Shown: positions 1-64,000, numbered from the stretch's first letter. The stretch is DNA of 64,000 bases from Candidatus Sumerlaeales bacterium (GCA_038243585.1 JBBSQY010000015.1:1-64000), one strand, 5' to 3'. Made by a program: numbers and translations. The notes: generated by a model from the letters alone, not told the origin.

Positions 1-415
1 GCCCAGGCGCGGCGTTAATCAGGGTAATTTCAACCTCATCCTGATCCACGTCTTCCCGATCCCCTTCTAATACCACGACTTTTGGATTAGCGGCATCTTC
101 ACTGGGGGTTACGAGAATTGTATATTGCTCGTCGTCGTCATCAAATTTTAATTGTTCGGTAGTCTTTAGCTGACGGCCGTCCGCCAGATTAAGGACAATT
201 GTTTTATCATCTTGTTGCGGCATGGTTTTAAACGGGGTTACCTGATTATAAGCGACATCACTAAATAGCGTGGTGGCACCTATAGATACGCTTACTGCCG
301 GGGCCGTCGGCACCGCGTGTATCAATCGTACGTTAACCTGATTGGAATTTTGCGCGAACACTGGAACAGTCGTTAGCATCAGGGCGAACAGCAGGCCCGC
401 TGATGTTTTTTTCAT
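1..415 (-). CDS. Secreted DUF4397-like protein (3' end runs off the window)
   Basis: Not in the ORF track; translated by hand from ATG 415: MKKTSAGLLFALMLTTVPVFAQNSNQVNVRLIHAVPTAPAVSV...ITLINAAPG, no stop before base 1. Signal peptide, AGGAG RBS, and a VRLIHAVP-APAV motif typical of DUF4397. Confidence 0.75.
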   Translation of the reverse strand, partial: MKKTSAGLLFALMLTTVPVFAQNSNQVNVRLIHAVPTAPAVSVSIGATTLFSDVAYNQVTPFKTMPQQDDKTIVLNLADGRQLKTTEQLKFDDDDEQYTILVTPSEDAANPKVVVLEGDREDVDQDEVEITLINAAPG

Positions 416-456
416 GGGAAGTCTCCTATAGTTTTTTATTGCTCAACTAAACAACA

Positions 457-473
457 TGCAATGGCCGTGCCTG
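457..473 (-). promoter_or_regulatory. Putative sigma-54 (-24/-12) promoter
   Basis: Minus strand reads CAGGCACGGCCATTGCA, with exact GG-N10-GC spacing and one mismatch to TGGCACGNNNNTTGCW, about 40 nt upstream of ATG 415. Confidence 0.6.
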
Positions 474-601
474 ACAGAATTTTTATGCAGTTTCAGGTCC
501 AGAGGCCCAAGGACTATTTAACTCGTCTCACACATCGTCCCTTGAGATTGTTCAGGTTGAATTTCTATGATAGGACCATGCTAATCTAATTGGGCTAATT
601 T

Positions 602-2086
602 GTGATGAAGTATCTCTGGTTAATGTTTTTTGTCTGTCTATTCGGACTTATTGCCCAGGTAAAACTGGCTGATCCGCTGGAAAATCCGTTTGCAGACGGT
701 AGCCTGGCGTGTTTTCCCATGCCCCCTGCACGCGAGCGCGCTGAGCCGCCGCTTTTACCAGCTCCAGTGTTGACGCACATTCCCCCGCTGGCCAATCCGG
801 TCCAGGTTCAGGCAACCAGCATTGAAATTCTTGACCCCAGGGGTGCCACGGGCTTAATGGTGGAAACCCGGCAGGCGGATAATATTGATTGGGGGCTGCC
901 GCGGTCTCTGCCAATAGATGCGCCGCGGGATCTTAGTTATGCAGCGGAACCACGGATTGTCGCGCCTGTTCCAGTCAATGTTCCGGCGCCGGCGCCGGTG
1001 CTCGGCGACGTGCTTGACCTGACCGAACTAGCAAATCAGCGTGCCGACGCATGGCACCCGGCCCTGGAAAAATGGCAGAGCGACCTGACGATATTGACGA
1101 TGGCTATAAAGGCTGACGCTGGCAGCCAGCCCATGACGTCTGCTCCGGAGCCCGCTCCTGCTGCCGTTGCCGCGGCTGTGGATTATGGCGGCTTTTACCC
1201 GGTACCGGATGCGCAACCCTTGGAGATGGCATCCCTGAAACCGAAACAGCTGGTTTCTCCCCCCCAGACTTCCAGTCCTAATCTTTATCTTCCAGATGGA
1301 GCCCTCGATGAGGAGGGTGCAATGATGACGCTAATCAAACCGGAATTGCGAATTTACGAGTTGCCGGATGAGGGTTCGGCATCGGCGCCCCGGATATTAA
1401 AGTCCGGGGAAAACATCAGGCCTCTTACGCGGTTGCGCAACGCAGAAGGTCATGACTGGATCAAGCTGTCTGTGGACGAAAAATCCTGGTGGGCGCAGGC
1501 GGAGTATTTTATCCGAGTTGACCCTCGAAACCGGAGGCAGTTTCCAGAAGGCAACCTGGCGGTAGGCGAAGAGCAGGTGGACAAAGACTCGGCGCTGCCT
1601 GTCGATTACCATCCGGATGACCTTACGGATATCGAAGGCGAATATACCTTTGGCGCAAAAAATGTGCAGGTGCGACGGGATGTCGCTGAAGCTCTAGAAC
1701 GCATGGCGACTGCTGCGAAAGAAGATGGTTTTAAGATTCGGGTATTTTCCGGTTTCAGAGATTTTGCCTACCAGAAGCGTCTGTACCTGGATGCGGTCGA
1801 CAAGAACGGTCCTAAGCAAAACGGAACAGCCGCGCCGGGCTATAGCGAACACCAGCTTGGGACGACTGTGGACATCTGTAATGACAGCCGCCGCACAATC
1901 CTGAGTGGTACGTTCGGCGAAACCCCCGAGGGGCGGTGGCTCCATGAGAATAGCGAGCGTTTCGGTTTCAGAAAATCCTATACCAAAGAAAACACGGATC
2001 AGGTGGGGTATAAACCGGAGCCCTGGCATTTCAGATATGTTGGAATCGCAGAAAAGAAGAATAGTAGAGATGTAGCGCGCCGTTAA
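602..2086 (+). CDS. M15B (VanY-like) carboxypeptidase with signal/anchor, Pro/Ala-rich linker and SH3-like domain
   Basis: SGFR, SEHQLGTTVD (SxHxxGxxxD) and EPWHFRY motifs; hydrophobic N-terminus. Confidence 0.85.
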   Translation: MMKYLWLMFFVCLFGLIAQVKLADPLENPFADGSLACFPMPPARERAEPPLLPAPVLTHIPPLANPVQVQATSIEILDPRGATGLMVETRQADNIDWGLPRSLPIDAPRDLSYAAEPRIVAPVPVNVPAPAPVLGDVLDLTELANQRADAWHPALEKWQSDLTILTMAIKADAGSQPMTSAPEPAPAAVAAAVDYGGFYPVPDAQPLEMASLKPKQLVSPPQTSSPNLYLPDGALDEEGAMMTLIKPELRIYELPDEGSASAPRILKSGENIRPLTRLRNAEGHDWIKLSVDEKSWWAQAEYFIRVDPRNRRQFPEGNLAVGEEQVDKDSALPVDYHPDDLTDIEGEYTFGAKNVQVRRDVAEALERMATAAKEDGFKIRVFSGFRDFAYQKRLYLDAVDKNGPKQNGTAAPGYSEHQLGTTVDICNDSRRTILSGTFGETPEGRWLHENSERFGFRKSYTKENTDQVGYKPEPWHFRYVGIAEKKNSRDVARR

Positions 2087-2140
2087 TGTTGCGCTCTTTT
2101 TCCCTAAAGTAATTCCTATTTTTATTGAGGTTCCCGACCA

Positions 2141-3564
2141 ATGTTTCAATATTCTTTAGCTGCGCTTACCCTGGCTTTTTTTGGCATTGCCATGCCCGTA
2201 AGTGCTACGGCCCCGCCGCACCAGGTTGCAACGGTGGTCATTCATGGATTTAGTCCCAGCGGTTCTGTGACCTCCGGAGTTTTTGGCAGTGACAAAGACG
2301 GTGGTTACATGGCTGACATCGCAGAAACCCTGCGCCTGCCGACCGGCGATGCTTTTCCGATGGCTCCGAATCAACTGGCTTACACGACCTATTACGGCGA
2401 CCAATACCCGTCTTACTATACCCAACGCGACATTGCTGATCTTGAGAGCATTGAGGTACGTGAAGGGACCGGGGTTCCGGTTTATGCCGCCATAGTGGCG
2501 AAATATGCCAAAGAGGTAATGCGCCGCAGCGGTGCATCTCAGGTTAACCTGTTAAGCGTAGCTTTGGTGGACTTATCGGGCGCTATATTATTGAAAAAGA
2601 TGTGGAGGCGCTGGCGAGTTCCGGCAAGATCGCTCGATGGGTTTGCGTCGATGGAGTGGTAGCGGGCAATTTCGCTGCGACTTATGGTGGTGCCCTTGCC
2701 GAGAATTTCTTTAACGTGTACTTCGCCGGAAAATCCATAGATTATGCACAGATGAATTACGAGTGGGTACGTACGCGACTTCATGATCCGAGGGACAGTT
2801 CCAATTCCAGTTTTTATGGAGATTTTCCAACTCATTTCTGGCTGGCAGCGGATGACAACGCTTACGCAAAATTCGTAACGAATTTCAGCAAAAGAGCCAA
2901 TGATGGGGTAGTGCTTGTTGAGGATGGCATACTTAGGAATCTGCCACCCGAGTCGCGTTACCTTGGCCTCTCCCCCACGCGCAGCGTCATTCATGCAACT
3001 CATGAAGGCACAAAAACAAACACTGGAATTCAGGCAGGCCTGGCGGCTGGACTTACCGGACGCAAACGTGTAAAGATCACTCTGGAAACGGTGCGGGTCC
3101 TGACGGAGTTTGATGGCGGAGACAGAGGCGACGGAGAATACGTTTTCGGGGTGAAAGTCTTTTCTCCCACCGCCCAGACGGCTTACAGTATCACTCAGCC
3201 AATCCATGAACTGCGAGCGGAGGATAACAGCTTCCCGTTCTTTACCATGGCAAGGGAAGCGATCTACACGGTTAACGAGGTGTGGTTCGACGACATGATT
3301 CTGGACGGGGAAACGCAGCTGCGTCTGGAGACCAATGTGGATGAAGTCGATGGTAGCGCAATCTATCAGATCACTGAAGACAGCGGTGAAGTGTTACAAT
3401 CTCTTGCCGACACAACAATAACCGTCAGCACAACAGCCGCACAGTCGTATCTGCTGGAGACGGCTGACTGGCAGGCGATCATTCGTGTGGATACGGTGGA
3501 TTACCCTGACTTCCAGGAGATCGTTCGGCAAAACGCCGCCGCGAATTGGGCGCTGTACGAGTAA
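2141..3564 (+). pseudogene. Secreted alpha/beta-hydrolase (lipase/esterase-like) split by a 1-nt frameshift near 2558-2561; true pseudogene or sequence error
   Basis: ORFs 2141..2662 and 2602..3564 join as VNLLSV-SFGGLIGRYIIEKDVEAL with a -1 shift, restoring a nucleophile elbow. VIHGF oxyanion motif and signal peptide upstream. Confidence 0.7.
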
Positions 3565-3570
3565 GTCCGG

Positions 3571-3613
3571 CAGGTGAAGACTTTGCGGAACCGCAAGGAA
3601 AGTAAAGACCTGG
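3571..3613. terminator. Hairpin between convergent genes, possible terminator
   Basis: CTTTGCGG/CCGCAAGG inverted repeat (3581-3598) inside an outer CAGGT...ACCTG pairing; no clear U-tract. Confidence 0.3.
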
Positions 3614-3623
3614 CGCGTGTGCC

Positions 3624-5183
3624 CTAGTTTCGTGTCCAGGTTTCCAAACGAATTTTGTCGGGAAGGATCTTTTCGCCGCTGAACTGCGCTTTGAGTTTTT
3701 GCGCGGCAGGGTCTTCTTTAAGATAGGGAATGGAACCTGTGCGGGTCCAGGAGCCGGGGGGATCGGTCGCGGCAGGGTCGTTTACGGCGGCGGATGGCGG
3801 CCACTCCGGTGCGCGGCTGTGACGAATTATAATTAGTTGGTTCACGGAAGTCATTGCGGCGGGCTGCTTAGGCTGAAGGAGAATGTCGTTTGTTCCCCGC
3901 GTGGCAATCCGCTGTTCCAGATCATACCGTATCATAGCCATGGATTTAAACGGCAGATAAACGGCATCTGCTCCGATGTTTTTATCTGCAACGTTCATGG
4001 ATGCCGCGGCTATTTCGTCTGCCGGTACCTCGTATGCCCAGTTAGTGGTCTGCCGGAATGCGAGCATGGACAGAAGACCGGCCACATGCGCAGTTATGAC
4101 TGCGATGAGGATTGACCTGCGATAGCGGAATTTACTGGCTGGAATAACCACAAGCAGAGTCAGCCAGGCGAACCCGCAAAGAGCAACACGAGGCGGCAAA
4201 AAGCTATACATGGGACCGGGGAGAAACAGGACGCCAACCATGACGCCTGCGAGGAGCATCAATATGCTGAGCATGGTCAGGTGGAGGTATACTTCGCGGC
4301 TGGGTTCCGTGGCGGACTTTCTGGAAAACAGCCCGGCTAATGCAGCTGAGGCGGCGAGAACTAAAAGCATCGGTGCCATGATGAGTCCAGCAACGGACCA
4401 GGGCGGCAGACCATCGGAAACCGCGAGCGTCCATGCAAGAAAGCCGGCGTTTTTAATGAGGCGCATAGGCGTGACTATGGCCGCGCCATCCCACCGGCTT
4501 GGCAGATCGGTGGTTAGCTGAGACAGCAAAATTGGCAACCACAAGACCAGGAAAAGAAGCCCGGGCAGTGCGAGCGCGGCCAAGTTTTTCCACTGCCTGC
4601 GGGAAATGAGCGTCAGTGTGAAAGGGATGAGTCCAGCGACGGCTACCAGCGCAGCGGCATAGTTGGTGAGGAAAAGTGTGGCTCCGAGCAGACCAACCAC
4701 CGCGCAGTTTCTCGGACAGGGTTTTCGAGTAGCCGCGCCTAAAGCCCAAAAACAGCAGGCCCATAGAAACGTAACTAGGGCGTAGTACCGGCCAAAATAA
4801 CCGCAAAATACAAGAAATGGCGATGAGGCGATGGCTAGAGCCGTCAGGCGGGACGGGTATGCTTGCAGCCACGTTTTGAGCGCGCACAGAAACACGAAAA
4901 CAGACGCTCCCATAAGACAAGATGAAAGAATGCGCAATCCATACAGGGAATCTCCTGCCACGTTAAACCAACCCCACGCGAGCAGGAAATAAAGCGGAGG
5001 ATGAACGTCCTGTAGCAGCATTTTAAAGAGGTATGGGAGGGTCGATCCTGCGAAGTAAAACGTTGACGCTTCGTCGTGAAAGATGGGGCGGATTAACGCC
5101 AGCAGAAAGCACAACCACGCGGTTATCCCTCCAGCAATAATGGCCGGGCTAAAGGTCAGCATACTCTTATGCAGTTTTGTCAT
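3624..5183 (-). CDS. GT-C fold membrane glycosyltransferase (GT39/ArnT/PMT-like)
   Basis: Many TM segments; HDE acidic pair after TM1 and a DVHPPLYF motif. Confidence 0.7.
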   Translation of the reverse strand: MTKLHKSMLTFSPAIIAGGITAWLCFLLALIRPIFHDEASTFYFAGSTLPYLFKMLLQDVHPPLYFLLAWGWFNVAGDSLYGLRILSSCLMGASVFVFLCALKTWLQAYPSRLTALAIASSPFLVFCGYFGRYYALVTFLWACCFWALGAATRKPCPRNCAVVGLLGATLFLTNYAAALVAVAGLIPFTLTLISRRQWKNLAALALPGLLFLVLWLPILLSQLTTDLPSRWDGAAIVTPMRLIKNAGFLAWTLAVSDGLPPWSVAGLIMAPMLLVLAASAALAGLFSRKSATEPSREVYLHLTMLSILMLLAGVMVGVLFLPGPMYSFLPPRVALCGFAWLTLLVVIPASKFRYRRSILIAVITAHVAGLLSMLAFRQTTNWAYEVPADEIAAASMNVADKNIGADAVYLPFKSMAMIRYDLEQRIATRGTNDILLQPKQPAAMTSVNQLIIIRHSRAPEWPPSAAVNDPAATDPPGSWTRTGSIPYLKEDPAAQKLKAQFSGEKILPDKIRLETWTRN

Positions 5184-5280
5184 GCCTCAACTGATGGTGA
5201 TTCAGGTTGCCCGGTAAAGAAGTATCCGCGGTCGTATTGCCTAATGTTTACACAGGCAATACGACCACGGAACTTTAGGG

Positions 5281-6738
5281 TTACAGCGTGGGCTTTTCCT
5301 TGTGCCATTCCGTAGACTGTTCGAAGGCGTGGGCGACGGTGAAGAGGCGACCATCTTCAAACGCGGGGGCAATGAATTGCAGACCGATGGGCAGTTTGCC
5401 TGCGGTGAGTCCGCAGGGGATGGATATGGCTGGAACTCCCGCAAGATTTACGCTGATCGTATAGATGTCGCTCAGGTACATCTCGACAGGATTGGACGTT
5501 TTTTCGCCGAAGCGGAAAGCGGCTGTGGGCGTTGTCGGCCCGGCGATTATGTCGCATTTCTCAAAAGCTTTATCGAAATCTGATTTGATCAGGGTACGCA
5601 CTTTGAGAGCCTTGAGGTAAAAATCCTCGTAGAATCCGGCGCTCAGGGCGTAGGTGCCCAGCATGATTCGGCGCTTTACTTCCGCTCCGAAACCCTGGCT
5701 GCGGGTGCGGCTGAACATATCGATTACGTTGTCTGCCTCGGCGCGAAAGCCGTAATGCGCACCATCGTAACGGGCGAGGTTGCTGCTGGCTTCGGCGGTG
5801 GCGCACAGGTAATAGGTGGCTACCGCGTATTTACTGTGGGGAAGGTCAACTTCCACGGTTTCGGCGCCGAGGGATTCCAGTTGGCGAATTGCTGCCTGAA
5901 CGCTGTCGCGCACATCGGCGTCCGCGCCCTCACCGAAAAATTCTTTCGGAAGGCCCACGCGTAGGCCCTTGATGTCACGACCGATGAAGCTGGTGTAATC
6001 GGGAATTTCGACGTTAGCGCTGGTAGAGTCCATCTTATCATGGCCGGCCATGGCGTTGAGAAAAAAAGCAGCGTCTTCGACGTCGCGGGTTAGTGGCCCG
6101 ATCTGATCAAGGCTGGAAGCGAAGGCGACAAGGCCATACCGGGAAACCAGACCGTAGGTGGGTTTCATGCCGACCACGCCGCACAGGGCCGCGGGCTGGC
6201 GAATAGAGCCGCCGGTATCGCTTCCGGTGGCCATCACGCACATATCCGCTGCGACCGCCGCCGCGCTGCCGCCGCTGCTGCCGCCGGGGATGCGTTCCAG
6301 ATCCCAGGGGTTTGCAGTTTTCTTCATGCTGCTGTTTTCGGTGCTGGATCCCATGGCGAACTCGTCCATGTTGGCCTTGCCTACAAACACTGCCCCTTCG
6401 CCGCGGAGGCGCGCGACCACTGTGCCGTCATAAGGCGGGATGAACTTTGAAAGAATTTGAGAAGAACACGTGGTGCGGGTTCCATTGGTACACATATTGT
6501 CTTTGATGGCGAGGGGAATGCCTGTGAGCGGCAACACATTATCGCCGGAGGCAAGGCGGGTGTCCGCTGCTTCGGCCATGCGGAGAGCGTCGCTTTCCAT
6601 CACCGTCACATAGGCACCCACGCGATCTTCAACCTGGGCGATGCGGGCGAGCACGCTTTTGGTAATTTCGACACTGGAGACTTCCCGTTTGTTGAGCATG
6701 TCGCGCAGTTCATGAGCAGTTTTGGAGCAGAGTTCCAT
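5281..6738 (-). CDS. gatA: Asp/Glu-tRNA amidotransferase subunit A
   Basis: Amidase signature [45 protein letters not shown]. Confidence 0.97.
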
Positions 6739-6870
6739 GGTTCCCTATCTTTATGTTACAAATGACAAATTCGTGGTGCGCTTCGCGTGAAAACTAAGTT
6801 GGCCATACCTGATCCGGGATTATTAGAAAGGTTAAACTCTCTGAAAATCCCGCAGCATATGGCTTATGAC

Positions 6871-6891
6871 TTCGTAATTCGTAATTCGTGA
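6871..6891. repeat. Heptamer tandem repeat (TTCGTAA)x3, last copy imperfect
   Basis: ttcgtaa ttcgtaa ttcgtga just downstream of the fmt stop. Confidence 0.5.
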
Positions 6892-6897
6892 TTTTCT

Positions 6898-7920
6898 TCA
6901 CTTAATCTCCCGCGTCCCTTCGAGAAAGGCCGGATCGCTGATGAACAGGTTGCCGGATCTTACCAGTTTCCCGTTGATGGCGTCGGTTGCCTGCATGGGC
7001 TTTTTATCGGGGGGCTGTACCGCGGTTATCAGCAGGTAGCCGTCTCCCACTTTTATTACGAAACCCCTGCCTTTAATAAGCGTTATCACCTGCCCAAACT
7101 CAACATCGTCTGAACGGCCACCGTCTATTTCCATGGAAGCGGTCAACAGACCGTCGGGGTCTTCGTAGTATTCCGCACTGATAATCTTCCATGCGCGCCC
7201 GTGGAGAAAGCTGAACGCGCCCGGCCATGGCTGGAGGCCCTTGATGCGAAAAATGAGGGCGTCACGTTCCATGCTCCAGTCCAGTAGGCCGTCCTGTTTG
7301 GTCATGAGGGGGGCGTAGGTGGCTTCGGCGTCATTCTGGGGGGTGCTTATAATCTGCCCCTCGGCCTCTATCTTATCCAGCACGTTCAAAAGAACTTCTC
7401 CGCCGGTGACGCTGAGGAGGTTGCTAAGGCTCGCGGTGTCGTCGTCGGGGAAGATCTCCACCTGCTCGAAAGCGATAATATTGCCAGTGTCCAGCCCCTC
7501 GTTCATCTGCATTATAGTGACGCCGGTGTAGCGTTCTCCATCAATGACGGCCCGCTGAATGGGGGCCGCGCCGCGGTATTTTGGCAGGATGGAGGCGTGA
7601 AGATTAATGCAGCCAAAGCGGGGCAGGTTCAGGATTTCCGCTGGCAGAATCCGACCGTAGGCAGCCACGACTATGATATCAGGACTATACATGGACAACA
7701 TCTTGTCGAAACCGGCACCTTTAATTTTTTCCGGTTGCAACACAATCAGGTTGTGTTCCAGCGCGAGCTCTTTAACGGGCGGATGCTGGGTCCTCTGACC
7801 GCGACCAACGGGACGATCAGGTTGGGTAACGACTGCGGATATGGTATGTTTTCCAGATTCAATGAGGCGCTTGAGCGGCGGTACCGCAAAACCGGGGGTG
7901 CCCATGTAGATGATATTCAA
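6898..7920 (-). CDS. fmt: Methionyl-tRNA formyltransferase
   Basis: YMGTPGFA, VVTQPDRP, INLHASILPKYRGAAPIQ and LDTG motifs. Confidence 0.96.
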   Translation of the reverse strand: MNIIYMGTPGFAVPPLKRLIESGKHTISAVVTQPDRPVGRGQRTQHPPVKELALEHNLIVLQPEKIKGAGFDKMLSMYSPDIIVVAAYGRILPAEILNLPRFGCINLHASILPKYRGAAPIQRAVIDGERYTGVTIMQMNEGLDTGNIIAFEQVEIFPDDDTASLSNLLSVTGGEVLLNVLDKIEAEGQIISTPQNDAEATYAPLMTKQDGLLDWSMERDALIFRIKGLQPWPGAFSFLHGRAWKIISAEYYEDPDGLLTASMEIDGGRSDDVEFGQVITLIKGRGFVIKVGDGYLLITAVQPPDKKPMQATDAINGKLVRSGNLFISDPAFLEGTREIK

Positions 7921-8109
7921 AACAGTAAAACCGCCTTTCGTGCCGACGCATGCCCCGTCTCTGCCTATTAAAAACGCGAGGATTCCTTGCAGGTCGACAT
8001 TTTGCTACACCATATACGGGTCTGGAGTCACATTTGCCGTTTTGATGTGTAAAAAAGCCAGGCGTATACGGGCGCACCTGACGGAAAGCTCCGGGAGAGT
8101 TTAGTTTAT

Positions 8110-9570
8110 ATGAAAAAGAAAATACTGTTTGTTTCCAGCGAAGTCGCTCCGTTTGCAAAGACGGGGGGCCTGGCGGATGTGGCGGGGGCGCTGCCCATGG
8201 CGCTGGAAAACCTGGGGATGGATGTTCGGGTGGCGATGCCGGGACACGCAGCTAATCACTACGGAAAAGAAACTCCCGTGCCGGTGTTGCCTCGCTTGCA
8301 CGTTCAGGTAGGTTCCCGAACTCATGCGACCAGCGTTTCTTCAGTGACAATGCCTCACTCCGGCGTGCCGGTTTATTTTATCAATAATCCGGAGTTTTTT
8401 GATCGCCCGGGGCTGTATCAGGAGGGAGGCTTGGATTATCCCGACAACGCAGAACGCTTTGCTTTCTTCTGCAAAGCTGTGATCTGGATGGTCAAGGGTC
8501 TGAACTGGATTCCGGATGTCATTCATTGCAACGACTGGCAGACCGGTCTGCTGCCGGTGATGCTCAAAACGGACGCAGACATGCTCCGTGATCCTGAGTT
8601 GCAGTCCATCAGGACGGTTTTGACGATTCATAACCTGGCTTATCAGGGGCTGTTTCCGCCGGCGGCCATGGCCGCCATTGGGCTATCACCTACGCTTTTT
8701 CATCCTGGTGCGATGGAATTTTATGGGTCGGTTAATCTGTTAAAGGGAGGTCTGCTTACTGCCGACACGTTGACGACGGTCAGCCCCACCTATGCCCGAG
8801 AAATCCAGACTAAGGAATTTGGGGCGGGTCTGGAGGGCGTATTGCGCGACAGAGCAGCCGACCTGCACGGGATACTCAACGGTATCGACTACGGACAGTG
8901 GAATCCGGAGACGGACACCTATCTGGAAGCTGGTTACAGTCCCGAGGATTTATCCGGGAAGACAAAATGTAAAACCAACCTTCAAACTGAGCTGGGGCTG
9001 AAGCCTGAACCGCGAACGCCGCTGATGGTGATGATCTCGCGCCTGGATCCGCAAAAGGGGCTGGATATCCTGTTGCCGCTGCTGCCCGAACTGATGAAAC
9101 GGGACGTTCAAGTGGCCGTCCTGGGAACGGGGCTGCCGGAGTATCACGAGGCCCTAACGGCGGCGGCCCAGGCGCATCCCGGACAGATGGCGGTCGTTTT
9201 AAAATTCGATAACGGTCTGGCCCACCGCATGGAGGCTGGTGGAGATCTATTCCTGATGCCGTCGCGCTTTGAACCTTGCGGGCTGAACCAGCTCTACTCC
9301 CTGCGGTATGGAACGCTGCCGGTGGTTCGCCGAACGGGCGGCCTGGCGGACTCGGTGGAGCAGGTTTCGGATAACGGCCAGAGCGGGACAGGCTTTGTAT
9401 TCGACAAGTACACTGGCGCAGCATTGCTAACAGCGATAGATGAGGCCCTTCAAATGTTTAAGAAGGTGCCGACGTGGGAATCAACTCAACGGCGAGCAAT
9501 GGCGAAGGACTTTAGCTGGACGGCGTCTGCGAAGTTGTACGCGGACCTTTATGAGACTTTGCTACCGTAG
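8110..9570 (+). CDS. glgA: Glycogen synthase
   Basis: KTGGLADV, HCNDWQT, TIHNLAYQG, PSRFEPCGLNQL. Confidence 0.96.
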   Translation: MKKKILFVSSEVAPFAKTGGLADVAGALPMALENLGMDVRVAMPGHAANHYGKETPVPVLPRLHVQVGSRTHATSVSSVTMPHSGVPVYFINNPEFFDRPGLYQEGGLDYPDNAERFAFFCKAVIWMVKGLNWIPDVIHCNDWQTGLLPVMLKTDADMLRDPELQSIRTVLTIHNLAYQGLFPPAAMAAIGLSPTLFHPGAMEFYGSVNLLKGGLLTADTLTTVSPTYAREIQTKEFGAGLEGVLRDRAADLHGILNGIDYGQWNPETDTYLEAGYSPEDLSGKTKCKTNLQTELGLKPEPRTPLMVMISRLDPQKGLDILLPLLPELMKRDVQVAVLGTGLPEYHEALTAAAQAHPGQMAVVLKFDNGLAHRMEAGGDLFLMPSRFEPCGLNQLYSLRYGTLPVVRRTGGLADSVEQVSDNGQSGTGFVFDKYTGAALLTAIDEALQMFKKVPTWESTQRRAMAKDFSWTASAKLYADLYETLLP

Positions 9571-9690
9571 CCGCTCTGGGAAGTTTAATATTAGTGCTGT
9601 TAATGAGCGCTCAACTATAAGGTTAAACCCGGAAACGGGTGAATGCGTGTGAGACATATTAATTTGCGATCAAGGTATCCGCTGCGCCGC

Positions 9691-9707
9691 AACTTTAGAT
9701 TAAAGTT
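9691..9707. promoter_or_regulatory. AT-rich 7-3-7 inverted repeat, possible operator
   Basis: AACTTTA-GAT-TAAAGTT about 65 nt upstream of the radical SAM gene. Confidence 0.3.
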
Positions 9708-9770
9708 CGGGAAGCCCCTTATGAATGTTTGTAATTTGCGCATCTAAACTACTGCCTGGGGGGACTGTAC

Positions 9771-10769
9771 TTGACAGAATTTTATTTTAACATTGATGTG
9801 CTGGGCATCGGCGCGTGCAATCTGTCCTGTCCATCCTGTCCTGTGGGAAACTCTCGCGAGGTGAAGAACCCGAAGGGGTTGATGGAGCGGGAGCTTCTGG
9901 ATCGCATCCTGACTAAAGGTCAGGGCGAGTGCGAACTCGTTGGCGTCGGTTTATATAACTGGACCGAGCCGCTGCTCCACCCTCGTCTCGATGAACTTGT
10001 TGGGGTTGTGCATGCTCACGGACTACCTTGTGATCTAAGTTCAAATCTGAACAATATGCGGGAAGTTGAGAAGGTGTTGCGGCAGAATCCTCGCTCGCTA
10101 AGAATTTCGAATTCCGGATTTACCCAGGAGCTTTACGGGGTGTCTCATCGTGGCGGAAACATTGAAACGGTGAAACAGAACATGAAGGAACTTCTTAAGC
10201 TTAAGAACGAAATGGGCAGTACCACACTGATCGAACTGCATTATCACCGCTACAGAGACAACCTGGGCGACGAGATGTTAATGCGGGAGTATTGTGCAGA
10301 GCTGGGCATTGGCCTGGTGCCGGTTTTGGCTTTTTTTACGCCCGTGGAGAAAGTGGTAGCTTACCTGGAGAATGACCCTTCCCTTGCTACCGTAACCGAT
10401 GCGGATCGTGACATTATGGGAAAACTGCTTCTTCCACTGGAGCAGGCCATGGAAATTGTAAAGCCTTATGCAGGAAAGGCCTGCCTGCTGCAGGAGGCAC
10501 AAATTACGATCGATTTTCGTGGTGCTGTGCAACTCTGCTGCGCGACGTACGATTCAAATGCCTATACGTTGTGTGATTATCTGACTACTCCGCTGGCAGA
10601 CATTCAGGGTATGAAGTATGAGAGCAGCATGTGTACCAAGTGTCTGAGCCATGGAATTCACGTATATTACACCGCCGGCACGGGCGACCTGAACAAGGCC
10701 GCGGCCGAGAGGGCTCCGGAAGAGCATCGTCAAATGATGTTAAACCTACCATCATACGTGACCGCGTAG
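9771..10769 (+). CDS. Radical SAM protein with C-terminal Cys-rich (twitch/SPASM-like) region
   Basis: CNLSCPSC (CxxxCxxC), YNWTEPLLHP, then C..CC..CxxC near the C-terminus; TTG start after GGGGGA. Confidence 0.85.
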   Translation: MTEFYFNIDVLGIGACNLSCPSCPVGNSREVKNPKGLMERELLDRILTKGQGECELVGVGLYNWTEPLLHPRLDELVGVVHAHGLPCDLSSNLNNMREVEKVLRQNPRSLRISNSGFTQELYGVSHRGGNIETVKQNMKELLKLKNEMGSTTLIELHYHRYRDNLGDEMLMREYCAELGIGLVPVLAFFTPVEKVVAYLENDPSLATVTDADRDIMGKLLLPLEQAMEIVKPYAGKACLLQEAQITIDFRGAVQLCCATYDSNAYTLCDYLTTPLADIQGMKYESSMCTKCLSHGIHVYYTAGTGDLNKAAAERAPEEHRQMMLNLPSYVTA

Positions 10770-10953
10770 CCTGTAACAAAATCGACCGAAAACTTCGAGT
10801 GGAACTTAAATCCCCTATCCGTGAGATTCACATATTAAGGTCGTCCCAAAACTGGAAATAGTTCATTGTAGAGCGTGATTCCCACGGGTACTCCCCTGAA
10901 TTATTCCGCATAACTTCCTTGAATTAGCCGAAACGGCATTTTACCTTTTTGCA

Positions 10954-12381
10954 ATGCTTTTTGATAGTCTCCAATTTGTCATATTTTTTATAATTGTCTA
11001 TGGCGTCTACCTGTGCCTCAGGCATCGTGGGCAGAACATCTTCCTGCTTTTGGCCAGTTATATCTTTTACGGGTTCTGGAGCTGGAAGTTTTTAGCATTG
11101 CTCGTGGCCACGCAGGTTATTGATTATCACATTAGCCGTGGCCTGGTGCGCTTGGAAGACCCAGGCAGGCGGCGTAAGCTGATGTGGCTGAGCGTAGCTG
11201 TGAACATGGGCACGCTCGGATTTTTCAAGTATTTCAACTTTTTTACTGAAAACCTACAGGGTAGTCTGAACCTGTTGGGTTTGCCAGTTTCCGATGTAAC
11301 GTTATCTGTTGTGCTTCCGGTGGGAATCTCATTCTACACGATCCAGGAGATGACCTACATCATAGACGTTTACAGGCGGCGGGTAAAACCCGCTGACAAG
11401 TTTATTGATTTCGCCCTGTTCGTATCGTTTTTTCCGCAGCTTGTAGCCGGCCCCATCGAACGGGCGGAACGTCTGCTGCCGCAAGTTCAGTCGCCTCGGA
11501 AAATCCATCGAGTAGATCTCATCGAAGGCGGTTGGCTAATCTTCTGGGGTCTGTTCAAAAAGGTCTTTATCGCCGATCGAATTGCCATGCTGTCTGACAC
11601 CGTATTTTCCGCGCCGGAGGCCGCAGCAGGACCAATGGTTCTTTTAGGAGCCCTTGCCTTTACCATTCAGATATACGCGGATTTCTCTGGTTACTCGGAT
11701 ATGGCGGTAGGACTTGGCAGGCTGATGGGCTTTCACCTTATGTATAATTTCAAACTGCCCTTTTTCGCTACTTCGCCGTCAGATTTCTGGCGGAGATGGC
11801 ACATAAGCCTGTCACAGTGTCTTCGGGACAATTTATACATCCCCCTTGGCGGAAACCGGTTCGGCTTTCCGAGGGAGGCATTGGCCTTAATGGTGACAAT
11901 GCTTATCGGGGGCTTATGGCACGGTGCCCAATGGCATTTCGTGCTGTGGGGGGCTTATTGTGGGGGGTTGCTCGTGCTGGAACGAGTATGGCGACGCAGC
12001 AGATGGGGGAACATACTGGTTCGCCCCGGACATTCCGCGTCCTCCATTTCTCAGGCTGCGCATATCGCTGTCATGTTTCCGCTAACCATAATTGGCTTCC
12101 TCATTTTCCGGGCCGAAAATTTGACCGACATTAAGCTGCTTTTGGGCAATATTTCGGTGGGGTGGAGCAATGCGGTTGTATATGTGCCCCAAGTGAAGGA
12201 ATTGCTCATCTGCACGTGGCTGCTGGCAGCTTACCAGTTGGCACACCATGTATCCGATGATCGATTTATCCTCTTCCGAATGCCATGGCCTCTCCGAACG
12301 GCCCTGTATGTGGCCATGTATTTACTGATATCTCTGGGAGCACCGCATGACGCGCGAACTTTCATCTACTTTCAGTTCTGA
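10954..12381 (+). CDS. MBOAT O-acyltransferase, AlgI/PatA family
   Basis: LPVGISFY, FPQLVAGPIER, DFSGYSDMA, FWRRWHISLS, GLWHGA (catalytic His), C-terminal FIYFQF. Confidence 0.93.
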   Translation: MLFDSLQFVIFFIIVYGVYLCLRHRGQNIFLLLASYIFYGFWSWKFLALLVATQVIDYHISRGLVRLEDPGRRRKLMWLSVAVNMGTLGFFKYFNFFTENLQGSLNLLGLPVSDVTLSVVLPVGISFYTIQEMTYIIDVYRRRVKPADKFIDFALFVSFFPQLVAGPIERAERLLPQVQSPRKIHRVDLIEGGWLIFWGLFKKVFIADRIAMLSDTVFSAPEAAAGPMVLLGALAFTIQIYADFSGYSDMAVGLGRLMGFHLMYNFKLPFFATSPSDFWRRWHISLSQCLRDNLYIPLGGNRFGFPREALALMVTMLIGGLWHGAQWHFVLWGAYCGGLLVLERVWRRSRWGNILVRPGHSASSISQAAHIAVMFPLTIIGFLIFRAENLTDIKLLLGNISVGWSNAVVYVPQVKELLICTWLLAAYQLAHHVSDDRFILFRMPWPLRTALYVAMYLLISLGAPHDARTFIYFQF

Positions 12382-12527
12382 GAGCTTTGCCATCGTTTCC
12401 AGCAGGAGCGCAAACTGGAGAATCTGTAACGGCCTGGTAAAACAGAGGGCGAACGATTGTGCTGCTTCTAGAGTGATGGTCATAAGTTTGACCGCTGACC
12501 AATCATCAAGAAAGGCTGCAGGTCTCA

Positions 12528-13583
12528 GTGGTAATTAGACGCTGGGCCGGGCTTCCTGTCGCGGCACTGACCGCTGCAGCTAGTATTTTCCTCTTTGAAA
12601 CCAGCTTCGTGTGGCAGTATCGTCATCATTTTTGGGACGCAAATTATATCTTGCTCGAAAAAAAGCGAGAGAGGCTTACGCAGGCGCAAAAGCCAGATGA
12701 CATTGCCATTCTTGGATCGAGCAGGTTTTATCATTTACAGCCTGGTGCAATTGCAGACCTGGTAGGAAACGGCGCGAGAGTCAGTAACTACTCCTGGGCC
12801 TATTGCGGAGTCGAGGCTTATGAATCTATGCTTCGGGGCTTGCTCACCGCGGGGAGAGCGCCGCGTACGATTCTTGTAGACGGTTGCCCCGAAATTTGCA
12901 GTTTCCCTTCCCGGCTTTTAACTGCCAGAGACTCGGAGGAGTACAGAACTCGTCTTGCAGTCACGGTACCGTTCAGAGCCGGAATTCAAACGGCGGTTGG
13001 CCAAAATGCGTGGAATGTCGCCTGGGATCTATTTGCGTACCATGTGACACCTCCCAGCACCGTGTACCGAGAGAAGGTAAAGGCTGGTCTAACCACACTG
13101 CTAAAGACCCGGGAATTGCCACCGCTCCCCCCTAACTACGAAAATTTTGTAGGTAACTGGCTTGAGCAAGGATGGTTTTATTTTGCATTGCCTGAGCGGG
13201 TCGCCGGTCCGGAAGATTTTCAGATGCTTGAGAATGCCACTGGCCCTCCTCTTCTTCGGGATAACGCCTCCGTCGCTGCCTCCTACGAAAGGTTTGTGCA
13301 GTTAGCTGATGCAAACAACATAAATATTATTATGTTAGCAGTCCCCACTAATCCCAGGATGTACCAGGGGTTTCAAGAGCAGAGAGTTTTTGAAAAATAT
13401 GATGGCTGGCTTACGGACCTTGAGCGCATGCACAGTAATTTCGTTGCTCCCGGTCCAAGGTGGATGGTGTGGCCAGGGCTGCTCGGAGACGCAGGCCATG
13501 TGAATGCTGCGGGCGCAAAGAAACATATGGATTTTGTGCTGGAGTTGCTTGGTCGGCCGGCTGTGCGGCCTTACCTTAAGTAG
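12528..13583 (+). CDS. SGNH-like membrane-anchored acyltransferase partner (DltD/AlgJ/DUF1574-like)
   Basis: N-terminal TM, GSSR block I, DAGH (DxxH) near the C-terminus, directly after the MBOAT. Confidence 0.7.
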   Translation: MVIRRWAGLPVAALTAAASIFLFETSFVWQYRHHFWDANYILLEKKRERLTQAQKPDDIAILGSSRFYHLQPGAIADLVGNGARVSNYSWAYCGVEAYESMLRGLLTAGRAPRTILVDGCPEICSFPSRLLTARDSEEYRTRLAVTVPFRAGIQTAVGQNAWNVAWDLFAYHVTPPSTVYREKVKAGLTTLLKTRELPPLPPNYENFVGNWLEQGWFYFALPERVAGPEDFQMLENATGPPLLRDNASVAASYERFVQLADANNINIIMLAVPTNPRMYQGFQEQRVFEKYDGWLTDLERMHSNFVAPGPRWMVWPGLLGDAGHVNAAGAKKHMDFVLELLGRPAVRPYLK

Positions 13584-13756
13584 CTTTGTTGAGTCGAAGC
13601 AGATAGTGCACAGCGAGTTTGGGTGATGGGGTACAGTAACTCGGTTACTGGTTACTCTGGTAGCTGCAAAGACCGCATCGCATCGCGCCGCTACAAGTGC
13701 TCCATTTGCCTAGCCTGCCTGCTAAAATTAGTCCAATCCGCCAAATAGGATCTTAC

Positions 13757-13791
13757 AAAAAAAAGGTGGAAGGTCTTTCGACCTTCCACCT
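13757..13791 (-). terminator. Rho-independent terminator of the 678-aa surface protein gene
   Basis: 12-bp perfect stem AGGTGGAAGGTC/GACCTTCCACCT, GAAA loop on the minus strand, followed by a U-tract. Confidence 0.9.
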
Positions 13792-13842
13792 GGAGAATGT
13801 TCTCTCCTATTTAGTTAAAGTGCAATCTTCAGCTTACTCAGC

Positions 13843-15879
13843 TCAGTAGTCGTAGCCGCCATCGTCGATGGCAGGATATTCGTACACTTCGATAGCTGAA
13901 AGACGAGCTTCCGAACGGTTCTGCTGTGCGAAAGGTGTCAAGGTATTACCGAAGATTGTCGCCTGTGTTGGAACCTGGATAAGGTCCAAACCAAGAGCTA
14001 CATCTTTGGCTGAAGGGCCAGGCTGACCTGGACCAGGATTTACACCCAGGGTAAAGAAGCCACCACCGCCAAAGGTATCGAACTCTTCGTAGTCCTGACG
14101 GATTCCGTTAGGATCAAGCGGAGACGAAACCATGACTGAGTACCAGCCACCTTTTTCACCGGCCGTATCAAGCGTCGGGTCGGTCTCAGGGTTCTGAGAG
14201 TCCGAGCTAGGGATAGCCTGGATTGCAAGTGCTTCTGCTTCAGGAGATCCGGCATTAGCCTGCGCTGCACCAACAATTTCAAGCAGGTAGTTAACAGTTC
14301 CTGCTACAGTCTGGAACCGGAAACGCAATCCAGATTGAATTTCCACCGCAGTGTTTCTGGCGGAAGGAACTGACGACGTAGCATAGAACTTAGCACGATA
14401 CAGCTTGCTTGGCTCGATGCGCAGTCTATCTACAGGGCTGAACGACTCAAAAGTAATCAAGCCGATACCGAACTTATCCTGAGGAACTGGATCAGTGGTG
14501 CCGAAGATACCCGCAGTTCCCTGATTCACGATGCTTGCATAAGGTGCAACATCACGACCTGGAATCTGAAGGGCCTGACGGCGACCTGGCTCCAGGTTGT
14601 TCTCGGCGTTAAACGCGCCAGGAACAAGGTTCTTATTACCAGCGGCTCCAGCGTTAAGACCTGTCGCACGATTGTATTCGAAGACGAGGTTTCCATCGCT
14701 GTCATCCTTGGCATCGTAAGTTCCCAGAACAACTTCTTCCAAGGTCAGAGTACCATTGGCTGGATCAGGAGTCGCGAACGATTCCATGAGCGCACCAATT
14801 CTTGTTCCGGCTGCTGCTGGAACGTCGATTGGATCAAAGTCGACCTTGTACAGTGAAGGAATTCCAATCTGGTCCGTTGGGCGGACGAAGAAGGAGGTCT
14901 CTTCTTTCTGTGGGAAGTTCGACGTTGCATACCCAGGCTCAGCCGGTGTCCCGGTTACGCCTGTTTGACCATATTCAAAATGCACGGCAGCGTCAATCGT
15001 CTCATTGGTTATACGAAGACGGAAACCAGGCACTTCATTAATTGGTGTGAAGATTCCATTGGTAGTGTGAATGTAGAACTTACCATGAACCATCTTAGAA
15101 GGTCCAACTTCGTCGTACGACATCATCGACTCATTCTTCCAGCCGAAAATGCGCGTACGTCCCTGGGCGGCGTTGACAGTAACTGTCAGCTTACCAGGGA
15201 GCTTCTGACCTGAAACATCAGCTGCAGGGATACCAGAGGTTGACCACGATGTACCGAAGTCCGTATCGCGAACGATTTCAGTGTAACCGTCGGTATCGGC
15301 AAACAGCATGTCATCTTCATTGTCAACGCTTGTGATAATCGCTTCAGTGAATGATACATTACCTTCTGGATCTGCTACGTAGTAACGAACCACTTTACCA
15401 GCTGCAGCTGCGATGTTCTGCGCAGCAGATGGCGCAGCAAAAGGAGCTGTTCCGGCTTCAGGTGACAAGATGATGTCTCTGAAACTGGCGCTATCTACAG
15501 TGTTGATAGCGTTTGCCGGAAGTTTAGCCTTTGGATTGCCGGCTAGCTCTTCAGCAGCAATTTCGGCCTCACCATTGCTGGTAGGACCTTGACCGTTGAT
15601 CGTGTACTGGTTCGGACCGAGGCCTTCACCAGTAGTATTGTATTCTGCGAACGTCCACGTGAGCTGTGAATCAGGCGAGTCCGCATCCATTACGTAATCA
15701 CTGAAGTTGAACGCATCAGAGAATACGAAAAAGTTGTTATCGGTCGCGGATGAAGCTTCCAAATCGCCGACCTGTACGTCGGGCAATCCAGAAATCACAG
15801 GCGCCGCTGCAAATGCAGGTGCAAACGCGCTAAGCGTAATGACACCGGCAAAGAGGGTTGATTTGAACCCTTTACTCAT
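13843..15879 (-). CDS. Secreted acidic Cys-free protein, probable S-layer or major surface protein
   Basis: Signal peptide (AFA/AAP), no Cys, rich in Ala/Gly/Thr/Asp, GGAGGT RBS, monocistronic with a strong terminator, internal duplication. The CDS is clear; the function is inferred. Confidence 0.6.
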   Translation of the reverse strand: MSKGFKSTLFAGVITLSAFAPAFAAAPVISGLPDVQVGDLEASSATDNNFFVFSDAFNFSDYVMDADSPDSQLTWTFAEYNTTGEGLGPNQYTINGQGPTSNGEAEIAAEELAGNPKAKLPANAINTVDSASFRDIILSPEAGTAPFAAPSAAQNIAAAAGKVVRYYVADPEGNVSFTEAIITSVDNEDDMLFADTDGYTEIVRDTDFGTSWSTSGIPAADVSGQKLPGKLTVTVNAAQGRTRIFGWKNESMMSYDEVGPSKMVHGKFYIHTTNGIFTPINEVPGFRLRITNETIDAAVHFEYGQTGVTGTPAEPGYATSNFPQKEETSFFVRPTDQIGIPSLYKVDFDPIDVPAAAGTRIGALMESFATPDPANGTLTLEEVVLGTYDAKDDSDGNLVFEYNRATGLNAGAAGNKNLVPGAFNAENNLEPGRRQALQIPGRDVAPYASIVNQGTAGIFGTTDPVPQDKFGIGLITFESFSPVDRLRIEPSKLYRAKFYATSSVPSARNTAVEIQSGLRFRFQTVAGTVNYLLEIVGAAQANAGSPEAEALAIQAIPSSDSQNPETDPTLDTAGEKGGWYSVMVSSPLDPNGIRQDYEEFDTFGGGGFFTLGVNPGPGQPGPSAKDVALGLDLIQVPTQATIFGNTLTPFAQQNRSEARLSAIEVYEYPAIDDGGYDY

Positions 15880-16431
15880 AAAACTACCTCCAAAAAATAA
15901 CTAAGAATTACATACGTCTGCAGGCGTGCCTGACAGACCTTCCGCATAAATATAATGATGCTTGTTGCATTGCCGTCTACAAGATCTATTACTTGATTCG
16001 GACAGTCTAGTGATCCTGCATACCAACTATATTGCGCTATTTAATACACGTCTCACTTTTTTGCTGTACGAACAGTTAAATTTCCTGTTTCAGGCTCAAC
16101 CGTCCCACCGATCGGTGGTACGACTAGATAAAATGGTCTACTCGGCACTATATATTCTTTGTCCAGCCGAGAAAAAACGGTTGTATTTTTAATCGCCTGT
16201 CACCTGACACACAAGACGCCTGCAAACGAAGCTCAGAAAAAGGATTCCCTTGACTGGCTTTTGGTATCACGGCGTCTGACACCCTATGAAATATAACAAA
16301 TGCAGCGAATCGTCCGAGGCGGCTACTAAACGATATCGCGGTTCCCAGCCTTGGCTAATATTAAAGTATTACGGTGGGCGCGACCTGACAGGCGAAAATG
16401 CTGTAATATTTACAGCTACCAAATCATCGGC

Positions 16432-17994
16432 ATGGGCGATTTGTTGAAGTCGAGTTTTCCTTTTTTCATAGGCAGATGGGTAATTGTGGCTCTGATGGCC
16501 TGCGCTGGATCGTCCCTGTTTCTGCTGTGCATACCAGCGATATGGACTCCCCATGACCTGAGTCATCCCGAGAGCATTGTGCCGTGGGCAGTGCGTGAAA
16601 TCGCGGCTAACAAACCGCTATATGCCGACTGGCGCCAATGGCCACACCGGTTCATGCCATACGGGCCACTCCTGTGTTACCCGGCCGGGCTGATATTTCG
16701 GGCACTTCATATGGAGGAATTTGGATTTCACCTGTACCTGGCGGGCCGCATTCAAAGCCTCGTCTATATGGTGGGGGTTGGCGCGCTCCTGGCCAACATG
16801 CTCCGTATCGCAGGGATTCGATTCGGGTGGGGCCTGCTTTATAGTTTTGCGATATTGGCTTTGTGGCCGGGAATTTTTCTGCCAGGGATGAGCTTTCGCG
16901 CCGACCTGCCGGCGCTTTTTTGGGTGCTGGCTGCGGCTACGCTGGCCTTTCAATTTCCTGCAAACAGAAACAGACTAGCTGTGGCGCTGGCCATGTTCAT
17001 GATTTCCCTCGCTTACAGGCCCGCGCTGTGGTCGTTTCCTGCCGCTTTTGCGCTTTTCGCCTTTTGGCGAACAGGAATCATCCCTGCAGTCAGGTGGTGC
17101 GTTGCTGTTGTGGTTGCAGCCGGGGCGTATATTGTTGTAGGTAATTTTCTAACAGATGGACGCTTTTTATTAAATCAGGCCGGCGCCTCGTCCATTGGTT
17201 TCACTGCGGACACTTACAGGCTGGCGTTTGTCCTCTTAACTGGTCCGCAGGAGTTTCCGATATTCACATGGGATATTGTGGGGCGGCTGCTTACCGCAGC
17301 GATTGCCAGTATGATTCTTTTGAAGAAATCTAAATCCCATTTTGACCATGGTTTATCCATTTACTTTTTAACGGCTTTATTTGTAAATCTGTTAACAATG
17401 TTTAAAGTGGGGTCTGCTTTTAACTATATTGTTGAGGCGTATGTGCTCAGCGCAGTGGTGCTAGCCATTGGGGCCTTGCGCTTAAAAGAGAACTGGGCGT
17501 CCGTGGGAAAGGTTTTTCGGGCTGGGTCTCTTGCGACAGGAGCATTGATGTTCGTCGTGCCGATGCTCTGGTTTACAATTATAAATGTTTCCACTGTGCC
17601 TCAGGTCTACCAGATAGCAACAAATCCTTCTCCTTTAAAACCCTTGTTAAACTTGCCGGGATCGGCGCTGCTTGGCGATCTGGCGTTCGTGCATCCATCG
17701 GAACCGGCTCACGCGTTGTCTGACCCGGTACCTTATGTGCAACTGACTGGACAAGGGAAAATCTCCCGGGAACCGCTTACTTCCCGCTTAAAAGCGCGGG
17801 CTTTTAGCCATGTCGTTCTAAGCCCCGGAACTAAATATTTATTTTTTGCTCCCGACAGGGCTTTGTGGGCGGGAAAGGCGTTGGAGGCCTATTATACTCA
17901 ACAGGTAGTGGCACCCGGATATGAAATATGGGTGCCGTCCAACGGGGAAACATCCGCGCCTGCGGAGGTCTTGCCCCCGCACTTATCCGAATAG
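16432..17994 (+). CDS. Polytopic membrane protein, GT-C-like glycosyltransferase
   Basis: About 11-12 TM segments, YGPL and RAD motifs, C-terminal soluble domain. Start uncertain (frame open from 16351). Confidence 0.55.
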   Translation: MGDLLKSSFPFFIGRWVIVALMACAGSSLFLLCIPAIWTPHDLSHPESIVPWAVREIAANKPLYADWRQWPHRFMPYGPLLCYPAGLIFRALHMEEFGFHLYLAGRIQSLVYMVGVGALLANMLRIAGIRFGWGLLYSFAILALWPGIFLPGMSFRADLPALFWVLAAATLAFQFPANRNRLAVALAMFMISLAYRPALWSFPAAFALFAFWRTGIIPAVRWCVAVVVAAGAYIVVGNFLTDGRFLLNQAGASSIGFTADTYRLAFVLLTGPQEFPIFTWDIVGRLLTAAIASMILLKKSKSHFDHGLSIYFLTALFVNLLTMFKVGSAFNYIVEAYVLSAVVLAIGALRLKENWASVGKVFRAGSLATGALMFVVPMLWFTIINVSTVPQVYQIATNPSPLKPLLNLPGSALLGDLAFVHPSEPAHALSDPVPYVQLTGQGKISREPLTSRLKARAFSHVVLSPGTKYLFFAPDRALWAGKALEAYYTQQVVAPGYEIWVPSNGETSAPAEVLPPHLSE

Positions 17995-18016
17995 TTTCCA
18001 ATTGGGCGTGCAGTAT

Positions 18017-18034
18017 AAGGCACGGCGCGTGCTT
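18017..18034 (+). promoter_or_regulatory. Putative sigma-54 promoter of ftsH
   Basis: AAGGCACGGCGCGTGCTT with GG-N10-GC spacing; predicted start site near 18044, just before the AAGGAG RBS at 18055. Confidence 0.4.
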
Positions 18035-18071
18035 CCAATATTTACGCTGGCCGCAAGGAGTATTTCCACGA

Positions 18072-20015
<1,944 letters not shown>

Positions 20016-20024
20016 ACAAAGTGT

Positions 20025-20061
20025 AATGCCGGCGCGATTTATATCGCGCCGGCATTTTTTT
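20025..20061 (+). terminator. Rho-independent terminator after ftsH
   Basis: 14-bp stem AATGCCGGCGCGAT/ATCGCGCCGGCATT followed by a T-run. Confidence 0.9.
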
Positions 20062-20096
20062 AACCTAAATCCCGTGCTTATACATGTTAGGCGTTT

Positions 20097-23000
20097 TTGA
20101 TATATAATGATGAACTACATGCCTTGATGATTTTTCGCTCGTCGAAAGAAACTTGCATTCCGACTCTCCCCGCCAGGACCTCCAAATTGAATCTACTTAG
20201 ATCTGCACTCTTTTCGATTTCCCTGTGTTTATCCAGCGCTTCCATTTGCGCGCAGGTGTCGCCTCCGGAATTTATTAACTTTGGCTATGTGCAGAACAAC
20301 GCTGTGCTGCCCTATATCCAATATAGCGCCTTGACTCATATTGCGCCGCCATTTGTGAATTTCGATACAAACGGCAATCTCATCTCGCCCAGTAACTTCA
20401 CGACTGGACGAAACGCAGATTTAAAAGCTAATGGCGCCGCTCAACGGGCGGGTACAAAAGTGATCGCTTGTGTTCGGAATAATGGTTTTTCGGACAGCAT
20501 ACTTGCCAGCGTAATGCAGGATCCTGCTAAACGGACGGCATTAGTTAACGGAGTACGGAATTTGGTGCTCAACGACCCATACTGCCAAGGGGTTAATTTT
20601 GATTTTGAAACCTCTTGGGACACAACCACCCGGGACGGTATTACGCTTTTCTTACAAGCGATACGGGCGGCAATACCACCGCCATACGAAGTAAGCGTAT
20701 ACACTCACCCCACATTCCGTGCATCTTACTGGGATGTCAGCGGCATCGTAAACAGCATCGACTATATGCTCTATAGCACGTATGACTTCGGAACCTCTCG
20801 TGCTCATGCGAACGCGGATTTTGACGCTGCTCTTAAGCAGATTGCCGGTTATCTTGACGCCGGCCTTCCACCGGAAAAGATGGTGCTAACATGGGTATCC
20901 TACGGACGGCGTTGGTTTAACACGGAAACCAGCGGGTACGATGTGACCGGGTTCAAGCAATCCCAGGGATTTTTTGACACTATGTATGACACTACGTTGC
21001 GGCAGGCTAATGGTGGCCCGTTTACGCCGACATATCTTCGTGGCGACGAAATTTCCTACCACACTTATCAGCAGGGAGAAATGAAGTTTACTGCCGTGGG
21101 TGAGACCCCGGAATCCCTTGAGTATAAGATTACATCCGCATTAAATTTTCCAGGGTACAATGGTGCGTATAAGGGTGTCCGTTTTCGCGGGGTTGGGTGG
21201 TGGTCTCTCATGTGGGCAGGTAAATATTTCAGGGACTTTCAATATTCCACTGACCCTAATATTTCTCCGCCAGCTTCGGATTTTAGTTCGTATGACCCGA
21301 TTACCGGGTCGGTTGTACCTCGATCACCCTACTATCGACACATTGACCTTCTGGTCCAGGAAATATTAAAAAAGCCGGGTCAAACACAATTTGATTTGGA
21401 AAGTTTTGAAAACGCAAACCCCCACTGGCGCGACCCTAATGAGTCGCCGGATACGTCAGGAGACACGGACAAAGATTCCAAATTTGAGTGGTTGACCGCA
21501 CCAAATGCTTCAGGCCGTCCGGCAGGAACGACCATAGCCGGGCGTTTGTATTTTGACTTTGAGAGCACGTCAGGAAACAAAGTGTTTCTTCGGCATGAGA
21601 TGCTTAATAATCGCACAGAAACAAATGTCGTCGATACTAACGCAGCGTTGGCACTCGTCAGCAGAAACACCCGTGTCCGTGGACACTACTATGTATCAGG
21701 CAACTATTCCGCTAGAAAATTACGGTTAGCGCTTGTTGATGGGCTTCGTCAGGTGGAGGTTTCTGATCCTGTTACCCTGCCAGCCAACCCAGGTTGGAAC
21801 ACCTTTCAGTGGGACATTAACGATCCCTCACAAATCAACGCCTGGACCACCAGCGAGCCCTCATTGTTAAGCGGCAACGGAGTTGTCGATAACAAGGTGT
21901 CAGGCACTCCAGAATCCAGGGACATAAGCTTTCTCGGGTTTATTGTAGAGGGAGGCGGGGCCGGTTCGGGAACCATTTATTTTGACAGCTTGACGTATGA
22001 GGCCGTCGCTCCCCCATCTTCAAACACCAAACCCTATGTTATCAATGAGTTCCGCTACAGCAATTCGGCCTCTGAGTTTGTTGAAATTTCGGGGCCGCCG
22101 GGGCCATTTCCGGCCGGCATGCAATTGTTATCCTACAAGGCGTCAGACGGGTCGGTATACAAATCGACTTCCCTTGCCAGCCAATCCATCCCTGCGTCGG
22201 GCTATTTTATCGTTGGTGACGTGGGAGTGTCGGGCGCATCCGGAAATACCGGATTTACTCCGGTCAACTGGGGGGCGGGAACTGCAGATCTTCCGAACAC
22301 CACTCCAGGATCCCTACAACTCTACAATGCTATCACAGGTTACGCATACGACTCCGCCGTGTATGGCGCCTTTGGCGGTGTTGGAGATCTTTCACGCATA
22401 CAAACTCGACGCGTCACCGGAGAAGGCTATGGCTGGATGGGCAATGTGGGTCCCGGTCTTTCTGGGGACGGGCAGCCTTACACCATGGGCCGCATGCCCG
22501 ACGGTGCCGACACCAACGTGAATCAACGAGACTTCTCGTTTATGCCGCCCACGCCGGGACAGCCAAACGGGGCCTCAGGAATTATCGACACCCTGCTGGA
22601 CTTTTCTACTACCCCGTTGTCGGCTTTCCAAACCTATCAAAATCTGAAGTTTGTCACCCCCGCTTCAGGTGGGATACCTCCTTCGCCGGGAGGCGGAATT
22701 GTTTACCGTTGCGTTGATACTTCAGGCGGCGGTGTTGTTGGCGTTTTTGGCGACGCCCAAATGGGAGCCGAAGACGGGCTGCAGGTGACAGGTCAGCTTT
22801 ATATCCCGGCCATGGACCATCCGGCTCAGGCGGTGGCAGTGGGCTTTTGTGGAACGCAGGGCAGCTCATTTTTTGCTGATACGCCAGATAGTACTGGCTA
22901 CGACAACGGCTACTGGCTTGTCTATGAAAATGGCGTAATCAACCTCGCGGATGGACAGCCGTCACACCCCCAACAATTTCAGCTTATTGCGGCGAGCAAT

Positions 23001-23324
23001 GATAATCAGGACTCGTTAATTTCCATCGGAACTGGGACAAAAAGCCTGGCCGAGGTCTCAGCCGTTGCAAACAGCTGGGTCAACTTTCGGATGCAGGTCG
23101 ATCCTGCGGCGGTTGCAGGTCAGCAGATCATTATGCAGATAAACGATGTCGACGTATATCGCGGATCTATTCCTGCCGGCGCACCCGTTACGGGCGCTGT
23201 AATGGTTGGCCACCGGGAAGCAGGCGGCGGAGTTCAGGCAATGGAGGGTACGTGGGTTGATAATTTACTAATTTCACGTGCAACCCGTCCCGCCTCAGTT
23301 GCCGATTTTGGACTCTACGAGTAG
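20097..23324 (+). CDS. Large secreted GH18-family glycoside hydrolase with lamin-tail-like and beta-sandwich domains
   Basis: LTHI, GVNFDFE catalytic motif, YDF, GLPPEKMVL, GVGWWSL; YVINEFRY..SEFVEI lamin-tail-like motif; signal peptide ending ICA/Q. True start probably somewhat downstream. Confidence 0.75.
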   Translation: MIYNDELHALMIFRSSKETCIPTLPARTSKLNLLRSALFSISLCLSSASICAQVSPPEFINFGYVQNNAVLPYIQYSALTHIAPPFVNFDTNGNLISPSNFTTGRNADLKANGAAQRAGTKVIACVRNNGFSDSILASVMQDPAKRTALVNGVRNLVLNDPYCQGVNFDFETSWDTTTRDGITLFLQAIRAAIPPPYEVSVYTHPTFRASYWDVSGIVNSIDYMLYSTYDFGTSRAHANADFDAALKQIAGYLDAGLPPEKMVLTWVSYGRRWFNTETSGYDVTGFKQSQGFFDTMYDTTLRQANGGPFTPTYLRGDEISYHTYQQGEMKFTAVGETPESLEYKITSALNFPGYNGAYKGVRFRGVGWWSLMWAGKYFRDFQYSTDPNISPPASDFSSYDPITGSVVPRSPYYRHIDLLVQEILKKPGQTQFDLESFENANPHWRDPNESPDTSGDTDKDSKFEWLTAPNASGRPAGTTIAGRLYFDFESTSGNKVFLRHEMLNNRTETNVVDTNAALALVSRNTRVRGHYYVSGNYSARKLRLALVDGLRQVEVSDPVTLPANPGWNTFQWDINDPSQINAWTTSEPSLLSGNGVVDNKVSGTPESRDISFLGFIVEGGGAGSGTIYFDSLTYEAVAPPSSNTKPYVINEFRYSNSASEFVEISGPPGPFPAGMQLLSYKASDGSVYKSTSLASQSIPASGYFIVGDVGVSGASGNTGFTPVNWGAGTADLPNTTPGSLQLYNAITGYAYDSAVYGAFGGVGDLSRIQTRRVTGEGYGWMGNVGPGLSGDGQPYTMGRMPDGADTNVNQRDFSFMPPTPGQPNGASGIIDTLLDFSTTPLSAFQTYQNLKFVTPASGGIPPSPGGGIVYRCVDTSGGGVVGVFGDAQMGAEDGLQVTGQLYIPAMDHPAQAVAVGFCGTQGSSFFADTPDSTGYDNGYWLVYENGVINLADGQPSHPQQFQLIAASNDNQDSLISIGTGTKSLAEVSAVANSWVNFRMQVDPAAVAGQQIIMQINDVDVYRGSIPAGAPVTGAVMVGHREAGGGVQAMEGTWVDNLLISRATRPASVADFGLYE

Positions 23325-23471
23325 AATACAGGGTAGCCCGGCGGGTCACACCTACCGCAACTCATTCTTTGCGCCCGTGAATTCGCAATCATTTAAGTTA
23401 TATTTTTTCCCGCCGCGGAAAAGGTAATGCTTGGTCGTGTGCTCCATTCGTGAAGGCAGGTCAAGTAAACA

Positions 23472-25382
23472 GTGGTAATTAATAACGATTCAATACGCAA
23501 CGTAGCCATCATCGCACATATCGATCATGGCAAAACAACCCTGATGGACGCTATTTTACAGCAGTCCAAGATATTCCGTAGCAACGAACACATGGATACC
23601 CGTGTGATGGACAGCAACGACCAGGAAAAAGAACGCGGCATAACGATCTTTTCAAAAAACACGTCTATCATGTACGGCGATACGAAGATTAACTTTGTCG
23701 ACACCCCCGGCCACGCCGACTTTGCCGGCGAAGTTGAGCGCGTACTAAAAATGGTAAACGGTGTCTTATTGCTGGTTGATGCCAGCGAAGGCCCAATGCC
23801 CCAGACGCGGTTCGTATTAAAAAAAGCCATGGAACTTCACTTGAAGCCCATCGTGGTAATCAACAAAATCGACCGCCCGTCCGCCCGCTGTCCTGAGGTA
23901 TTGGACATGGTTCTCGATCTGTTTATCGAGCTGGGAGCGGATGAAAACCAAATTGAGTTTCCTTTCATATATGCAAGTGCGCTTCAAGGATTTGCCCGGG
24001 TAGAACCGGATGACGGCAACATGAATTTGGCTCCGCTGTTCGATAGTATCATCAAAAACATTCCGGCGCCAGAAGGCAGCCCTGACGAACCATTCTTGAT
24101 GCAGGTTTCGACCTTGGAATATAATGATTTCCTGGGTAAAATCGCCTGTGGCCGGATTTTGAACGGAGTCGTTAAACCTGGCGACTCGGTGGCTCGTGTA
24201 TGGAAGGGTGCTCAAAGCGTCGAGCGGGGAATTGAATCCGCAGCCAGTGAAGAAGAACTTTTAGCGACGGAAAAATCCGACGGTACCCATCGCCAGACGG
24301 GTCGCGTTACCAAAGTGTTTGGCTATGAAGGCATTAAGCGGGTTGAGCTGGCAGAGGGTCGCTCCGGCGATATCGTGCTTTTGGCTGGCTTGGACGAGCC
24401 TCATATCGGAGACACCATCGGAGCGCCGGGCCTGCAGGAACCATTGTTGTTCGTAGAGATCGATCAGCCTACGCTGTCTATGAACTTTATGACGAACAAC
24501 AGTCCGTTCGCTGGCAAAGACGGAAAATTTGTTACGATCCGAAAGATCCGCGAGCGCCTGGAACGGGAACTGAAAACTAACGTTAGTCTGCGAGTTCACG
24601 AAACCGAGAGCGCCGACTCGCTGAAGGTTTCCGGACGTGGCGAGTTGCATCTGGGCGTGCTTATCGAGACAATGCGCCGGGAAGGCTATGAACTTCAGAT
24701 CAGCCGCCCGCGCGTTATTACTCATCGTGTTAACGGACAGCTGCAGGAACCAATCGAGTTTCTCGTGCTTGACCTACAGGAAGACTACGTTGGCGGTATG
24801 ATGGAGGTGCTGGGCGAACGTCGCGCGGAAATGATCAACATGATCAACAACGGCGCCGGACTTGTCCGTCTGGAATACCATGCTCCTACGCGTGGACTTA
24901 TCGGCTTGCGCAGCATTTTGCTGAACTCGACCCGCGGCACAGGCATAATGAGCCATCAGTTTGAGAAATACGATGCATGGCGGGGATCGATTCCGGAAAG
25001 AAGCCGCGGCGCTCTCGTAGTGCAGGAAGCAGGCAAGGCAACCGGCTTCGCCATTAACAATATGCAGGAGCGCGCTACGCTGTTTATCGCGCCGGGCACC
25101 GAAGTATACCAAGGTATGATCATCGGCGAGAACAGCCGCCAGGATGACATGGTCGTCAACATTATCAAAGAGAAAAAGCTCACCAATATGCGCGCATCTG
25201 GCAGCGATGACAACATCATGCTGACGCCTCCCCGCATCTTCAGCCTTGAGCAGGCTCTTGAATTCATTAATGACGACGAACTCGTGGAGGTAACTCCGAA
25301 CTTCCTGCGACTTCGCAAACGCTATTTGACTCATGAAGATCGTGTTCGTGCTAAAAAGCGCGAGCAGGCATTCGTCAGCTAA
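23472..25382 (+). CDS. typA: Translational GTPase TypA/BipA
   Basis: AHIDHGKTT, ERGITI, DTPGHADF, GRGELHLG, KKLTNMRASG. Confidence 0.97.
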   Translation: MVINNDSIRNVAIIAHIDHGKTTLMDAILQQSKIFRSNEHMDTRVMDSNDQEKERGITIFSKNTSIMYGDTKINFVDTPGHADFAGEVERVLKMVNGVLLLVDASEGPMPQTRFVLKKAMELHLKPIVVINKIDRPSARCPEVLDMVLDLFIELGADENQIEFPFIYASALQGFARVEPDDGNMNLAPLFDSIIKNIPAPEGSPDEPFLMQVSTLEYNDFLGKIACGRILNGVVKPGDSVARVWKGAQSVERGIESAASEEELLATEKSDGTHRQTGRVTKVFGYEGIKRVELAEGRSGDIVLLAGLDEPHIGDTIGAPGLQEPLLFVEIDQPTLSMNFMTNNSPFAGKDGKFVTIRKIRERLERELKTNVSLRVHETESADSLKVSGRGELHLGVLIETMRREGYELQISRPRVITHRVNGQLQEPIEFLVLDLQEDYVGGMMEVLGERRAEMINMINNGAGLVRLEYHAPTRGLIGLRSILLNSTRGTGIMSHQFEKYDAWRGSIPERSRGALVVQEAGKATGFAINNMQERATLFIAPGTEVYQGMIIGENSRQDDMVVNIIKEKKLTNMRASGSDDNIMLTPPRIFSLEQALEFINDDELVEVTPNFLRLRKRYLTHEDRVRAKKREQAFVS

Positions 25383-25422
25383 AAAACGTTAAGTACTGGC
25401 GCAGACAGCCAACATAATAATG

Positions 25423-25459
25423 ACCGGGCAGGGCTTAAAACCTGCCCGGTATTTTTATT
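25423..25459 (+). terminator. Rho-independent terminator after typA
   Basis: ACCGGGCAGG/CCTGCCCGGT 10-bp stem followed by ATTTTTATT. Confidence 0.8.
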
Positions 25460-25504
25460 ACCCACGGTTAATATCCGGAGCGGCTTAAGGTTTCGAACTC
25501 TGTT

Positions 25505-26968
25505 TCACCCAGCCGGGTTATAACGTACCGGCGTATCGGAAAGTCGGATGCAGCCCCTGAGTTCTTCCATGTCAGAAAGTACCCCATGAGCAATCATTTG
25601 GACTCCGATGTTGCCCAACACAGTTGCCTCTGCGGGTCCTGCCAGCACTGGTCTTTTGATCGCATCGGCTGTCCATTGGCACAGGAGCTCATTTTGCGCT
25701 CCCCCGCCCACCACATGGAGAACATCGAAACTACGTCCGGAAAGGCGTTCGAGGGTAGCCAGAACTTCGGAATACCGGGCGGCCAGACTCTTCAAAATAC
25801 ACCGGACTACGGCTCCGTCGCCCTCTCCCAGTTCAGCGCCTTGCTCGTGGCAGTACTCACGAATCCGCGAGGCCATATCGCCTGGAGGGAGGAACCTTGG
25901 ATCGTCAACATCGATCAACTTTGGAGAGTCTACCGCCGACCGCGCCATATCAGCAAGGGTCTGCCAATCGTAATCTCGACCTTCGAGCTTCCACTGCCTC
26001 TGACATTCCTGGACGATCCACAGCCCCATGATGTTTTTCAGAAAACGAAATGTGGAGAAAGCTCCGCCTTCGTTGGTAAAATTTGCGGCTCGTGCTTCTT
26101 CTGTAATCACGGGAGCGGACAACTCCGTACCCAGCAAAGACCAGGTCCCGGAAGACAGATACGCAAAGTCTTTCCCCAGGGCAGGAACTGCCGCCACAGC
26201 ACTGGCCGTATCGTGAGTGGCGACGGCGGTGACTTTGACCCCCGCCGCGTTCCATAGGCTGGCCAGTTCCGGCAGTAGTGGACCAATTGCAGTTCCAGGA
26301 TATATCACAGGGTGAAATAATTTTGTCGGCAGCCCGAGGGATCTCAGCAGTTCACTTGACCACTGTCCCCGCTCACCCTCAAAAAGCTGCGTTGTGGTGG
26401 CGTTTGTAAATTCGCAAGTCGCAGCGCCCGTCAAGCGCCACGCCACCAAGTCGGCGATCATCATAAACCGAGTGGCGCGGGCAAGTTGGTCCGGATCCAT
26501 CACCTTGAGGGCAGATAATTGGTAGATGGTGTTGAAAGGCAGAAACTGAATCCCGGTGGCGTCAAAAATTTTGCGGGGTGTAAGCTTCCCGGCAACCTGC
26601 TCCATTTGCCCGTCAGTTCGTTTATCCCTGTAGTGGACTATAGGGCCGACTAATTCGCCGCTGTCGTCCATCAGTCCGAAATCTACGGCCCAGGAATCAA
26701 TTCCGATGCTCACGACGGGACGCCCCGCCGCGCGTGCCAAAGCGATCCCTTCGCGCAGACCTTCCGAAATCTCGCTCATCAGTTCTTCAAAATTCCAGCA
26801 GAGGGCTCCATCAATTTGGATGGGTTTGTTCTGAAAGCGGCGGACCTCCTGGAGACGGAGACTCCTTGGGCTCTCTAGCCATCCGGTCATTACTCGCCCA
26901 CTGCTGGCACCGAGGTCTATGCCGAGGAAGGATTGATGGGTATTAGTGTGCATTGATTTAATGTCCAT
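25505..26968 (-). CDS. rhaB: Rhamnulokinase
   Basis: DLGASSGR, IDSWAVDF, YRD, HDTASAV, SSGTWSL, NEGG; adjacent to a rhamnose isomerase. Confidence 0.9.
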   Translation of the reverse strand: MDIKSMHTNTHQSFLGIDLGASSGRVMTGWLESPRSLRLQEVRRFQNKPIQIDGALCWNFEELMSEISEGLREGIALARAAGRPVVSIGIDSWAVDFGLMDDSGELVGPIVHYRDKRTDGQMEQVAGKLTPRKIFDATGIQFLPFNTIYQLSALKVMDPDQLARATRFMMIADLVAWRLTGAATCEFTNATTTQLFEGERGQWSSELLRSLGLPTKLFHPVIYPGTAIGPLLPELASLWNAAGVKVTAVATHDTASAVAAVPALGKDFAYLSSGTWSLLGTELSAPVITEEARAANFTNEGGAFSTFRFLKNIMGLWIVQECQRQWKLEGRDYDWQTLADMARSAVDSPKLIDVDDPRFLPPGDMASRIREYCHEQGAELGEGDGAVVRCILKSLAARYSEVLATLERLSGRSFDVLHVVGGGAQNELLCQWTADAIKRPVLAGPAEATVLGNIGVQMIAHGVLSDMEELRGCIRLSDTPVRYNPAG

Positions 26969-27028
26969 TTATCAAAATGAGAATGCCGGAGCACACAGAC
27001 ACGGATAAAAAATGCCGATCCATATTTA

Positions 27029-28252
27029 TTACCAGCTGGCACCCCCGGTGCCCCGGCCTGCAATTTTTTCTGTATAGCCACTTTCGCGAAAAGCAGTCAT
27101 TGGTTCAGGATGCAGATTCATGGTTTCGCGCAGGTTGCCCAGCCAGGGAGTTACGTCCTGTTCAAACGCCTCCCGAACCGTAGCTTCAGCTTCCATAACA
27201 TCGTTGGCTTCCTGAGCAGCGCGCAAGCGGTCCCACTGGATGAGAAGCGCCTTTGCAAACTGCGTCTGGCAATTCAGTACGCTGCGAATCATAGCTGGAA
27301 TTTTCGGTTCGATATTGTGAGACTGATCAATCATATAGGCGATCCGCGCGGCCGTTCTGCCGGCTTGCGTCTGCTCCCCTTCCCTGAGGGCAGATAAAAT
27401 CTGGTAAAAAATCAGGAAAAGTTCGTAAGGGTTGATCGACCCCACAATGAGATCGTCGTCAGCGTATTTGCGCGCGTTGAAATGGAAACCGCCCAGCCGT
27501 CCCTCATCAAGGAGAAATGCGACGATGTGCTCTACATTAGTGCCCTGGGCATGGTGGCCGGTGTCCACCAGCACCTCCGCCTTCGGGCCCAGCTTGTTGG
27601 CCAGATTGAACGCCATGCCCCAGTCAGCCAGATCGGTATGATAGAACGACGGCTCAAAGAATTTGTACTCGATCAACATGCGGTGGTTATCGCCCAGGTG
27701 AGCGTATGCCTCAGCGTGAGCTTCTTCCAGCCAGTGCTTTCGACGGCGCAAATCGGCCTGTCCTGGGTAATTTGTTCCGTCAGCATACCAGAGAGACAGT
27801 ATGTCTGAACCGGTCTGCTCCATCACTCCAACGCATTCGACGAGATGTTCGACAGCTTTGCGCCGCACGGACGGGTCAGCATTGCAGATGCTGCCAAGCA
27901 TGTATTGATCATCCTGAAACAGGTTAGGATTGATGGCACCAAGGCGCAGGTTCTGCTGCTCCGCATGAGCCCGAAGAGCAGCAAAGTCATCCACCTTATC
28001 CCATGGAATATGCAGCGCCACGGAAGGTGCGCATCCGGTGAGTCGGTGAACCATGGCGGCATCATCAAGTTTTTCAAACGGCGTTCGAGGCACGCCGGGC
28101 TTCCGAAAGACTTTAAAGCGGGTTCCGCTGTCGCCGTATCCCCACGAAGGGGTTTCAATCTGTAGCGCCGGCATCATTTCCCGCGCCCATTGAAGGTCAA
28201 TTCCACGGGTTTCCTGGGATTGAGTAAATGCCTGGAGGCTGAGGTTTGTCAT
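27029..28252 (-). CDS. rhaI: L-rhamnose isomerase (RhaI type)
   Basis: ETPSWG..GTRF, LHIPWD, EYKFFEP, DTGHH, HFN..YADDDL, IDQSHN. Confidence 0.9.
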   Translation of the reverse strand: MTNLSLQAFTQSQETRGIDLQWAREMMPALQIETPSWGYGDSGTRFKVFRKPGVPRTPFEKLDDAAMVHRLTGCAPSVALHIPWDKVDDFAALRAHAEQQNLRLGAINPNLFQDDQYMLGSICNADPSVRRKAVEHLVECVGVMEQTGSDILSLWYADGTNYPGQADLRRRKHWLEEAHAEAYAHLGDNHRMLIEYKFFEPSFYHTDLADWGMAFNLANKLGPKAEVLVDTGHHAQGTNVEHIVAFLLDEGRLGGFHFNARKYADDDLIVGSINPYELFLIFYQILSALREGEQTQAGRTAARIAYMIDQSHNIEPKIPAMIRSVLNCQTQFAKALLIQWDRLRAAQEANDVMEAEATVREAFEQDVTPWLGNLRETMNLHPEPMTAFRESGYTEKIAGRGTGGASW

Positions 28253-28324
28253 GGCTTCCCTTGTAAATTATCAATTTTGCTAAACGCGAACGAAGATGCT
28301 AAGGTTAAAGTAGAAATCTGATCC

Positions 28325-28873
28325 TCAAAAATCAATTCCCGGTCGCGCTTCCACTTTATGTTCATACCAGTAATGCTTGATCATGGTCATTTCTGTGACC
28401 AGGTCTGCTGCTTCAATTAGTGACGGCCAGGCTCCGCGACCGGTTAGCACGAGCTCACACTCAGTTACGGCTTTAAAACCAGACACCAGCGACATTACCG
28501 CCGTTTCAGGCAGGAGCTTTGTTCCAATGCATGTGACCACTTCATCGAGAATTATGAGTTTGTGTTTTCCAGTTTGAAGCAGCTCGAGCGCTTTTTGAAG
28601 CCCCTTATTTGCTTCGACGAGATCCTGCTCATTGTTCTGAAATCGAAACTTTCCGTCGGGCATCATTCGCTCAAGGCCAAACGGGAAAATATCCATGTTG
28701 TCCAGTTTACGCAGTATGTGGCGTTCATGGTAATGTTCATTTGTGCCGTCATACCCTTTGTCAAACTGAACAAAAGCTACTGGCATTCCAGCGCCCAAAG
28801 CACGAACCGCAAGACCAACGGCACAGGTGGTCTTGCCTTTTCCATTTCCTGTATAAACGTGCAGATAACCCAC
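28325..28873 (-). CDS. cobO: Cob(I)yrinic acid a,c-diamide adenosyltransferase (CobO/BtuR)
   Basis: YTGNGKGKTT, ILDE, LVLTGR, ADLVTEM..IKH, GIDF; GTG start after AAGGAG. Confidence 0.9.
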   Translation of the reverse strand: MGYLHVYTGNGKGKTTCAVGLAVRALGAGMPVAFVQFDKGYDGTNEHYHERHILRKLDNMDIFPFGLERMMPDGKFRFQNNEQDLVEANKGLQKALELLQTGKHKLIILDEVVTCIGTKLLPETAVMSLVSGFKAVTECELVLTGRGAWPSLIEAADLVTEMTMIKHYWYEHKVEARPGIDF

Positions 28874-28901
28874 GGCAGTCTCCTTTTGAAAGTTGTAGAA
28901 G

Positions 28902-30302
28902 CTACAAGTTAATACGTGCCCATCGTTCATTACGAAAGAAAAGATAAAGAATCATGGACCGGGCCGTCCAATCCATCATCGTTCCTATATAAATTCCATA
29001 GATTCCAAAGCCCATATAAAATGCCAGCCACCATGATGCGCCTACGCGTATGAAAGTGCCACAGATAATGGAGGCAATCATAGGCGAAACGGTGTCTCCC
29101 GCACCGCGAAGGCCGCCACCAAGTGCCATAGCTATGGCGAGTACCGGCTGTTCGATAGCGGCAATTATGAGTAACAGCGCGGCCACTTGCTGAATTTCCG
29201 GATTGCCGGGAGAGAATACCCGGACAATCGGGTCAGCAAAAACCATAAGCCCGACCGCTACAGCACTCATGGTAAGAACGCCGTATTTGGTGGTTAAACG
29301 AAATGCATCTTTGGCCTGAGGTACGTTTTTGGCGCCGAGTGCCTGACCCACCAATGCGGCCGCAGCAACCGCGAATCCGAGTCCGGCCATAAACGACAGG
29401 GCCTCCAACCGGGAAGCTATGGCATGGGCTGCCAAGGCGGCTGTTCCCAGCACCGCTATGAAGCGGAAGAATATCAAAAAACCAAAACTCAGCAGGAACT
29501 CTTCAATAAACGAAGGGATTGAAACTTTGAGGATAGTACGTAACGTTGGCAGATGAGGCACAAAGTGACGCCTTTTTAAATGGAAACCAGCTTTGCCGTG
29601 AAATAGCATCCAACTGACTACCGATGCAGAAAACAGCATAGAAACGGCGGTTGAAACCCCGGAGCCAGTGAGACCAAGAGCAGCCGTGCCGCCAAATCCA
29701 ATTGCGGCAATGGCAGGGATACCATATATAAGTGGAAAGTTTAAAAGAACGTGGAGCAGATTCATCCATAAAGTAACCCACATCGGAGTTTTCGTATCGC
29801 CGGTGGCGCGAAGGCTGGCCGCAATAACGGCAAAGACCAGCCGGGGTACTGAGGCTACCGCGATGATCTGCAGATAAGGCGTACCCGCAGCGATAACGTC
29901 CGCTTCAGCCTTCATCCAGATAAGAAGTTGCGGAGCCAGCAAAACCCCGCTGATTGCCATGCAGACTCCGACAAAAATAGCAATCAGTATGGATTGACCG
30001 ACAGTCTTGCCAAGGCGTTCCTTGTCGTCGGCCCCGGCACAGCGCGCCGCTAGGGCCATAGTGCCCCGGTCTATACATCCAAAAGTCATTTGCGCCCGCC
30101 AAAGTATCACGCCGGACATGGCGGCACCGGCGAGGGCCACCGGGCCATACCTGGCGATCATTACTGTATCGACCATTATTAACGAGGTTTGAAGGAGATT
30201 CTCGCCAATAGATGGGAGCGCAATCTGCCACACGCGGCGCTTCATTGGAAGGTCAGGGGCGGCATTAGTCAAAAGAGACCGGGATTGGTGAGTTATTTTC
30301 AC
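28902..30302 (-). CDS. MATE family efflux transporter
   Basis: 12-TM two-repeat pattern; LRATGDTKTP and LRGAGDT motifs. Confidence 0.9.
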   Translation of the reverse strand: MKITHQSRSLLTNAAPDLPMKRRVWQIALPSIGENLLQTSLIMVDTVMIARYGPVALAGAAMSGVILWRAQMTFGCIDRGTMALAARCAGADDKERLGKTVGQSILIAIFVGVCMAISGVLLAPQLLIWMKAEADVIAAGTPYLQIIAVASVPRLVFAVIAASLRATGDTKTPMWVTLWMNLLHVLLNFPLIYGIPAIAAIGFGGTAALGLTGSGVSTAVSMLFSASVVSWMLFHGKAGFHLKRRHFVPHLPTLRTILKVSIPSFIEEFLLSFGFLIFFRFIAVLGTAALAAHAIASRLEALSFMAGLGFAVAAAALVGQALGAKNVPQAKDAFRLTTKYGVLTMSAVAVGLMVFADPIVRVFSPGNPEIQQVAALLLIIAAIEQPVLAIAMALGGGLRGAGDTVSPMIASIICGTFIRVGASWWLAFYMGFGIYGIYIGTMMDWTARSMILYLFFRNERWARINL

Positions 30303-30459
30303 TGATGTGCTGACTTATATCTTTGCCAAACCGCGCAATTCTACCTCAGGCGATTTTAGGCCCACGTCTTGTTAAGGAAACAGCAAAGGCTATTAATTTA
30401 CCATGGGAACTACAAGACATGATACACAGTACCGGCTCCGGTGGCCGTCAGCAGGAACT

Positions 30460-31188
30460 ATGACGACTTTAGCAGAGCAGGATTCTGTTAATCTGCCGGA
30501 GGAGCTTCTATCTGTCCTTCTGCATGATCTCCGTTCGCCGTTGGGCGCCGTAAGTGTTCTCGTGGAACTTCTCTCTACGGTCTCTAAAGACGAAACCATG
30601 GCTATTGATCCCCGGCAGCTTCTCTTACTTCAGGAAGCATCCGTAAAGGCTCAAAGAATGCTTGATGATGCTGTAGAAATTCAGTCAGTGGTTCGGGGGA
30701 GCTCGACCTTCTCTTTTGCTCCTACCAAATTGAGCAGTCTTGTCGGAGTCTGTCTTGAGAAGGCAAGACAAGCTTTGTATTTTCAGGACGTAGATGTTAC
30801 ATATGACTATACTGAATCAGCCGGGCAAGAGGTCACAATCGACGTGGAAAAAGCGGAGATTGCAATATTATGTGTTCTGGAGCAGGCTGTTGCCCACACA
30901 CCGCGACCTATTTCTTTAAAAATTCACCAGTCGGTTGAGGCGCATTATGTAAACCTGCATATAGTTAATGAAACGATAGCGCTAACTAACGCAGGTGAAC
31001 TCGTCGCAGCGCCCATACGCCAGGCAATTCCTTTAAGAGGTAGACTAGGTAGCAGACGGGTGGGAGAAAGCCGGTACAGTTTTCAGGTGGCTCGCAAGGT
31101 AATGGGGCTAATGGGCGGCAACATTGAACAGCAACCTGATCAAAATGGAAGTGCAATCGTTATGAAATTCCCAATAGCGCCGGGTTAA
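30460..31188 (+). CDS. Sensorless HisKA protein with degenerate ATPase domain (ChpT-like phosphotransferase or pseudokinase)
   Basis: H-box LHDLRSPLGA intact; N, G1 and G2 boxes eroded. GCAGGA RBS before ATG 30460 (frame open from 30403). Confidence 0.65.
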   Translation: MTTLAEQDSVNLPEELLSVLLHDLRSPLGAVSVLVELLSTVSKDETMAIDPRQLLLLQEASVKAQRMLDDAVEIQSVVRGSSTFSFAPTKLSSLVGVCLEKARQALYFQDVDVTYDYTESAGQEVTIDVEKAEIAILCVLEQAVAHTPRPISLKIHQSVEAHYVNLHIVNETIALTNAGELVAAPIRQAIPLRGRLGSRRVGESRYSFQVARKVMGLMGGNIEQQPDQNGSAIVMKFPIAPG

Positions 31189-31314
31189 TTCCCGCTATAG
31201 GGTGTCCATAACCGCTAATGGAATCCACTATATTGTCTCTGATGTGAATCGCCATCGTTTTTAGATATAAAATCAGCCAATTAATGGTGGTCGTTATGGC
31301 ACCGGAGTCTATCT

Positions 31315-32298
31315 GTGAATACCGTAACAAAGTCGTCTCATATTCTTGAAGAAATTTCTGACTATCTACAGCCGGAACTGACCGCAGTGGAACGGGAGAT
31401 CAATACCGTTATCCAAAGCGACACCAGGCTGGTGGGGGAAGTTGGAGAATATGTATTGACTGGACGGGGCAAGCGCCTGCGTCCCATGATGCTTCTTTTG
31501 GTTGCCCGCGCTTGCGGCTATAGCGGAAAAAGCCATGTAAATGTAGCCGCGGCCCTTGAAATTATCCACACTGCGACTTTGCTGCATGACGATGTGATTG
31601 ATAAAGCACAGTTACGCCGGGGCAAGCCCAGTGTAAACGCCCGATGGGGCGATGACGTGGCTATCCTCATTGCAGATTACCTGTATGCCAACGCCTTTCG
31701 CCTGGCGATGCAATCTCTGAGCCCGGTTGTTATTAGCACCATTTGTCAGGTGACTGCGCAAATGTGTGAGGGAGAACTTTACCAGATTGAAAAACGCCAA
31801 CAATTTTTGACCACGGATGATTACCTGCGCATAGTTCGCCACAAAACCGCGTTTCTTTTTTCCGCATGTACGGGACTAGGAGCAGTGATCGCCGAACTCG
31901 GGGAAAAAGAAATACTTGAGTTGACCCGGTTTGGAATGGATTTTGGAATTGCATTTCAAATCATTGACGACACTCTGGACCTGGTGGCCGAAGGGGATGA
32001 GCTTGGAAAGGATAGCGGGACAGATATCCGAAATGGCAAGCAGACTCTGCCGCTGATCCGGGCGTTTGAACAAGCTGATCCAGCAGAACGGGAGCAGCTG
32101 CATAATCTCTGGCAGAACGGTAAAGACCCAGCTCCAATGCTGGAAATTATACGGCGGTATAACGGAATAGATCATTCGCTTACATTAGCACGCCAGTATT
32201 CTGATGAGGCTAAAACCCACCTGGCCGCATTGCCGGCAGGTAAGGCTGCGGATTTGTTTGCGCAGCTAGCGGACTATGTGACGGAGCGGACACGATAG
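31315..32298 (+). CDS. Long-chain trans-polyprenyl diphosphate synthase (IspB/HepT-like)
   Basis: GKRLRP, LHDDVID..RRG, FQIIDDTLD, GKQTLP. Confidence 0.93.
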   Translation: MNTVTKSSHILEEISDYLQPELTAVEREINTVIQSDTRLVGEVGEYVLTGRGKRLRPMMLLLVARACGYSGKSHVNVAAALEIIHTATLLHDDVIDKAQLRRGKPSVNARWGDDVAILIADYLYANAFRLAMQSLSPVVISTICQVTAQMCEGELYQIEKRQQFLTTDDYLRIVRHKTAFLFSACTGLGAVIAELGEKEILELTRFGMDFGIAFQIIDDTLDLVAEGDELGKDSGTDIRNGKQTLPLIRAFEQADPAEREQLHNLWQNGKDPAPMLEIIRRYNGIDHSLTLARQYSDEAKTHLAALPAGKAADLFAQLADYVTERTR

Positions 32299-32371
32299 CA
32301 GACGGAACTTTTAAAACAACCGTAAAAACTGCAAAAAGCGCATTTAAAGTACTTCGATGGAAGTGTCAAAA

Positions 32372-33571
32372 TTAACGTCTTGCCGTGCGAGGCAGCGACT
32401 TTTTGCCTGCAAGTTCTATCTCCGGTACAGACGTAGTTAATTTCTTTTCCGTTTGGTCTTTTCCTCTCAACCAGCCTTTTCTCCAGAAAAAGTAGATTTG
32501 TGCAATAGCGATTAACAGCATCACCAGTATACAGATGGGGTATCCATAGTAAGATAGCAGCTCTGGCATATTCCATGGGCTGGACTCCGGTCGGAAGTTC
32601 ATTCCATACACGCCGGCGACAAACGTGAGAGGGATGAAAATGGCGCTTATAATTGTCAGCACTTTCATCACTTCATTCAGGCGATTGCTTACCGATGAAA
32701 GATATACTTCCATGAGATTGGAAGACAGCTCCCGATAGTTTTCCATAAGATCGTTAAGTTGCACAGTATGATCGTAACAGTCGCGAAAAAAAATCAGGGT
32801 TTCAGGCTTGATAAGCGGTGATTCACCGCGATACAAATTCCCCAGCAGTTCGCGATGTGGCCACAAAGAACGACGCAATTCCAGCAGCTTGCGACGTATT
32901 CCGTAAATCTCGCCTAGCATGTTGCGATCTGTCAAAAACACCAAGGTATCTTCCAGCTTTTCAATCGCTTCGCCATAGCTGTCAACCAATGGGAAGTAAG
33001 CATCCAAAACGGCATCGATAATCGCGTAGGTTAAGTAATCAGGCCCTTCCGACCTGATCCTGCCGCGCTTTGTCTGTATCCTTTTTCTGACACCATCTAA
33101 ATCGTCGCCGGGAAATTCCTGAAAGGTAATGAGGCAGTTTCCGGTTAGATACATGCTCAACTGCTCAGTGTCTTCCTGATCCAAAATTGGCGCCATACGG
33201 GCAACGATAAACAACGCATCGGGATAATCTTCCAGCTTTGCCCGCTGATGTGTTCGGACGATATCTTCCTGCACCAGGTGGTGAATTCCGAAGCGCTCAC
33301 CGATCTTCTTTATCAGGGCCATATCTGCAAAACCCGCGACATCCAGCCATACAACCGGATAGGCCTCTTGCAGACGGATGACTTCGTTCAACGAGGGAAG
33401 CTTCTTTTCCACAAGACCGTCCGGCCCGTAAGCCATCACAGAATATGTAGTCGCGGCTGCTCCCGGCGCGACCTTAAGTTCACGATGGTCGGCAGCGCCA
33501 GGAGTATTTCTAAAGCGTGGACGTTTTCGATTCCTGAAAGTATGAGTCATGGGGAAAAGTGCAATGTTCAA
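32372..33571 (-). CDS. corA: Magnesium/cobalt transporter CorA
   Basis: NEVMKVLT, YGMNF, MPEL; two C-terminal TMs. Start may be slightly downstream. Confidence 0.93.
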   Translation of the reverse strand: MNIALFPMTHTFRNRKRPRFRNTPGAADHRELKVAPGAAATTYSVMAYGPDGLVEKKLPSLNEVIRLQEAYPVVWLDVAGFADMALIKKIGERFGIHHLVQEDIVRTHQRAKLEDYPDALFIVARMAPILDQEDTEQLSMYLTGNCLITFQEFPGDDLDGVRKRIQTKRGRIRSEGPDYLTYAIIDAVLDAYFPLVDSYGEAIEKLEDTLVFLTDRNMLGEIYGIRRKLLELRRSLWPHRELLGNLYRGESPLIKPETLIFFRDCYDHTVQLNDLMENYRELSSNLMEVYLSSVSNRLNEVMKVLTIISAIFIPLTFVAGVYGMNFRPESSPWNMPELLSYYGYPICILVMLLIAIAQIYFFWRKGWLRGKDQTEKKLTTSVPEIELAGKKSLPRTARR

Positions 33572-33673
33572 ATTGTAATATCAAGATGGTTTAGCCGCTG
33601 TTGATTTTGACCGTAGGTCACAATAGCACAGGAACAGCAAAGCTAAAATGCATTATGTGCTAACATAGATAGC

Positions 33674-34933
33674 TTAAATGTTTGTAAATTTTCGCTTGCG
33701 CAGAGCAATGAAGGTAAACAGCAGCACAGGGGCGAAGCTGCTAAATATGCCGATGCGCGCGCTGCTCACACTAGCAACCGTTCCGCTGAGCAATGGCCCC
33801 GCAAGTCCCCCGGCACCGATGGAAGTTTCCATTATTCCGCTGCCTTTCCCTTTGCTTTCACAAAGGCCCAACACGTAATAGGCGCACATACTGTAGCCGC
33901 CTCCGAAGCCGAAACCTATGAGCAAAATGCCAATAATGAACACTGGGTAATTGCTCCCGCTAGCCAGTACAATTATTCCGACGACGAGTGAGGCGGCAAT
34001 TGTCCAAACCGGCCATTGTTTGTAATGCCAGCTGCTTAAACGGCCCATCAGGTAGAATGCCACCATCTGACCGACCATGCGGAAGCTGTTGAGCAGGCTT
34101 ATCTGAACCTCCGTGAGCAGGCCCTGACCTACCTTCGGGAAAATATATAGCGCCGCGCTGGCGGCCATAGCCCCTGCGATAACCACCAGCAAGCCCTGTT
34201 TCATAAAAAACCTCACCTGCGTCGGATCCAGTCCATGATCATCGGGTTCACACGATTCTCCATTAGACGGTATGAGACCTCCCTTTCCGCCGGATGGATT
34301 AACAATAATGACGAAAATCAGGAGTGCCAGGGCCAAAAATGCGGCTACTAAAAATGCAAAGGATTGGCCAAACTTTTGAAATAGTGCTCCCCCACCCCAA
34401 AACCCAAAGAAGATTCCCGAACCCCAGCACAGATTATAAGCCCCTAAAAATTTGGATAGTTTGCGGGGAGGAACTATTTTGGCCATCCATGCCATCACCG
34501 GCGGCCAAAGCAACGCTGTCGAAAGAGAGCGCAGACCCGCCACGCAATAGAGTTCTCCCATACCACCGGCGTATGCTCCCCAGACATAGCTGGTCCCCAT
34601 GCCTACTACAGCCGCCAGCACCAGGGGTTTTCGACCCACGCGTTCGCTGAATACACCAGTAAACAGGGTCGGCAGCATATACAACAGGCTACTGCACGCC
34701 CCCAGAATTCCCAGTTGCAGCCCCGTGGCATGAAAAGAAAATGTCGCTGCTAAGATTTCAGATTGAGCACCAATGAAATTAAAAAGATCAGCTACAAAGC
34801 CAATGGTACCGAAAAAAACTATGTTGGGAACGGTAAAGCGCATGAAACGACTATTGCCTGCATGTGGAGTGGTAACCAGCGCAGAGGCACACAGCCACAC
34901 AGGGGAAATTCTTTCAGGGCCTGCAAATTTCAC
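33674..34933 (-). CDS. MFS transporter
   Basis: About 12 TMs; motif A-like GVFSERVGRK. Start likely near 34843. Confidence 0.85.
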   Translation of the reverse strand: MKFAGPERISPVWLCASALVTTPHAGNSRFMRFTVPNIVFFGTIGFVADLFNFIGAQSEILAATFSFHATGLQLGILGACSSLLYMLPTLFTGVFSERVGRKPLVLAAVVGMGTSYVWGAYAGGMGELYCVAGLRSLSTALLWPPVMAWMAKIVPPRKLSKFLGAYNLCWGSGIFFGFWGGGALFQKFGQSFAFLVAAFLALALLIFVIIVNPSGGKGGLIPSNGESCEPDDHGLDPTQVRFFMKQGLLVVIAGAMAASAALYIFPKVGQGLLTEVQISLLNSFRMVGQMVAFYLMGRLSSWHYKQWPVWTIAASLVVGIIVLASGSNYPVFIIGILLIGFGFGGGYSMCAYYVLGLCESKGKGSGIMETSIGAGGLAGPLLSGTVASVSSARIGIFSSFAPVLLFTFIALRKRKFTNI

Positions 34934-35007
34934 GGATGCCCTTGGAGTAAATCAGCCTATCAAATTTTGCAGCTGCCGGCCAGTAGCTAAAGGCTCGTTA
35001 AAGGGGA

Positions 35008-35433
35008 TTGATTTTGATAAAAGACATGCTATTTGGAGGGGCCGGCTGCGCGACTAACCTCGGTGACACCGGCTTGTTTGTGGTGCGAGTCTTCGCCGGG
35101 GCTTCGATGGCAATTGCCCATGGGCTTGGTAAGGTGCAAAGCCCGGACGGTGTGGTTTCCGGTGCAGACTCTTTAAATTTCCCGTTACCAATCTTGTTCG
35201 GATGGGCGGCAATATTGTCAGAATTCCTGGGCGGATTGTTTTTGGCCCTTGGATTAATGACTCGCCTTTCGGCGTTTTTTGTGGGCACTACGATGGTGGT
35301 CGCGGCGTTTATGGTTCATGGTTCTGATCTTTATCAGAAAAAGGAACTGGCCTTTGCCTATCTGGCGATGATGATCCTTTTTCTGTGCACCGGTGGCGGA
35401 CGATTTAGCGTTGATTCCCTTATCCGCAAATGA
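35008..35433 (+). CDS. DoxX family membrane protein
   Basis: R..G...HG..K, EFLGG..LALGLMTR, GGGRFSVD. Confidence 0.88.
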   Translation: MILIKDMLFGGAGCATNLGDTGLFVVRVFAGASMAIAHGLGKVQSPDGVVSGADSLNFPLPILFGWAAILSEFLGGLFLALGLMTRLSAFFVGTTMVVAAFMVHGSDLYQKKELAFAYLAMMILFLCTGGGRFSVDSLIRK

Positions 35434-35503
35434 TGGGGATGCCTCAAGTTCCATTGTGTGTTTTACAAAGAGACCGTAAGCATGGTCATGAAGTTGGTCG
35501 CTT

Positions 35504-36130
35504 ATGAATTTCTCAATGCCGGTTCAATCGGAATCCGAACTCCTCTTTACCATCGCTGGCCTGGCGTTGCTGTTAGGCGGATGGATCATCTTTCGCATGG
35601 GCAGCAAGCTGCTTGGCGTTGCTTTGGGCGCGGGCTTCGGATTCTTTGTCGGAGAAATTCTTAATGTTGTATTAAAGGTGGATCGCAACCAGGGGCTTTA
35701 CATTACCATTGGATGCAGCATCGTGGGCACGTTGGCCGCCATGTTTATGATACGCGCGATCAGCAACTTTCTCTTTGCATTGATCGGCCTGTTGTTTGGT
35801 GCGCTTCTGGGGCGATTGGGAAGTGAGACCTACGCGGATTACCTGGGTGTGGAATTTGTGCTGAATCCGCAATCCGGAGCGATCATAGGGGGCGTGGCTA
35901 TCGCGACTGCATTAGTGGCCGTGTGGCTTCAGCGCCTGATTATGATCCTGATCACCAGCTATATGGGCGCCACGTTTCTTGTAGCGGGGGTGGCTTATCT
36001 GTCGATGCAACCTTGGGCCTTCCCGGCGGTGTTGGCAGCGGGTATAGTATGGCAGGGATTTGTGCTCGGCCGTATAATGCGCCGGCGACCAAAACCGGCT
36101 AAGGAACAACCGCGACGACCAGTGGAGTAG
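35504..36130 (+). CDS. Gly-rich multi-pass membrane protein (DUF4203-like)
   Basis: About 7 TMs; TSYMGA motif; basic C-terminal tail. Confidence 0.6.
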   Translation: MNFSMPVQSESELLFTIAGLALLLGGWIIFRMGSKLLGVALGAGFGFFVGEILNVVLKVDRNQGLYITIGCSIVGTLAAMFMIRAISNFLFALIGLLFGALLGRLGSETYADYLGVEFVLNPQSGAIIGGVAIATALVAVWLQRLIMILITSYMGATFLVAGVAYLSMQPWAFPAVLAAGIVWQGFVLGRIMRRRPKPAKEQPRRPVE

Positions 36131-36160
36131 CGGTATCTTTGCTTCTTTATTTCGTTAAGC

Positions 36161-38947
36161 TCAGCGTATGCTGGTGCTTATCAGGAGTTCCTGCGCCTGG
36201 ATAGCCAGGGGGGTGTCGGGCCGGTTGCTGACGATGATTGATAGGGCGTCGCGAGCCTCGGGAATCTTATGGTTTATAGAGAGATGCAGCCGGGCAATCT
36301 GATAAGAACACCACATTTTGATATCTGCTTCGGTACCAGCCAGAGTCGCTATGCGGCTGTACCATCGGGCGGCGTTCCACGCATCGGATTCATACTCATC
36401 TATGGCGGCAAGTTCCAGCATTGCCTTGCGCTGAAGATATTCCGGAGGCGATTCAGAACACGCCAGTATCAGCGCGGCTCGCGCCTGGGCATTTCTATGA
36501 AGTTTTCCAAAATGAACTCCGGCCTCGTAGGCACTCCACTGTCTTAACGCGCCGCTGGTGGTATCGTATATCTGTACGTAGTCCCGCACAGCTTTCACCA
36601 ATGATTCCATATCCCAGTTCGGGTTGACAACTTCCACGCCGGTTTGAAGCTCAATCTCGCCGAGGCGCTTCAGCATGGCGGGATTATCCGCCACAAAGGC
36701 ACGCAGCAACGCTGCCCGGTAGCGGATCTCCTCCTGCATCTCAAAGTTATCGACATGTTTTTCACTAAGCAGATTAACCGCCCTGTCGTAGCTCTCCGCC
36801 GCCTCCGAATACAGGCCCCTTAGTTCTGCTTCACGGGCACCCTGTACAAGCAGTCGTCCATAAAGGGCGGCATTGTCTCCAGTCTGATTTTCCGTCGGAA
36901 GGCGGTTCCACTCCGCGACAGCTGCATCGGCCTCACGTCGCGCCTGATCGGGGGTATTCTGAAGCAGCGCTGCCTTGGCTGCGGCCACTAAAAGCAGTAA
37001 CCGATCTGCCGGCGCGGTCGTCAGCGCTTCCAGCCGTGGGCGAATGTCTGGGTGCAAAAACACTTCCGGGATAGCTTGATTTATCCATGGCTGCGGCTCC
37101 GGAGTTTCGAGGTAGTTCCGAAAGATTTCTAGTATCCCCTCCGGTTTTTCGTTCACTGTCCCGGACGTGAGCGCTTCACGCAGCAGCGCGCGTGCCTGTT
37201 TAAAATGGCCCGTTTCAATGCGAAGCAGAAACAAGTCAAGGCGCGCATCTCGGATCAGGGCTGAGCCGGTCGACACCTTATCTACAAAACTCTGAAAGTA
37301 GTCTGCCTTCTCGGCGCGGGTGGGACGAAACGGTCGTTGCGATGGGCTGAAGTAATAAACTTCGGTGTCGAACCCTTCCAGCGCATTAAGGTATTCCCGT
37401 TGTACCGCCGGCACATGGGGGGCGACGGTAAGGAGACTCCCAAACCTTTCGTTTGTCAGGGCAAAATCACCATCGAGCCGTGCCTGAACGGCACTGGCGT
37501 ATAGCCGCGCGGTTTCCGAGGTCGTCTGTTCCAGAATATCCAAAGCATTAAGAGCGGAATCCGAGCGGCTGGTTCCGGTGGTGCTGGTCAGTTCTTTATA
37601 ACGGCGCAGACTTTCTGCGGCTTTGTCAAAATCGTTCAATTCCAGCAAGTAGGAATATCCGAGAACCCGCCAGAGAAACTGGCGTGGAACGCCCTCAACA
37701 TTTGTGTTTTCCGCTAAAAGATTTTCCAGCTCATCCACTGCCTTGTCCGTACGACCCAACCGCCTTAGATTTGCGATATAGACAAACCGTGTCATTTGCG
37801 GATCGCGGGTGCGGCGTATACTTGCCGCCAGTTCCTGGTAGATGTCATAGCTTTTAGACCGGCTACCTAGGCGGTAGTATTCCTCCGCCAGCAGAAACTT
37901 GTCTTCCAGATCAAAAGTAAGTATGTGCGCCCGCTCAAGGGAAGGCGATGTAATGCCGATCAACTGATTCGCAGCCACAAACGCGATTGTTTCCTTCGCG
38001 CCGCCTGGTTCAGGAAGCGACGCTGGCAGGTCCATTGAAAGAAGCCGATCTCCTCCTTTTGCAGGAGAGATAATTAACTTTTTATTATGAAAAAAGACCA
38101 GGCTGCCCTCTGAATTAAAACGGGGATTCTGCATCCCTTTGCTTCCCCGAATTATAAGCTGTTCCGGGAATGGAGGAGTGCGTGAAATTACGCTAAAACT
38201 GCTTCCGGACGGAACATTGCTGGTGCCCTCGCCAGGCAAAGCAGCATCGCCCTCGGTACTTGTGGTTTCGATATCTGCATCCCGACTGCGAAGAAAGCCA
38301 ATTCCAGAATCGTCTGGAGTCCAGGAAAGAGAGCCTGTGACAAGACTGAACGGGTCAGTTTCGCTGGTCATCTGATCCGTTTCGCCAGTAGATACGTTAA
38401 TGCTGAAAATCTGGGGTCGAAGATTCTTAAAACCAAATGTGGCAATGAACTGACCGCTGGGAGAAAGAACGGGTTTTACCAGCCCGGCAACAGTAGGGAA
38501 AAGCACTCCGGTATCCTCGACGCCGGCATCCAGTCTGATAGATGCCAATTCCGCTTCCCCGGATTCCGTGGACAGGAACAGTAAGGAATTTCCGCTGATC
38601 ATAGGGTTAAATTGGAGAGATGGCATCGCGGTAATACGGGTGGTGGAGCCGTCAAGGGCACCCAGATAAATGTTCGTAGAGCCGCCTCTGTCGCCCGCAA
38701 AGGCGATGGTCAACGAGTCTGTGGTCCACGCTACATTATCGGGGTGGATCTTTCCAGAGGCTACGACGCGGTTTTCAGCGCGTAAGGGGTCCGCAACCAT
38801 AAGGCCCTGCTTCTCAGAAACAATAGCCAACAACTGGCCATTTGGCGAAAACCGAATGGCCAGAAATGTATCTTCCGGCAGGCAGCCCGCCAGGCAGAAC
38901 AGGCAACCCGCGGCGAACGCAAAATTTAAATATGTCGATTGTTTCAT
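36161..38947 (-). CDS. Lipoprotein with TolB-like beta-propeller and TPR-like helical region
   Basis: Lipobox LAGC; FSPNG, WTTDS, LSPSG and WTPDD repeats; helical TPR-like C-terminal half ending PDTPLA..A. Frame open from 39001. Confidence 0.7.
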   Translation of the reverse strand: MKQSTYLNFAFAAGCLFCLAGCLPEDTFLAIRFSPNGQLLAIVSEKQGLMVADPLRAENRVVASGKIHPDNVAWTTDSLTIAFAGDRGGSTNIYLGALDGSTTRITAMPSLQFNPMISGNSLLFLSTESGEAELASIRLDAGVEDTGVLFPTVAGLVKPVLSPSGQFIATFGFKNLRPQIFSINVSTGETDQMTSETDPFSLVTGSLSWTPDDSGIGFLRSRDADIETTSTEGDAALPGEGTSNVPSGSSFSVISRTPPFPEQLIIRGSKGMQNPRFNSEGSLVFFHNKKLIISPAKGGDRLLSMDLPASLPEPGGAKETIAFVAANQLIGITSPSLERAHILTFDLEDKFLLAEEYYRLGSRSKSYDIYQELAASIRRTRDPQMTRFVYIANLRRLGRTDKAVDELENLLAENTNVEGVPRQFLWRVLGYSYLLELNDFDKAAESLRRYKELTSTTGTSRSDSALNALDILEQTTSETARLYASAVQARLDGDFALTNERFGSLLTVAPHVPAVQREYLNALEGFDTEVYYFSPSQRPFRPTRAEKADYFQSFVDKVSTGSALIRDARLDLFLLRIETGHFKQARALLREALTSGTVNEKPEGILEIFRNYLETPEPQPWINQAIPEVFLHPDIRPRLEALTTAPADRLLLLVAAAKAALLQNTPDQARREADAAVAEWNRLPTENQTGDNAALYGRLLVQGAREAELRGLYSEAAESYDRAVNLLSEKHVDNFEMQEEIRYRAALLRAFVADNPAMLKRLGEIELQTGVEVVNPNWDMESLVKAVRDYVQIYDTTSGALRQWSAYEAGVHFGKLHRNAQARAALILACSESPPEYLQRKAMLELAAIDEYESDAWNAARWYSRIATLAGTEADIKMWCSYQIARLHLSINHKIPEARDALSIIVSNRPDTPLAIQAQELLISTSIR

Positions 38948-39134
38948 TAGCACAAGCGTCATGGAGACAGAGCGAGCATACGTTTTGGAAGAAAAATCCA
39001 CTTAGCGTTATACGTTTGATTTTATGGCAACGCGGTTTCATTTTCGAGAATCGCAGCTCTGCGTGAAATAGGCGCTGAAAAATGACAAATGTGGGTTGAT
39101 TTCTGTATCAGACTCGTTTTCAACTCCACTTTAG

Positions 39135-39776
39135 ATGATAGACATTTCAGGCGCTATGCGTCTTTATTTAATAACCGATGATTCCGGTCGGTCTGTTAGC
39201 GAATTGACTGACCGTGTGGCTCGGGGTATTGCCGGCGGAGCAACCGCTGTGCAGTTTCGCGAAAAAAACTGCGGCCCCACCAATTGTTCCCGAGCGTTTG
39301 AATCCATAGCTCGGGAATGCGCAAAGGCAAATGTACCGCTGTTTTTAAACGCGGACCTGATGGGGCGCTTCGAATTGAATGGTCACCTGAGCGGGTACCA
39401 TTACAGCGACCGCACACTGCCAGTTCGTCCTTTAACACGCGACACCGTCAGTGGATATTCCGCACACGGGACCGACGATGCGGTAAATGCCTTTTCTCAT
39501 GCGGCGAATTTTTGTACGCTTAGTCCTATTTACGCAACGCCTTCAAAATCTGGCATTCTTGATCCTATTGGACTGGAAGCTCTAAAATCGTCGCGGAAGC
39601 TGCTCCCGAAAAAAACCATTGTGGCTCTGGGCGGTATTAATGAGTCTAATGGTGAGGCGTGCATGAAGGCAGGGGCAAGTGGTCTGGGGGTTATTCGCGC
39701 AATAATAGCCTCCGATGATCCGGAGGCCGCAGCGTCCCGTCTGCTTCGCATTGTCGAAAATTGCCTGCTTCAGTGA
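39135..39776 (+). CDS. thiE: Thiamine-phosphate synthase
   Basis: LYLITD, VQFREK, GYSAH, SPIYATPSK, VALGGI. Confidence 0.8.
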   Translation: MIDISGAMRLYLITDDSGRSVSELTDRVARGIAGGATAVQFREKNCGPTNCSRAFESIARECAKANVPLFLNADLMGRFELNGHLSGYHYSDRTLPVRPLTRDTVSGYSAHGTDDAVNAFSHAANFCTLSPIYATPSKSGILDPIGLEALKSSRKLLPKKTIVALGGINESNGEACMKAGASGLGVIRAIIASDDPEAAASRLLRIVENCLLQ

Positions 39777-39878
39777 ACAACTTTCGCCACACAGTATTAT
39801 AGAAAACATTAGCATGCGGCTGAAGTCGGCGTTCCCTTAACCGGGGCGTTCAGCGGCATAGCCTGGAGCAATAAGTCC

Positions 39879-40964
39879 GTGATGTGGAGAGGCATTATCC
39901 ACCGGTACCGGGATCATCTCGACGTAAATGAGAACACCCCGGTCGTTACCCTGTGTGAGGGTAACACTCCCCTGGTACACGCAGAAGCATTATCCGCCAG
40001 AATTGGCGACAACTTCGAGGTTTATCTGAAGTACGAAGGTCTGAACCCCACCGGCTCTTTTAAAGACCGTGGCATGACTTCGGCCGTCAGCCACGCCGCG
40101 GCGGAGGGCAGCAAGGCTATCATGTGCGCGTCCACCGGAAACACATCGGCCAGCGCGGCGGCTTACGCGGCTCGGGCGGGTATGGAATGCATTGTTATAA
40201 TTCCCGATGGAAACATTGCCCTTGGTAAAATGGCGCAGGCTCTTATGCACGGGGCAAAGGTGTTCGCGGTCCGGGGCAATTTTGATGAAGCCTTGCGCAT
40301 GGTGCGAGAGATAACCAGCAACTACCCGATTACGCTGGTTAACAGCGTTAACCCTCACCGCCTGGATGGGCAAAAAACGGGCGCTTTTGAAGTGGTGGAC
40401 AGCCTTGGCGACGCACCGGATTTTCATTTTATTCCTGTAGGTAACGCGGGAAACATCACCGCCTACTGGCGGGGCTACAGCCAATTTATGGAACTGGGTA
40501 AATGCAGCAAAGTCCCGCGCATGATGGGCTTTCAGGCTGCCGGAGCCGCGCCTATCGTACTGGGTCACGTGGTTGATAATCCGGATACGGTGGCCACGGC
40601 CATTCGCATCGGTAATCCCGCAAGCTGGAAGTTCGCGGAAGACGCCAGAGACAGCAGCGGCGGGCTGATAAACATGGTTACCGACGAGGAAATTTTAACG
40701 GCCTATAGCTGGCTTGCGCGTAATGAAGGAATCTTCTGCGAGCCTGCCAGCGCGGCAGGCGTTGCAGGTTTGTTAAAACTTGCGGACGAAGGGTATTTCC
40801 GGGAAGAACACACCCGGGTTCAGGGGCGCAAAACCCGGATCGTATGCGTTCTGACCGGGCACGGCCTCAAAGATCCCGATAACGCCATCAAACAGTCACC
40901 TAATTATATCAGCATTCCCGCCAGCGTGGACGCTGTATTGGATCACGTGGCCGTGGCTCGCTAG
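39879..40964 (+). CDS. thrC: Threonine synthase
   Basis: EGNTPL, NPTGSFKDRG (PLP Lys), ASTGNTSAS, PVGNAGN, LTGHGLKDP. Confidence 0.95.
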   Translation: MMWRGIIHRYRDHLDVNENTPVVTLCEGNTPLVHAEALSARIGDNFEVYLKYEGLNPTGSFKDRGMTSAVSHAAAEGSKAIMCASTGNTSASAAAYAARAGMECIVIIPDGNIALGKMAQALMHGAKVFAVRGNFDEALRMVREITSNYPITLVNSVNPHRLDGQKTGAFEVVDSLGDAPDFHFIPVGNAGNITAYWRGYSQFMELGKCSKVPRMMGFQAAGAAPIVLGHVVDNPDTVATAIRIGNPASWKFAEDARDSSGGLINMVTDEEILTAYSWLARNEGIFCEPASAAGVAGLLKLADEGYFREEHTRVQGRKTRIVCVLTGHGLKDPDNAIKQSPNYISIPASVDAVLDHVAVAR

Positions 40965-40970
40965 CGACTG

Positions 40971-41009
40971 TGTGAAGTAGCATAGGCAGGATGCCGGTGC
41001 TGCTTCACA
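40971..41009. terminator. Hairpin between convergent thrC and aroB (terminator or REP-like)
   Basis: TGTGAAGTAGCA...TGCTGCTTCACA stem with inner GGCA-GGA-TGCC. Confidence 0.5.
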
Positions 41010-41019
41010 GGCTACGATA

Positions 41020-42141
41020 CTATTTCAACCTGCGCCCGCGGAGAACCTCCAGCACTGATTCCTTGGTCACATCGCCTTTTAACTCAACATGCCCGATGCG
41101 GGTTGGAAGCACGAAGTGAACTTTGCCGGCGGAAACTTTTTTGTCGCTGAACATTCGGTCGTAAACGGCTTCAACATTCATGTCAGCTTCCAGATGGCGA
41201 GGGAGACCCGCTCGCGCAACAAGGGCTTCGATTCTATCACGGTCCGCATCTGGCATCAGACCCAGAACTACAGCCATGTCGGCGGCACAGACCATGCCGA
41301 TGGCGACTGCCTGTCCGTGGAACTGCGTTTCTTTATATTCCCCGAGAGCTTCGATGGCGTGACCGAAGGTGTGGCCGTAGTTTAGTATGGCTCGCAGCCC
41401 GGATTCCTGCTCATCCTGGCCGACCACGTCCGCCTTGATTTCGCACGAGCGTCGCACCACGTGGGCGATTGCGTCCGGCTCGAGAGCCATGGCACGCTCC
41501 AGGTTCTTTTCCAGCCACGAAAAAAAATCGGCGTCGTAGATAATCCCGTACTTTATGACTTCTGCAAAGCCGCCCTGAAGGTTATGCTTGTCGAGCGTGG
41601 CCAGCAGACTCATGCTCATTGCTACCAGCTTTGGCTGGTAGAACGCACCGATGAGATTTTTTCCCAATGGATGGTCCACGCCGGTTTTACCGCCGACGCT
41701 GCTGTCTACCATCGCGACTACGGTTGTTGGGATTTGGATAAATGGAACGCCCCGCAAATAAGTTGCCGCCACAAACCCAGCCAGATCTCCGACAACTCCC
41801 CCGCCAAAGGCAACAATACACGTCTTTCGCGAAAATTTCCTTTCTACAAGAAAGTCCCACGCGAGCGATGCCGTTTCTACAGACTTAAATTTTTCGCCGT
41901 CTCCCATAAGCCAGGTCGCAATAGTTAAACCTGCACTTTCGAGGGATGTTTCCAGCGACTTCCCATAAAGATCCCACACAACGCTATTGGAGATAACAAC
42001 AACATCCTCAGCAGCGTGGGCTTTAACATCATTGGCTATGTCGGTGATGTTTTGATAGAAGCGGATTTCGTAACTTCTATTACTTAGGGGCACGGTTACC
42101 GGGTTCGGCAAGGAGTTTGCTTCTAACATACTTTTTACCAT
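41020..42141 (-). CDS. aroB: 3-dehydroquinate synthase
   Basis: GGGVVGDLAGF, DSSVGGKT, KNLIGAFYQP, LNYGHTFGHAIE, HG.AVAIG. Confidence 0.96.
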   Translation of the reverse strand: MVKSMLEANSLPNPVTVPLSNRSYEIRFYQNITDIANDVKAHAAEDVVVISNSVVWDLYGKSLETSLESAGLTIATWLMGDGEKFKSVETASLAWDFLVERKFSRKTCIVAFGGGVVGDLAGFVAATYLRGVPFIQIPTTVVAMVDSSVGGKTGVDHPLGKNLIGAFYQPKLVAMSMSLLATLDKHNLQGGFAEVIKYGIIYDADFFSWLEKNLERAMALEPDAIAHVVRRSCEIKADVVGQDEQESGLRAILNYGHTFGHAIEALGEYKETQFHGQAVAIGMVCAADMAVVLGLMPDADRDRIEALVARAGLPRHLEADMNVEAVYDRMFSDKKVSAGKVHFVLPTRIGHVELKGDVTKESVLEVLRGRRLK

Positions 42142-42198
42142 TCTACTCTCCCCCGCTCATTCAATCGTTATTTGTATTTTTAAAGGATTTCTCACGTT

Positions 42199-42981
42199 AT
42201 GAAACTTTCGTATTTGCAACAAGGCTTTGGATCTAATCTTCCTCTTGTTCTTCTGCATCCGTATCCTTTAAACGCCCGCTTCTGGAGTAATCAGCTTTCT
42301 GCCCTATCAAAAAACAGACACATCATCGCTCCCCATTTTCGCGGATACGGCGCTACCCGAGCGGAATCCCGTGACGAGTTTTCTATTGCCAGCTTTGCCA
42401 ACGATATTCGCGATACGCTGGCTACTGCCCAGGTACAAAAAGCAATCTTCGCCGGGTGCAGTATGGGCGGATACGTACTGTTTGAGCTTTGGCGTCAGGA
42501 TCCAGCGCTTATATCGGCCATGGTTCTTGTGGATACAAAGGCTGAGCCAGACGATGAAGTGACCAAAAACAAACGCAGAAAATTGATAGAACAAGTGAGA
42601 AGCGTCGGAACGGTGGATTTACCGCACGCTAGTGCGGGAATGCTGAGCGGAGTGACCCAGGAAACAAAGCCAGGGGTGGTGCGTGATGTTCAGGCATGGG
42701 CCGGTGAGCCGTCGTGCGAGACGATCATTAAAACCCTTGAATTGCTGGCAAACCGTCCGGATTCTCGGGCCACCATGGCTACCATTAATGTTCCGACGCT
42801 TATTCTGGTGGGAGAAAAGGATGAAGTCACTCCTCCCGAAAAGTCCCTCCAGATGGGTGAGGCGATTAAAGGCTCCAGAGTTGAAGTGATTTCGAATGCC
42901 GGCCATCTGGCCCCACTGGAGAACCCGGCAGCCGTCAATGCGGCGATTACTGCATTTCTACAGGACCCGGCTATTTCCTGA
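42199..42981 (+). CDS. Alpha/beta hydrolase (PcaD-like)
   Basis: GCSMGG nucleophile, GEKD acid, AGH histidine. Confidence 0.9.
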   Translation: MKLSYLQQGFGSNLPLVLLHPYPLNARFWSNQLSALSKNRHIIAPHFRGYGATRAESRDEFSIASFANDIRDTLATAQVQKAIFAGCSMGGYVLFELWRQDPALISAMVLVDTKAEPDDEVTKNKRRKLIEQVRSVGTVDLPHASAGMLSGVTQETKPGVVRDVQAWAGEPSCETIIKTLELLANRPDSRATMATINVPTLILVGEKDEVTPPEKSLQMGEAIKGSRVEVISNAGHLAPLENPAAVNAAITAFLQDPAIS

Positions 42982-43870
42982 GCCGTGGGTTTAAGGCGTC
43001 CTGCAGGCTGTCGCCCAGGAGATTGAACCCCAGCACCGTGAACGCCAGAGCCACTGCCGGAAAAACAGCGGCCCACCATTCGGTCGGGAAATTGGATCGA
43101 CTCAGGCCCATGTAGATCATCGTTCCCCAGCTCAGACTGTCTGGATCTCCAAGGCCGAGAAAGCTGAGAGACGCTTCGCCCATAATAGCGCCCGCTATGC
43201 CCATTGCAAACCAGATAATTACCGGCGCGATGCAGTTTGGCAGGATATGGCGAAGAATTATACTTGTGTGTCCGGCACCCAGAGCCGTGGCCGCTTTTAC
43301 ATATTCGAGGTCACGAGTCGTAAGGACCTGAGCCCGGGTTAGCCGGCAGATACTTGGCCAAAAGGTAAAACCCAACACAGCCGCTATATGCCAAAGGGTT
43401 GGCTTTTGGATAATAGAGACAACGGCCAACGCCAGGATAAGAAAAGGAAACGCCAACAGCACGTCTACCACTCGCATAATTACAGAGTCCACAATGCCGC
43501 CCACGTAACCGGCAAGACAGCCAAGGGCAGTCCCGATTATAGAGGCTATGGTGACGACGGCGAGACCGACCAGGAGAGACGTCCGCGCGCCATAGATGAC
43601 GCGGCTCAAGACATCTCGTCCGCGCACATCCCGCCCCAGAACACTATCGGGTTTGAGAGTCCTTTCCTGATCCTGTCGGGCGTCCAGCCAGCGCGGCGCT
43701 TCATTCATTCTACTACGATTTACCGCATCCGGATCATTAGGGGCCAGCCAGGGCGCGAAGCAGGCTAAAATCAATATAATCGATACAACAGCAGCCCCCA
43801 GAAGCGCAGAAGGTTCCTTTTTCAGTCTTATAAAAAGAGCAGTTGGGTGAAAGGGGGAATGGGTCGCCAC
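42971..43870 (-). CDS. Peptide/nickel ABC transporter permease (OppC/DppC family)
   Basis: LGRD..GRDVLSRVIYGAR, EAA-like YVKAATALGA, HILPN, FNLLGD.LQDALNP. Confidence 0.92.
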   Translation of the reverse strand: MATHSPFHPTALFIRLKKEPSALLGAAVVSIILILACFAPWLAPNDPDAVNRSRMNEAPRWLDARQDQERTLKPDSVLGRDVRGRDVLSRVIYGARTSLLVGLAVVTIASIIGTALGCLAGYVGGIVDSVIMRVVDVLLAFPFLILALAVVSIIQKPTLWHIAAVLGFTFWPSICRLTRAQVLTTRDLEYVKAATALGAGHTSIILRHILPNCIAPVIIWFAMGIAGAIMGEASLSFLGLGDPDSLSWGTMIYMGLSRSNFPTEWWAAVFPAVALAFTVLGFNLLGDSLQDALNPRLRK

Positions 43871-43872
43871 TG

Positions 43873-45405
43873 TTACTGGTTCTGCGGAAAACTGTCAAGT
43901 ATCAGGGGGATGGCATCGGCCACTTCACTGGCAAGTACACCCCTTGATCCAAACAAAGCTGCGCAACGGCTTCCCGCCGCGAGATGCACAAAGGCCCCCA
44001 TCACCGCCGCCTGCCACATGGGCAGGCCTTGGGCGTAAAGGGATGCGATTACTCCGGTAAGAACGTCTCCCGTGCCGCCCTTCGCCAAAGCGGGCTCCGC
44101 TCCGGGGATTAGCCAGGTCTGGCCATCGGGACGCGCTACCAGCGTTCCAGCCCCCTTCAGCAGGACTGTCACCTGGTGGGTCTGGGCGAAAGTCCGAACA
44201 ACGCCCACCCGATCCGCCTGGACCTGCTTTACTGTCAATCCGGTGAGCCGTGCCATCTCGCCGGGATGGGGCGTCAGAAGAACTTCTTCGCGACCCTTTA
44301 ACAGATCAAGCATACCATCGGAAAGTATATTGAGAGCATCTGCGTCCAGCACGAGTGGCTCTGACCAAACTGAGAGGACCTTCTTTAAAAATTGTTTTGT
44401 TTCCAGGGCTGTGCCAAGTCCCGGGCCCATGGTTAAGACCGTGTGATCTTTCCGGCTCGCGGCAAAATGTTTACCCGACGCTTCATCGAAGTATCCATAC
44501 TTACCGCCATCCAGGATGATGGACGTCGCTTCCGGGAGGGCGGTTTTGTAGATGGCGTTGGTTTCCGCCACGGTGTAAATCGAGGCAAGACCGCAACCAG
44601 TTCGCAGGGCCGCCCGCGCCACCAGCAAGGTGGCACCGGCATAGGCTGTAGCGCTGCCGATGATGCCCACATTCCCGTAGGTTCCCTTGTTGCTGTCAGG
44701 CGGCCGGGGATTTAGCCAGCTGGCCAGTTCGGCTCCCTGCGCCCAATTCAGCAGCCACTCGCTGGATTCCAGCAGGACCTTCGGAAAGTTTATAGGCAGC
44801 ACGATAACCCGACCGGCGAAATCAGAGCCGGGCAGTGTTAACAGGATTGTCTTTGGCAAGCCAATGGTGACCGTCAAGGCTGCGTTGATGACATCACCAG
44901 GTTCTTCTTGAGGACGCAATTCCCGAAGCCCCGAGGGCACGTCTATCGAGACAATCTCTTTGCCGAAGGCATTAACCTCTCGAATGACTGCGGCATAATC
45001 GCCACGGGCTGGGCCTGTTATTCCAGTACCCAACAAGGCGTCGACGATAACGTCAACCTTGGACAGCGAGATTGTCAGTTTGGATCGTTTGACGGTAGGG
45101 ATTTTGGTTTTTGAAAGTAACTTCCAAGCTTTGTCCGCTGCCCCCGAGTAGGCACTTGGCGATTCAAGGCAGACCACAGTTACACTAAGGCCCATCTCGT
45201 GGAGTACCCGCGCAACTACAAAGCCGTCTCCGGCGTTGTTGCCTTTGCCACATAAAACACAAACGGACTCTGGCTGATAAGTCTTTAAAATGGTTTCCGC
45301 GATGGCACGGCCAGCCTCGGCCATTAAATCGTAAGCGTCAAGTCCATGCTGGGTTTGCGCCATTTCATCGATGCGGCGCATCTCTGCTACTGAGACGAGT
45401 TTCAA
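43873..45405 (-). CDS. nnr: Bifunctional NAD(P)H-hydrate epimerase/dehydratase
   Basis: CGKGNNAGDG, DALLGTG, DVPSG, KGTYG, DADAL, TPHPGE, GGTGDVL. Confidence 0.94.
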   Translation of the reverse strand: MKLVSVAEMRRIDEMAQTQHGLDAYDLMAEAGRAIAETILKTYQPESVCVLCGKGNNAGDGFVVARVLHEMGLSVTVVCLESPSAYSGAADKAWKLLSKTKIPTVKRSKLTISLSKVDVIVDALLGTGITGPARGDYAAVIREVNAFGKEIVSIDVPSGLRELRPQEEPGDVINAALTVTIGLPKTILLTLPGSDFAGRVIVLPINFPKVLLESSEWLLNWAQGAELASWLNPRPPDSNKGTYGNVGIIGSATAYAGATLLVARAALRTGCGLASIYTVAETNAIYKTALPEATSIILDGGKYGYFDEASGKHFAASRKDHTVLTMGPGLGTALETKQFLKKVLSVWSEPLVLDADALNILSDGMLDLLKGREEVLLTPHPGEMARLTGLTVKQVQADRVGVVRTFAQTHQVTVLLKGAGTLVARPDGQTWLIPGAEPALAKGGTGDVLTGVIASLYAQGLPMWQAAVMGAFVHLAAGSRCAALFGSRGVLASEVADAIPLILDSFPQNQ

Positions 45406-45408
45406 GCT

Positions 45409-46251
45409 TCAGGCACTCTGCACGGCTTTTCCGCTGAGGACTTCATTCATACTACCAGTGCGGTAGCCTATCATGTCTACTGTAACGTAAGGAAAACCAA
45501 TATCGCGGAGCTTCTGAGTAACCGTTACGTTCAGGCCACCATCAAACAGACGCGGCAGCTCCGTAGGGAGTAATTCGATCCGGGCAAGATTTTCATGGTG
45601 ACGAACGCGAAGCTGAGTGAAACCAAGGGATCGCAGGTAATCTTCAGCGGCAGCAACGCGGTCGATCCCTTCTCGGGTGATTTGTTTTCCATAAGGGAAG
45701 CGAGAAGACAGGCACGCGCCGCTGGGCTTGTCCCAGTTAGGCAGGTCATAGGCTTCGCGGGCGATTTCGCGCACTTCCGGCTTAGTTATCTCGCATATTA
45801 ATAGCGGGGCAAAAGTCCCTTGTTGAGACGCAGCCTGCATTCCAGGACGGTAATCGCCCAGATCATCATAGTTGGTTCCCTCCACTACGCAGGAGAAACC
45901 CCACTCTTTTGAGAGGTCGGCGAGACGTCCGTAAAGCTCATGTTTACAAAAAAAGCACCGATTGATCGGATTTTCCGCGTAGTTGGGGATTGCCAGTTCG
46001 CTGTATTCGATAGTGCGGTGATTCCATCCGCGGCGGCGGGCCAGGTCGCAGATAAACGAGAACTCATCCGGCGTCAGCGTTTCGCTTTTAGCGGTAACGG
46101 CCATCGCGTTATCATAGCCCAGCACGTCGTGGGCCACAGCCATGCAAAGAGTAGAATCCACACCGCCAGACAGCGCAATCAGCGCGCGTCCTTTTTCGCG
46201 AAAGGAGGCCTTGAGGCGCTCAAGCTTTTCCTGGGTTTCCGGTAGCATCAT
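45409..46251 (-). CDS. larE: ATP-dependent sulfur transferase LarE
   Basis: PP-loop SGGVDS, RCFFCK, DYRPG, KP..ACLSSRFPYG, RVRHH, GYRTGSMN. Confidence 0.9.
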   Translation of the reverse strand: MMLPETQEKLERLKASFREKGRALIALSGGVDSTLCMAVAHDVLGYDNAMAVTAKSETLTPDEFSFICDLARRRGWNHRTIEYSELAIPNYAENPINRCFFCKHELYGRLADLSKEWGFSCVVEGTNYDDLGDYRPGMQAASQQGTFAPLLICEITKPEVREIAREAYDLPNWDKPSGACLSSRFPYGKQITREGIDRVAAAEDYLRSLGFTQLRVRHHENLARIELLPTELPRLFDGGLNVTVTQKLRDIGFPYVTVDMIGYRTGSMNEVLSGKAVQSA

Positions 46252-46349
46252 GTTATAACTATAGTGGGTTGGGCGGCGGAAATTTTGGAGGTTAGGCGCC
46301 TCCGAGTTAAAGCATCATGGAATGGCCCATTAGAGCCAAATCCATGCGC

Positions 46350-47504
46350 TTATGCAGAGAGTTTTTGCCAGGCTTCGTAGCCACCTTCCACGTTAACAGG
46401 ATTCTCGAACCCGCGGCTTCTTAAGATAGCGCAAGCGCGGGAACTGCGTCCGCCTTTTTGACAATGGACAAAGATTTCACGCTCTTTAAGGTCTTCCATG
46501 TCCATTAAGAACTTTGGCAGTTCCTGCAACGGCATCAGCTGCGCTCCAGGAATGGCGCCCAACTGATTTTCATCGGCGTTGCGCACGTCCAGAATGACGA
46601 GATCTTCGCCGGCATCAATGCGTTTTTTCAACTCTTCTACGGTGATTTGTGACATGACGGGTCTCTCTTCATCTTGTGATAGTGTAGCGCCTGGGGATCC
46701 GGCGTTGCAGAAGTGTTCATAATCTATCAGTTCACGGATAGAGGGGGCATCCCCACATACAGGGCAATCGTGATTTTTTCGAACAGCAATTGAGCGAAAT
46801 GTCATGCGGGCGGCATCATAGAGCAGAAGGCGCCCGGCAAGGGTTTCGCCGTGGCCGAGCAAAATTTTAATGGCTTCCGTGGCCTGGATCATGCCCATCA
46901 TTCCGGGCAGTATCCCCAGCACTCCGCCCTCCGCGCAGGTGGGCACGGCACCGGGGGGCGGCGGTTCGGGAAACAGGCATCGATAGCAGGGTCCGCCCTG
47001 AGGCCCAGCGGGCCAGAACACGGCGGCCTGGCCCTCAAACCCCTGAACGCAGGCGAAGATATTTGGTTTTCCGGCCAGAACACACGCGTCGTTCGTAAGA
47101 TAGCGGGTGGGAAAGTTGTCGCTGCCGTCGATGAGGATGTCAAAATCCGAAAGAATGTCCATGGCATTACTGCTGGAAAGGCGCGTCTTCAGGGGGATAA
47201 CTTTGACGTCAGGATTCAGGTCCGCAATGGCGGCATGGGCACTTTCAATTTTTAACATGCCGGCGCGGCGGGTGGTATGCACCACCTGCCGCTGCAGATT
47301 CGACATTTCCACATGATCCATATCGACTATACCGATAGTCCCAACGCCTGCGGCGGCCAGATAGAGCAGGGCAGGACTGCCAAGACCGCCGGCCCCGACG
47401 ACCAGGACCCGCCCGCGCAACAGCTTCTCCTGACCGGCAACACCTATCGCTTCGAGGCTGAGGTGGCGGGCATAACGCTGCTGTTGATCCGTGGTTAAGG
47501 ACAT
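46350..47504 (-). CDS. moeB: MoeB/ThiF adenylyltransferase fused to rhodanese (MoeZ type)
   Basis: RYARH, GAGGLGSP, SNLQRQ, CYRC and CPVC Zn sites, rhodanese HCQKGGRS. Confidence 0.92.
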   Translation of the reverse strand: MSLTTDQQQRYARHLSLEAIGVAGQEKLLRGRVLVVGAGGLGSPALLYLAAAGVGTIGIVDMDHVEMSNLQRQVVHTTRRAGMLKIESAHAAIADLNPDVKVIPLKTRLSSSNAMDILSDFDILIDGSDNFPTRYLTNDACVLAGKPNIFACVQGFEGQAAVFWPAGPQGGPCYRCLFPEPPPPGAVPTCAEGGVLGILPGMMGMIQATEAIKILLGHGETLAGRLLLYDAARMTFRSIAVRKNHDCPVCGDAPSIRELIDYEHFCNAGSPGATLSQDEERPVMSQITVEELKKRIDAGEDLVILDVRNADENQLGAIPGAQLMPLQELPKFLMDMEDLKEREIFVHCQKGGRSSRACAILRSRGFENPVNVEGGYEAWQKLSA

Positions 47505-47553
47505 GGGTTTATTTATGCCAATGAGCAGAGAGAAATTTTGGCGTAAGCAAAAC

Positions 47554-48774
47554 TCATGGATACATGAGGTATTTCTGCCGCACTTCCTGGAACTTCTTTA
47601 AGCCCGGTTCCCATGACTTGACTATGGCGTCGGCTTCTTCGGTTTTAATACGTTCTCTCAGATTCGGAGTCGCCATAAGAGTTTCCGAATAGTCGGTCAT
47701 TTTCACCTGGTCAGGGTACCGCTTCACCACGGTTTGCATCATGTGAATGCCGGTGCGCACTGGCTCAAAAATTTCGCGGTCCGTTACCGTTATGAACACC
47801 CCTCCGCACTTCTCCCCTTTATAGCGACGGGAGTCCGGCGTGTACGTGATTCCCTTGAATTCGACGCCTGGCAGGTTCCGATCATTCAGATCTTTCGCCC
47901 AGGCATTACCATCGATAAAAGGCGCACCCAGCATCTCAAAAGGAGCCGTGGTACCACGACCTTCGTTCATGTTGGAGCCTTCAAATATACAGGTGCCAGG
48001 ATATACTGTAGCGCAGGTCAGCGTACGCATATTCGGAGATGGCGGAATGAACTCGCGGCCCGTCTCGTCCAGCCACTGGTCACGAGACCATTCAGGAATT
48101 TTGATTACGTGAAGGTCAACTTTGGGATTCATGTATTCCTGATTCCACATGGTAGCGATCTCGCCGATTGTCATGCCATGGCGGGTAGCGACACCAAACG
48201 GAGCCCCTTCCCCGAGCCGACCTACCAGACCGAGGTCTTTTTCGTTAACCGCACCCTCCACGTGAAAACCGGTAATGGGGTTTGGGCGATCAATAATGAC
48301 GAAGGGTTTGCCGTTTTTTGCGCAGGATTCCATTGCGTGGGTCATCGTCCATGTGTAGGTATAGAATCTGGCACCCACGTCGGGAATATCGAAGACAAAC
48401 AGATCCACATCTTTCAACTGCTCGTCGGTGGGCGCTTTCCGCTTACCGTAAAGAGAGTAAACAGGTACGCTGGTTTGAGCATCGATGCCGTCATCGGTTT
48501 TGTGTCCGTCTGCCAGATCTCCGCGAAAGCCGTGTTCCGGACCGAAAAAGGCAGAAACCGTGGTGCCTTCAACGGACAGCAGATAGTCCATGTCGTGTTG
48601 CCCGGCAGCGTTTCGAGCGGATCCATTGGTCAGCACACCGAGGCGTTTCCCTTTGGCCATAGCGGAAAGCTCATCTAACTGAACGTGAACGGCATCTTTT
48701 GCGGAGGCCGCAGAAAGGTGAAGAACTATCATGCCGACAAGCAAAAACGATGGAGTCATTTTTAAGGTTTTCAA
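47554..48774 (-). CDS. namZ: Exo-beta-N-acetylmuramidase NamZ (DUF1343)
   Basis: GPEHGFRG, D.GARFYTY, DRPNP, RHGMTIGE, PSPN, EGRGT..PFE; signal peptide; TTG start after AGGAG. Confidence 0.88.
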   Translation of the reverse strand: MKTLKMTPSFLLVGMIVLHLSAASAKDAVHVQLDELSAMAKGKRLGVLTNGSARNAAGQHDMDYLLSVEGTTVSAFFGPEHGFRGDLADGHKTDDGIDAQTSVPVYSLYGKRKAPTDEQLKDVDLFVFDIPDVGARFYTYTWTMTHAMESCAKNGKPFVIIDRPNPITGFHVEGAVNEKDLGLVGRLGEGAPFGVATRHGMTIGEIATMWNQEYMNPKVDLHVIKIPEWSRDQWLDETGREFIPPSPNMRTLTCATVYPGTCIFEGSNMNEGRGTTAPFEMLGAPFIDGNAWAKDLNDRNLPGVEFKGITYTPDSRRYKGEKCGGVFITVTDREIFEPVRTGIHMMQTVVKRYPDQVKMTDYSETLMATPNLRERIKTEEADAIVKSWEPGLKKFQEVRQKYLMYP

Positions 48775-48941
48775 AGTGCTCTCCTAAAAGTTAATCAAAA
48801 TTTGCAGCCAAAGGATTCCAGCCACTATAAGGCAAAGTGACGAGGGAACGTAGATGCAAAGGAAAACGCATGAAAGTGTTGCGGACGGCGCAACTCAGAA
48901 TAATAATAGGGCTTTTCGCGAGCCTCTCCTATCCGAGCCGC

Positions 48942-48971
48942 AGTGGGCAGCTCAGCGAGCCATCCATTACC
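48942..48971 (-). repeat. Degenerate REP-like copy
   Basis: agtgggcagctcagcgagccatccattacc aligns with the unit at 49280-49308. Confidence 0.5.
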
Positions 48972-48987
48972 TTACTGAAAAGACGTT

Positions 48988-49167
48988 TTAGGTTAATCGA
49001 CGGATTCCTATATGGGATAAGGCTGAGCGGCGATTTGCGGTTTTCGAGGTTTTTATGCCGCTCATGCCCGTGGGTGCTGGTTGCGCGACGGTTTTTGCAC
49101 CATTTTCACTAAATTTATTTTTTGCTGTCTTAAAGTTCCTGGGAGAGCGTTCCGGGGATGTGGCCAT
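48988..49167 (-). CDS. Putative 59-aa basic small protein
   Basis: ATG 49167 preceded by GGAG; MATSPERSPRNFKTAKNK...HIGIRRLT; fills an otherwise empty spacer. Confidence 0.4.
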   Translation of the reverse strand: MATSPERSPRNFKTAKNKFSENGAKTVAQPAPTGMSGIKTSKTANRRSALSHIGIRRLT

Positions 49168-49278
49168 TGTAATTGTTCTCCGTTTCTGGAATGGTTGCAT
49201 TTAGGGGAAACAATAGGTGGCGAAATGGAGAGGGGAATTCCCGCATGGGTACTTAAATGAGATTTTGAAGGGATTGGC

Positions 49279-49427
49279 GAGCGGACGGCTCGGCGAGCCA
49301 TCCCTACCCATGTATAACGCTGCAAGGAGGGATCCGGGAGCAGACGGTTCGACGAGCCACCCCTACCCATGTATAAGGCTGCAAAGAGGGATCCCGGGAG
49401 CGGACGGTTCGACGAGCCACCCCTACC
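49279..49427 (-). repeat. Tandem array of three GTAG-type REP-like palindromes (59-60 bp period)
   Basis: Units at 49279, 49338 and 49398; minus strand GGTAGGGATGGCTCGCCGAGCCGTCCGC forms a hairpin after GTAG; the two spacers are near-identical. Confidence 0.85.
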
Positions 49428-49438
49428 TGCTTTTGATT

Positions 49439-51850
49439 TTACGGAACCAGTGTGAAGCCGACCACGCTATACGGTTCCTGATCTGTGCTTATAATCCAGC
49501 GTGCGGTGGCAGTGGCGGGGCGGGGGCCGCTGGTGCTATCGTTACTTTCCAGCGCGTCTTGCTCTTTTTGCGTAAGCCGATTGGTTGACACCAGTTCAAA
49601 AGCGCTACTGCCGACTGTGACCTGATCAACTATAGAATCCAGCTGGGCCAAATTGTTCCTGTTCATGCCAGGAACAAATCCTGTTATAAACTCGCTGACG
49701 TTTACAAATGGCGCGCTGCCCTGTTGAGCCTGACGCAGGCGGTAGCCTTCAAACTGTTCGATCATCGCGGCGGTTGCGCCCTGCGCTGTCCCTGCCTGGG
49801 CGGCTCCATTAAGGTTCAGGCCAACCAGAGCGTACTTTGCACAGGTGTTAAGGTTCAACTTACCGTAGGAATATACAGTAGGCACGGTCGACTTCTCGTC
49901 TTCCTTACTGTTGTTTCGGCTATTAGCTGAGTTGTTCTGATTTCGTTCGCGCAAGCGTTCCATTTTATCCCGAAATGCCTGAGAAGCGCTTTTGCCGCTG
50001 GAAGCACGACCGCCCCGCTGGTCGTTTCGGGTAGTTGAAGTACTGTTGTCCGTTAAGGCTGTATCCTCGTGAAAACGCGTAGCTGTAAATACATCAATCA
50101 GACGCAGGTCCAGGTTATCGGGGAACGGGTCAGCGGCGGTTTTGGATGAAGCATCAAAATTTTCCGGCATCTGAAGCTCTGCCATCTGAGACGCGTGTAC
50201 TTTTTCGCCCCCACTTATAGCCGCTTCGGGATTTTTTTCGACAAACCCTGTGCTGAGAGCAAACAGTTGAGAAACCTTCGTCATGGTAGTATTGCCATTT
50301 TCCCAAGCCTTTGTCGCGGCGGCTCTGGCCTCACTGTTGCCCGCGCCACTGCTCGCTGGAGCAAAAGCTGTCGCCTGTGCAGTGATATCGCCGCGCACCA
50401 TCGGATCGGGCCGCTGGAAACTCACTTTGCCATCTACCTGCCCGGTCGTTGTATAGGCAAAAACATCGGCTAATTCGCCATCCGGGTTATACAAGCTAAC
50501 GCGGCTGTTACGGTCGGTCAGGTCCAGTGTAGGCTGTGTCATTACCTGGTTGGCTGATCCGTCGGCCGTCGTTCCAAACAGCGAGACCAGCGAGCCATGC
50601 CCCGGCGGAGAATCCGGTTTAGGTTTGTCATAGTTGTCGGTAATTACCAGGTAGCCCCCCGGCGGCAGTTGTGCCGTGAGTTGTATAGTTGCGCCGCTTC
50701 CCGTACGAAGAGTCCAGCCAGACAGATTAATGGCGCGATTCCAGGGATTTACCAGCTCAACAAACTGTCCGTCGTCATCAAATGCGACCGAAGTGGCAGA
50801 GTCTGGATACACCTCCGAAATGAACGGGGTCATCTCTACGCCAATAGTGACGTTTGATCCGGGCTCCCCCCCCATGGTTGAAGAAACGCTGTTCCCGCTG
50901 GAGTCCAGCACGGTCGGCTCATTGTCTTCATCGGAAAAGTCTGCAACGTTCGCGGCAAACTGAAGAAGCAGTTCGTTATTTTTCTCTGGAAAGGCCAGGC
51001 GTAGCGTGTCGTAGACGTGTTTTGTGTCAATAAAATCCAGAGGAATTTTCGGCACGTGAGTACCCTTATTTCCGTTAAAAACTTCGGGTGCCTGGCTGAA
51101 CACAGTGACGAATTTCGAAAGCTTTTGGATTTCCGGCTCTGAAAACAGCGGCTGGCCGGACACCAGGTCAATACGCAGGCGAACCAGGTTATCCAGCATT
51201 TGCGCATTTGGCTTGCGCGGGTCCAAATCTGCCGGTGCGTCATCCGCGCGGAATCCACGGCCAGAGGGATTCGTTACTGGAGCATCGCCCCGCAGTGTCA
51301 TGAGCGCTGCGGATTTCTTTACCGAGTCAGTTTCAGGCAAAATGGCGTTTACCACACGCTGCATGGCCGCCTGATCTTCAATAGCATTTAAGTTAAGAAG
51401 ACCGCTGAGGTCGCGCATTTGTATATTTGCCTGCGGCCCGCCCGTAACTTCTCCCGAGGAAGACTGTTGCGTTCCAATTCCTGCCTGGCGCAGCGCGGCT
51501 GTCTCAGCAGGAGACATATTGGCGGATTTCCCATCAGCGCGAGACATTTTTTGCAGAGCTTGCGGCACGGTGTTCCAGTTTTGCAGAGTTGTGGTAATGC
51601 CCTGGGAAGCGTCTACAAGCATGGGCATCGCCATCGGGAGGCCAGTGGCCGCAGCCGTACGAGCCTGGGCCAGCTCCGCATAATTGAAACTTGCCTGAGA
51701 TTCAAGCCGGGTACTATAGGAAAAAGCGATCCCAAGTAGTAGCAAAATGGACAGCATAGCCAGAACCAGCAGTATTGTGGAGCCACGGCGTGGGCTGGAT
51801 GCCGCTTGCGCTATTGCGCCTGGGTTTGTCTTTTTAAAGTGTCGGTTCAT
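49439..51850 (-). CDS. GspK/PilX-like minor pseudopilin with inserted lamin-tail domain
   Basis: Prepilin-type RRG/STILLVLAML without Glu+5; DLSGLLNLN and GKLNLNT GspK-like motifs; PFISEVYPD..GQFVELVNP..INLSGWTL lamin-tail motif. Confidence 0.7.
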   Translation of the reverse strand: MNRHFKKTNPGAIAQAASSPRRGSTILLVLAMLSILLLLGIAFSYSTRLESQASFNYAELAQARTAAATGLPMAMPMLVDASQGITTTLQNWNTVPQALQKMSRADGKSANMSPAETAALRQAGIGTQQSSSGEVTGGPQANIQMRDLSGLLNLNAIEDQAAMQRVVNAILPETDSVKKSAALMTLRGDAPVTNPSGRGFRADDAPADLDPRKPNAQMLDNLVRLRIDLVSGQPLFSEPEIQKLSKFVTVFSQAPEVFNGNKGTHVPKIPLDFIDTKHVYDTLRLAFPEKNNELLLQFAANVADFSDEDNEPTVLDSSGNSVSSTMGGEPGSNVTIGVEMTPFISEVYPDSATSVAFDDDGQFVELVNPWNRAINLSGWTLRTGSGATIQLTAQLPPGGYLVITDNYDKPKPDSPPGHGSLVSLFGTTADGSANQVMTQPTLDLTDRNSRVSLYNPDGELADVFAYTTTGQVDGKVSFQRPDPMVRGDITAQATAFAPASSGAGNSEARAAATKAWENGNTTMTKVSQLFALSTGFVEKNPEAAISGGEKVHASQMAELQMPENFDASSKTAADPFPDNLDLRLIDVFTATRFHEDTALTDNSTSTTRNDQRGGRASSGKSASQAFRDKMERLRERNQNNSANSRNNSKEDEKSTVPTVYSYGKLNLNTCAKYALVGLNLNGAAQAGTAQGATAAMIEQFEGYRLRQAQQGSAPFVNVSEFITGFVPGMNRNNLAQLDSIVDQVTVGSSAFELVSTNRLTQKEQDALESNDSTSGPRPATATARWIISTDQEPYSVVGFTLVP

Positions 51851-52048
51851 ATTTATCGATCATTTTATAGAAATTTCATCCACGTTATGTTACTGCCCAG
51901 TTTATAACACTGGGGCTCAACTGTAAACTGTTGGAACTCCCGGCAATAAAAATAGCTATTGAAAGCAGAAAAGCGCAATTGCCATAACCAACTCGCTTTA
52001 ACGACTTTCATCTTGCCACCATATTTCAATAATGAAACGATTTCTCCT

Positions 52049-52789
52049 GTGAACCTTGAAGAATATCATAAAATGCACGCCTTGGAAACTCAGTACTGGT
52101 GGTTTCAGGGGCGCCGCAGAGTGATTCTTGATACAATTCAGAAACACTGTGCGCCGGTTGAAGGCAACAGACCTGTCATCCTTGATATCGGGTGCGGCAC
52201 CGGCATGATGCTGGAAGACCTGCAAAAAATGGGTGCAGCAACAGGGCTGGACTTTAGCATGGTCGCGCTGGAGTATTGTAAAAACCGCGGAATCAATAAT
52301 CTTGGCAGAGCTGACGTAAGGCACATTCCGGTAAAGGACAACAGCGTCGATATTATCACGGCCCTGGATCTGATTGAGCATATCGAAGATGATCATGGCC
52401 TGATGGACGAGTTTCACCGGGTGCTCAAGCCGGGCGGGGTTGCCATTATGTCTGTCCCTGCCCACAAGAAGCTTTGGAGCGGACACGATGTGGCTCTACA
52501 TCATTTCCGTCGTTACGAGAAAGCGGAGTTTCGCCAGTTGGTGGAAGGTGCCGGACTCAAACCGCGCAAGTATTCTTATGGAATGGCCACGGCGTATGTG
52601 CCCGCGGTCCTAATTCGGAATTACAAAAAGATGCGCGGGCAGAGTGGCGCGAATCAGTCTACGGACGAATTCCCCATACCGGCCTGGTTGAACGGCCTGT
52701 TGCGTAAGTCGGTGGAAGTGGAATCAGCCTGGCTGAAACGGTGGGATCTTCCCATAGGGTTATCGCTGTTGTGTGTGGCTCAGAAGTAG
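52049..52789 (+). CDS. Class I SAM-dependent methyltransferase
   Basis: YWWF.GRR, LDIGCGTG, LDLIEHI, WSGHD...HFRRY; probable GTG start (frame open from 51959). Confidence 0.88.
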   Translation: MNLEEYHKMHALETQYWWFQGRRRVILDTIQKHCAPVEGNRPVILDIGCGTGMMLEDLQKMGAATGLDFSMVALEYCKNRGINNLGRADVRHIPVKDNSVDIITALDLIEHIEDDHGLMDEFHRVLKPGGVAIMSVPAHKKLWSGHDVALHHFRRYEKAEFRQLVEGAGLKPRKYSYGMATAYVPAVLIRNYKKMRGQSGANQSTDEFPIPAWLNGLLRKSVEVESAWLKRWDLPIGLSLLCVAQK

Positions 52790-52847
52790 CGGAGCGATAG
52801 GTTTCTGGCACCCGTTCGAGGCAAGCGAGAGTTGCGTTACCGTCTAT

Positions 52848-52899
52848 GCATAGGCGTAGGCGTGTCTCGCAAAAGCTTGCACAGGTGGGACGCCTATGC
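52848..52899. repeat. Inverted repeat (REP remnant or terminator-like) between convergent genes
   Basis: GCATAGGCGT (52848-52857) pairs with ACGCCTATGC (52890-52899). Confidence 0.45.
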
Positions 52900-52920
52900 G
52901 ACTGCTTCATACCCGGCGGG

Positions 52921-53961
52921 TTACTTTAACCCGCCCGGGAAGATTCTGAGGGGTTTAAAATGCGCCATGTAGCGCGACCCGTAGACGTTTCCCATGGCTT
53001 CTGCGTTAAATCGTTCTGCCGTGACAACCGCTAAAAGATATCCCTCTTCTGACGCAAGGCCAACTACGGCTTCGTTGGCAAGGTTTGCGGCCTCCTCGGG
53101 ATTTACCAGCATTTTGTCGTGGAGCGGCTGCCCGCGAAACAGTCGTTCTTCATAAGCCTTAAGCAGCGTGAACGTCGGATAACGATCGGCATCAAGGGCT
53201 TTGGCACCCTTAATCATTTTCTGCATGGCTAACTCCGGGTTATCCGTCAGTTCGTCCAGCGTTACGGCATCTTCCACGTCAAATCGTCCCACGGCGGTGC
53301 GAGTCAGGCTGGCGAGATATCCGCCGCAGCCCAGTTCCCGCCCAAGATCCCGGGCGAGCGCCCGCACATAAGTGCCGCTGGACACGGTCGTTTCGAACTC
53401 GATAATGACGACCTTTTCAGGAGCCGGCATATCCGGTTTGCGGGCGATAATTTCAGTGGGCGCATCAACGATCTTTATGTCTCCAAGATCAAAGGAGTAG
53501 ACCGTGACCCGGCGCGGGTCCACTACCACTTCTACATTTTCCCGCGCGTACTCGTATAATTTCTTCCCCGCAACCTTAACAGCGGCATAGCGTGGAGGAA
53601 TTTGCTCGATGGCTCCTACAAATTTGGCGGCGTGGGAAAAGATTTTCTCCTCAGTCAGCCCGGTGATGTCACCGGTCATTACTGGCACGCCTTCCTTATC
53701 GTCCGTGGTTGTTTCCAGACCCAGGCATATCGTGCCCACATAGGTTTTGCTAGACTGGACAAGGTAAGGTACGAGCTTCGTGTAGGGGCCAACACACAAA
53801 AGGAGCAGCCCGTCGGCTGCAGGATCAAGGGTTCCCGTGTGACCAATGGCTCGTTCGTTAAGCGCGCGCCGGGCAATTGCCACCACATCGTGAGAGGTTG
53901 GTCCCGCAGGTTTAATCACCGGCAATACGCCGGCGAGTTTCGGTTTTTTATCAGTCATCAT
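52921..53961 (-). CDS. truB: tRNA pseudouridine(55) synthase
   Basis: KPAGPTSHDVV, GHTGTLDP, PP.YAAVK..GKKLYEYAR, SSGTYVRALARDLG. Confidence 0.95.
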   Translation of the reverse strand: MMTDKKPKLAGVLPVIKPAGPTSHDVVAIARRALNERAIGHTGTLDPAADGLLLLCVGPYTKLVPYLVQSSKTYVGTICLGLETTTDDKEGVPVMTGDITGLTEEKIFSHAAKFVGAIEQIPPRYAAVKVAGKKLYEYARENVEVVVDPRRVTVYSFDLGDIKIVDAPTEIIARKPDMPAPEKVVIIEFETTVSSGTYVRALARDLGRELGCGGYLASLTRTAVGRFDVEDAVTLDELTDNPELAMQKMIKGAKALDADRYPTFTLLKAYEERLFRGQPLHDKMLVNPEEAANLANEAVVGLASEEGYLLAVVTAERFNAEAMGNVYGSRYMAHFKPLRIFPGGLK

Positions 53962-54072
53962 TCATTTTCCAGGGGTTTAGAAGCTTCGAGCACTTATAGT
54001 GGTTAGTGCCACATTAATTTGTAGATCAAAATACGAGCGCCCGGAACATGGGTGACGGTCGAACGTCCGGGT

Positions 54073-54480
54073 TTACCGCCAAAAGTTGGAGTTTGTTTCT
54101 TCTGGTAAGCCGGAAGCCAGTTCGTCGATCCGTTCCAGCAGCAGGGCCGGTTCACTTTTTTCCCGTTCAAGTTCTGTGCGAACCTGTTCTTTGGTGCCGT
54201 GAAAGCAGGTGCTGGACACTGTCCCGCCGCGAGAGCTTTTCTTCACCCGTAATGCGACAAACCGCAATGGGCGGTTGGCGGGGTTCAGCTTCTCGTCCAT
54301 GCTCATTACCACAATCTCGAGCAGGCCCGGCGATGTCGTTGCTGGATCGCCATAGTGTACCTGACGTTTAAATCGAACGTCGTTAAAAGCGCCTTCAGCA
54401 GGAATTCTCTCGTCATAGGCAGCCAGCAGTTCAGCCAGCAGTTCCTTAAGAGTTGTTTCTATGTCAGCACCAATGGTCAT
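54073..54480 (-). CDS. Hypothetical protein, 135 aa
   Basis: GGAG just upstream of ATG, protein-like composition, no overlap with other credible genes. Confidence 0.65.
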   Translation of the reverse strand: MTIGADIETTLKELLAELLAAYDERIPAEGAFNDVRFKRQVHYGDPATTSPGLLEIVVMSMDEKLNPANRPLRFVALRVKKSSRGGTVSSTCFHGTKEQVRTELEREKSEPALLLERIDELASGLPEETNSNFWR

Positions 54481-54618
54481 CTCCGAATGCCGCTACCAGT
54501 AATTATTAACCTAATTCGCTGATACCTGTTGACGATATTCCCGGCGGTAGTGGTATATTTAATTTGCCTGGTTTATCGCGCGAACCTCCGGCGTAATCTT
54601 TTTCCCCGGGATTCTATT

Positions 54619-55530
54619 ATGTTGATTAACAAGGCTTGGAAGATGCGGCTGGCGGTGTTATCAGCGATGGCTGTGCTGCTAATGCCCATCAAAGCACAGG
54701 TGAGCGGTCCCAGGGCTGCCGGCGGGACTTCTGCCACTCACGCGGTGAAAACCGAGCAACGCCCACTAAAAAAACACAGGCGACAGGACGCCATAGGGGA
54801 ACGGAAGAACAGCCGAACCCTGGAGCCGCCCGATGCGGGTCGGCGCCACAATTCTGGCGAATTTCGCAAATTGATGCAGGAGGAGATGAAGCTTCTTCCT
54901 GCCCTTAATAAACCGATGGAACGTTTTTTCGTAATCCAGACTGAGCGCTACGAACTACAGCAGAAACGGCAAAAGGTGGCCGGAAATAGCTCTGAAGGCC
55001 GGGAAGATATCCTGAAACAATTTCATTCTCTGCTGCAGCGCGACCTACAGCTGTCCGATGAAGCTCGCACCATTGCCCATAAAATCGTAGAGGATATGCC
55101 GCGGATTACCAGTCAGTTGCACCAGCGTCGGGCACAGCTGAACGCACGGATAGACGGCGGAGAAACGACTGCAACGGAAGTGGGCGCATCCGATCCCGGC
55201 GAAAAGGAGCTGCTCCGCCGGCTGAGATACATCGAATTGCTGGAAAAAAAACTTCAAGACCTCACAATGCACCCCGAGCGTCTGGATCTGCTTGCCCGCG
55301 TGATGCGCGGCCTGCCGCCGGAAGAAGGTTCGAATTTTAGTGACCGCCCCGCGCGAGAACTAAAGGTGAAGGACACATCAACTACGGTCACGACGTTGAT
55401 CGAGCTGCAGAACAGGCGGAAGGACCTCCAGCGGGAGTTACGCCAGGTTGAGAAGAGAATCGATGAGCAGCGCCGTAACGCCGCCCGTAAAAAAGGTGGG
55501 GGCGGCGCGTCCGGTCCCCCGGGCCTTTAA
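54619..55530 (+). CDS. Secreted coiled-coil hypothetical protein
   Basis: Signal peptide (IKA/Q) followed by charged helical heptads; start 54619 or slightly downstream. Confidence 0.65.
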   Translation: MLINKAWKMRLAVLSAMAVLLMPIKAQVSGPRAAGGTSATHAVKTEQRPLKKHRRQDAIGERKNSRTLEPPDAGRRHNSGEFRKLMQEEMKLLPALNKPMERFFVIQTERYELQQKRQKVAGNSSEGREDILKQFHSLLQRDLQLSDEARTIAHKIVEDMPRITSQLHQRRAQLNARIDGGETTATEVGASDPGEKELLRRLRYIELLEKKLQDLTMHPERLDLLARVMRGLPPEEGSNFSDRPARELKVKDTSTTVTTLIELQNRRKDLQRELRQVEKRIDEQRRNAARKKGGGGASGPPGL

Positions 55531-55619
55531 CGATTACGCGGAGTTCCGCCTGTCGCGATGATTCCGTTCATTATTGGCTTGAAGGCGTAATTATGCAGGG
55601 CTAGCATTCTGCCTCAATA

Positions 55620-56864
55620 GTGAAAATTTTAATCTTACATCAGCATTTTCATCCGGAAACCGTAGGCACCTCTACCCGGGCGGTGGAAATTGTGGAGTAT
55701 CTGGTGGAACAGGGACACTCGGTTACTGTTGTAACGGGCATTCCGAGTCATCCATCTACCATCCGCAACGGCGAGGTCTCTCGCCGCCAGCCCCGCCGCG
55801 AAATGTTTCGGGGTGCCGAAGTCCATCGGGTGTGGACTTATGGAAGCTCGGGGCCCGACGTATTCGTTCGGCGTATGATGGCTTATTCTTCTTTTATGAT
55901 AATAGGCGGCCTCAAAACCCTTTTTATATCAGGTAAATTCGACGCGCTTGTGGCCATCAGTCCTCTGCCTAATGGGGTAGCAGGATGGGTCGTAAGCAAG
56001 CTGCGCCGGATACCGCTGATGTTTGACGTATGCGACATCTGGCCCGATTGCGCCGTGGCCGTCGGGATGATAAAGCCTTCCCTCACTCTGAGGGTCGCGC
56101 AGTGGCTGGAAAAAAAGGTGTATCACGCCAGCAAGCGCATCGGAGTGGTAACCCGCGGGTTTATCGGTAATATCGAAGCGAAGGGTATTCCGCGCGACAA
56201 AATACGATTATTACCAGACTGGGTAGATCCTGCCCTTTATGACCCGGCGAAAATTGACCGGGAGCAGGCTCGCCGTGACTATGGATTGGACGGTCACTTT
56301 GTCGTGAGCTTCCTCGGCAATTTCGGCCTGTTAATGGGGCTGGAATCCATCTTGGAAACGGCGCGTATCGTGCAGGAACGCGATCCCGGAATCTTGTTTC
56401 TATTTGTGGGCAAGGGTGCGGCGCTGCCCATGATGGAGAAAAAGATTGCCGGCGACAAATTAAAGAATGTCCGCATCATCGCTTATCGTCCGAGGGAAGA
56501 AGTGCCGGCACGTCTCCAGGCGTCAGATGTGCTTATTGTTACCTATATGAAGAGTGATCTGACGATGATTACAGTGCCATCGAAGATCTATGAATACTTG
56601 TCTATCGCACGGCCCATTGTGGCGGGCGTGACAGGAGTTGTTTCAGAAATATTGTCTGATGCCGGCGCCGCCCTGATCAGCCGCGATCGGGATCCGGACG
56701 AGATGGCGCGGCATATTTTGACGCTGAAATCTGACCCAGACCGGGGCGACGCCATGGGCGCTTCCGGACGCGACTACGCCATTGAACATTTTTCTTTTGC
56801 AAAAGTGGCCTCCGATTATGAGGCGGCCGTCGCGGAAACAGCCGCTTCACGGCAAACGGAATGA
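55620..56864 (+). CDS. GT4 glycosyltransferase (WbuB-like)
   Basis: QHFHPE, DIWPD, GNFG...GLE, PSKIYEYL..ARPIV. Confidence 0.92.
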   Translation: MKILILHQHFHPETVGTSTRAVEIVEYLVEQGHSVTVVTGIPSHPSTIRNGEVSRRQPRREMFRGAEVHRVWTYGSSGPDVFVRRMMAYSSFMIIGGLKTLFISGKFDALVAISPLPNGVAGWVVSKLRRIPLMFDVCDIWPDCAVAVGMIKPSLTLRVAQWLEKKVYHASKRIGVVTRGFIGNIEAKGIPRDKIRLLPDWVDPALYDPAKIDREQARRDYGLDGHFVVSFLGNFGLLMGLESILETARIVQERDPGILFLFVGKGAALPMMEKKIAGDKLKNVRIIAYRPREEVPARLQASDVLIVTYMKSDLTMITVPSKIYEYLSIARPIVAGVTGVVSEILSDAGAALISRDRDPDEMARHILTLKSDPDRGDAMGASGRDYAIEHFSFAKVASDYEAAVAETAASRQTE

Positions 56865-57796
56865 CCTCTGCGGCCACGCCACTGGCGACGAAAGTTTGCG
56901 GCTCAGCCGAGGCAAAGCGACTGTCGATAATTATCGTCAACTGGAACACTCGAGAGCTACTGCGGGCCTGTCTTGATTCTTTAAGGGAATCTGCCGAGAT
57001 CGATAATATTGAGATTATCGTGGTCGATAACGCTTCTTCGGATGGCAGCGCGGAAATGGTGGTGCGAGAATTCCCCGAGACTGCAGTTATCCAAATCCCT
57101 GAAAACAGGGGTTTTAGCAGCGGGAACAATGCAGGCATGGCAGCAGCCACGGGCGAATATGTGTTGCTGCTAAACAGTGACACGGAAGTGCGAGGGAATG
57201 CGCTTCGATTGATGTGTGAGCACATGGACGCTTACCCACGAATCGGGGCGCTGGGCGCGCGACTTCTTAACCCGGACGGCTCGATCCAGATGTCATGCCG
57301 CAGTTTTCCGTCTTACCGCACCGCGCTTTTTCACCGCAAATCAATTTTGACGCGACTTTTTCCGCGCAATCGCTATTCGCAGCAATACCTGATGACGGCA
57401 TTTGATCGCGACGAAGCTGTGGAAGTGGACTGGGTTATCGGTGCCTGCCTGATGACCCGGCGCGAAACCATTGATGAAGTAGGGATGTTGGATGAAGGCT
57501 TTTTCATGTACGCTGAGGACGTCGACTGGTGTTACCGCATGAGGCAGGCTGGCTGGACGGTGGAGTACTTTCCGGAGGCCCTGGTGATGCATCATTATGA
57601 AAAATCGGCGGGTAAAGCGCCCTTCCGTATGACGTTGGAACGTCACCGGAGCATGTGGCGTTTTTACAAAAAGCATTACAGCCGTGATATTGTGCTTCTG
57701 GATCTTGCCACTGCGGCGGGGGTAAGCGCGCGGTTTGCCCTTATGACGGCACGGGACGCAATAAGACATCTTGGCAGAGACAAGGACCAATTATGA
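56861..57796 (+). CDS. GT2 glycosyltransferase (WbbL-like)
   Basis: IIVNWN, VVDNASSDGS, LLNSD, FFMYAEDVDWC; ATGA overlap with the upstream gene. Confidence 0.92.
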   Translation: MTSAATPLATKVCGSAEAKRLSIIIVNWNTRELLRACLDSLRESAEIDNIEIIVVDNASSDGSAEMVVREFPETAVIQIPENRGFSSGNNAGMAAATGEYVLLLNSDTEVRGNALRLMCEHMDAYPRIGALGARLLNPDGSIQMSCRSFPSYRTALFHRKSILTRLFPRNRYSQQYLMTAFDRDEAVEVDWVIGACLMTRRETIDEVGMLDEGFFMYAEDVDWCYRMRQAGWTVEYFPEALVMHHYEKSAGKAPFRMTLERHRSMWRFYKKHYSRDIVLLDLATAAGVSARFALMTARDAIRHLGRDKDQL

Positions 57797-58638
57797 ATCC
57801 TTTAACGGGGCCGGTCTCTAGCGGCATTGTAGCGCTAATTATTACACTGGTGGTTAGTTATCTCTGCCTCAAATTGAAGAGGAGATCGGTCACACCTGAG
57901 GCCCGTTGGCGTAATTCCACTCCACTTGTGTCAGGACTAGCGGCAGGATTTATTACCTTGGGGCTTATGTCCGACCGGTTTATCCCGGATGATCGCTACT
58001 ATTCCCTTGTAGCGGCTCTGCGTATTCTTCTCGCTGCCACAGCAGGCTGTATCTGGATATGGAGCGTGGATGTAATCGTTCCGCGTCCGAAGTTTGGTTT
58101 TATTGCCCGTGGATCGGCTCACATTCTCACCCAGGTATTGGCATCGGCGCTGCTTGTATGGGCGGGGGTTAGTTTTGATCTGATGCGGCTACCCGGCGGC
58201 GAGGCAACTGTGCTGAATCCATGGGAGAGTCAGGTATTTACTCTGGTTTGGCTTGTGGTGGCGACAAATATTATCCGACTGCTGGATGGAATTCACGGCG
58301 CGGCCAGCGTGGCGGTTTTGGTGGCCGGGCTGACGGCGCTGTTCGCCAATGTTATCAACAACGAGTTTTTTCTAACGGGCGTGAGCCTCGTCGCAATTGG
58401 CTGTGCTCTGGGCTCCCTATGGTATTGCACCTCCAGTTTGAAACTGCCGCTGGAGGGATCCGGCACAGCAATACTGGGTTTTGTTTTTGCGATCTTGACC
58501 GTTCTTGCCCGCCAGAAGACTGTAGCGACCCTGTTACTTTTGATACCCCTGATCTTAATCTTGATGATTGCCGGAGCGGCAATGATGGGGATGCTGGAAA
58601 AACGGCTGGTGCTACCTAAAAATGAGAAACCAGATTGA
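57793..58638 (+). CDS. Degenerate MraY/WecA-family membrane protein
   Basis: TPLVSGLA and NIIRLLDGIHG resemble polyprenyl-phosphate sugar-1-phosphate transferase motifs, but key Asp residues are changed; ATGA overlap. Confidence 0.6.
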   Translation: MNPLTGPVSSGIVALIITLVVSYLCLKLKRRSVTPEARWRNSTPLVSGLAAGFITLGLMSDRFIPDDRYYSLVAALRILLAATAGCIWIWSVDVIVPRPKFGFIARGSAHILTQVLASALLVWAGVSFDLMRLPGGEATVLNPWESQVFTLVWLVVATNIIRLLDGIHGAASVAVLVAGLTALFANVINNEFFLTGVSLVAIGCALGSLWYCTSSLKLPLEGSGTAILGFVFAILTVLARQKTVATLLLLIPLILILMIAGAAMMGMLEKRLVLPKNEKPD

Positions 58639-58720
58639 GGCGCGAGGTTGTGATGGCCACATCTAGAGCGTTCATATTTTCCTTGCCGAGACCGATCCTG
58701 AAATTATCCATTCCTGCATT

Positions 58721-59470
58721 ATGACGGAGAATTCTAAGCCTGCGGCCAAACCTTGCCATTTAAGCGTTGTTGTACCTGCTTATAATGAGGAAGCGCGGCT
58801 GGGGCGATCACTGCCTGTAATACTTGATTACCTCAAAGCGCAGCCGTATACGTGGGAAATTGTTGTAGTGGACGACGGGAGCCATGACCGCACAAGCGAG
58901 ATTGCCGCGGCCTATGCTGAAAGCAATGTTCGCGTTTTGCGCAATGAGCCCAATCGCGGCAAAGGCTATTCTATACGACGAGGAATGCTGGAATCGGTAG
59001 GACAATGGCGTCTGTTTTCCGACGCAGACCTCTCAACTCCCATCAGCGAACTGGATAAATTCTGGGAGCACACGGATAATGGCTATGACGTGGTGATAGG
59101 ATCGCGCGCTCTGCCTGAGAGCGAACTGGCCGTGCGTCAGCCTAAGGGCAGGGAATTCGTAGGGCGAATCTTTAACACCACTGTCCAAACGTTTCTGGTA
59201 CCCGGAGTTGGCGATACCCAGTGCGGGTTTAAACTTTTTTCTGCAGACGCGGCCAATGCGGTATTTTCCAGGCAGACTCTGCACGGGTTTGCTTTCGACG
59301 TGGAAATTCTTATGCTCGCTCGCCGGCACGGGTTTAAAATTAAAGAAGCCCCGGTTAAATGGATAAATGACCTTGGCAGCAAAGTCAGCACGCTCAGCGG
59401 TATTAAAGGATTTGTGGATCTGGCGCGACTAGGCTTTCGCCGAATCCGACCAGAGCAAAACAAAAAGTAA
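58721..59470 (+). CDS. Polyprenol-phosphate glycosyltransferase (GT2, ALG5/DPM-like)
   Basis: VVPAYNEE, VDDGSHD, NRGKG, DADLS, DTQCGFKLF, FAFDVE. Confidence 0.92.
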   Translation: MTENSKPAAKPCHLSVVVPAYNEEARLGRSLPVILDYLKAQPYTWEIVVVDDGSHDRTSEIAAAYAESNVRVLRNEPNRGKGYSIRRGMLESVGQWRLFSDADLSTPISELDKFWEHTDNGYDVVIGSRALPESELAVRQPKGREFVGRIFNTTVQTFLVPGVGDTQCGFKLFSADAANAVFSRQTLHGFAFDVEILMLARRHGFKIKEAPVKWINDLGSKVSTLSGIKGFVDLARLGFRRIRPEQNKK

Positions 59471-59496
59471 TAGTGACCCATTCCGGATTGAGGGGA

Positions 59497-60528
59497 TTAA
59501 CGCATACCATTTTCAGTCTGCGTTTTTCCGACAAGGTCGAAAACAGCAATTTCTGGATCGGCTCCCAGACGCAACGGGACTCCGGCGGTGCCAATCCCCC
59601 GACAGATGTAAACCGGACAGCGTGGCCCGAAAACCAGCCCTTTGGCGTATTTGTATTTTCTTATTTTAGGCAGAACCGGCTGGCCGTTTCCAGGGAAACA
59701 TACCTGGCCGCCATGGGTGTGGCCGCTGAGCATTAAATCAATGCGGTAGCCTGACTGCATGAAGTGACGGTCTTCTGCGCAATCGGGGTTATGACTGAGG
59801 ACAATTCTTGGAATATCGTCTGGAATATTTGCCAGGGCAGCGTCAAAATCGACGCTGTCGGCCCATGGATCACCGACACCCGCAAGACATAGTCCAGGGA
59901 CCGGATTGGCGACCAGTTCCCGTCCAGGTGTCAGGAAACGGCGATCGTTATCCAGCAACACCACATTATGCTTTTTGAGCGCGTCCACAATGGACGTTCC
60001 GCCTTCCCACCAGTCGTGGTTTCCCAACACGCCGACGGTGGCAATTGCGGGCTTTAGTTCCGCAAGGGCCTCTACCACGGGGGTGATATAGCGGGGGGAG
60101 TTTACAACATAATCTCCCGTGAGCGCGACAATGTCCGGCTTGAGATTGTTGACTTTTTCAACTATGGCCTGGACGAATTCGATGGGCAACCACGGTCCGT
60201 GGTGGATGTCGGTTAGTTGAACAATTCGAAGACCATTCAGGCCTTTGTCCAGCCCGGCGATTTCCATCTGATATGTAGAAATAAGAATTCGCTCTGGCCC
60301 CGCGAAGTTTTCGTATGCGGTGCGGCCTTTAACCGAAGTTAGTACCGCGGTGGCCGCGACGCGGCTACTGGCGGAGCGCAGATGCTTAAGCCATGCGAGT
60401 CGGCGGCTTTCCAGATTAAACCTCGGGCATACGTAGCCGGCGTCGTTGACGCCGATTCGACGTATGCCTTCAGGTTGATATGTAACGGTTTTTTTACTCA
60501 TACCTGGTTCGCTCTGGATGCATGACAT
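59497..60528 (-). CDS. Calcineurin-like metallophosphoesterase (YkuE-like)
   Basis: DIH, TGD, GNHD, SHNPD, SGHTHGGQ. Confidence 0.92.
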   Translation of the reverse strand: MSCIQSEPGMSKKTVTYQPEGIRRIGVNDAGYVCPRFNLESRRLAWLKHLRSASSRVAATAVLTSVKGRTAYENFAGPERILISTYQMEIAGLDKGLNGLRIVQLTDIHHGPWLPIEFVQAIVEKVNNLKPDIVALTGDYVVNSPRYITPVVEALAELKPAIATVGVLGNHDWWEGGTSIVDALKKHNVVLLDNDRRFLTPGRELVANPVPGLCLAGVGDPWADSVDFDAALANIPDDIPRIVLSHNPDCAEDRHFMQSGYRIDLMLSGHTHGGQVCFPGNGQPVLPKIRKYKYAKGLVFGPRCPVYICRGIGTAGVPLRLGADPEIAVFDLVGKTQTENGMR

Positions 60529-60567
60529 CCTGATATTTCGACTTTTGAAGAAGTGTCACTAAAAGTA

Positions 60568-61383
60568 TTAAAGCCTTTGCTCTGGCTCCCGATCATTTTC
60601 CACTTCCGAGTCATTAATCTGATGGCTGATTTGTTGCCCTTTAGACCACCATCGCCGCGTAACATGGCCCAATACGCCGCCAACCACGTAAAACGCGAAG
60701 GCGAAAAAGACGATTGCCTCGAGGAAATCTTTAAGGAAAAATATAAACGCGACAAAAAGCACAACCAGCGGCAAAACGTCGAACTGCTTTCGACGTTCGA
60801 GCTTTAATTGTTTAAAACTTGGATAGCTGATCGTACTGACCATAAGGAACGCCAGCGAGACCATCATGACCGGAAGAAAGTTCAGCACAAATTTTTTATC
60901 CCAGTCGGGATCAATTTTCTGAAAGAAAAGAAAGCTGGAAACAATCATGCCGGCGGCCGCCGGGATAGGCATGCCAGTGAAGGACTTTTTTTCTACACGG
61001 GTTTTCTGCACATTAAAACGGGCGAGTCGCAGTGCGCCACATACGGCGAAAAACATGGCGGTTCCTTCGGCGATGTGCCGGTTTTCCATACTGGACATTC
61101 GAGTATATATGAGCATAGCGGGGGCGACGCCAAATGCTACAACGTCCGCGAGAGAATCCAGTTGCGCGCCAAAGAGGCTTTCGGTGCGTGTAAGCCGGGC
61201 CACCAGGCCGTCCATCAGATCAAGTACCGCCGCAGCCAGTATCAGCCAGCAGGATAAAATGTAACGGTGATTGTCAAGCGTATCCCCATACTCAGCCACG
61301 TTCAACACGTTCAGGATGGCGAGCAAGCCGCAGAACATGCTGGCGCATGTGATTAGACTGGGAAGTAGATAGACCTTGCGCAT
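60568..61383 (-). CDS. pssA: CDP-diacylglycerol--serine O-phosphatidyltransferase
   Basis: DLMDGLVAR...FGAQLDSLAD, LRLARFN, FTGMPIP; ATG 61383 immediately after the psd stop. Confidence 0.93.
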   Translation of the reverse strand: MRKVYLLPSLITCASMFCGLLAILNVLNVAEYGDTLDNHRYILSCWLILAAAVLDLMDGLVARLTRTESLFGAQLDSLADVVAFGVAPAMLIYTRMSSMENRHIAEGTAMFFAVCGALRLARFNVQKTRVEKKSFTGMPIPAAAGMIVSSFLFFQKIDPDWDKKFVLNFLPVMMVSLAFLMVSTISYPSFKQLKLERRKQFDVLPLVVLFVAFIFFLKDFLEAIVFFAFAFYVVGGVLGHVTRRWWSKGQQISHQINDSEVENDREPEQRL

Positions 61384-61384
61384 A

Positions 61385-62071
61385 TCAGGCGGGGGTTCTT
61401 TCGTCAAACCCCGGCAGTGTAGCAATGAGGGTTTCACTCCCGCTTATCATCATGCCCGGCCGCACATGGAGGGCGCTGTCTGAGGGCAGGAGAACTTCCA
61501 CCCTGGAACCAAACCGAATAAGTCCAATTTTTTCGCCCTGCGTCAGGATATCGTCCGCATCAATCGGACAAACAATCCGCCGCGCAATCAGGCCGGCAAC
61601 GAGCTTAACTTCAACGCGGTGACCGCCCTCGGTTTCCATAACAATAACTTTACGCTCATTTTCATCGGCGCATTTATCATGCATAGCATTTAAAAACTTA
61701 CCCTCATAATGAGCGGCGTGGATGACTTTTCCGGCTACAGGGGCCCAGTTAATATGACAATCAAACACCGACATAAACACAGCCACCCTCAGGCATTGGC
61801 CGCCAGGGAAACCGTCATGGGCCATAAGGCCCGCCGCCGTTACCTTACCGTCGGCCCCAGAAAAAACAGCGCCGGGGGCCGGTTTGAAATAGCGTTCCGG
61901 ATTGCGAAAAAACGCAAGAACAAATACGAGCGCAATCATGCAGAGGACTCCGAGAAAATTGCCAAACGGTCCCAGGTCCAATGCGAAAAAAGTTACAGCC
62001 AACGCAGCAAGCGGCATGGCGAACGGAAAGGATTCCGCCGCAACGGCACCTTTAGTTGCACGATAGTTCAT
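61385..62071 (-). CDS. psd: Phosphatidylserine decarboxylase proenzyme
   Basis: FFRNPER, ADGKV, FMSVFDCH, AGLIARRI, FGSRV self-cleavage site. Confidence 0.93.
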   Translation of the reverse strand: MNYRATKGAVAAESFPFAMPLAALAVTFFALDLGPFGNFLGVLCMIALVFVLAFFRNPERYFKPAPGAVFSGADGKVTAAGLMAHDGFPGGQCLRVAVFMSVFDCHINWAPVAGKVIHAAHYEGKFLNAMHDKCADENERKVIVMETEGGHRVEVKLVAGLIARRIVCPIDADDILTQGEKIGLIRFGSRVEVLLPSDSALHVRPGMMISGSETLIATLPGFDERTPA

Positions 62072-62165
62072 AAGTTCAGTTCAATCTCCGCGTGTTAATG
62101 ATTCAATGGTCTAGATATACAGCAAAAACCTTGCGCGACACTATAGATTACATAAATTTATGTTT

Positions 62166-64000
62166 TCAGTAGGATTTTGGACTAGCTGGCGTTACCTCGG
62201 AGCGCGTAGGGACAGATGTCCTGGAGGTGTCGGACACGTCGGGCACAGTGGACTGGTCCGGCTGGTCAGGGATGTTTAAATTGTCCGATTCATCAATTAT
62301 ACCTGCCAACGCCGGCTGTTTTTCCGCTTCGGCGACAGCCTCTTCGGTGGTCATACCGTCAGCTGTCGGTATATTACCCATTCCCGGCGCGGTTTTTTCA
62401 CGAATGTAGCGTCCCACATTGGCAAGGTGCTGGGCATAGGTTTCTGCAAAAGCATGATGCCCGTCACCTTTATGTACATAATAGAGAAAATTGGTCTTTG
62501 GTGCCTGAAACGTTGCCGCCAGGCTTTCAATACGGGGGCTCGCGATGGGGCCGGGAGGCAGGCCTTTTATCTTGTAAGTATTGTACGGATGCTCTGCCAG
62601 GTAATCAGAGTTATTTAGCTTTCGCCAGTCATTTAAGGCGTAATTTACAGTGGCGTCAATTTGGAGCGGCATTTTCTGGCTCAGGCGGTTGAAGATTACC
62701 GAGGCGATAACCGGCCGGTCTACATCCAACCTGGCTTCCCGTTCAATCAACGATGCCATTATTACATGCTCGTGAAAAGACAGGCCAGTAGAAGTTAATT
62801 TGTCTTTAAGCTCGGTTTCAACCTTCATCTGAAAGGTGCCGACCATCAGCCGCACCAGTTCATCCTCTTTCATTCCAGGGGCAAAATAGTAGGTACTGGG
62901 GTATAAATAGCCTTCCAGGGTTGGCGCGTCAATACCGACGGTCTTGATAAATTCGGGATCGGTAACGAAACTTAAAAAAGCTTTTGCGTCAAAATTTTTG
63001 TATTGATCAGCGACGATTTGTCCAACTTCTACAGCAGTCTTTCCCTCTGGAATAGTGATCTTGAAGTCTTTAGAGCCGGCAATTAGCTTCGAGTAAACTT
63101 CTTGCAGGTTTTGGCCGGACTCGATTTTATAGACTCCCGGTTTAACCTTGTTGCTGTTCTCAAAAGCATACGCGAGGTAGCGCATAAGGTAGCGATCATC
63201 CAGTCCCATAAAGCCGCCAAGCAGGCCTTGCTTATGCATAGTATCAATTACGGACCGAAAGCTCTCTCCGGGGCGAACCGTTACGGTTGTGACGCGGTCA
63301 GTGTCTTTGGAATCATAGAGTCGATGTTTTATATACCAGGCGTAGCTGCCTGCGAGCGCCAAAACGCCTAAACCTACAACCGCCAGCAACAGCAGAATCA
63401 TCCGGCCAAACAGTTTGAAAAGTTGGTTTCCGGCCCCACCGCCGCCCCCTTTAACCACCACTTCCTGAAGCGGAAAATCTTCCGTCTCTTCCGGCGGGGA
63501 CGCGGGCACAGCTTCGGGAAAATCAAAAAATGGCACGGACTCATTGGCTCGAGTATCATCAGCCTTGCCCGACAAAGGGTGCGATCCTTCCGCATTATTA
63601 GGAGAAAACGGACCGGAAAATGCCTTTAATAAACTGCTGGAATACACCGTGCCTCGCGGCGGCGTGGCCAGAGTTTCAAAAAACACCATCCCGGTGGGCC
63701 GCCATCCAGCTACCGGGTCCTCGATGCCATCTTCCCGGATCCGCATTGGACCGGGCAATCCACCGGAGGTGTCTGGCTGAAAAGGCTGCGCTGCGCCTTC
63801 AGCTATCCGATGATCTAAATCTGCTCCGACTCGACTGATGGGACCGTCAGCGGCTTCTGGATGCAACGCGCCGAGACCGCTGGCGATGCTTTCGGCGAGA
63901 AATGCATCGGCACTGGGAAGGCTATCGTCTTTTTTAAAGCCGGGAATCATTTCAAGAGTTGGTTCATCAGCGTCCCAGTGAACAAAGGCCTGATCGAGCA
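62166..64000 (-). CDS. mltG: Endolytic transglycosylase MltG with long acidic N-terminal extension (5' end may lie beyond the window)
   Basis: TIPEG, LEGYLYPSTY, ASLIERE, IASVIFNRL, LQIDATV, YNTY...GLPPGPI. No in-frame stop between 63950 and the window end. Confidence 0.9.
   Translation of the reverse strand, partial: LDQAFVHWDADEPTLEMIPGFKKDDSLPSADAFLAESIASGLGALHPEAADGPISRVGADLDHRIAEGAAQPFQPDTSGGLPGPMRIREDGIEDPVAGWRPTGMVFFETLATPPRGTVYSSSLLKAFSGPFSPNNAEGSHPLSGKADDTRANESVPFFDFPEAVPASPPEETEDFPLQEVVVKGGGGGAGNQLFKLFGRMILLLLAVVGLGVLALAGSYAWYIKHRLYDSKDTDRVTTVTVRPGESFRSVIDTMHKQGLLGGFMGLDDRYLMRYLAYAFENSNKVKPGVYKIESGQNLQEVYSKLIAGSKDFKITIPEGKTAVEVGQIVADQYKNFDAKAFLSFVTDPEFIKTVGIDAPTLEGYLYPSTYYFAPGMKEDELVRLMVGTFQMKVETELKDKLTSTGLSFHEHVIMASLIEREARLDVDRPVIASVIFNRLSQKMPLQIDATVNYALNDWRKLNNSDYLAEHPYNTYKIKGLPPGPIASPRIESLAATFQAPKTNFLYYVHKGDGHHAFAETYAQHLANVGRYIREKTAPGMGNIPTADGMTTEEAVAEAEKQPALAGIIDESDNLNIPDQPDQSTVPDVSDTSRTSVPTRSEVTPASPKSY

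Follow-up and report, generated by a model that had tools for sequence, protein, structure and literature searches.

The Sumerlaeota genome analysed here carries, on 77 of the 2,719 proteins of its ORF set (a crude greedy ORF call over the whole genome) and thus on about 3% of the proteome, a short tag with the consensus [STA]-[AS]-V-x-[DN]-W-x-[LIV]-[YF] at the C-terminus, sometimes followed by one further residue. This tag looks like an undescribed address label placed on almost exclusively exported enzymes and binding proteins, and sequence comparisons make it very probable that it has a role in the sorting or recognition of these proteins. The joint claim, that it is a lineage-specific C-terminal address tag with a role in envelope sorting, asks for more and we hold it with less confidence, as probable on the evidence of the sequences. 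The original prediction had read two such tails as an undescribed sorting signal. This reading is supported on the three points on which it could have failed, as the motif is not limited to two proteins, is not spread evenly over exported and cytoplasmic proteins and is not the final strand of a shared domain, and from this we infer the sorting role.

The two tails of the original prediction lie in the window, by which we mean the whole stretch of 64,000 nucleotides that was analysed, and they belong to a lipase-like and a GH18 protein. The features concerned are the following:

2141..2662, + strand: 5' piece of the lipase-like gene, 173 aa, with the signal peptide (an ORF in another reading frame)
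2602..3564, + strand: 3' piece of the lipase-like gene, 320 aa, tag-bearing (ORF; covered by the open frames of its orthologues)
3532..3561, + strand: tag of the lipase-like protein, NAAANWALYE (translation; PSSM score 20.6; TAA stop at 3562-3564)
20097..23324, + strand: gene of the exported GH18 protein, 1,075 aa from the longest ORF (ORF, translation and Pfam)
22701..23276, + strand: last folded domain of the GH18 protein, a beta-sandwich predicted by AlphaFold2, with the tag appended after it
23277..23321, + strand: predicted flexible tail of the GH18 protein, its last 15 residues, ...SRATRPASVADFGLYE (coil in AlphaFold2; PSSM score 17.4)
23292-23321, + strand: tag proper of the GH18 protein (translation; TAG stop at 23322-23324)

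Both decapeptides were confirmed by translation, NAAANWALYE followed by TAA for the lipase-like protein and ASVADFGLYE followed by TAG for the GH18 protein. These two are the only ones among the 49 ORF-set genes of the window with a positive PSSM score; the other 47 score negative, the best of them -9.3, in agreement with the prediction that no cytoplasmic protein of the window ends in this way. The pattern proposed at first, with [WF] and a fixed final E, has to be refined at these two positions: W stands in 63 of the 66 tails from which the matrix was built, the F of the GH18 tail is a rare variant and the E is optional. The signal peptides that had been assigned to both proteins are also present, visibly in the GH18 protein and, for the lipase-like protein, in the 5' piece. 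In the present assembly the lipase-like gene consists of two ORFs in different frames, with the frame change somewhere in about 2560-2660, and in eight related genomes the orthologous frame is open over 378-554 aa, mostly 472-554 aa; the three orthologue tails that were read end in ...DDWSLYQ, ...DDWALYQ and ...DDWALH. A Pfam search of both pieces matched no family, so the label lipase-like lacks Pfam support and rests on the judgement of the original prediction together with a hydrolase-like motif recognized by eye.

The GH18 protein probably starts at a later codon, just before its signal peptide, and has a Glyco_hydro_18 domain (Pfam) at residues 63-296. Its C-terminal 235 residues were modelled with AlphaFold2 (mean pLDDT 85.4), and its strands lie between residues 29 and 220. 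The beta-sandwich, with GTWVDNLLI as the last strand, is complete 15 residues short of the stop and is followed by a coil whose pLDDT falls from 69 to 52. Orthologues were found in 35 of 75 Sumerlaeota genomes and keep a tail at the same position, after the same last strand, with endings such as ...SAVxxWELY within the home family and, outside it, ...VPVELSGFMVD, ...VPVELDYFSVD and similar ones. According to this model, the tag is an unstructured C-terminal appendage that follows the last folded domain. It is independent of any domain.

The counts over the whole genome were obtained with a tail PSSM of 14 columns built from 66 tails, and a threshold of >7 selects the 77 C-termini. Among 2,460 internal positions drawn at random, one scored >5 and none >8, and over 981,158 internal positions there were four matches >12, two of them with just 4-6 residues left before the C-terminus. 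In 50 cases the core [DNE]W.[LIVM]Y is terminal (within one residue of the end), whereas its internal frequency (20 occurrences in 1.03 million residues) leads one to expect 0.1. Tails ending at Y make up 45 of the 77, and another 27 end in W-x-h-[YF] and a single further residue, mostly E, D, Q or N; this extra residue (one, rarely 4-6) argues against a strict recognition of the free carboxylate. By BLAST, the 77 tagged proteins form 53 sequence families, and the motif is the sole common feature of their last 40 residues; the Pfam domains that precede it differ, and neither Pfam nor NCBIfam has a model that matches it. The stop codons of 66 tagged genes were checked (TAA 44, TAG 14, TGA 8), and the DNA 3' of the stops is unrelated between tagged genes and encodes nothing in common. 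By eye, terminator-like stems followed by T runs are seen 3' of some tagged loci. That these tails have no common function, being due to chance, to the ordinary last strand of one domain or to read-through, has virtually no probability left: the shortness of the motif, and nothing more, speaks for it, and it is refuted by the terminal counts, by the number of unrelated families with no shared domain, by the coil in the model and by the conservation of the tail in orthologues across the phylum, while the use of all three stops together with unrelated downstream sequence rules out stop-codon read-through.

The tagged cargo consists of hydrolases, proteases, nucleases, propellers and binding proteins of unrelated kinds. 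Among 75 tagged proteins, Pfam identified GH43, GHL10, NAGPA, S8, M12, M1, M23, trypsin-like and amidase_3 domains, and furthermore EEP nucleases, LTD, BNR, FG-GAP, Kelch, GSDH, ice-binding-like and Tat-type DUF1501 domains, with no known sorting domain in any of the 75. Signal peptides were assessed by a heuristic and by eye. The strict heuristic is positive for 56 of the 77 tagged proteins versus 583 of the 2,642 others, which shows that cytoplasmic proteins do not carry the tag with equal frequency, and by eye the number of tagged proteins with a signal peptide rises to about 70 of 77. In fact, of the 21 that the heuristic missed, 14 have a Sec or Tat signal behind an over-long ORF start, three are cut by contig ends, two are genes in two pieces, the upstream one of which holds the signal, and two are without signal (a PIG-L protein at C65:12821-13591 and the ORF at C88:2071-3630). 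A possible lipobox is present in only one of the 77. The finding of the same tag on Sec and Tat cargo points to its recognition after export.

With respect to its distribution, a stringent pattern run on one genome per species (185,579 species) gave 43 matches, of which 21 fall in records that bear the name Sumerlaeota or BRC1, and the original prediction was right in pointing to similar tails in this phylum. D-W-x-h-Y-stop has 32 matches in this genome (G000), where the control has 3; several Sumerlaeota families show an enrichment of this pattern, and some other families of the phylum seem to be without the tag. In a second phylum (35 genomes/species) the same pattern gave 472 matches versus 71 in the control. 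Orthologues keep the tail in place and its wording varies with the lineage, from VxDWxLY to LPVELDxFxV[ED]. This second wording, searched as E-L-x-x-F-x-V-[DE]-stop, has 18, 16, 14 and 13 matches in G013, G046, G037 and G038 (control 0, 0, 0 and 1, respectively) and no match in G000; in G046 it takes the form [ST][AS]LPVELDxFxV[ED] on 15 proteins that were judged to have signal peptides. To the best of our knowledge, there is no cultured host.

Short C-terminal signals are known from several systems. LPXTG/sortase, PEP-CTERM/exosortase, GlyGly-CTERM/rhombosortase and MYXO-CTERM/myxosortase combine a signature with a transmembrane helix, a basic cluster and a membrane-embedded processing enzyme. 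The tag resembles these tripartite signals in being a short lineage-specific C-terminal signature, constant in its wording inside a lineage, on dozens of unrelated exported proteins per genome, but the tagged proteins stop 0-1 residues after the motif (45+27 of 77; rarely 4-6 residues) and have neither helix nor basic tail, so the tag fits none of LPXTG, PEP-CTERM and GlyGly-CTERM, as originally stated. It is also similar in kind to the putative sorting motifs of very short length (10-11 positions) for which NCBIfam has the curated models NF053834 (ultrashort_CTERM) and NF050076 (sort_motif_YLP). NF053834 has no match in G000 and NF050076 a single sub-cut-off match in an unrelated 25-aa frame, and neither is found among the matches of the 77 tails; as each matches in 10-11 of 14 control genomes, these models are not very specific in six-frame searches. 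With its aromatic and hydrophobic C-terminal end, the tag recalls the outer-membrane beta-signal and YxF-type PDZ ligands. However, the conserved hydrophobic residues of the tag, at positions 0, -1, -3 and -6, do not alternate as in the beta-signal and the cargo has soluble enzyme and propeller folds instead of beta-barrels, and tails of the second wording have an acidic residue at their end. Finally, the tagged proteins resemble T2SS substrates in their Sec/Tat signals, in being mostly hydrolases and in the complete T2SS-like gene set of the genome, and differ from them in carrying a linear C-terminal motif; we know of no linear secretion signal for classical T2SS substrates.

In the mechanism that we propose, a tagged protein, almost always a non-lipoprotein, would go by Sec or Tat to the periplasm and fold there with its tail still exposed, and an envelope component co-evolving with the tail would bind it and so direct the protein through the outer membrane or onto it. 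Reading in the periplasm, the direction (secretion or surface attachment) and the identity of the reader are the proposed parts of this scheme. The three proteins at 13843, 36161 and 49439 had been proposed as receptors, and nothing was found that links them to the tag. The likeliest route would be T2SS-type or GspG-like pseudopilin machinery, which is abundant in these genomes, and this specific assignment is made tentatively, as a possibility that we would not put at even. This genome has three secretins and a complete T2SS-like cluster (on C45) that comprises GspE, two GspF, six N_methyl pseudopilins, a secretin, T2SSM-like and T2SSK-like proteins and a PilM/N fusion, and there are 30-150 GspG-like pilin paralogues per genome in the two uncultured phyla. 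A stronger version seems to us doubtful. In it, the tail would be the first linear and transplantable signal for a T2SS-type/pseudopilin machine, and in the two phyla a nine-residue C-terminal peptide co-evolving with its reader (VxDWxLY in some lineages, LPVELDxFxVE in others) would select folded Sec/Tat-exported enzymes, which would then pass through the secretin or be loaded on pilin-like fibres.

The original prediction had also considered that the tag could be a reduced relative of the T9SS CTD; it would then be handled by a T9SS-like translocon. T9SS CTDs are folded beta-sandwiches of about 70-100 residues that depend on SprA and PorU/PorV. The tag shares with them (PF18962/TIGR04183) the C-terminal site, the absence of a helix, a Sec-exported cargo with hydrolases and a diderm host, but it has only about 9 conserved residues, modelled as coil and not as a folded CTD, and one Tat-type protein carries it. 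Moreover, in four tag-bearing genomes (G000, G001, G077 and G078) no match reached the cut-off: SprA_N (PF14349) had 0 matches in all four and 2 in the Flavobacterium control G080, and Por_Secre_tail (PF18962) had 0 in G000, G001 and G078, one below the cut-off in G077 and 41 in the Flavobacterium control, with no Pfam match either on the 75 full-length tagged proteins or on the 77 tails. As the completeness of G000 is 89.7%, these searches do not prove the absence of SprA; even so, we consider this relationship very improbable, and the earlier suggestion is not upheld. Somewhat less remote, but still improbable, is that the tag is a handle for processing or quality control, that is, a propeptide or degron for a periplasmic PDZ-type or tail-specific protease or a chaperone, either removed on maturation or serving to clear proteins that fail secretion. 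PDZ domains and tail-specific proteases bind hydrophobic or aromatic free C-termini, and the tag places such residues at or beside its free C-terminus and has small residues ([STA]-[AS]) directly before its conserved core. However, the Glu/Asp end of the second wording and the polar extra residues of the first fit poorly to a PDZ ligand with a hydrophobic carboxylate, and it is hard to see why a degron would be placed on 3% of the proteome, only on proteins of the exoenzyme type, and be kept in two phyla.

A more serious alternative, if rather unlikely, is that export does not depend on the tag and that the tail holds the protein non-covalently on a surface receptor (an outer-membrane protein, the S-layer, a glycan or a pilin-like fibre), which would keep polymer-degrading enzymes at the cell. 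The cargo is in fact dominated by polymer hydrolases and binding modules, which gain from staying on the cell, and the tail is predicted to be exposed and flexible. Untagged paralogues with signal peptides occur in the tagged families, which indicates that export itself needs no tag, and T2SS-type secretins are present in tagless lineages. Nine residues would nevertheless be a weak anchor unless the receptor were abundant. Against the pseudopilin route, among 75 Sumerlaeota genomes the GspG-like family occurs in all 75, tagless ones included, and likewise the T2SS-type secretin in 67 and the TPR-secretin in 69, so that the presence or absence of these machines does not track the tag. Gene neighbourhoods bear both on this docking and on the pseudopilin route that we favour. 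In G000, 9 of the 33 GspG-like pilin genes adjoin a tagged gene (permutation mean 1.65, with 9 reached in 0 of 2,000 permutations), and in G077, a genome of the second phylum, a GspG-like pilin gene adjoins 4 of the 22 tagged genes, which would also fit docking on a fibre; against it, none of the 18 genes meeting the tail pattern in G046 has a pilin neighbour. Adjacency is thus above chance in two of three genomes and involves a minority of the tagged genes. Separately, one tagged protein (L179) has itself a pilin domain, preceded by an ordinary signal peptide instead of a prepilin leader.

The two C-termini singled out by the original prediction lie where it had placed them: window positions 23232-23327 translate to ...RPASVADFGLYE followed by a stop codon, the end of the GH18 protein, and positions 3472-3567 to ...QNAAANWALYE and a stop, the end of the lipase-like protein. 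The ORFs concerned are the following:

20097-23324: GH18-protein ORF, 1,075 aa, with a GH18 domain and a visible signal peptide
2141-2662: 5' piece of the lipase-like gene, bearing a signal peptide
2602-3564: 3' piece of the lipase-like gene, in a different frame, bearing the tail

The N-terminal signal peptides attributed to both proteins were also found, directly in the GH18 protein and, in the case of the lipase-like protein, in the upstream ORF of a split gene. Orthologues of the latter in eight related genomes are open frames of 378-554 aa (mostly 472-554 aa), and three of them end in ...DDWSLYQ, ...DDWALYQ and ...DDWALH. The frame switch lies near a hydrolase-like S-x-G-G stretch, and the split of the gene at 2141-3564 is either a true frameshift or an assembly error.

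The tail is not limited to these two proteins. The home genome (G000; 3.43 Mb in 99 contigs, the window being contig C15; 52.5% G+C, 89.7% complete) was represented by a crude, greedy call of 2,719 non-overlapping ORFs of at least 80 aa, covering 90% of the genome. In this set the core [DNE]W.[LIVM]Y stands at 50 protein ends (at most one residue from the end), when 0.1 terminal copies would be expected at its internal rate of 20 occurrences in 1.03 million residues. A 14-column matrix made from 66 tails has, counting the last Y as 0, S/A/T at -8, A/S at -7, V at -6 (43/66), D at -4 (43/66), W at -3 (63/66), L at -1 (44/66) and Y at 0. It puts 77 C-termini of the 2,719 ORFs above a score of 7, and the proteins fall into 53 families by single-linkage BLAST; among the 49 genes of the window just the two reported ones are positive. 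When one random internal position per protein was scored as a control, 1 of 2,460 exceeded 5 and none exceeded 8, and all 981,158 internal positions gave four matches above 12, two of which sit 4 and 6 residues before the protein end. The tails end in W-x-h-Y in 45 of the 77 cases, and 19 have one further residue; F replaces Y in 9 (8 of these with one further residue) and W in 2, one of them being the window GH18 protein.

The tagged proteins are of 203-2,246 aa (median 563, n = 77). Pfam, run on 75 of them, recognises GH43, GHL10, NAGPA, a polysaccharide deacetylase, amidase_3, peptidases (subtilases, M1, M12, M23 and trypsin-like), EEP nucleases, lamin-tail domains, GSDH, ice-binding-like domains, Golvesin_C modules, propellers of the BNR, FG-GAP and Kelch types and one Tat-type DUF1501, with no known sorting domain among the matches. 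The expected enrichment of signal peptides, judged by a strict heuristic and by eye, was borne out: the heuristic accepted 56 of the 77 tagged proteins versus 583 of 2,642 others (Fisher p = 2e-20). By eye, 14 of the 21 that it missed do have a clear Sec or Tat signal, preceded by an ORF start called too far upstream; 3 are truncated at contig ends, 2 are split genes with the signal in the upstream piece (the window lipase-like gene and C2:47191-48813 / 48561-50681, on another contig) and 2 have no signal. The two C2 ORFs overlap and belong to one BLAST family, the first with a signal peptide and the second with the tag; they are probably another split gene. The tag is carried by both Sec and Tat cargo; a possible lipobox is present in 1 of the 77 proteins, and the families of tagged proteins also hold untagged paralogues with signal peptides.

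Alignment of the 77 proteins over their last 40 residues shows agreement only at V-x-D-W-x-L-Y, and column identity averages 16%. The C-terminal 235 residues of the GH18 protein were modelled with AlphaFold2 on an alignment of 20 orthologues (A1), with a mean pLDDT of 85.4. In the model they form a beta-sandwich that closes with the strand GTWVDNLLI; the remaining 15 residues are coil, and their pLDDT drops from 69 to 52. None of the NCBIfam and Pfam models matches the tails of the window, the 77 tails or the full proteins in a way that covers the tail, and because no such model matches the tag, annotation pipelines miss signals of this kind. Of two NCBIfam models for ultrashort motifs, NF053834 has 0 matches in the home genome, and NF050076 a single sub-cut-off one, at an unrelated 25-aa frame. 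We also considered stop-codon read-through hiding a transmembrane anchor, and rejected it: all three stop codons are used (TAA 44, TAG 14 and TGA 8 in the 66 tails checked) and the downstream sequences are mutually unrelated. Downstream of some tagged loci, terminator-like stems followed by T runs were seen by eye. Without a membrane helix and without a folded domain, the tag fits no known mechanism.

The BipA encoded in the window is 88% identical to its counterpart in a MAG titled Candidatus Sumerlaeota, and 46-54% identical to those at the other 79 loci kept. Among 75 Sumerlaeota genomes, 35 have an orthologue of the GH18 protein, with a short tail after the same last strand. These tails read ...SAVEEWELY, ...TAVSSWELY or ...ISDYQLY in the home family and ...VPVELSGFMVD, ...VPVELDYFSVD, ...VPVEVDAWVVD or ...PQVDIFRVY elsewhere. 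Numbered from the aligned aromatic residue, each wording shows a hydrophobic residue at -3, an acidic one at -1 or -2 and a hydrophobic one at +2, and the protein ends at +3. Searched as E-L-x-x-F-x-V-[DE]-stop, the second wording has no match in the home genome, and 18, 16, 14, 13, 7 and 4 matches in G013, G046, G037, G038, G034 and G019, respectively, with 0 or 1 in the control. In the case of G046, [ST][AS]LPVELDxFxV[ED] ends 15 proteins of 196-1,090 aa, read as bearing signal peptides; genes with this wording often adjoin in pairs (loci L302, L306 and L311).

The first wording was followed as D-W-x-h-Y-stop on DNA, with the pattern GAYTGGNNNNTNTAYTRR and its reversal as control, in MAGs of 58-98% completeness, and such counts catch only part of each wording. 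The home genome gave 32 matches versus 3 in the control and two congeners 28 versus 4 and 20 versus 0. Enrichment is clear in most of family f1 and moderate in families f9-f13 and f15, and the two genomes from other classes gave 23 versus 1 and 8 versus 0. Families f17 and f18 and parts of f8 also belong to the tag-bearing lineages. Families f4 (0 versus 3), f7 (4 versus 7) and f16 (7 versus 7) are at background; that some families are apparently tag-free was judged from two DNA patterns and one sample of 400 kb. This sample, from an f16 genome (G069; 7% of that genome), contains 306 genes called as ORFs, of which 50 are at least 200 aa long and begin like signal peptides, and showed no recurrent tail that could be a third wording.

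A stringent 30-base pattern searched in one genome per species (185,579 species) gave 43 matches, of which 21 are in records labelled Sumerlaeota, BRC1, Sumerlaeales or Sumerlaeaceae, 10 in bacteria labelled no further and 12 elsewhere, including 5 in Flavobacteriaceae (four titled Flavobacterium) and 2 titled Omnitrophota. The Flavobacteriaceae matches (L083, L099, L110, L114 and L115) may be one conserved gene with the same ending by coincidence, or chance. Five of these genomes outside Sumerlaeota are themselves enriched in D-W-x-h-Y-stop (24 versus 6, 22 versus 1, 31 versus 5, 13 versus 2 and 11 versus 3), and all of them belong to one phylum, represented by 35 genomes of 4.1-8.4 Mb, in 34 of which matches were found (472 in total versus 71 in the control). 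In one of its members, G077, 22 tagged genes end in [ST]-x-V-x-D-W-x-[LI]-Y. The two Omnitrophota-titled loci (L109 and L120, in G078 and G079) are grouped in this phylum beside MAGs of 6.5-8.4 Mb, and their record labels and the genome collection's grouping may disagree. The tag is therefore old, varies in wording and has a patchy distribution across the phylum. In two uncultured phyla it marks about 3% of the proteome, and its wording shifts by lineage, as expected for a signal co-evolving with its reader.

The home genome is diderm-like and has three secretin systems:

PilMNOPQ-type set
C45:1-19002 (L199): complete T2SS-like cluster with GspE, two GspF, six prepilin-type genes, an 836-aa secretin, a T2SSM-like gene, a PilM/N fusion and a T2SSK-like gene
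C32:28556-33631 (L201:11557-16632): 1,692-aa secretin with a long N-terminal TPR region

Several small genes without Pfam match are interspersed in the C45 cluster (e.g. L199:10496-11560, L199:14331-14996 and L199:9059-9595), and a PilM/N fusion gene lies on the same strand about 6 kb from the TPR-secretin.

The one recurrent neighbour of the tagged genes is a family of GspG-like pilins, with 33 paralogues in the home genome (e.g. C33:9825-10439, C11:9209-9871 and C4:19461-20069). Their prepilin methylation domain scores above cut-off and their GspG-like N-terminus below the equivalog cut-off. The N-terminal helix is almost identical among them and the inserts vary; the motifs LTTPIxYL, DPF, SxGPD and YDATNGTxSxGD are conserved. 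Nine of the 33 directly adjoin a tagged gene (permutation mean 1.65; 0 of 2,000 permutations reach 9), and in several pairs the two genes share a strand and are 13-43 bp apart. In G077 such a neighbour is found at 4 of the 22 tagged genes, with a chance estimate of about 5%, given that its 7.3 Mb contain at least 113 matches to the family, and in G046 at 0 of the 18 genes matching the tail pattern. Each of the 75 Sumerlaeota genomes has the family in expanded form (15 to at least 42 matches), and five genomes of the second phylum have 76-147 matches each. Profiling for co-occurring machinery, as had been proposed, did not single out a reader: GspG-like pilins occur in 75 of 75 genomes, a T2SS-type secretin in 67 and the N-terminal part of the TPR-secretin in 69, and since the three are found with or without the tag, their presence or absence does not explain it. 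When a GspG-like pilin (soluble part of L232, residues 27-204; alignment A2) was co-folded with the tail (A3, 40 residues), the score was 0.00 in a run without controls, which speaks neither for nor against binding. Nothing ties to the tag the candidate receptors suggested at 13843 (no Pfam match), 36161 (PD40) and 49439 (LTD).

The peptide is strictly C-terminal, domain-independent, conserved and lineage-specific, and is found on exported, non-lipoprotein proteins of exoenzyme type. The simplest reading of these sequences would be an address or docking tag read after export. The tail would be recognised in the periplasm, and the protein would then cross, or attach to, the outer membrane via a T2SS-type or pseudopilin apparatus; we put forward this route tentatively, as clearly less likely than not. 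The main rival is that the tag serves purely for docking at the surface. A role in processing or as a degron is a minor alternative. The original prediction had also allowed for a reduced T9SS CTD, and SprA_N and Por_Secre_tail were not above cut-off in G000, G001, G077 or G078; as the same search gave 2 and 41 matches, respectively, in a Flavobacterium genome used as a positive control, a canonical T9SS is unlikely. A reduced CTD can in effect be excluded, and so can chance and a shared domain.

No description of the tag was found in the literature searched, covered as search listings and openings of abstracts, nor in passages retrieved by keyword from the main paper on Sumerlaeota genomics, where only 'one signal peptide' on the chitinases is mentioned (PMC8092238). 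If the peptide is a sorting tag, the Sumerlaeota exoproteome (chitinases, xylanase-type enzymes, proteases and nucleases) could be defined straight from sequence, its reader could be sought by phylogenetic profiling of tag-bearing versus tag-free families, and the peptide might work as a portable secretion tag. Short C-terminal tags have repeatedly led to sorting machines, such as sortase, exosortase, rhombosortase and T9SS. Furthermore, a T2SS-like route would be relevant to an old problem, the way in which secretion selects its folded substrates.

One tagged protein is itself a member of the pilin family: in L179 (C47:7635-8516) an ordinary signal peptide replaces the prepilin leader and helix, and a TIG domain and the tag are present, so that it would be, in effect, a soluble pilin domain.
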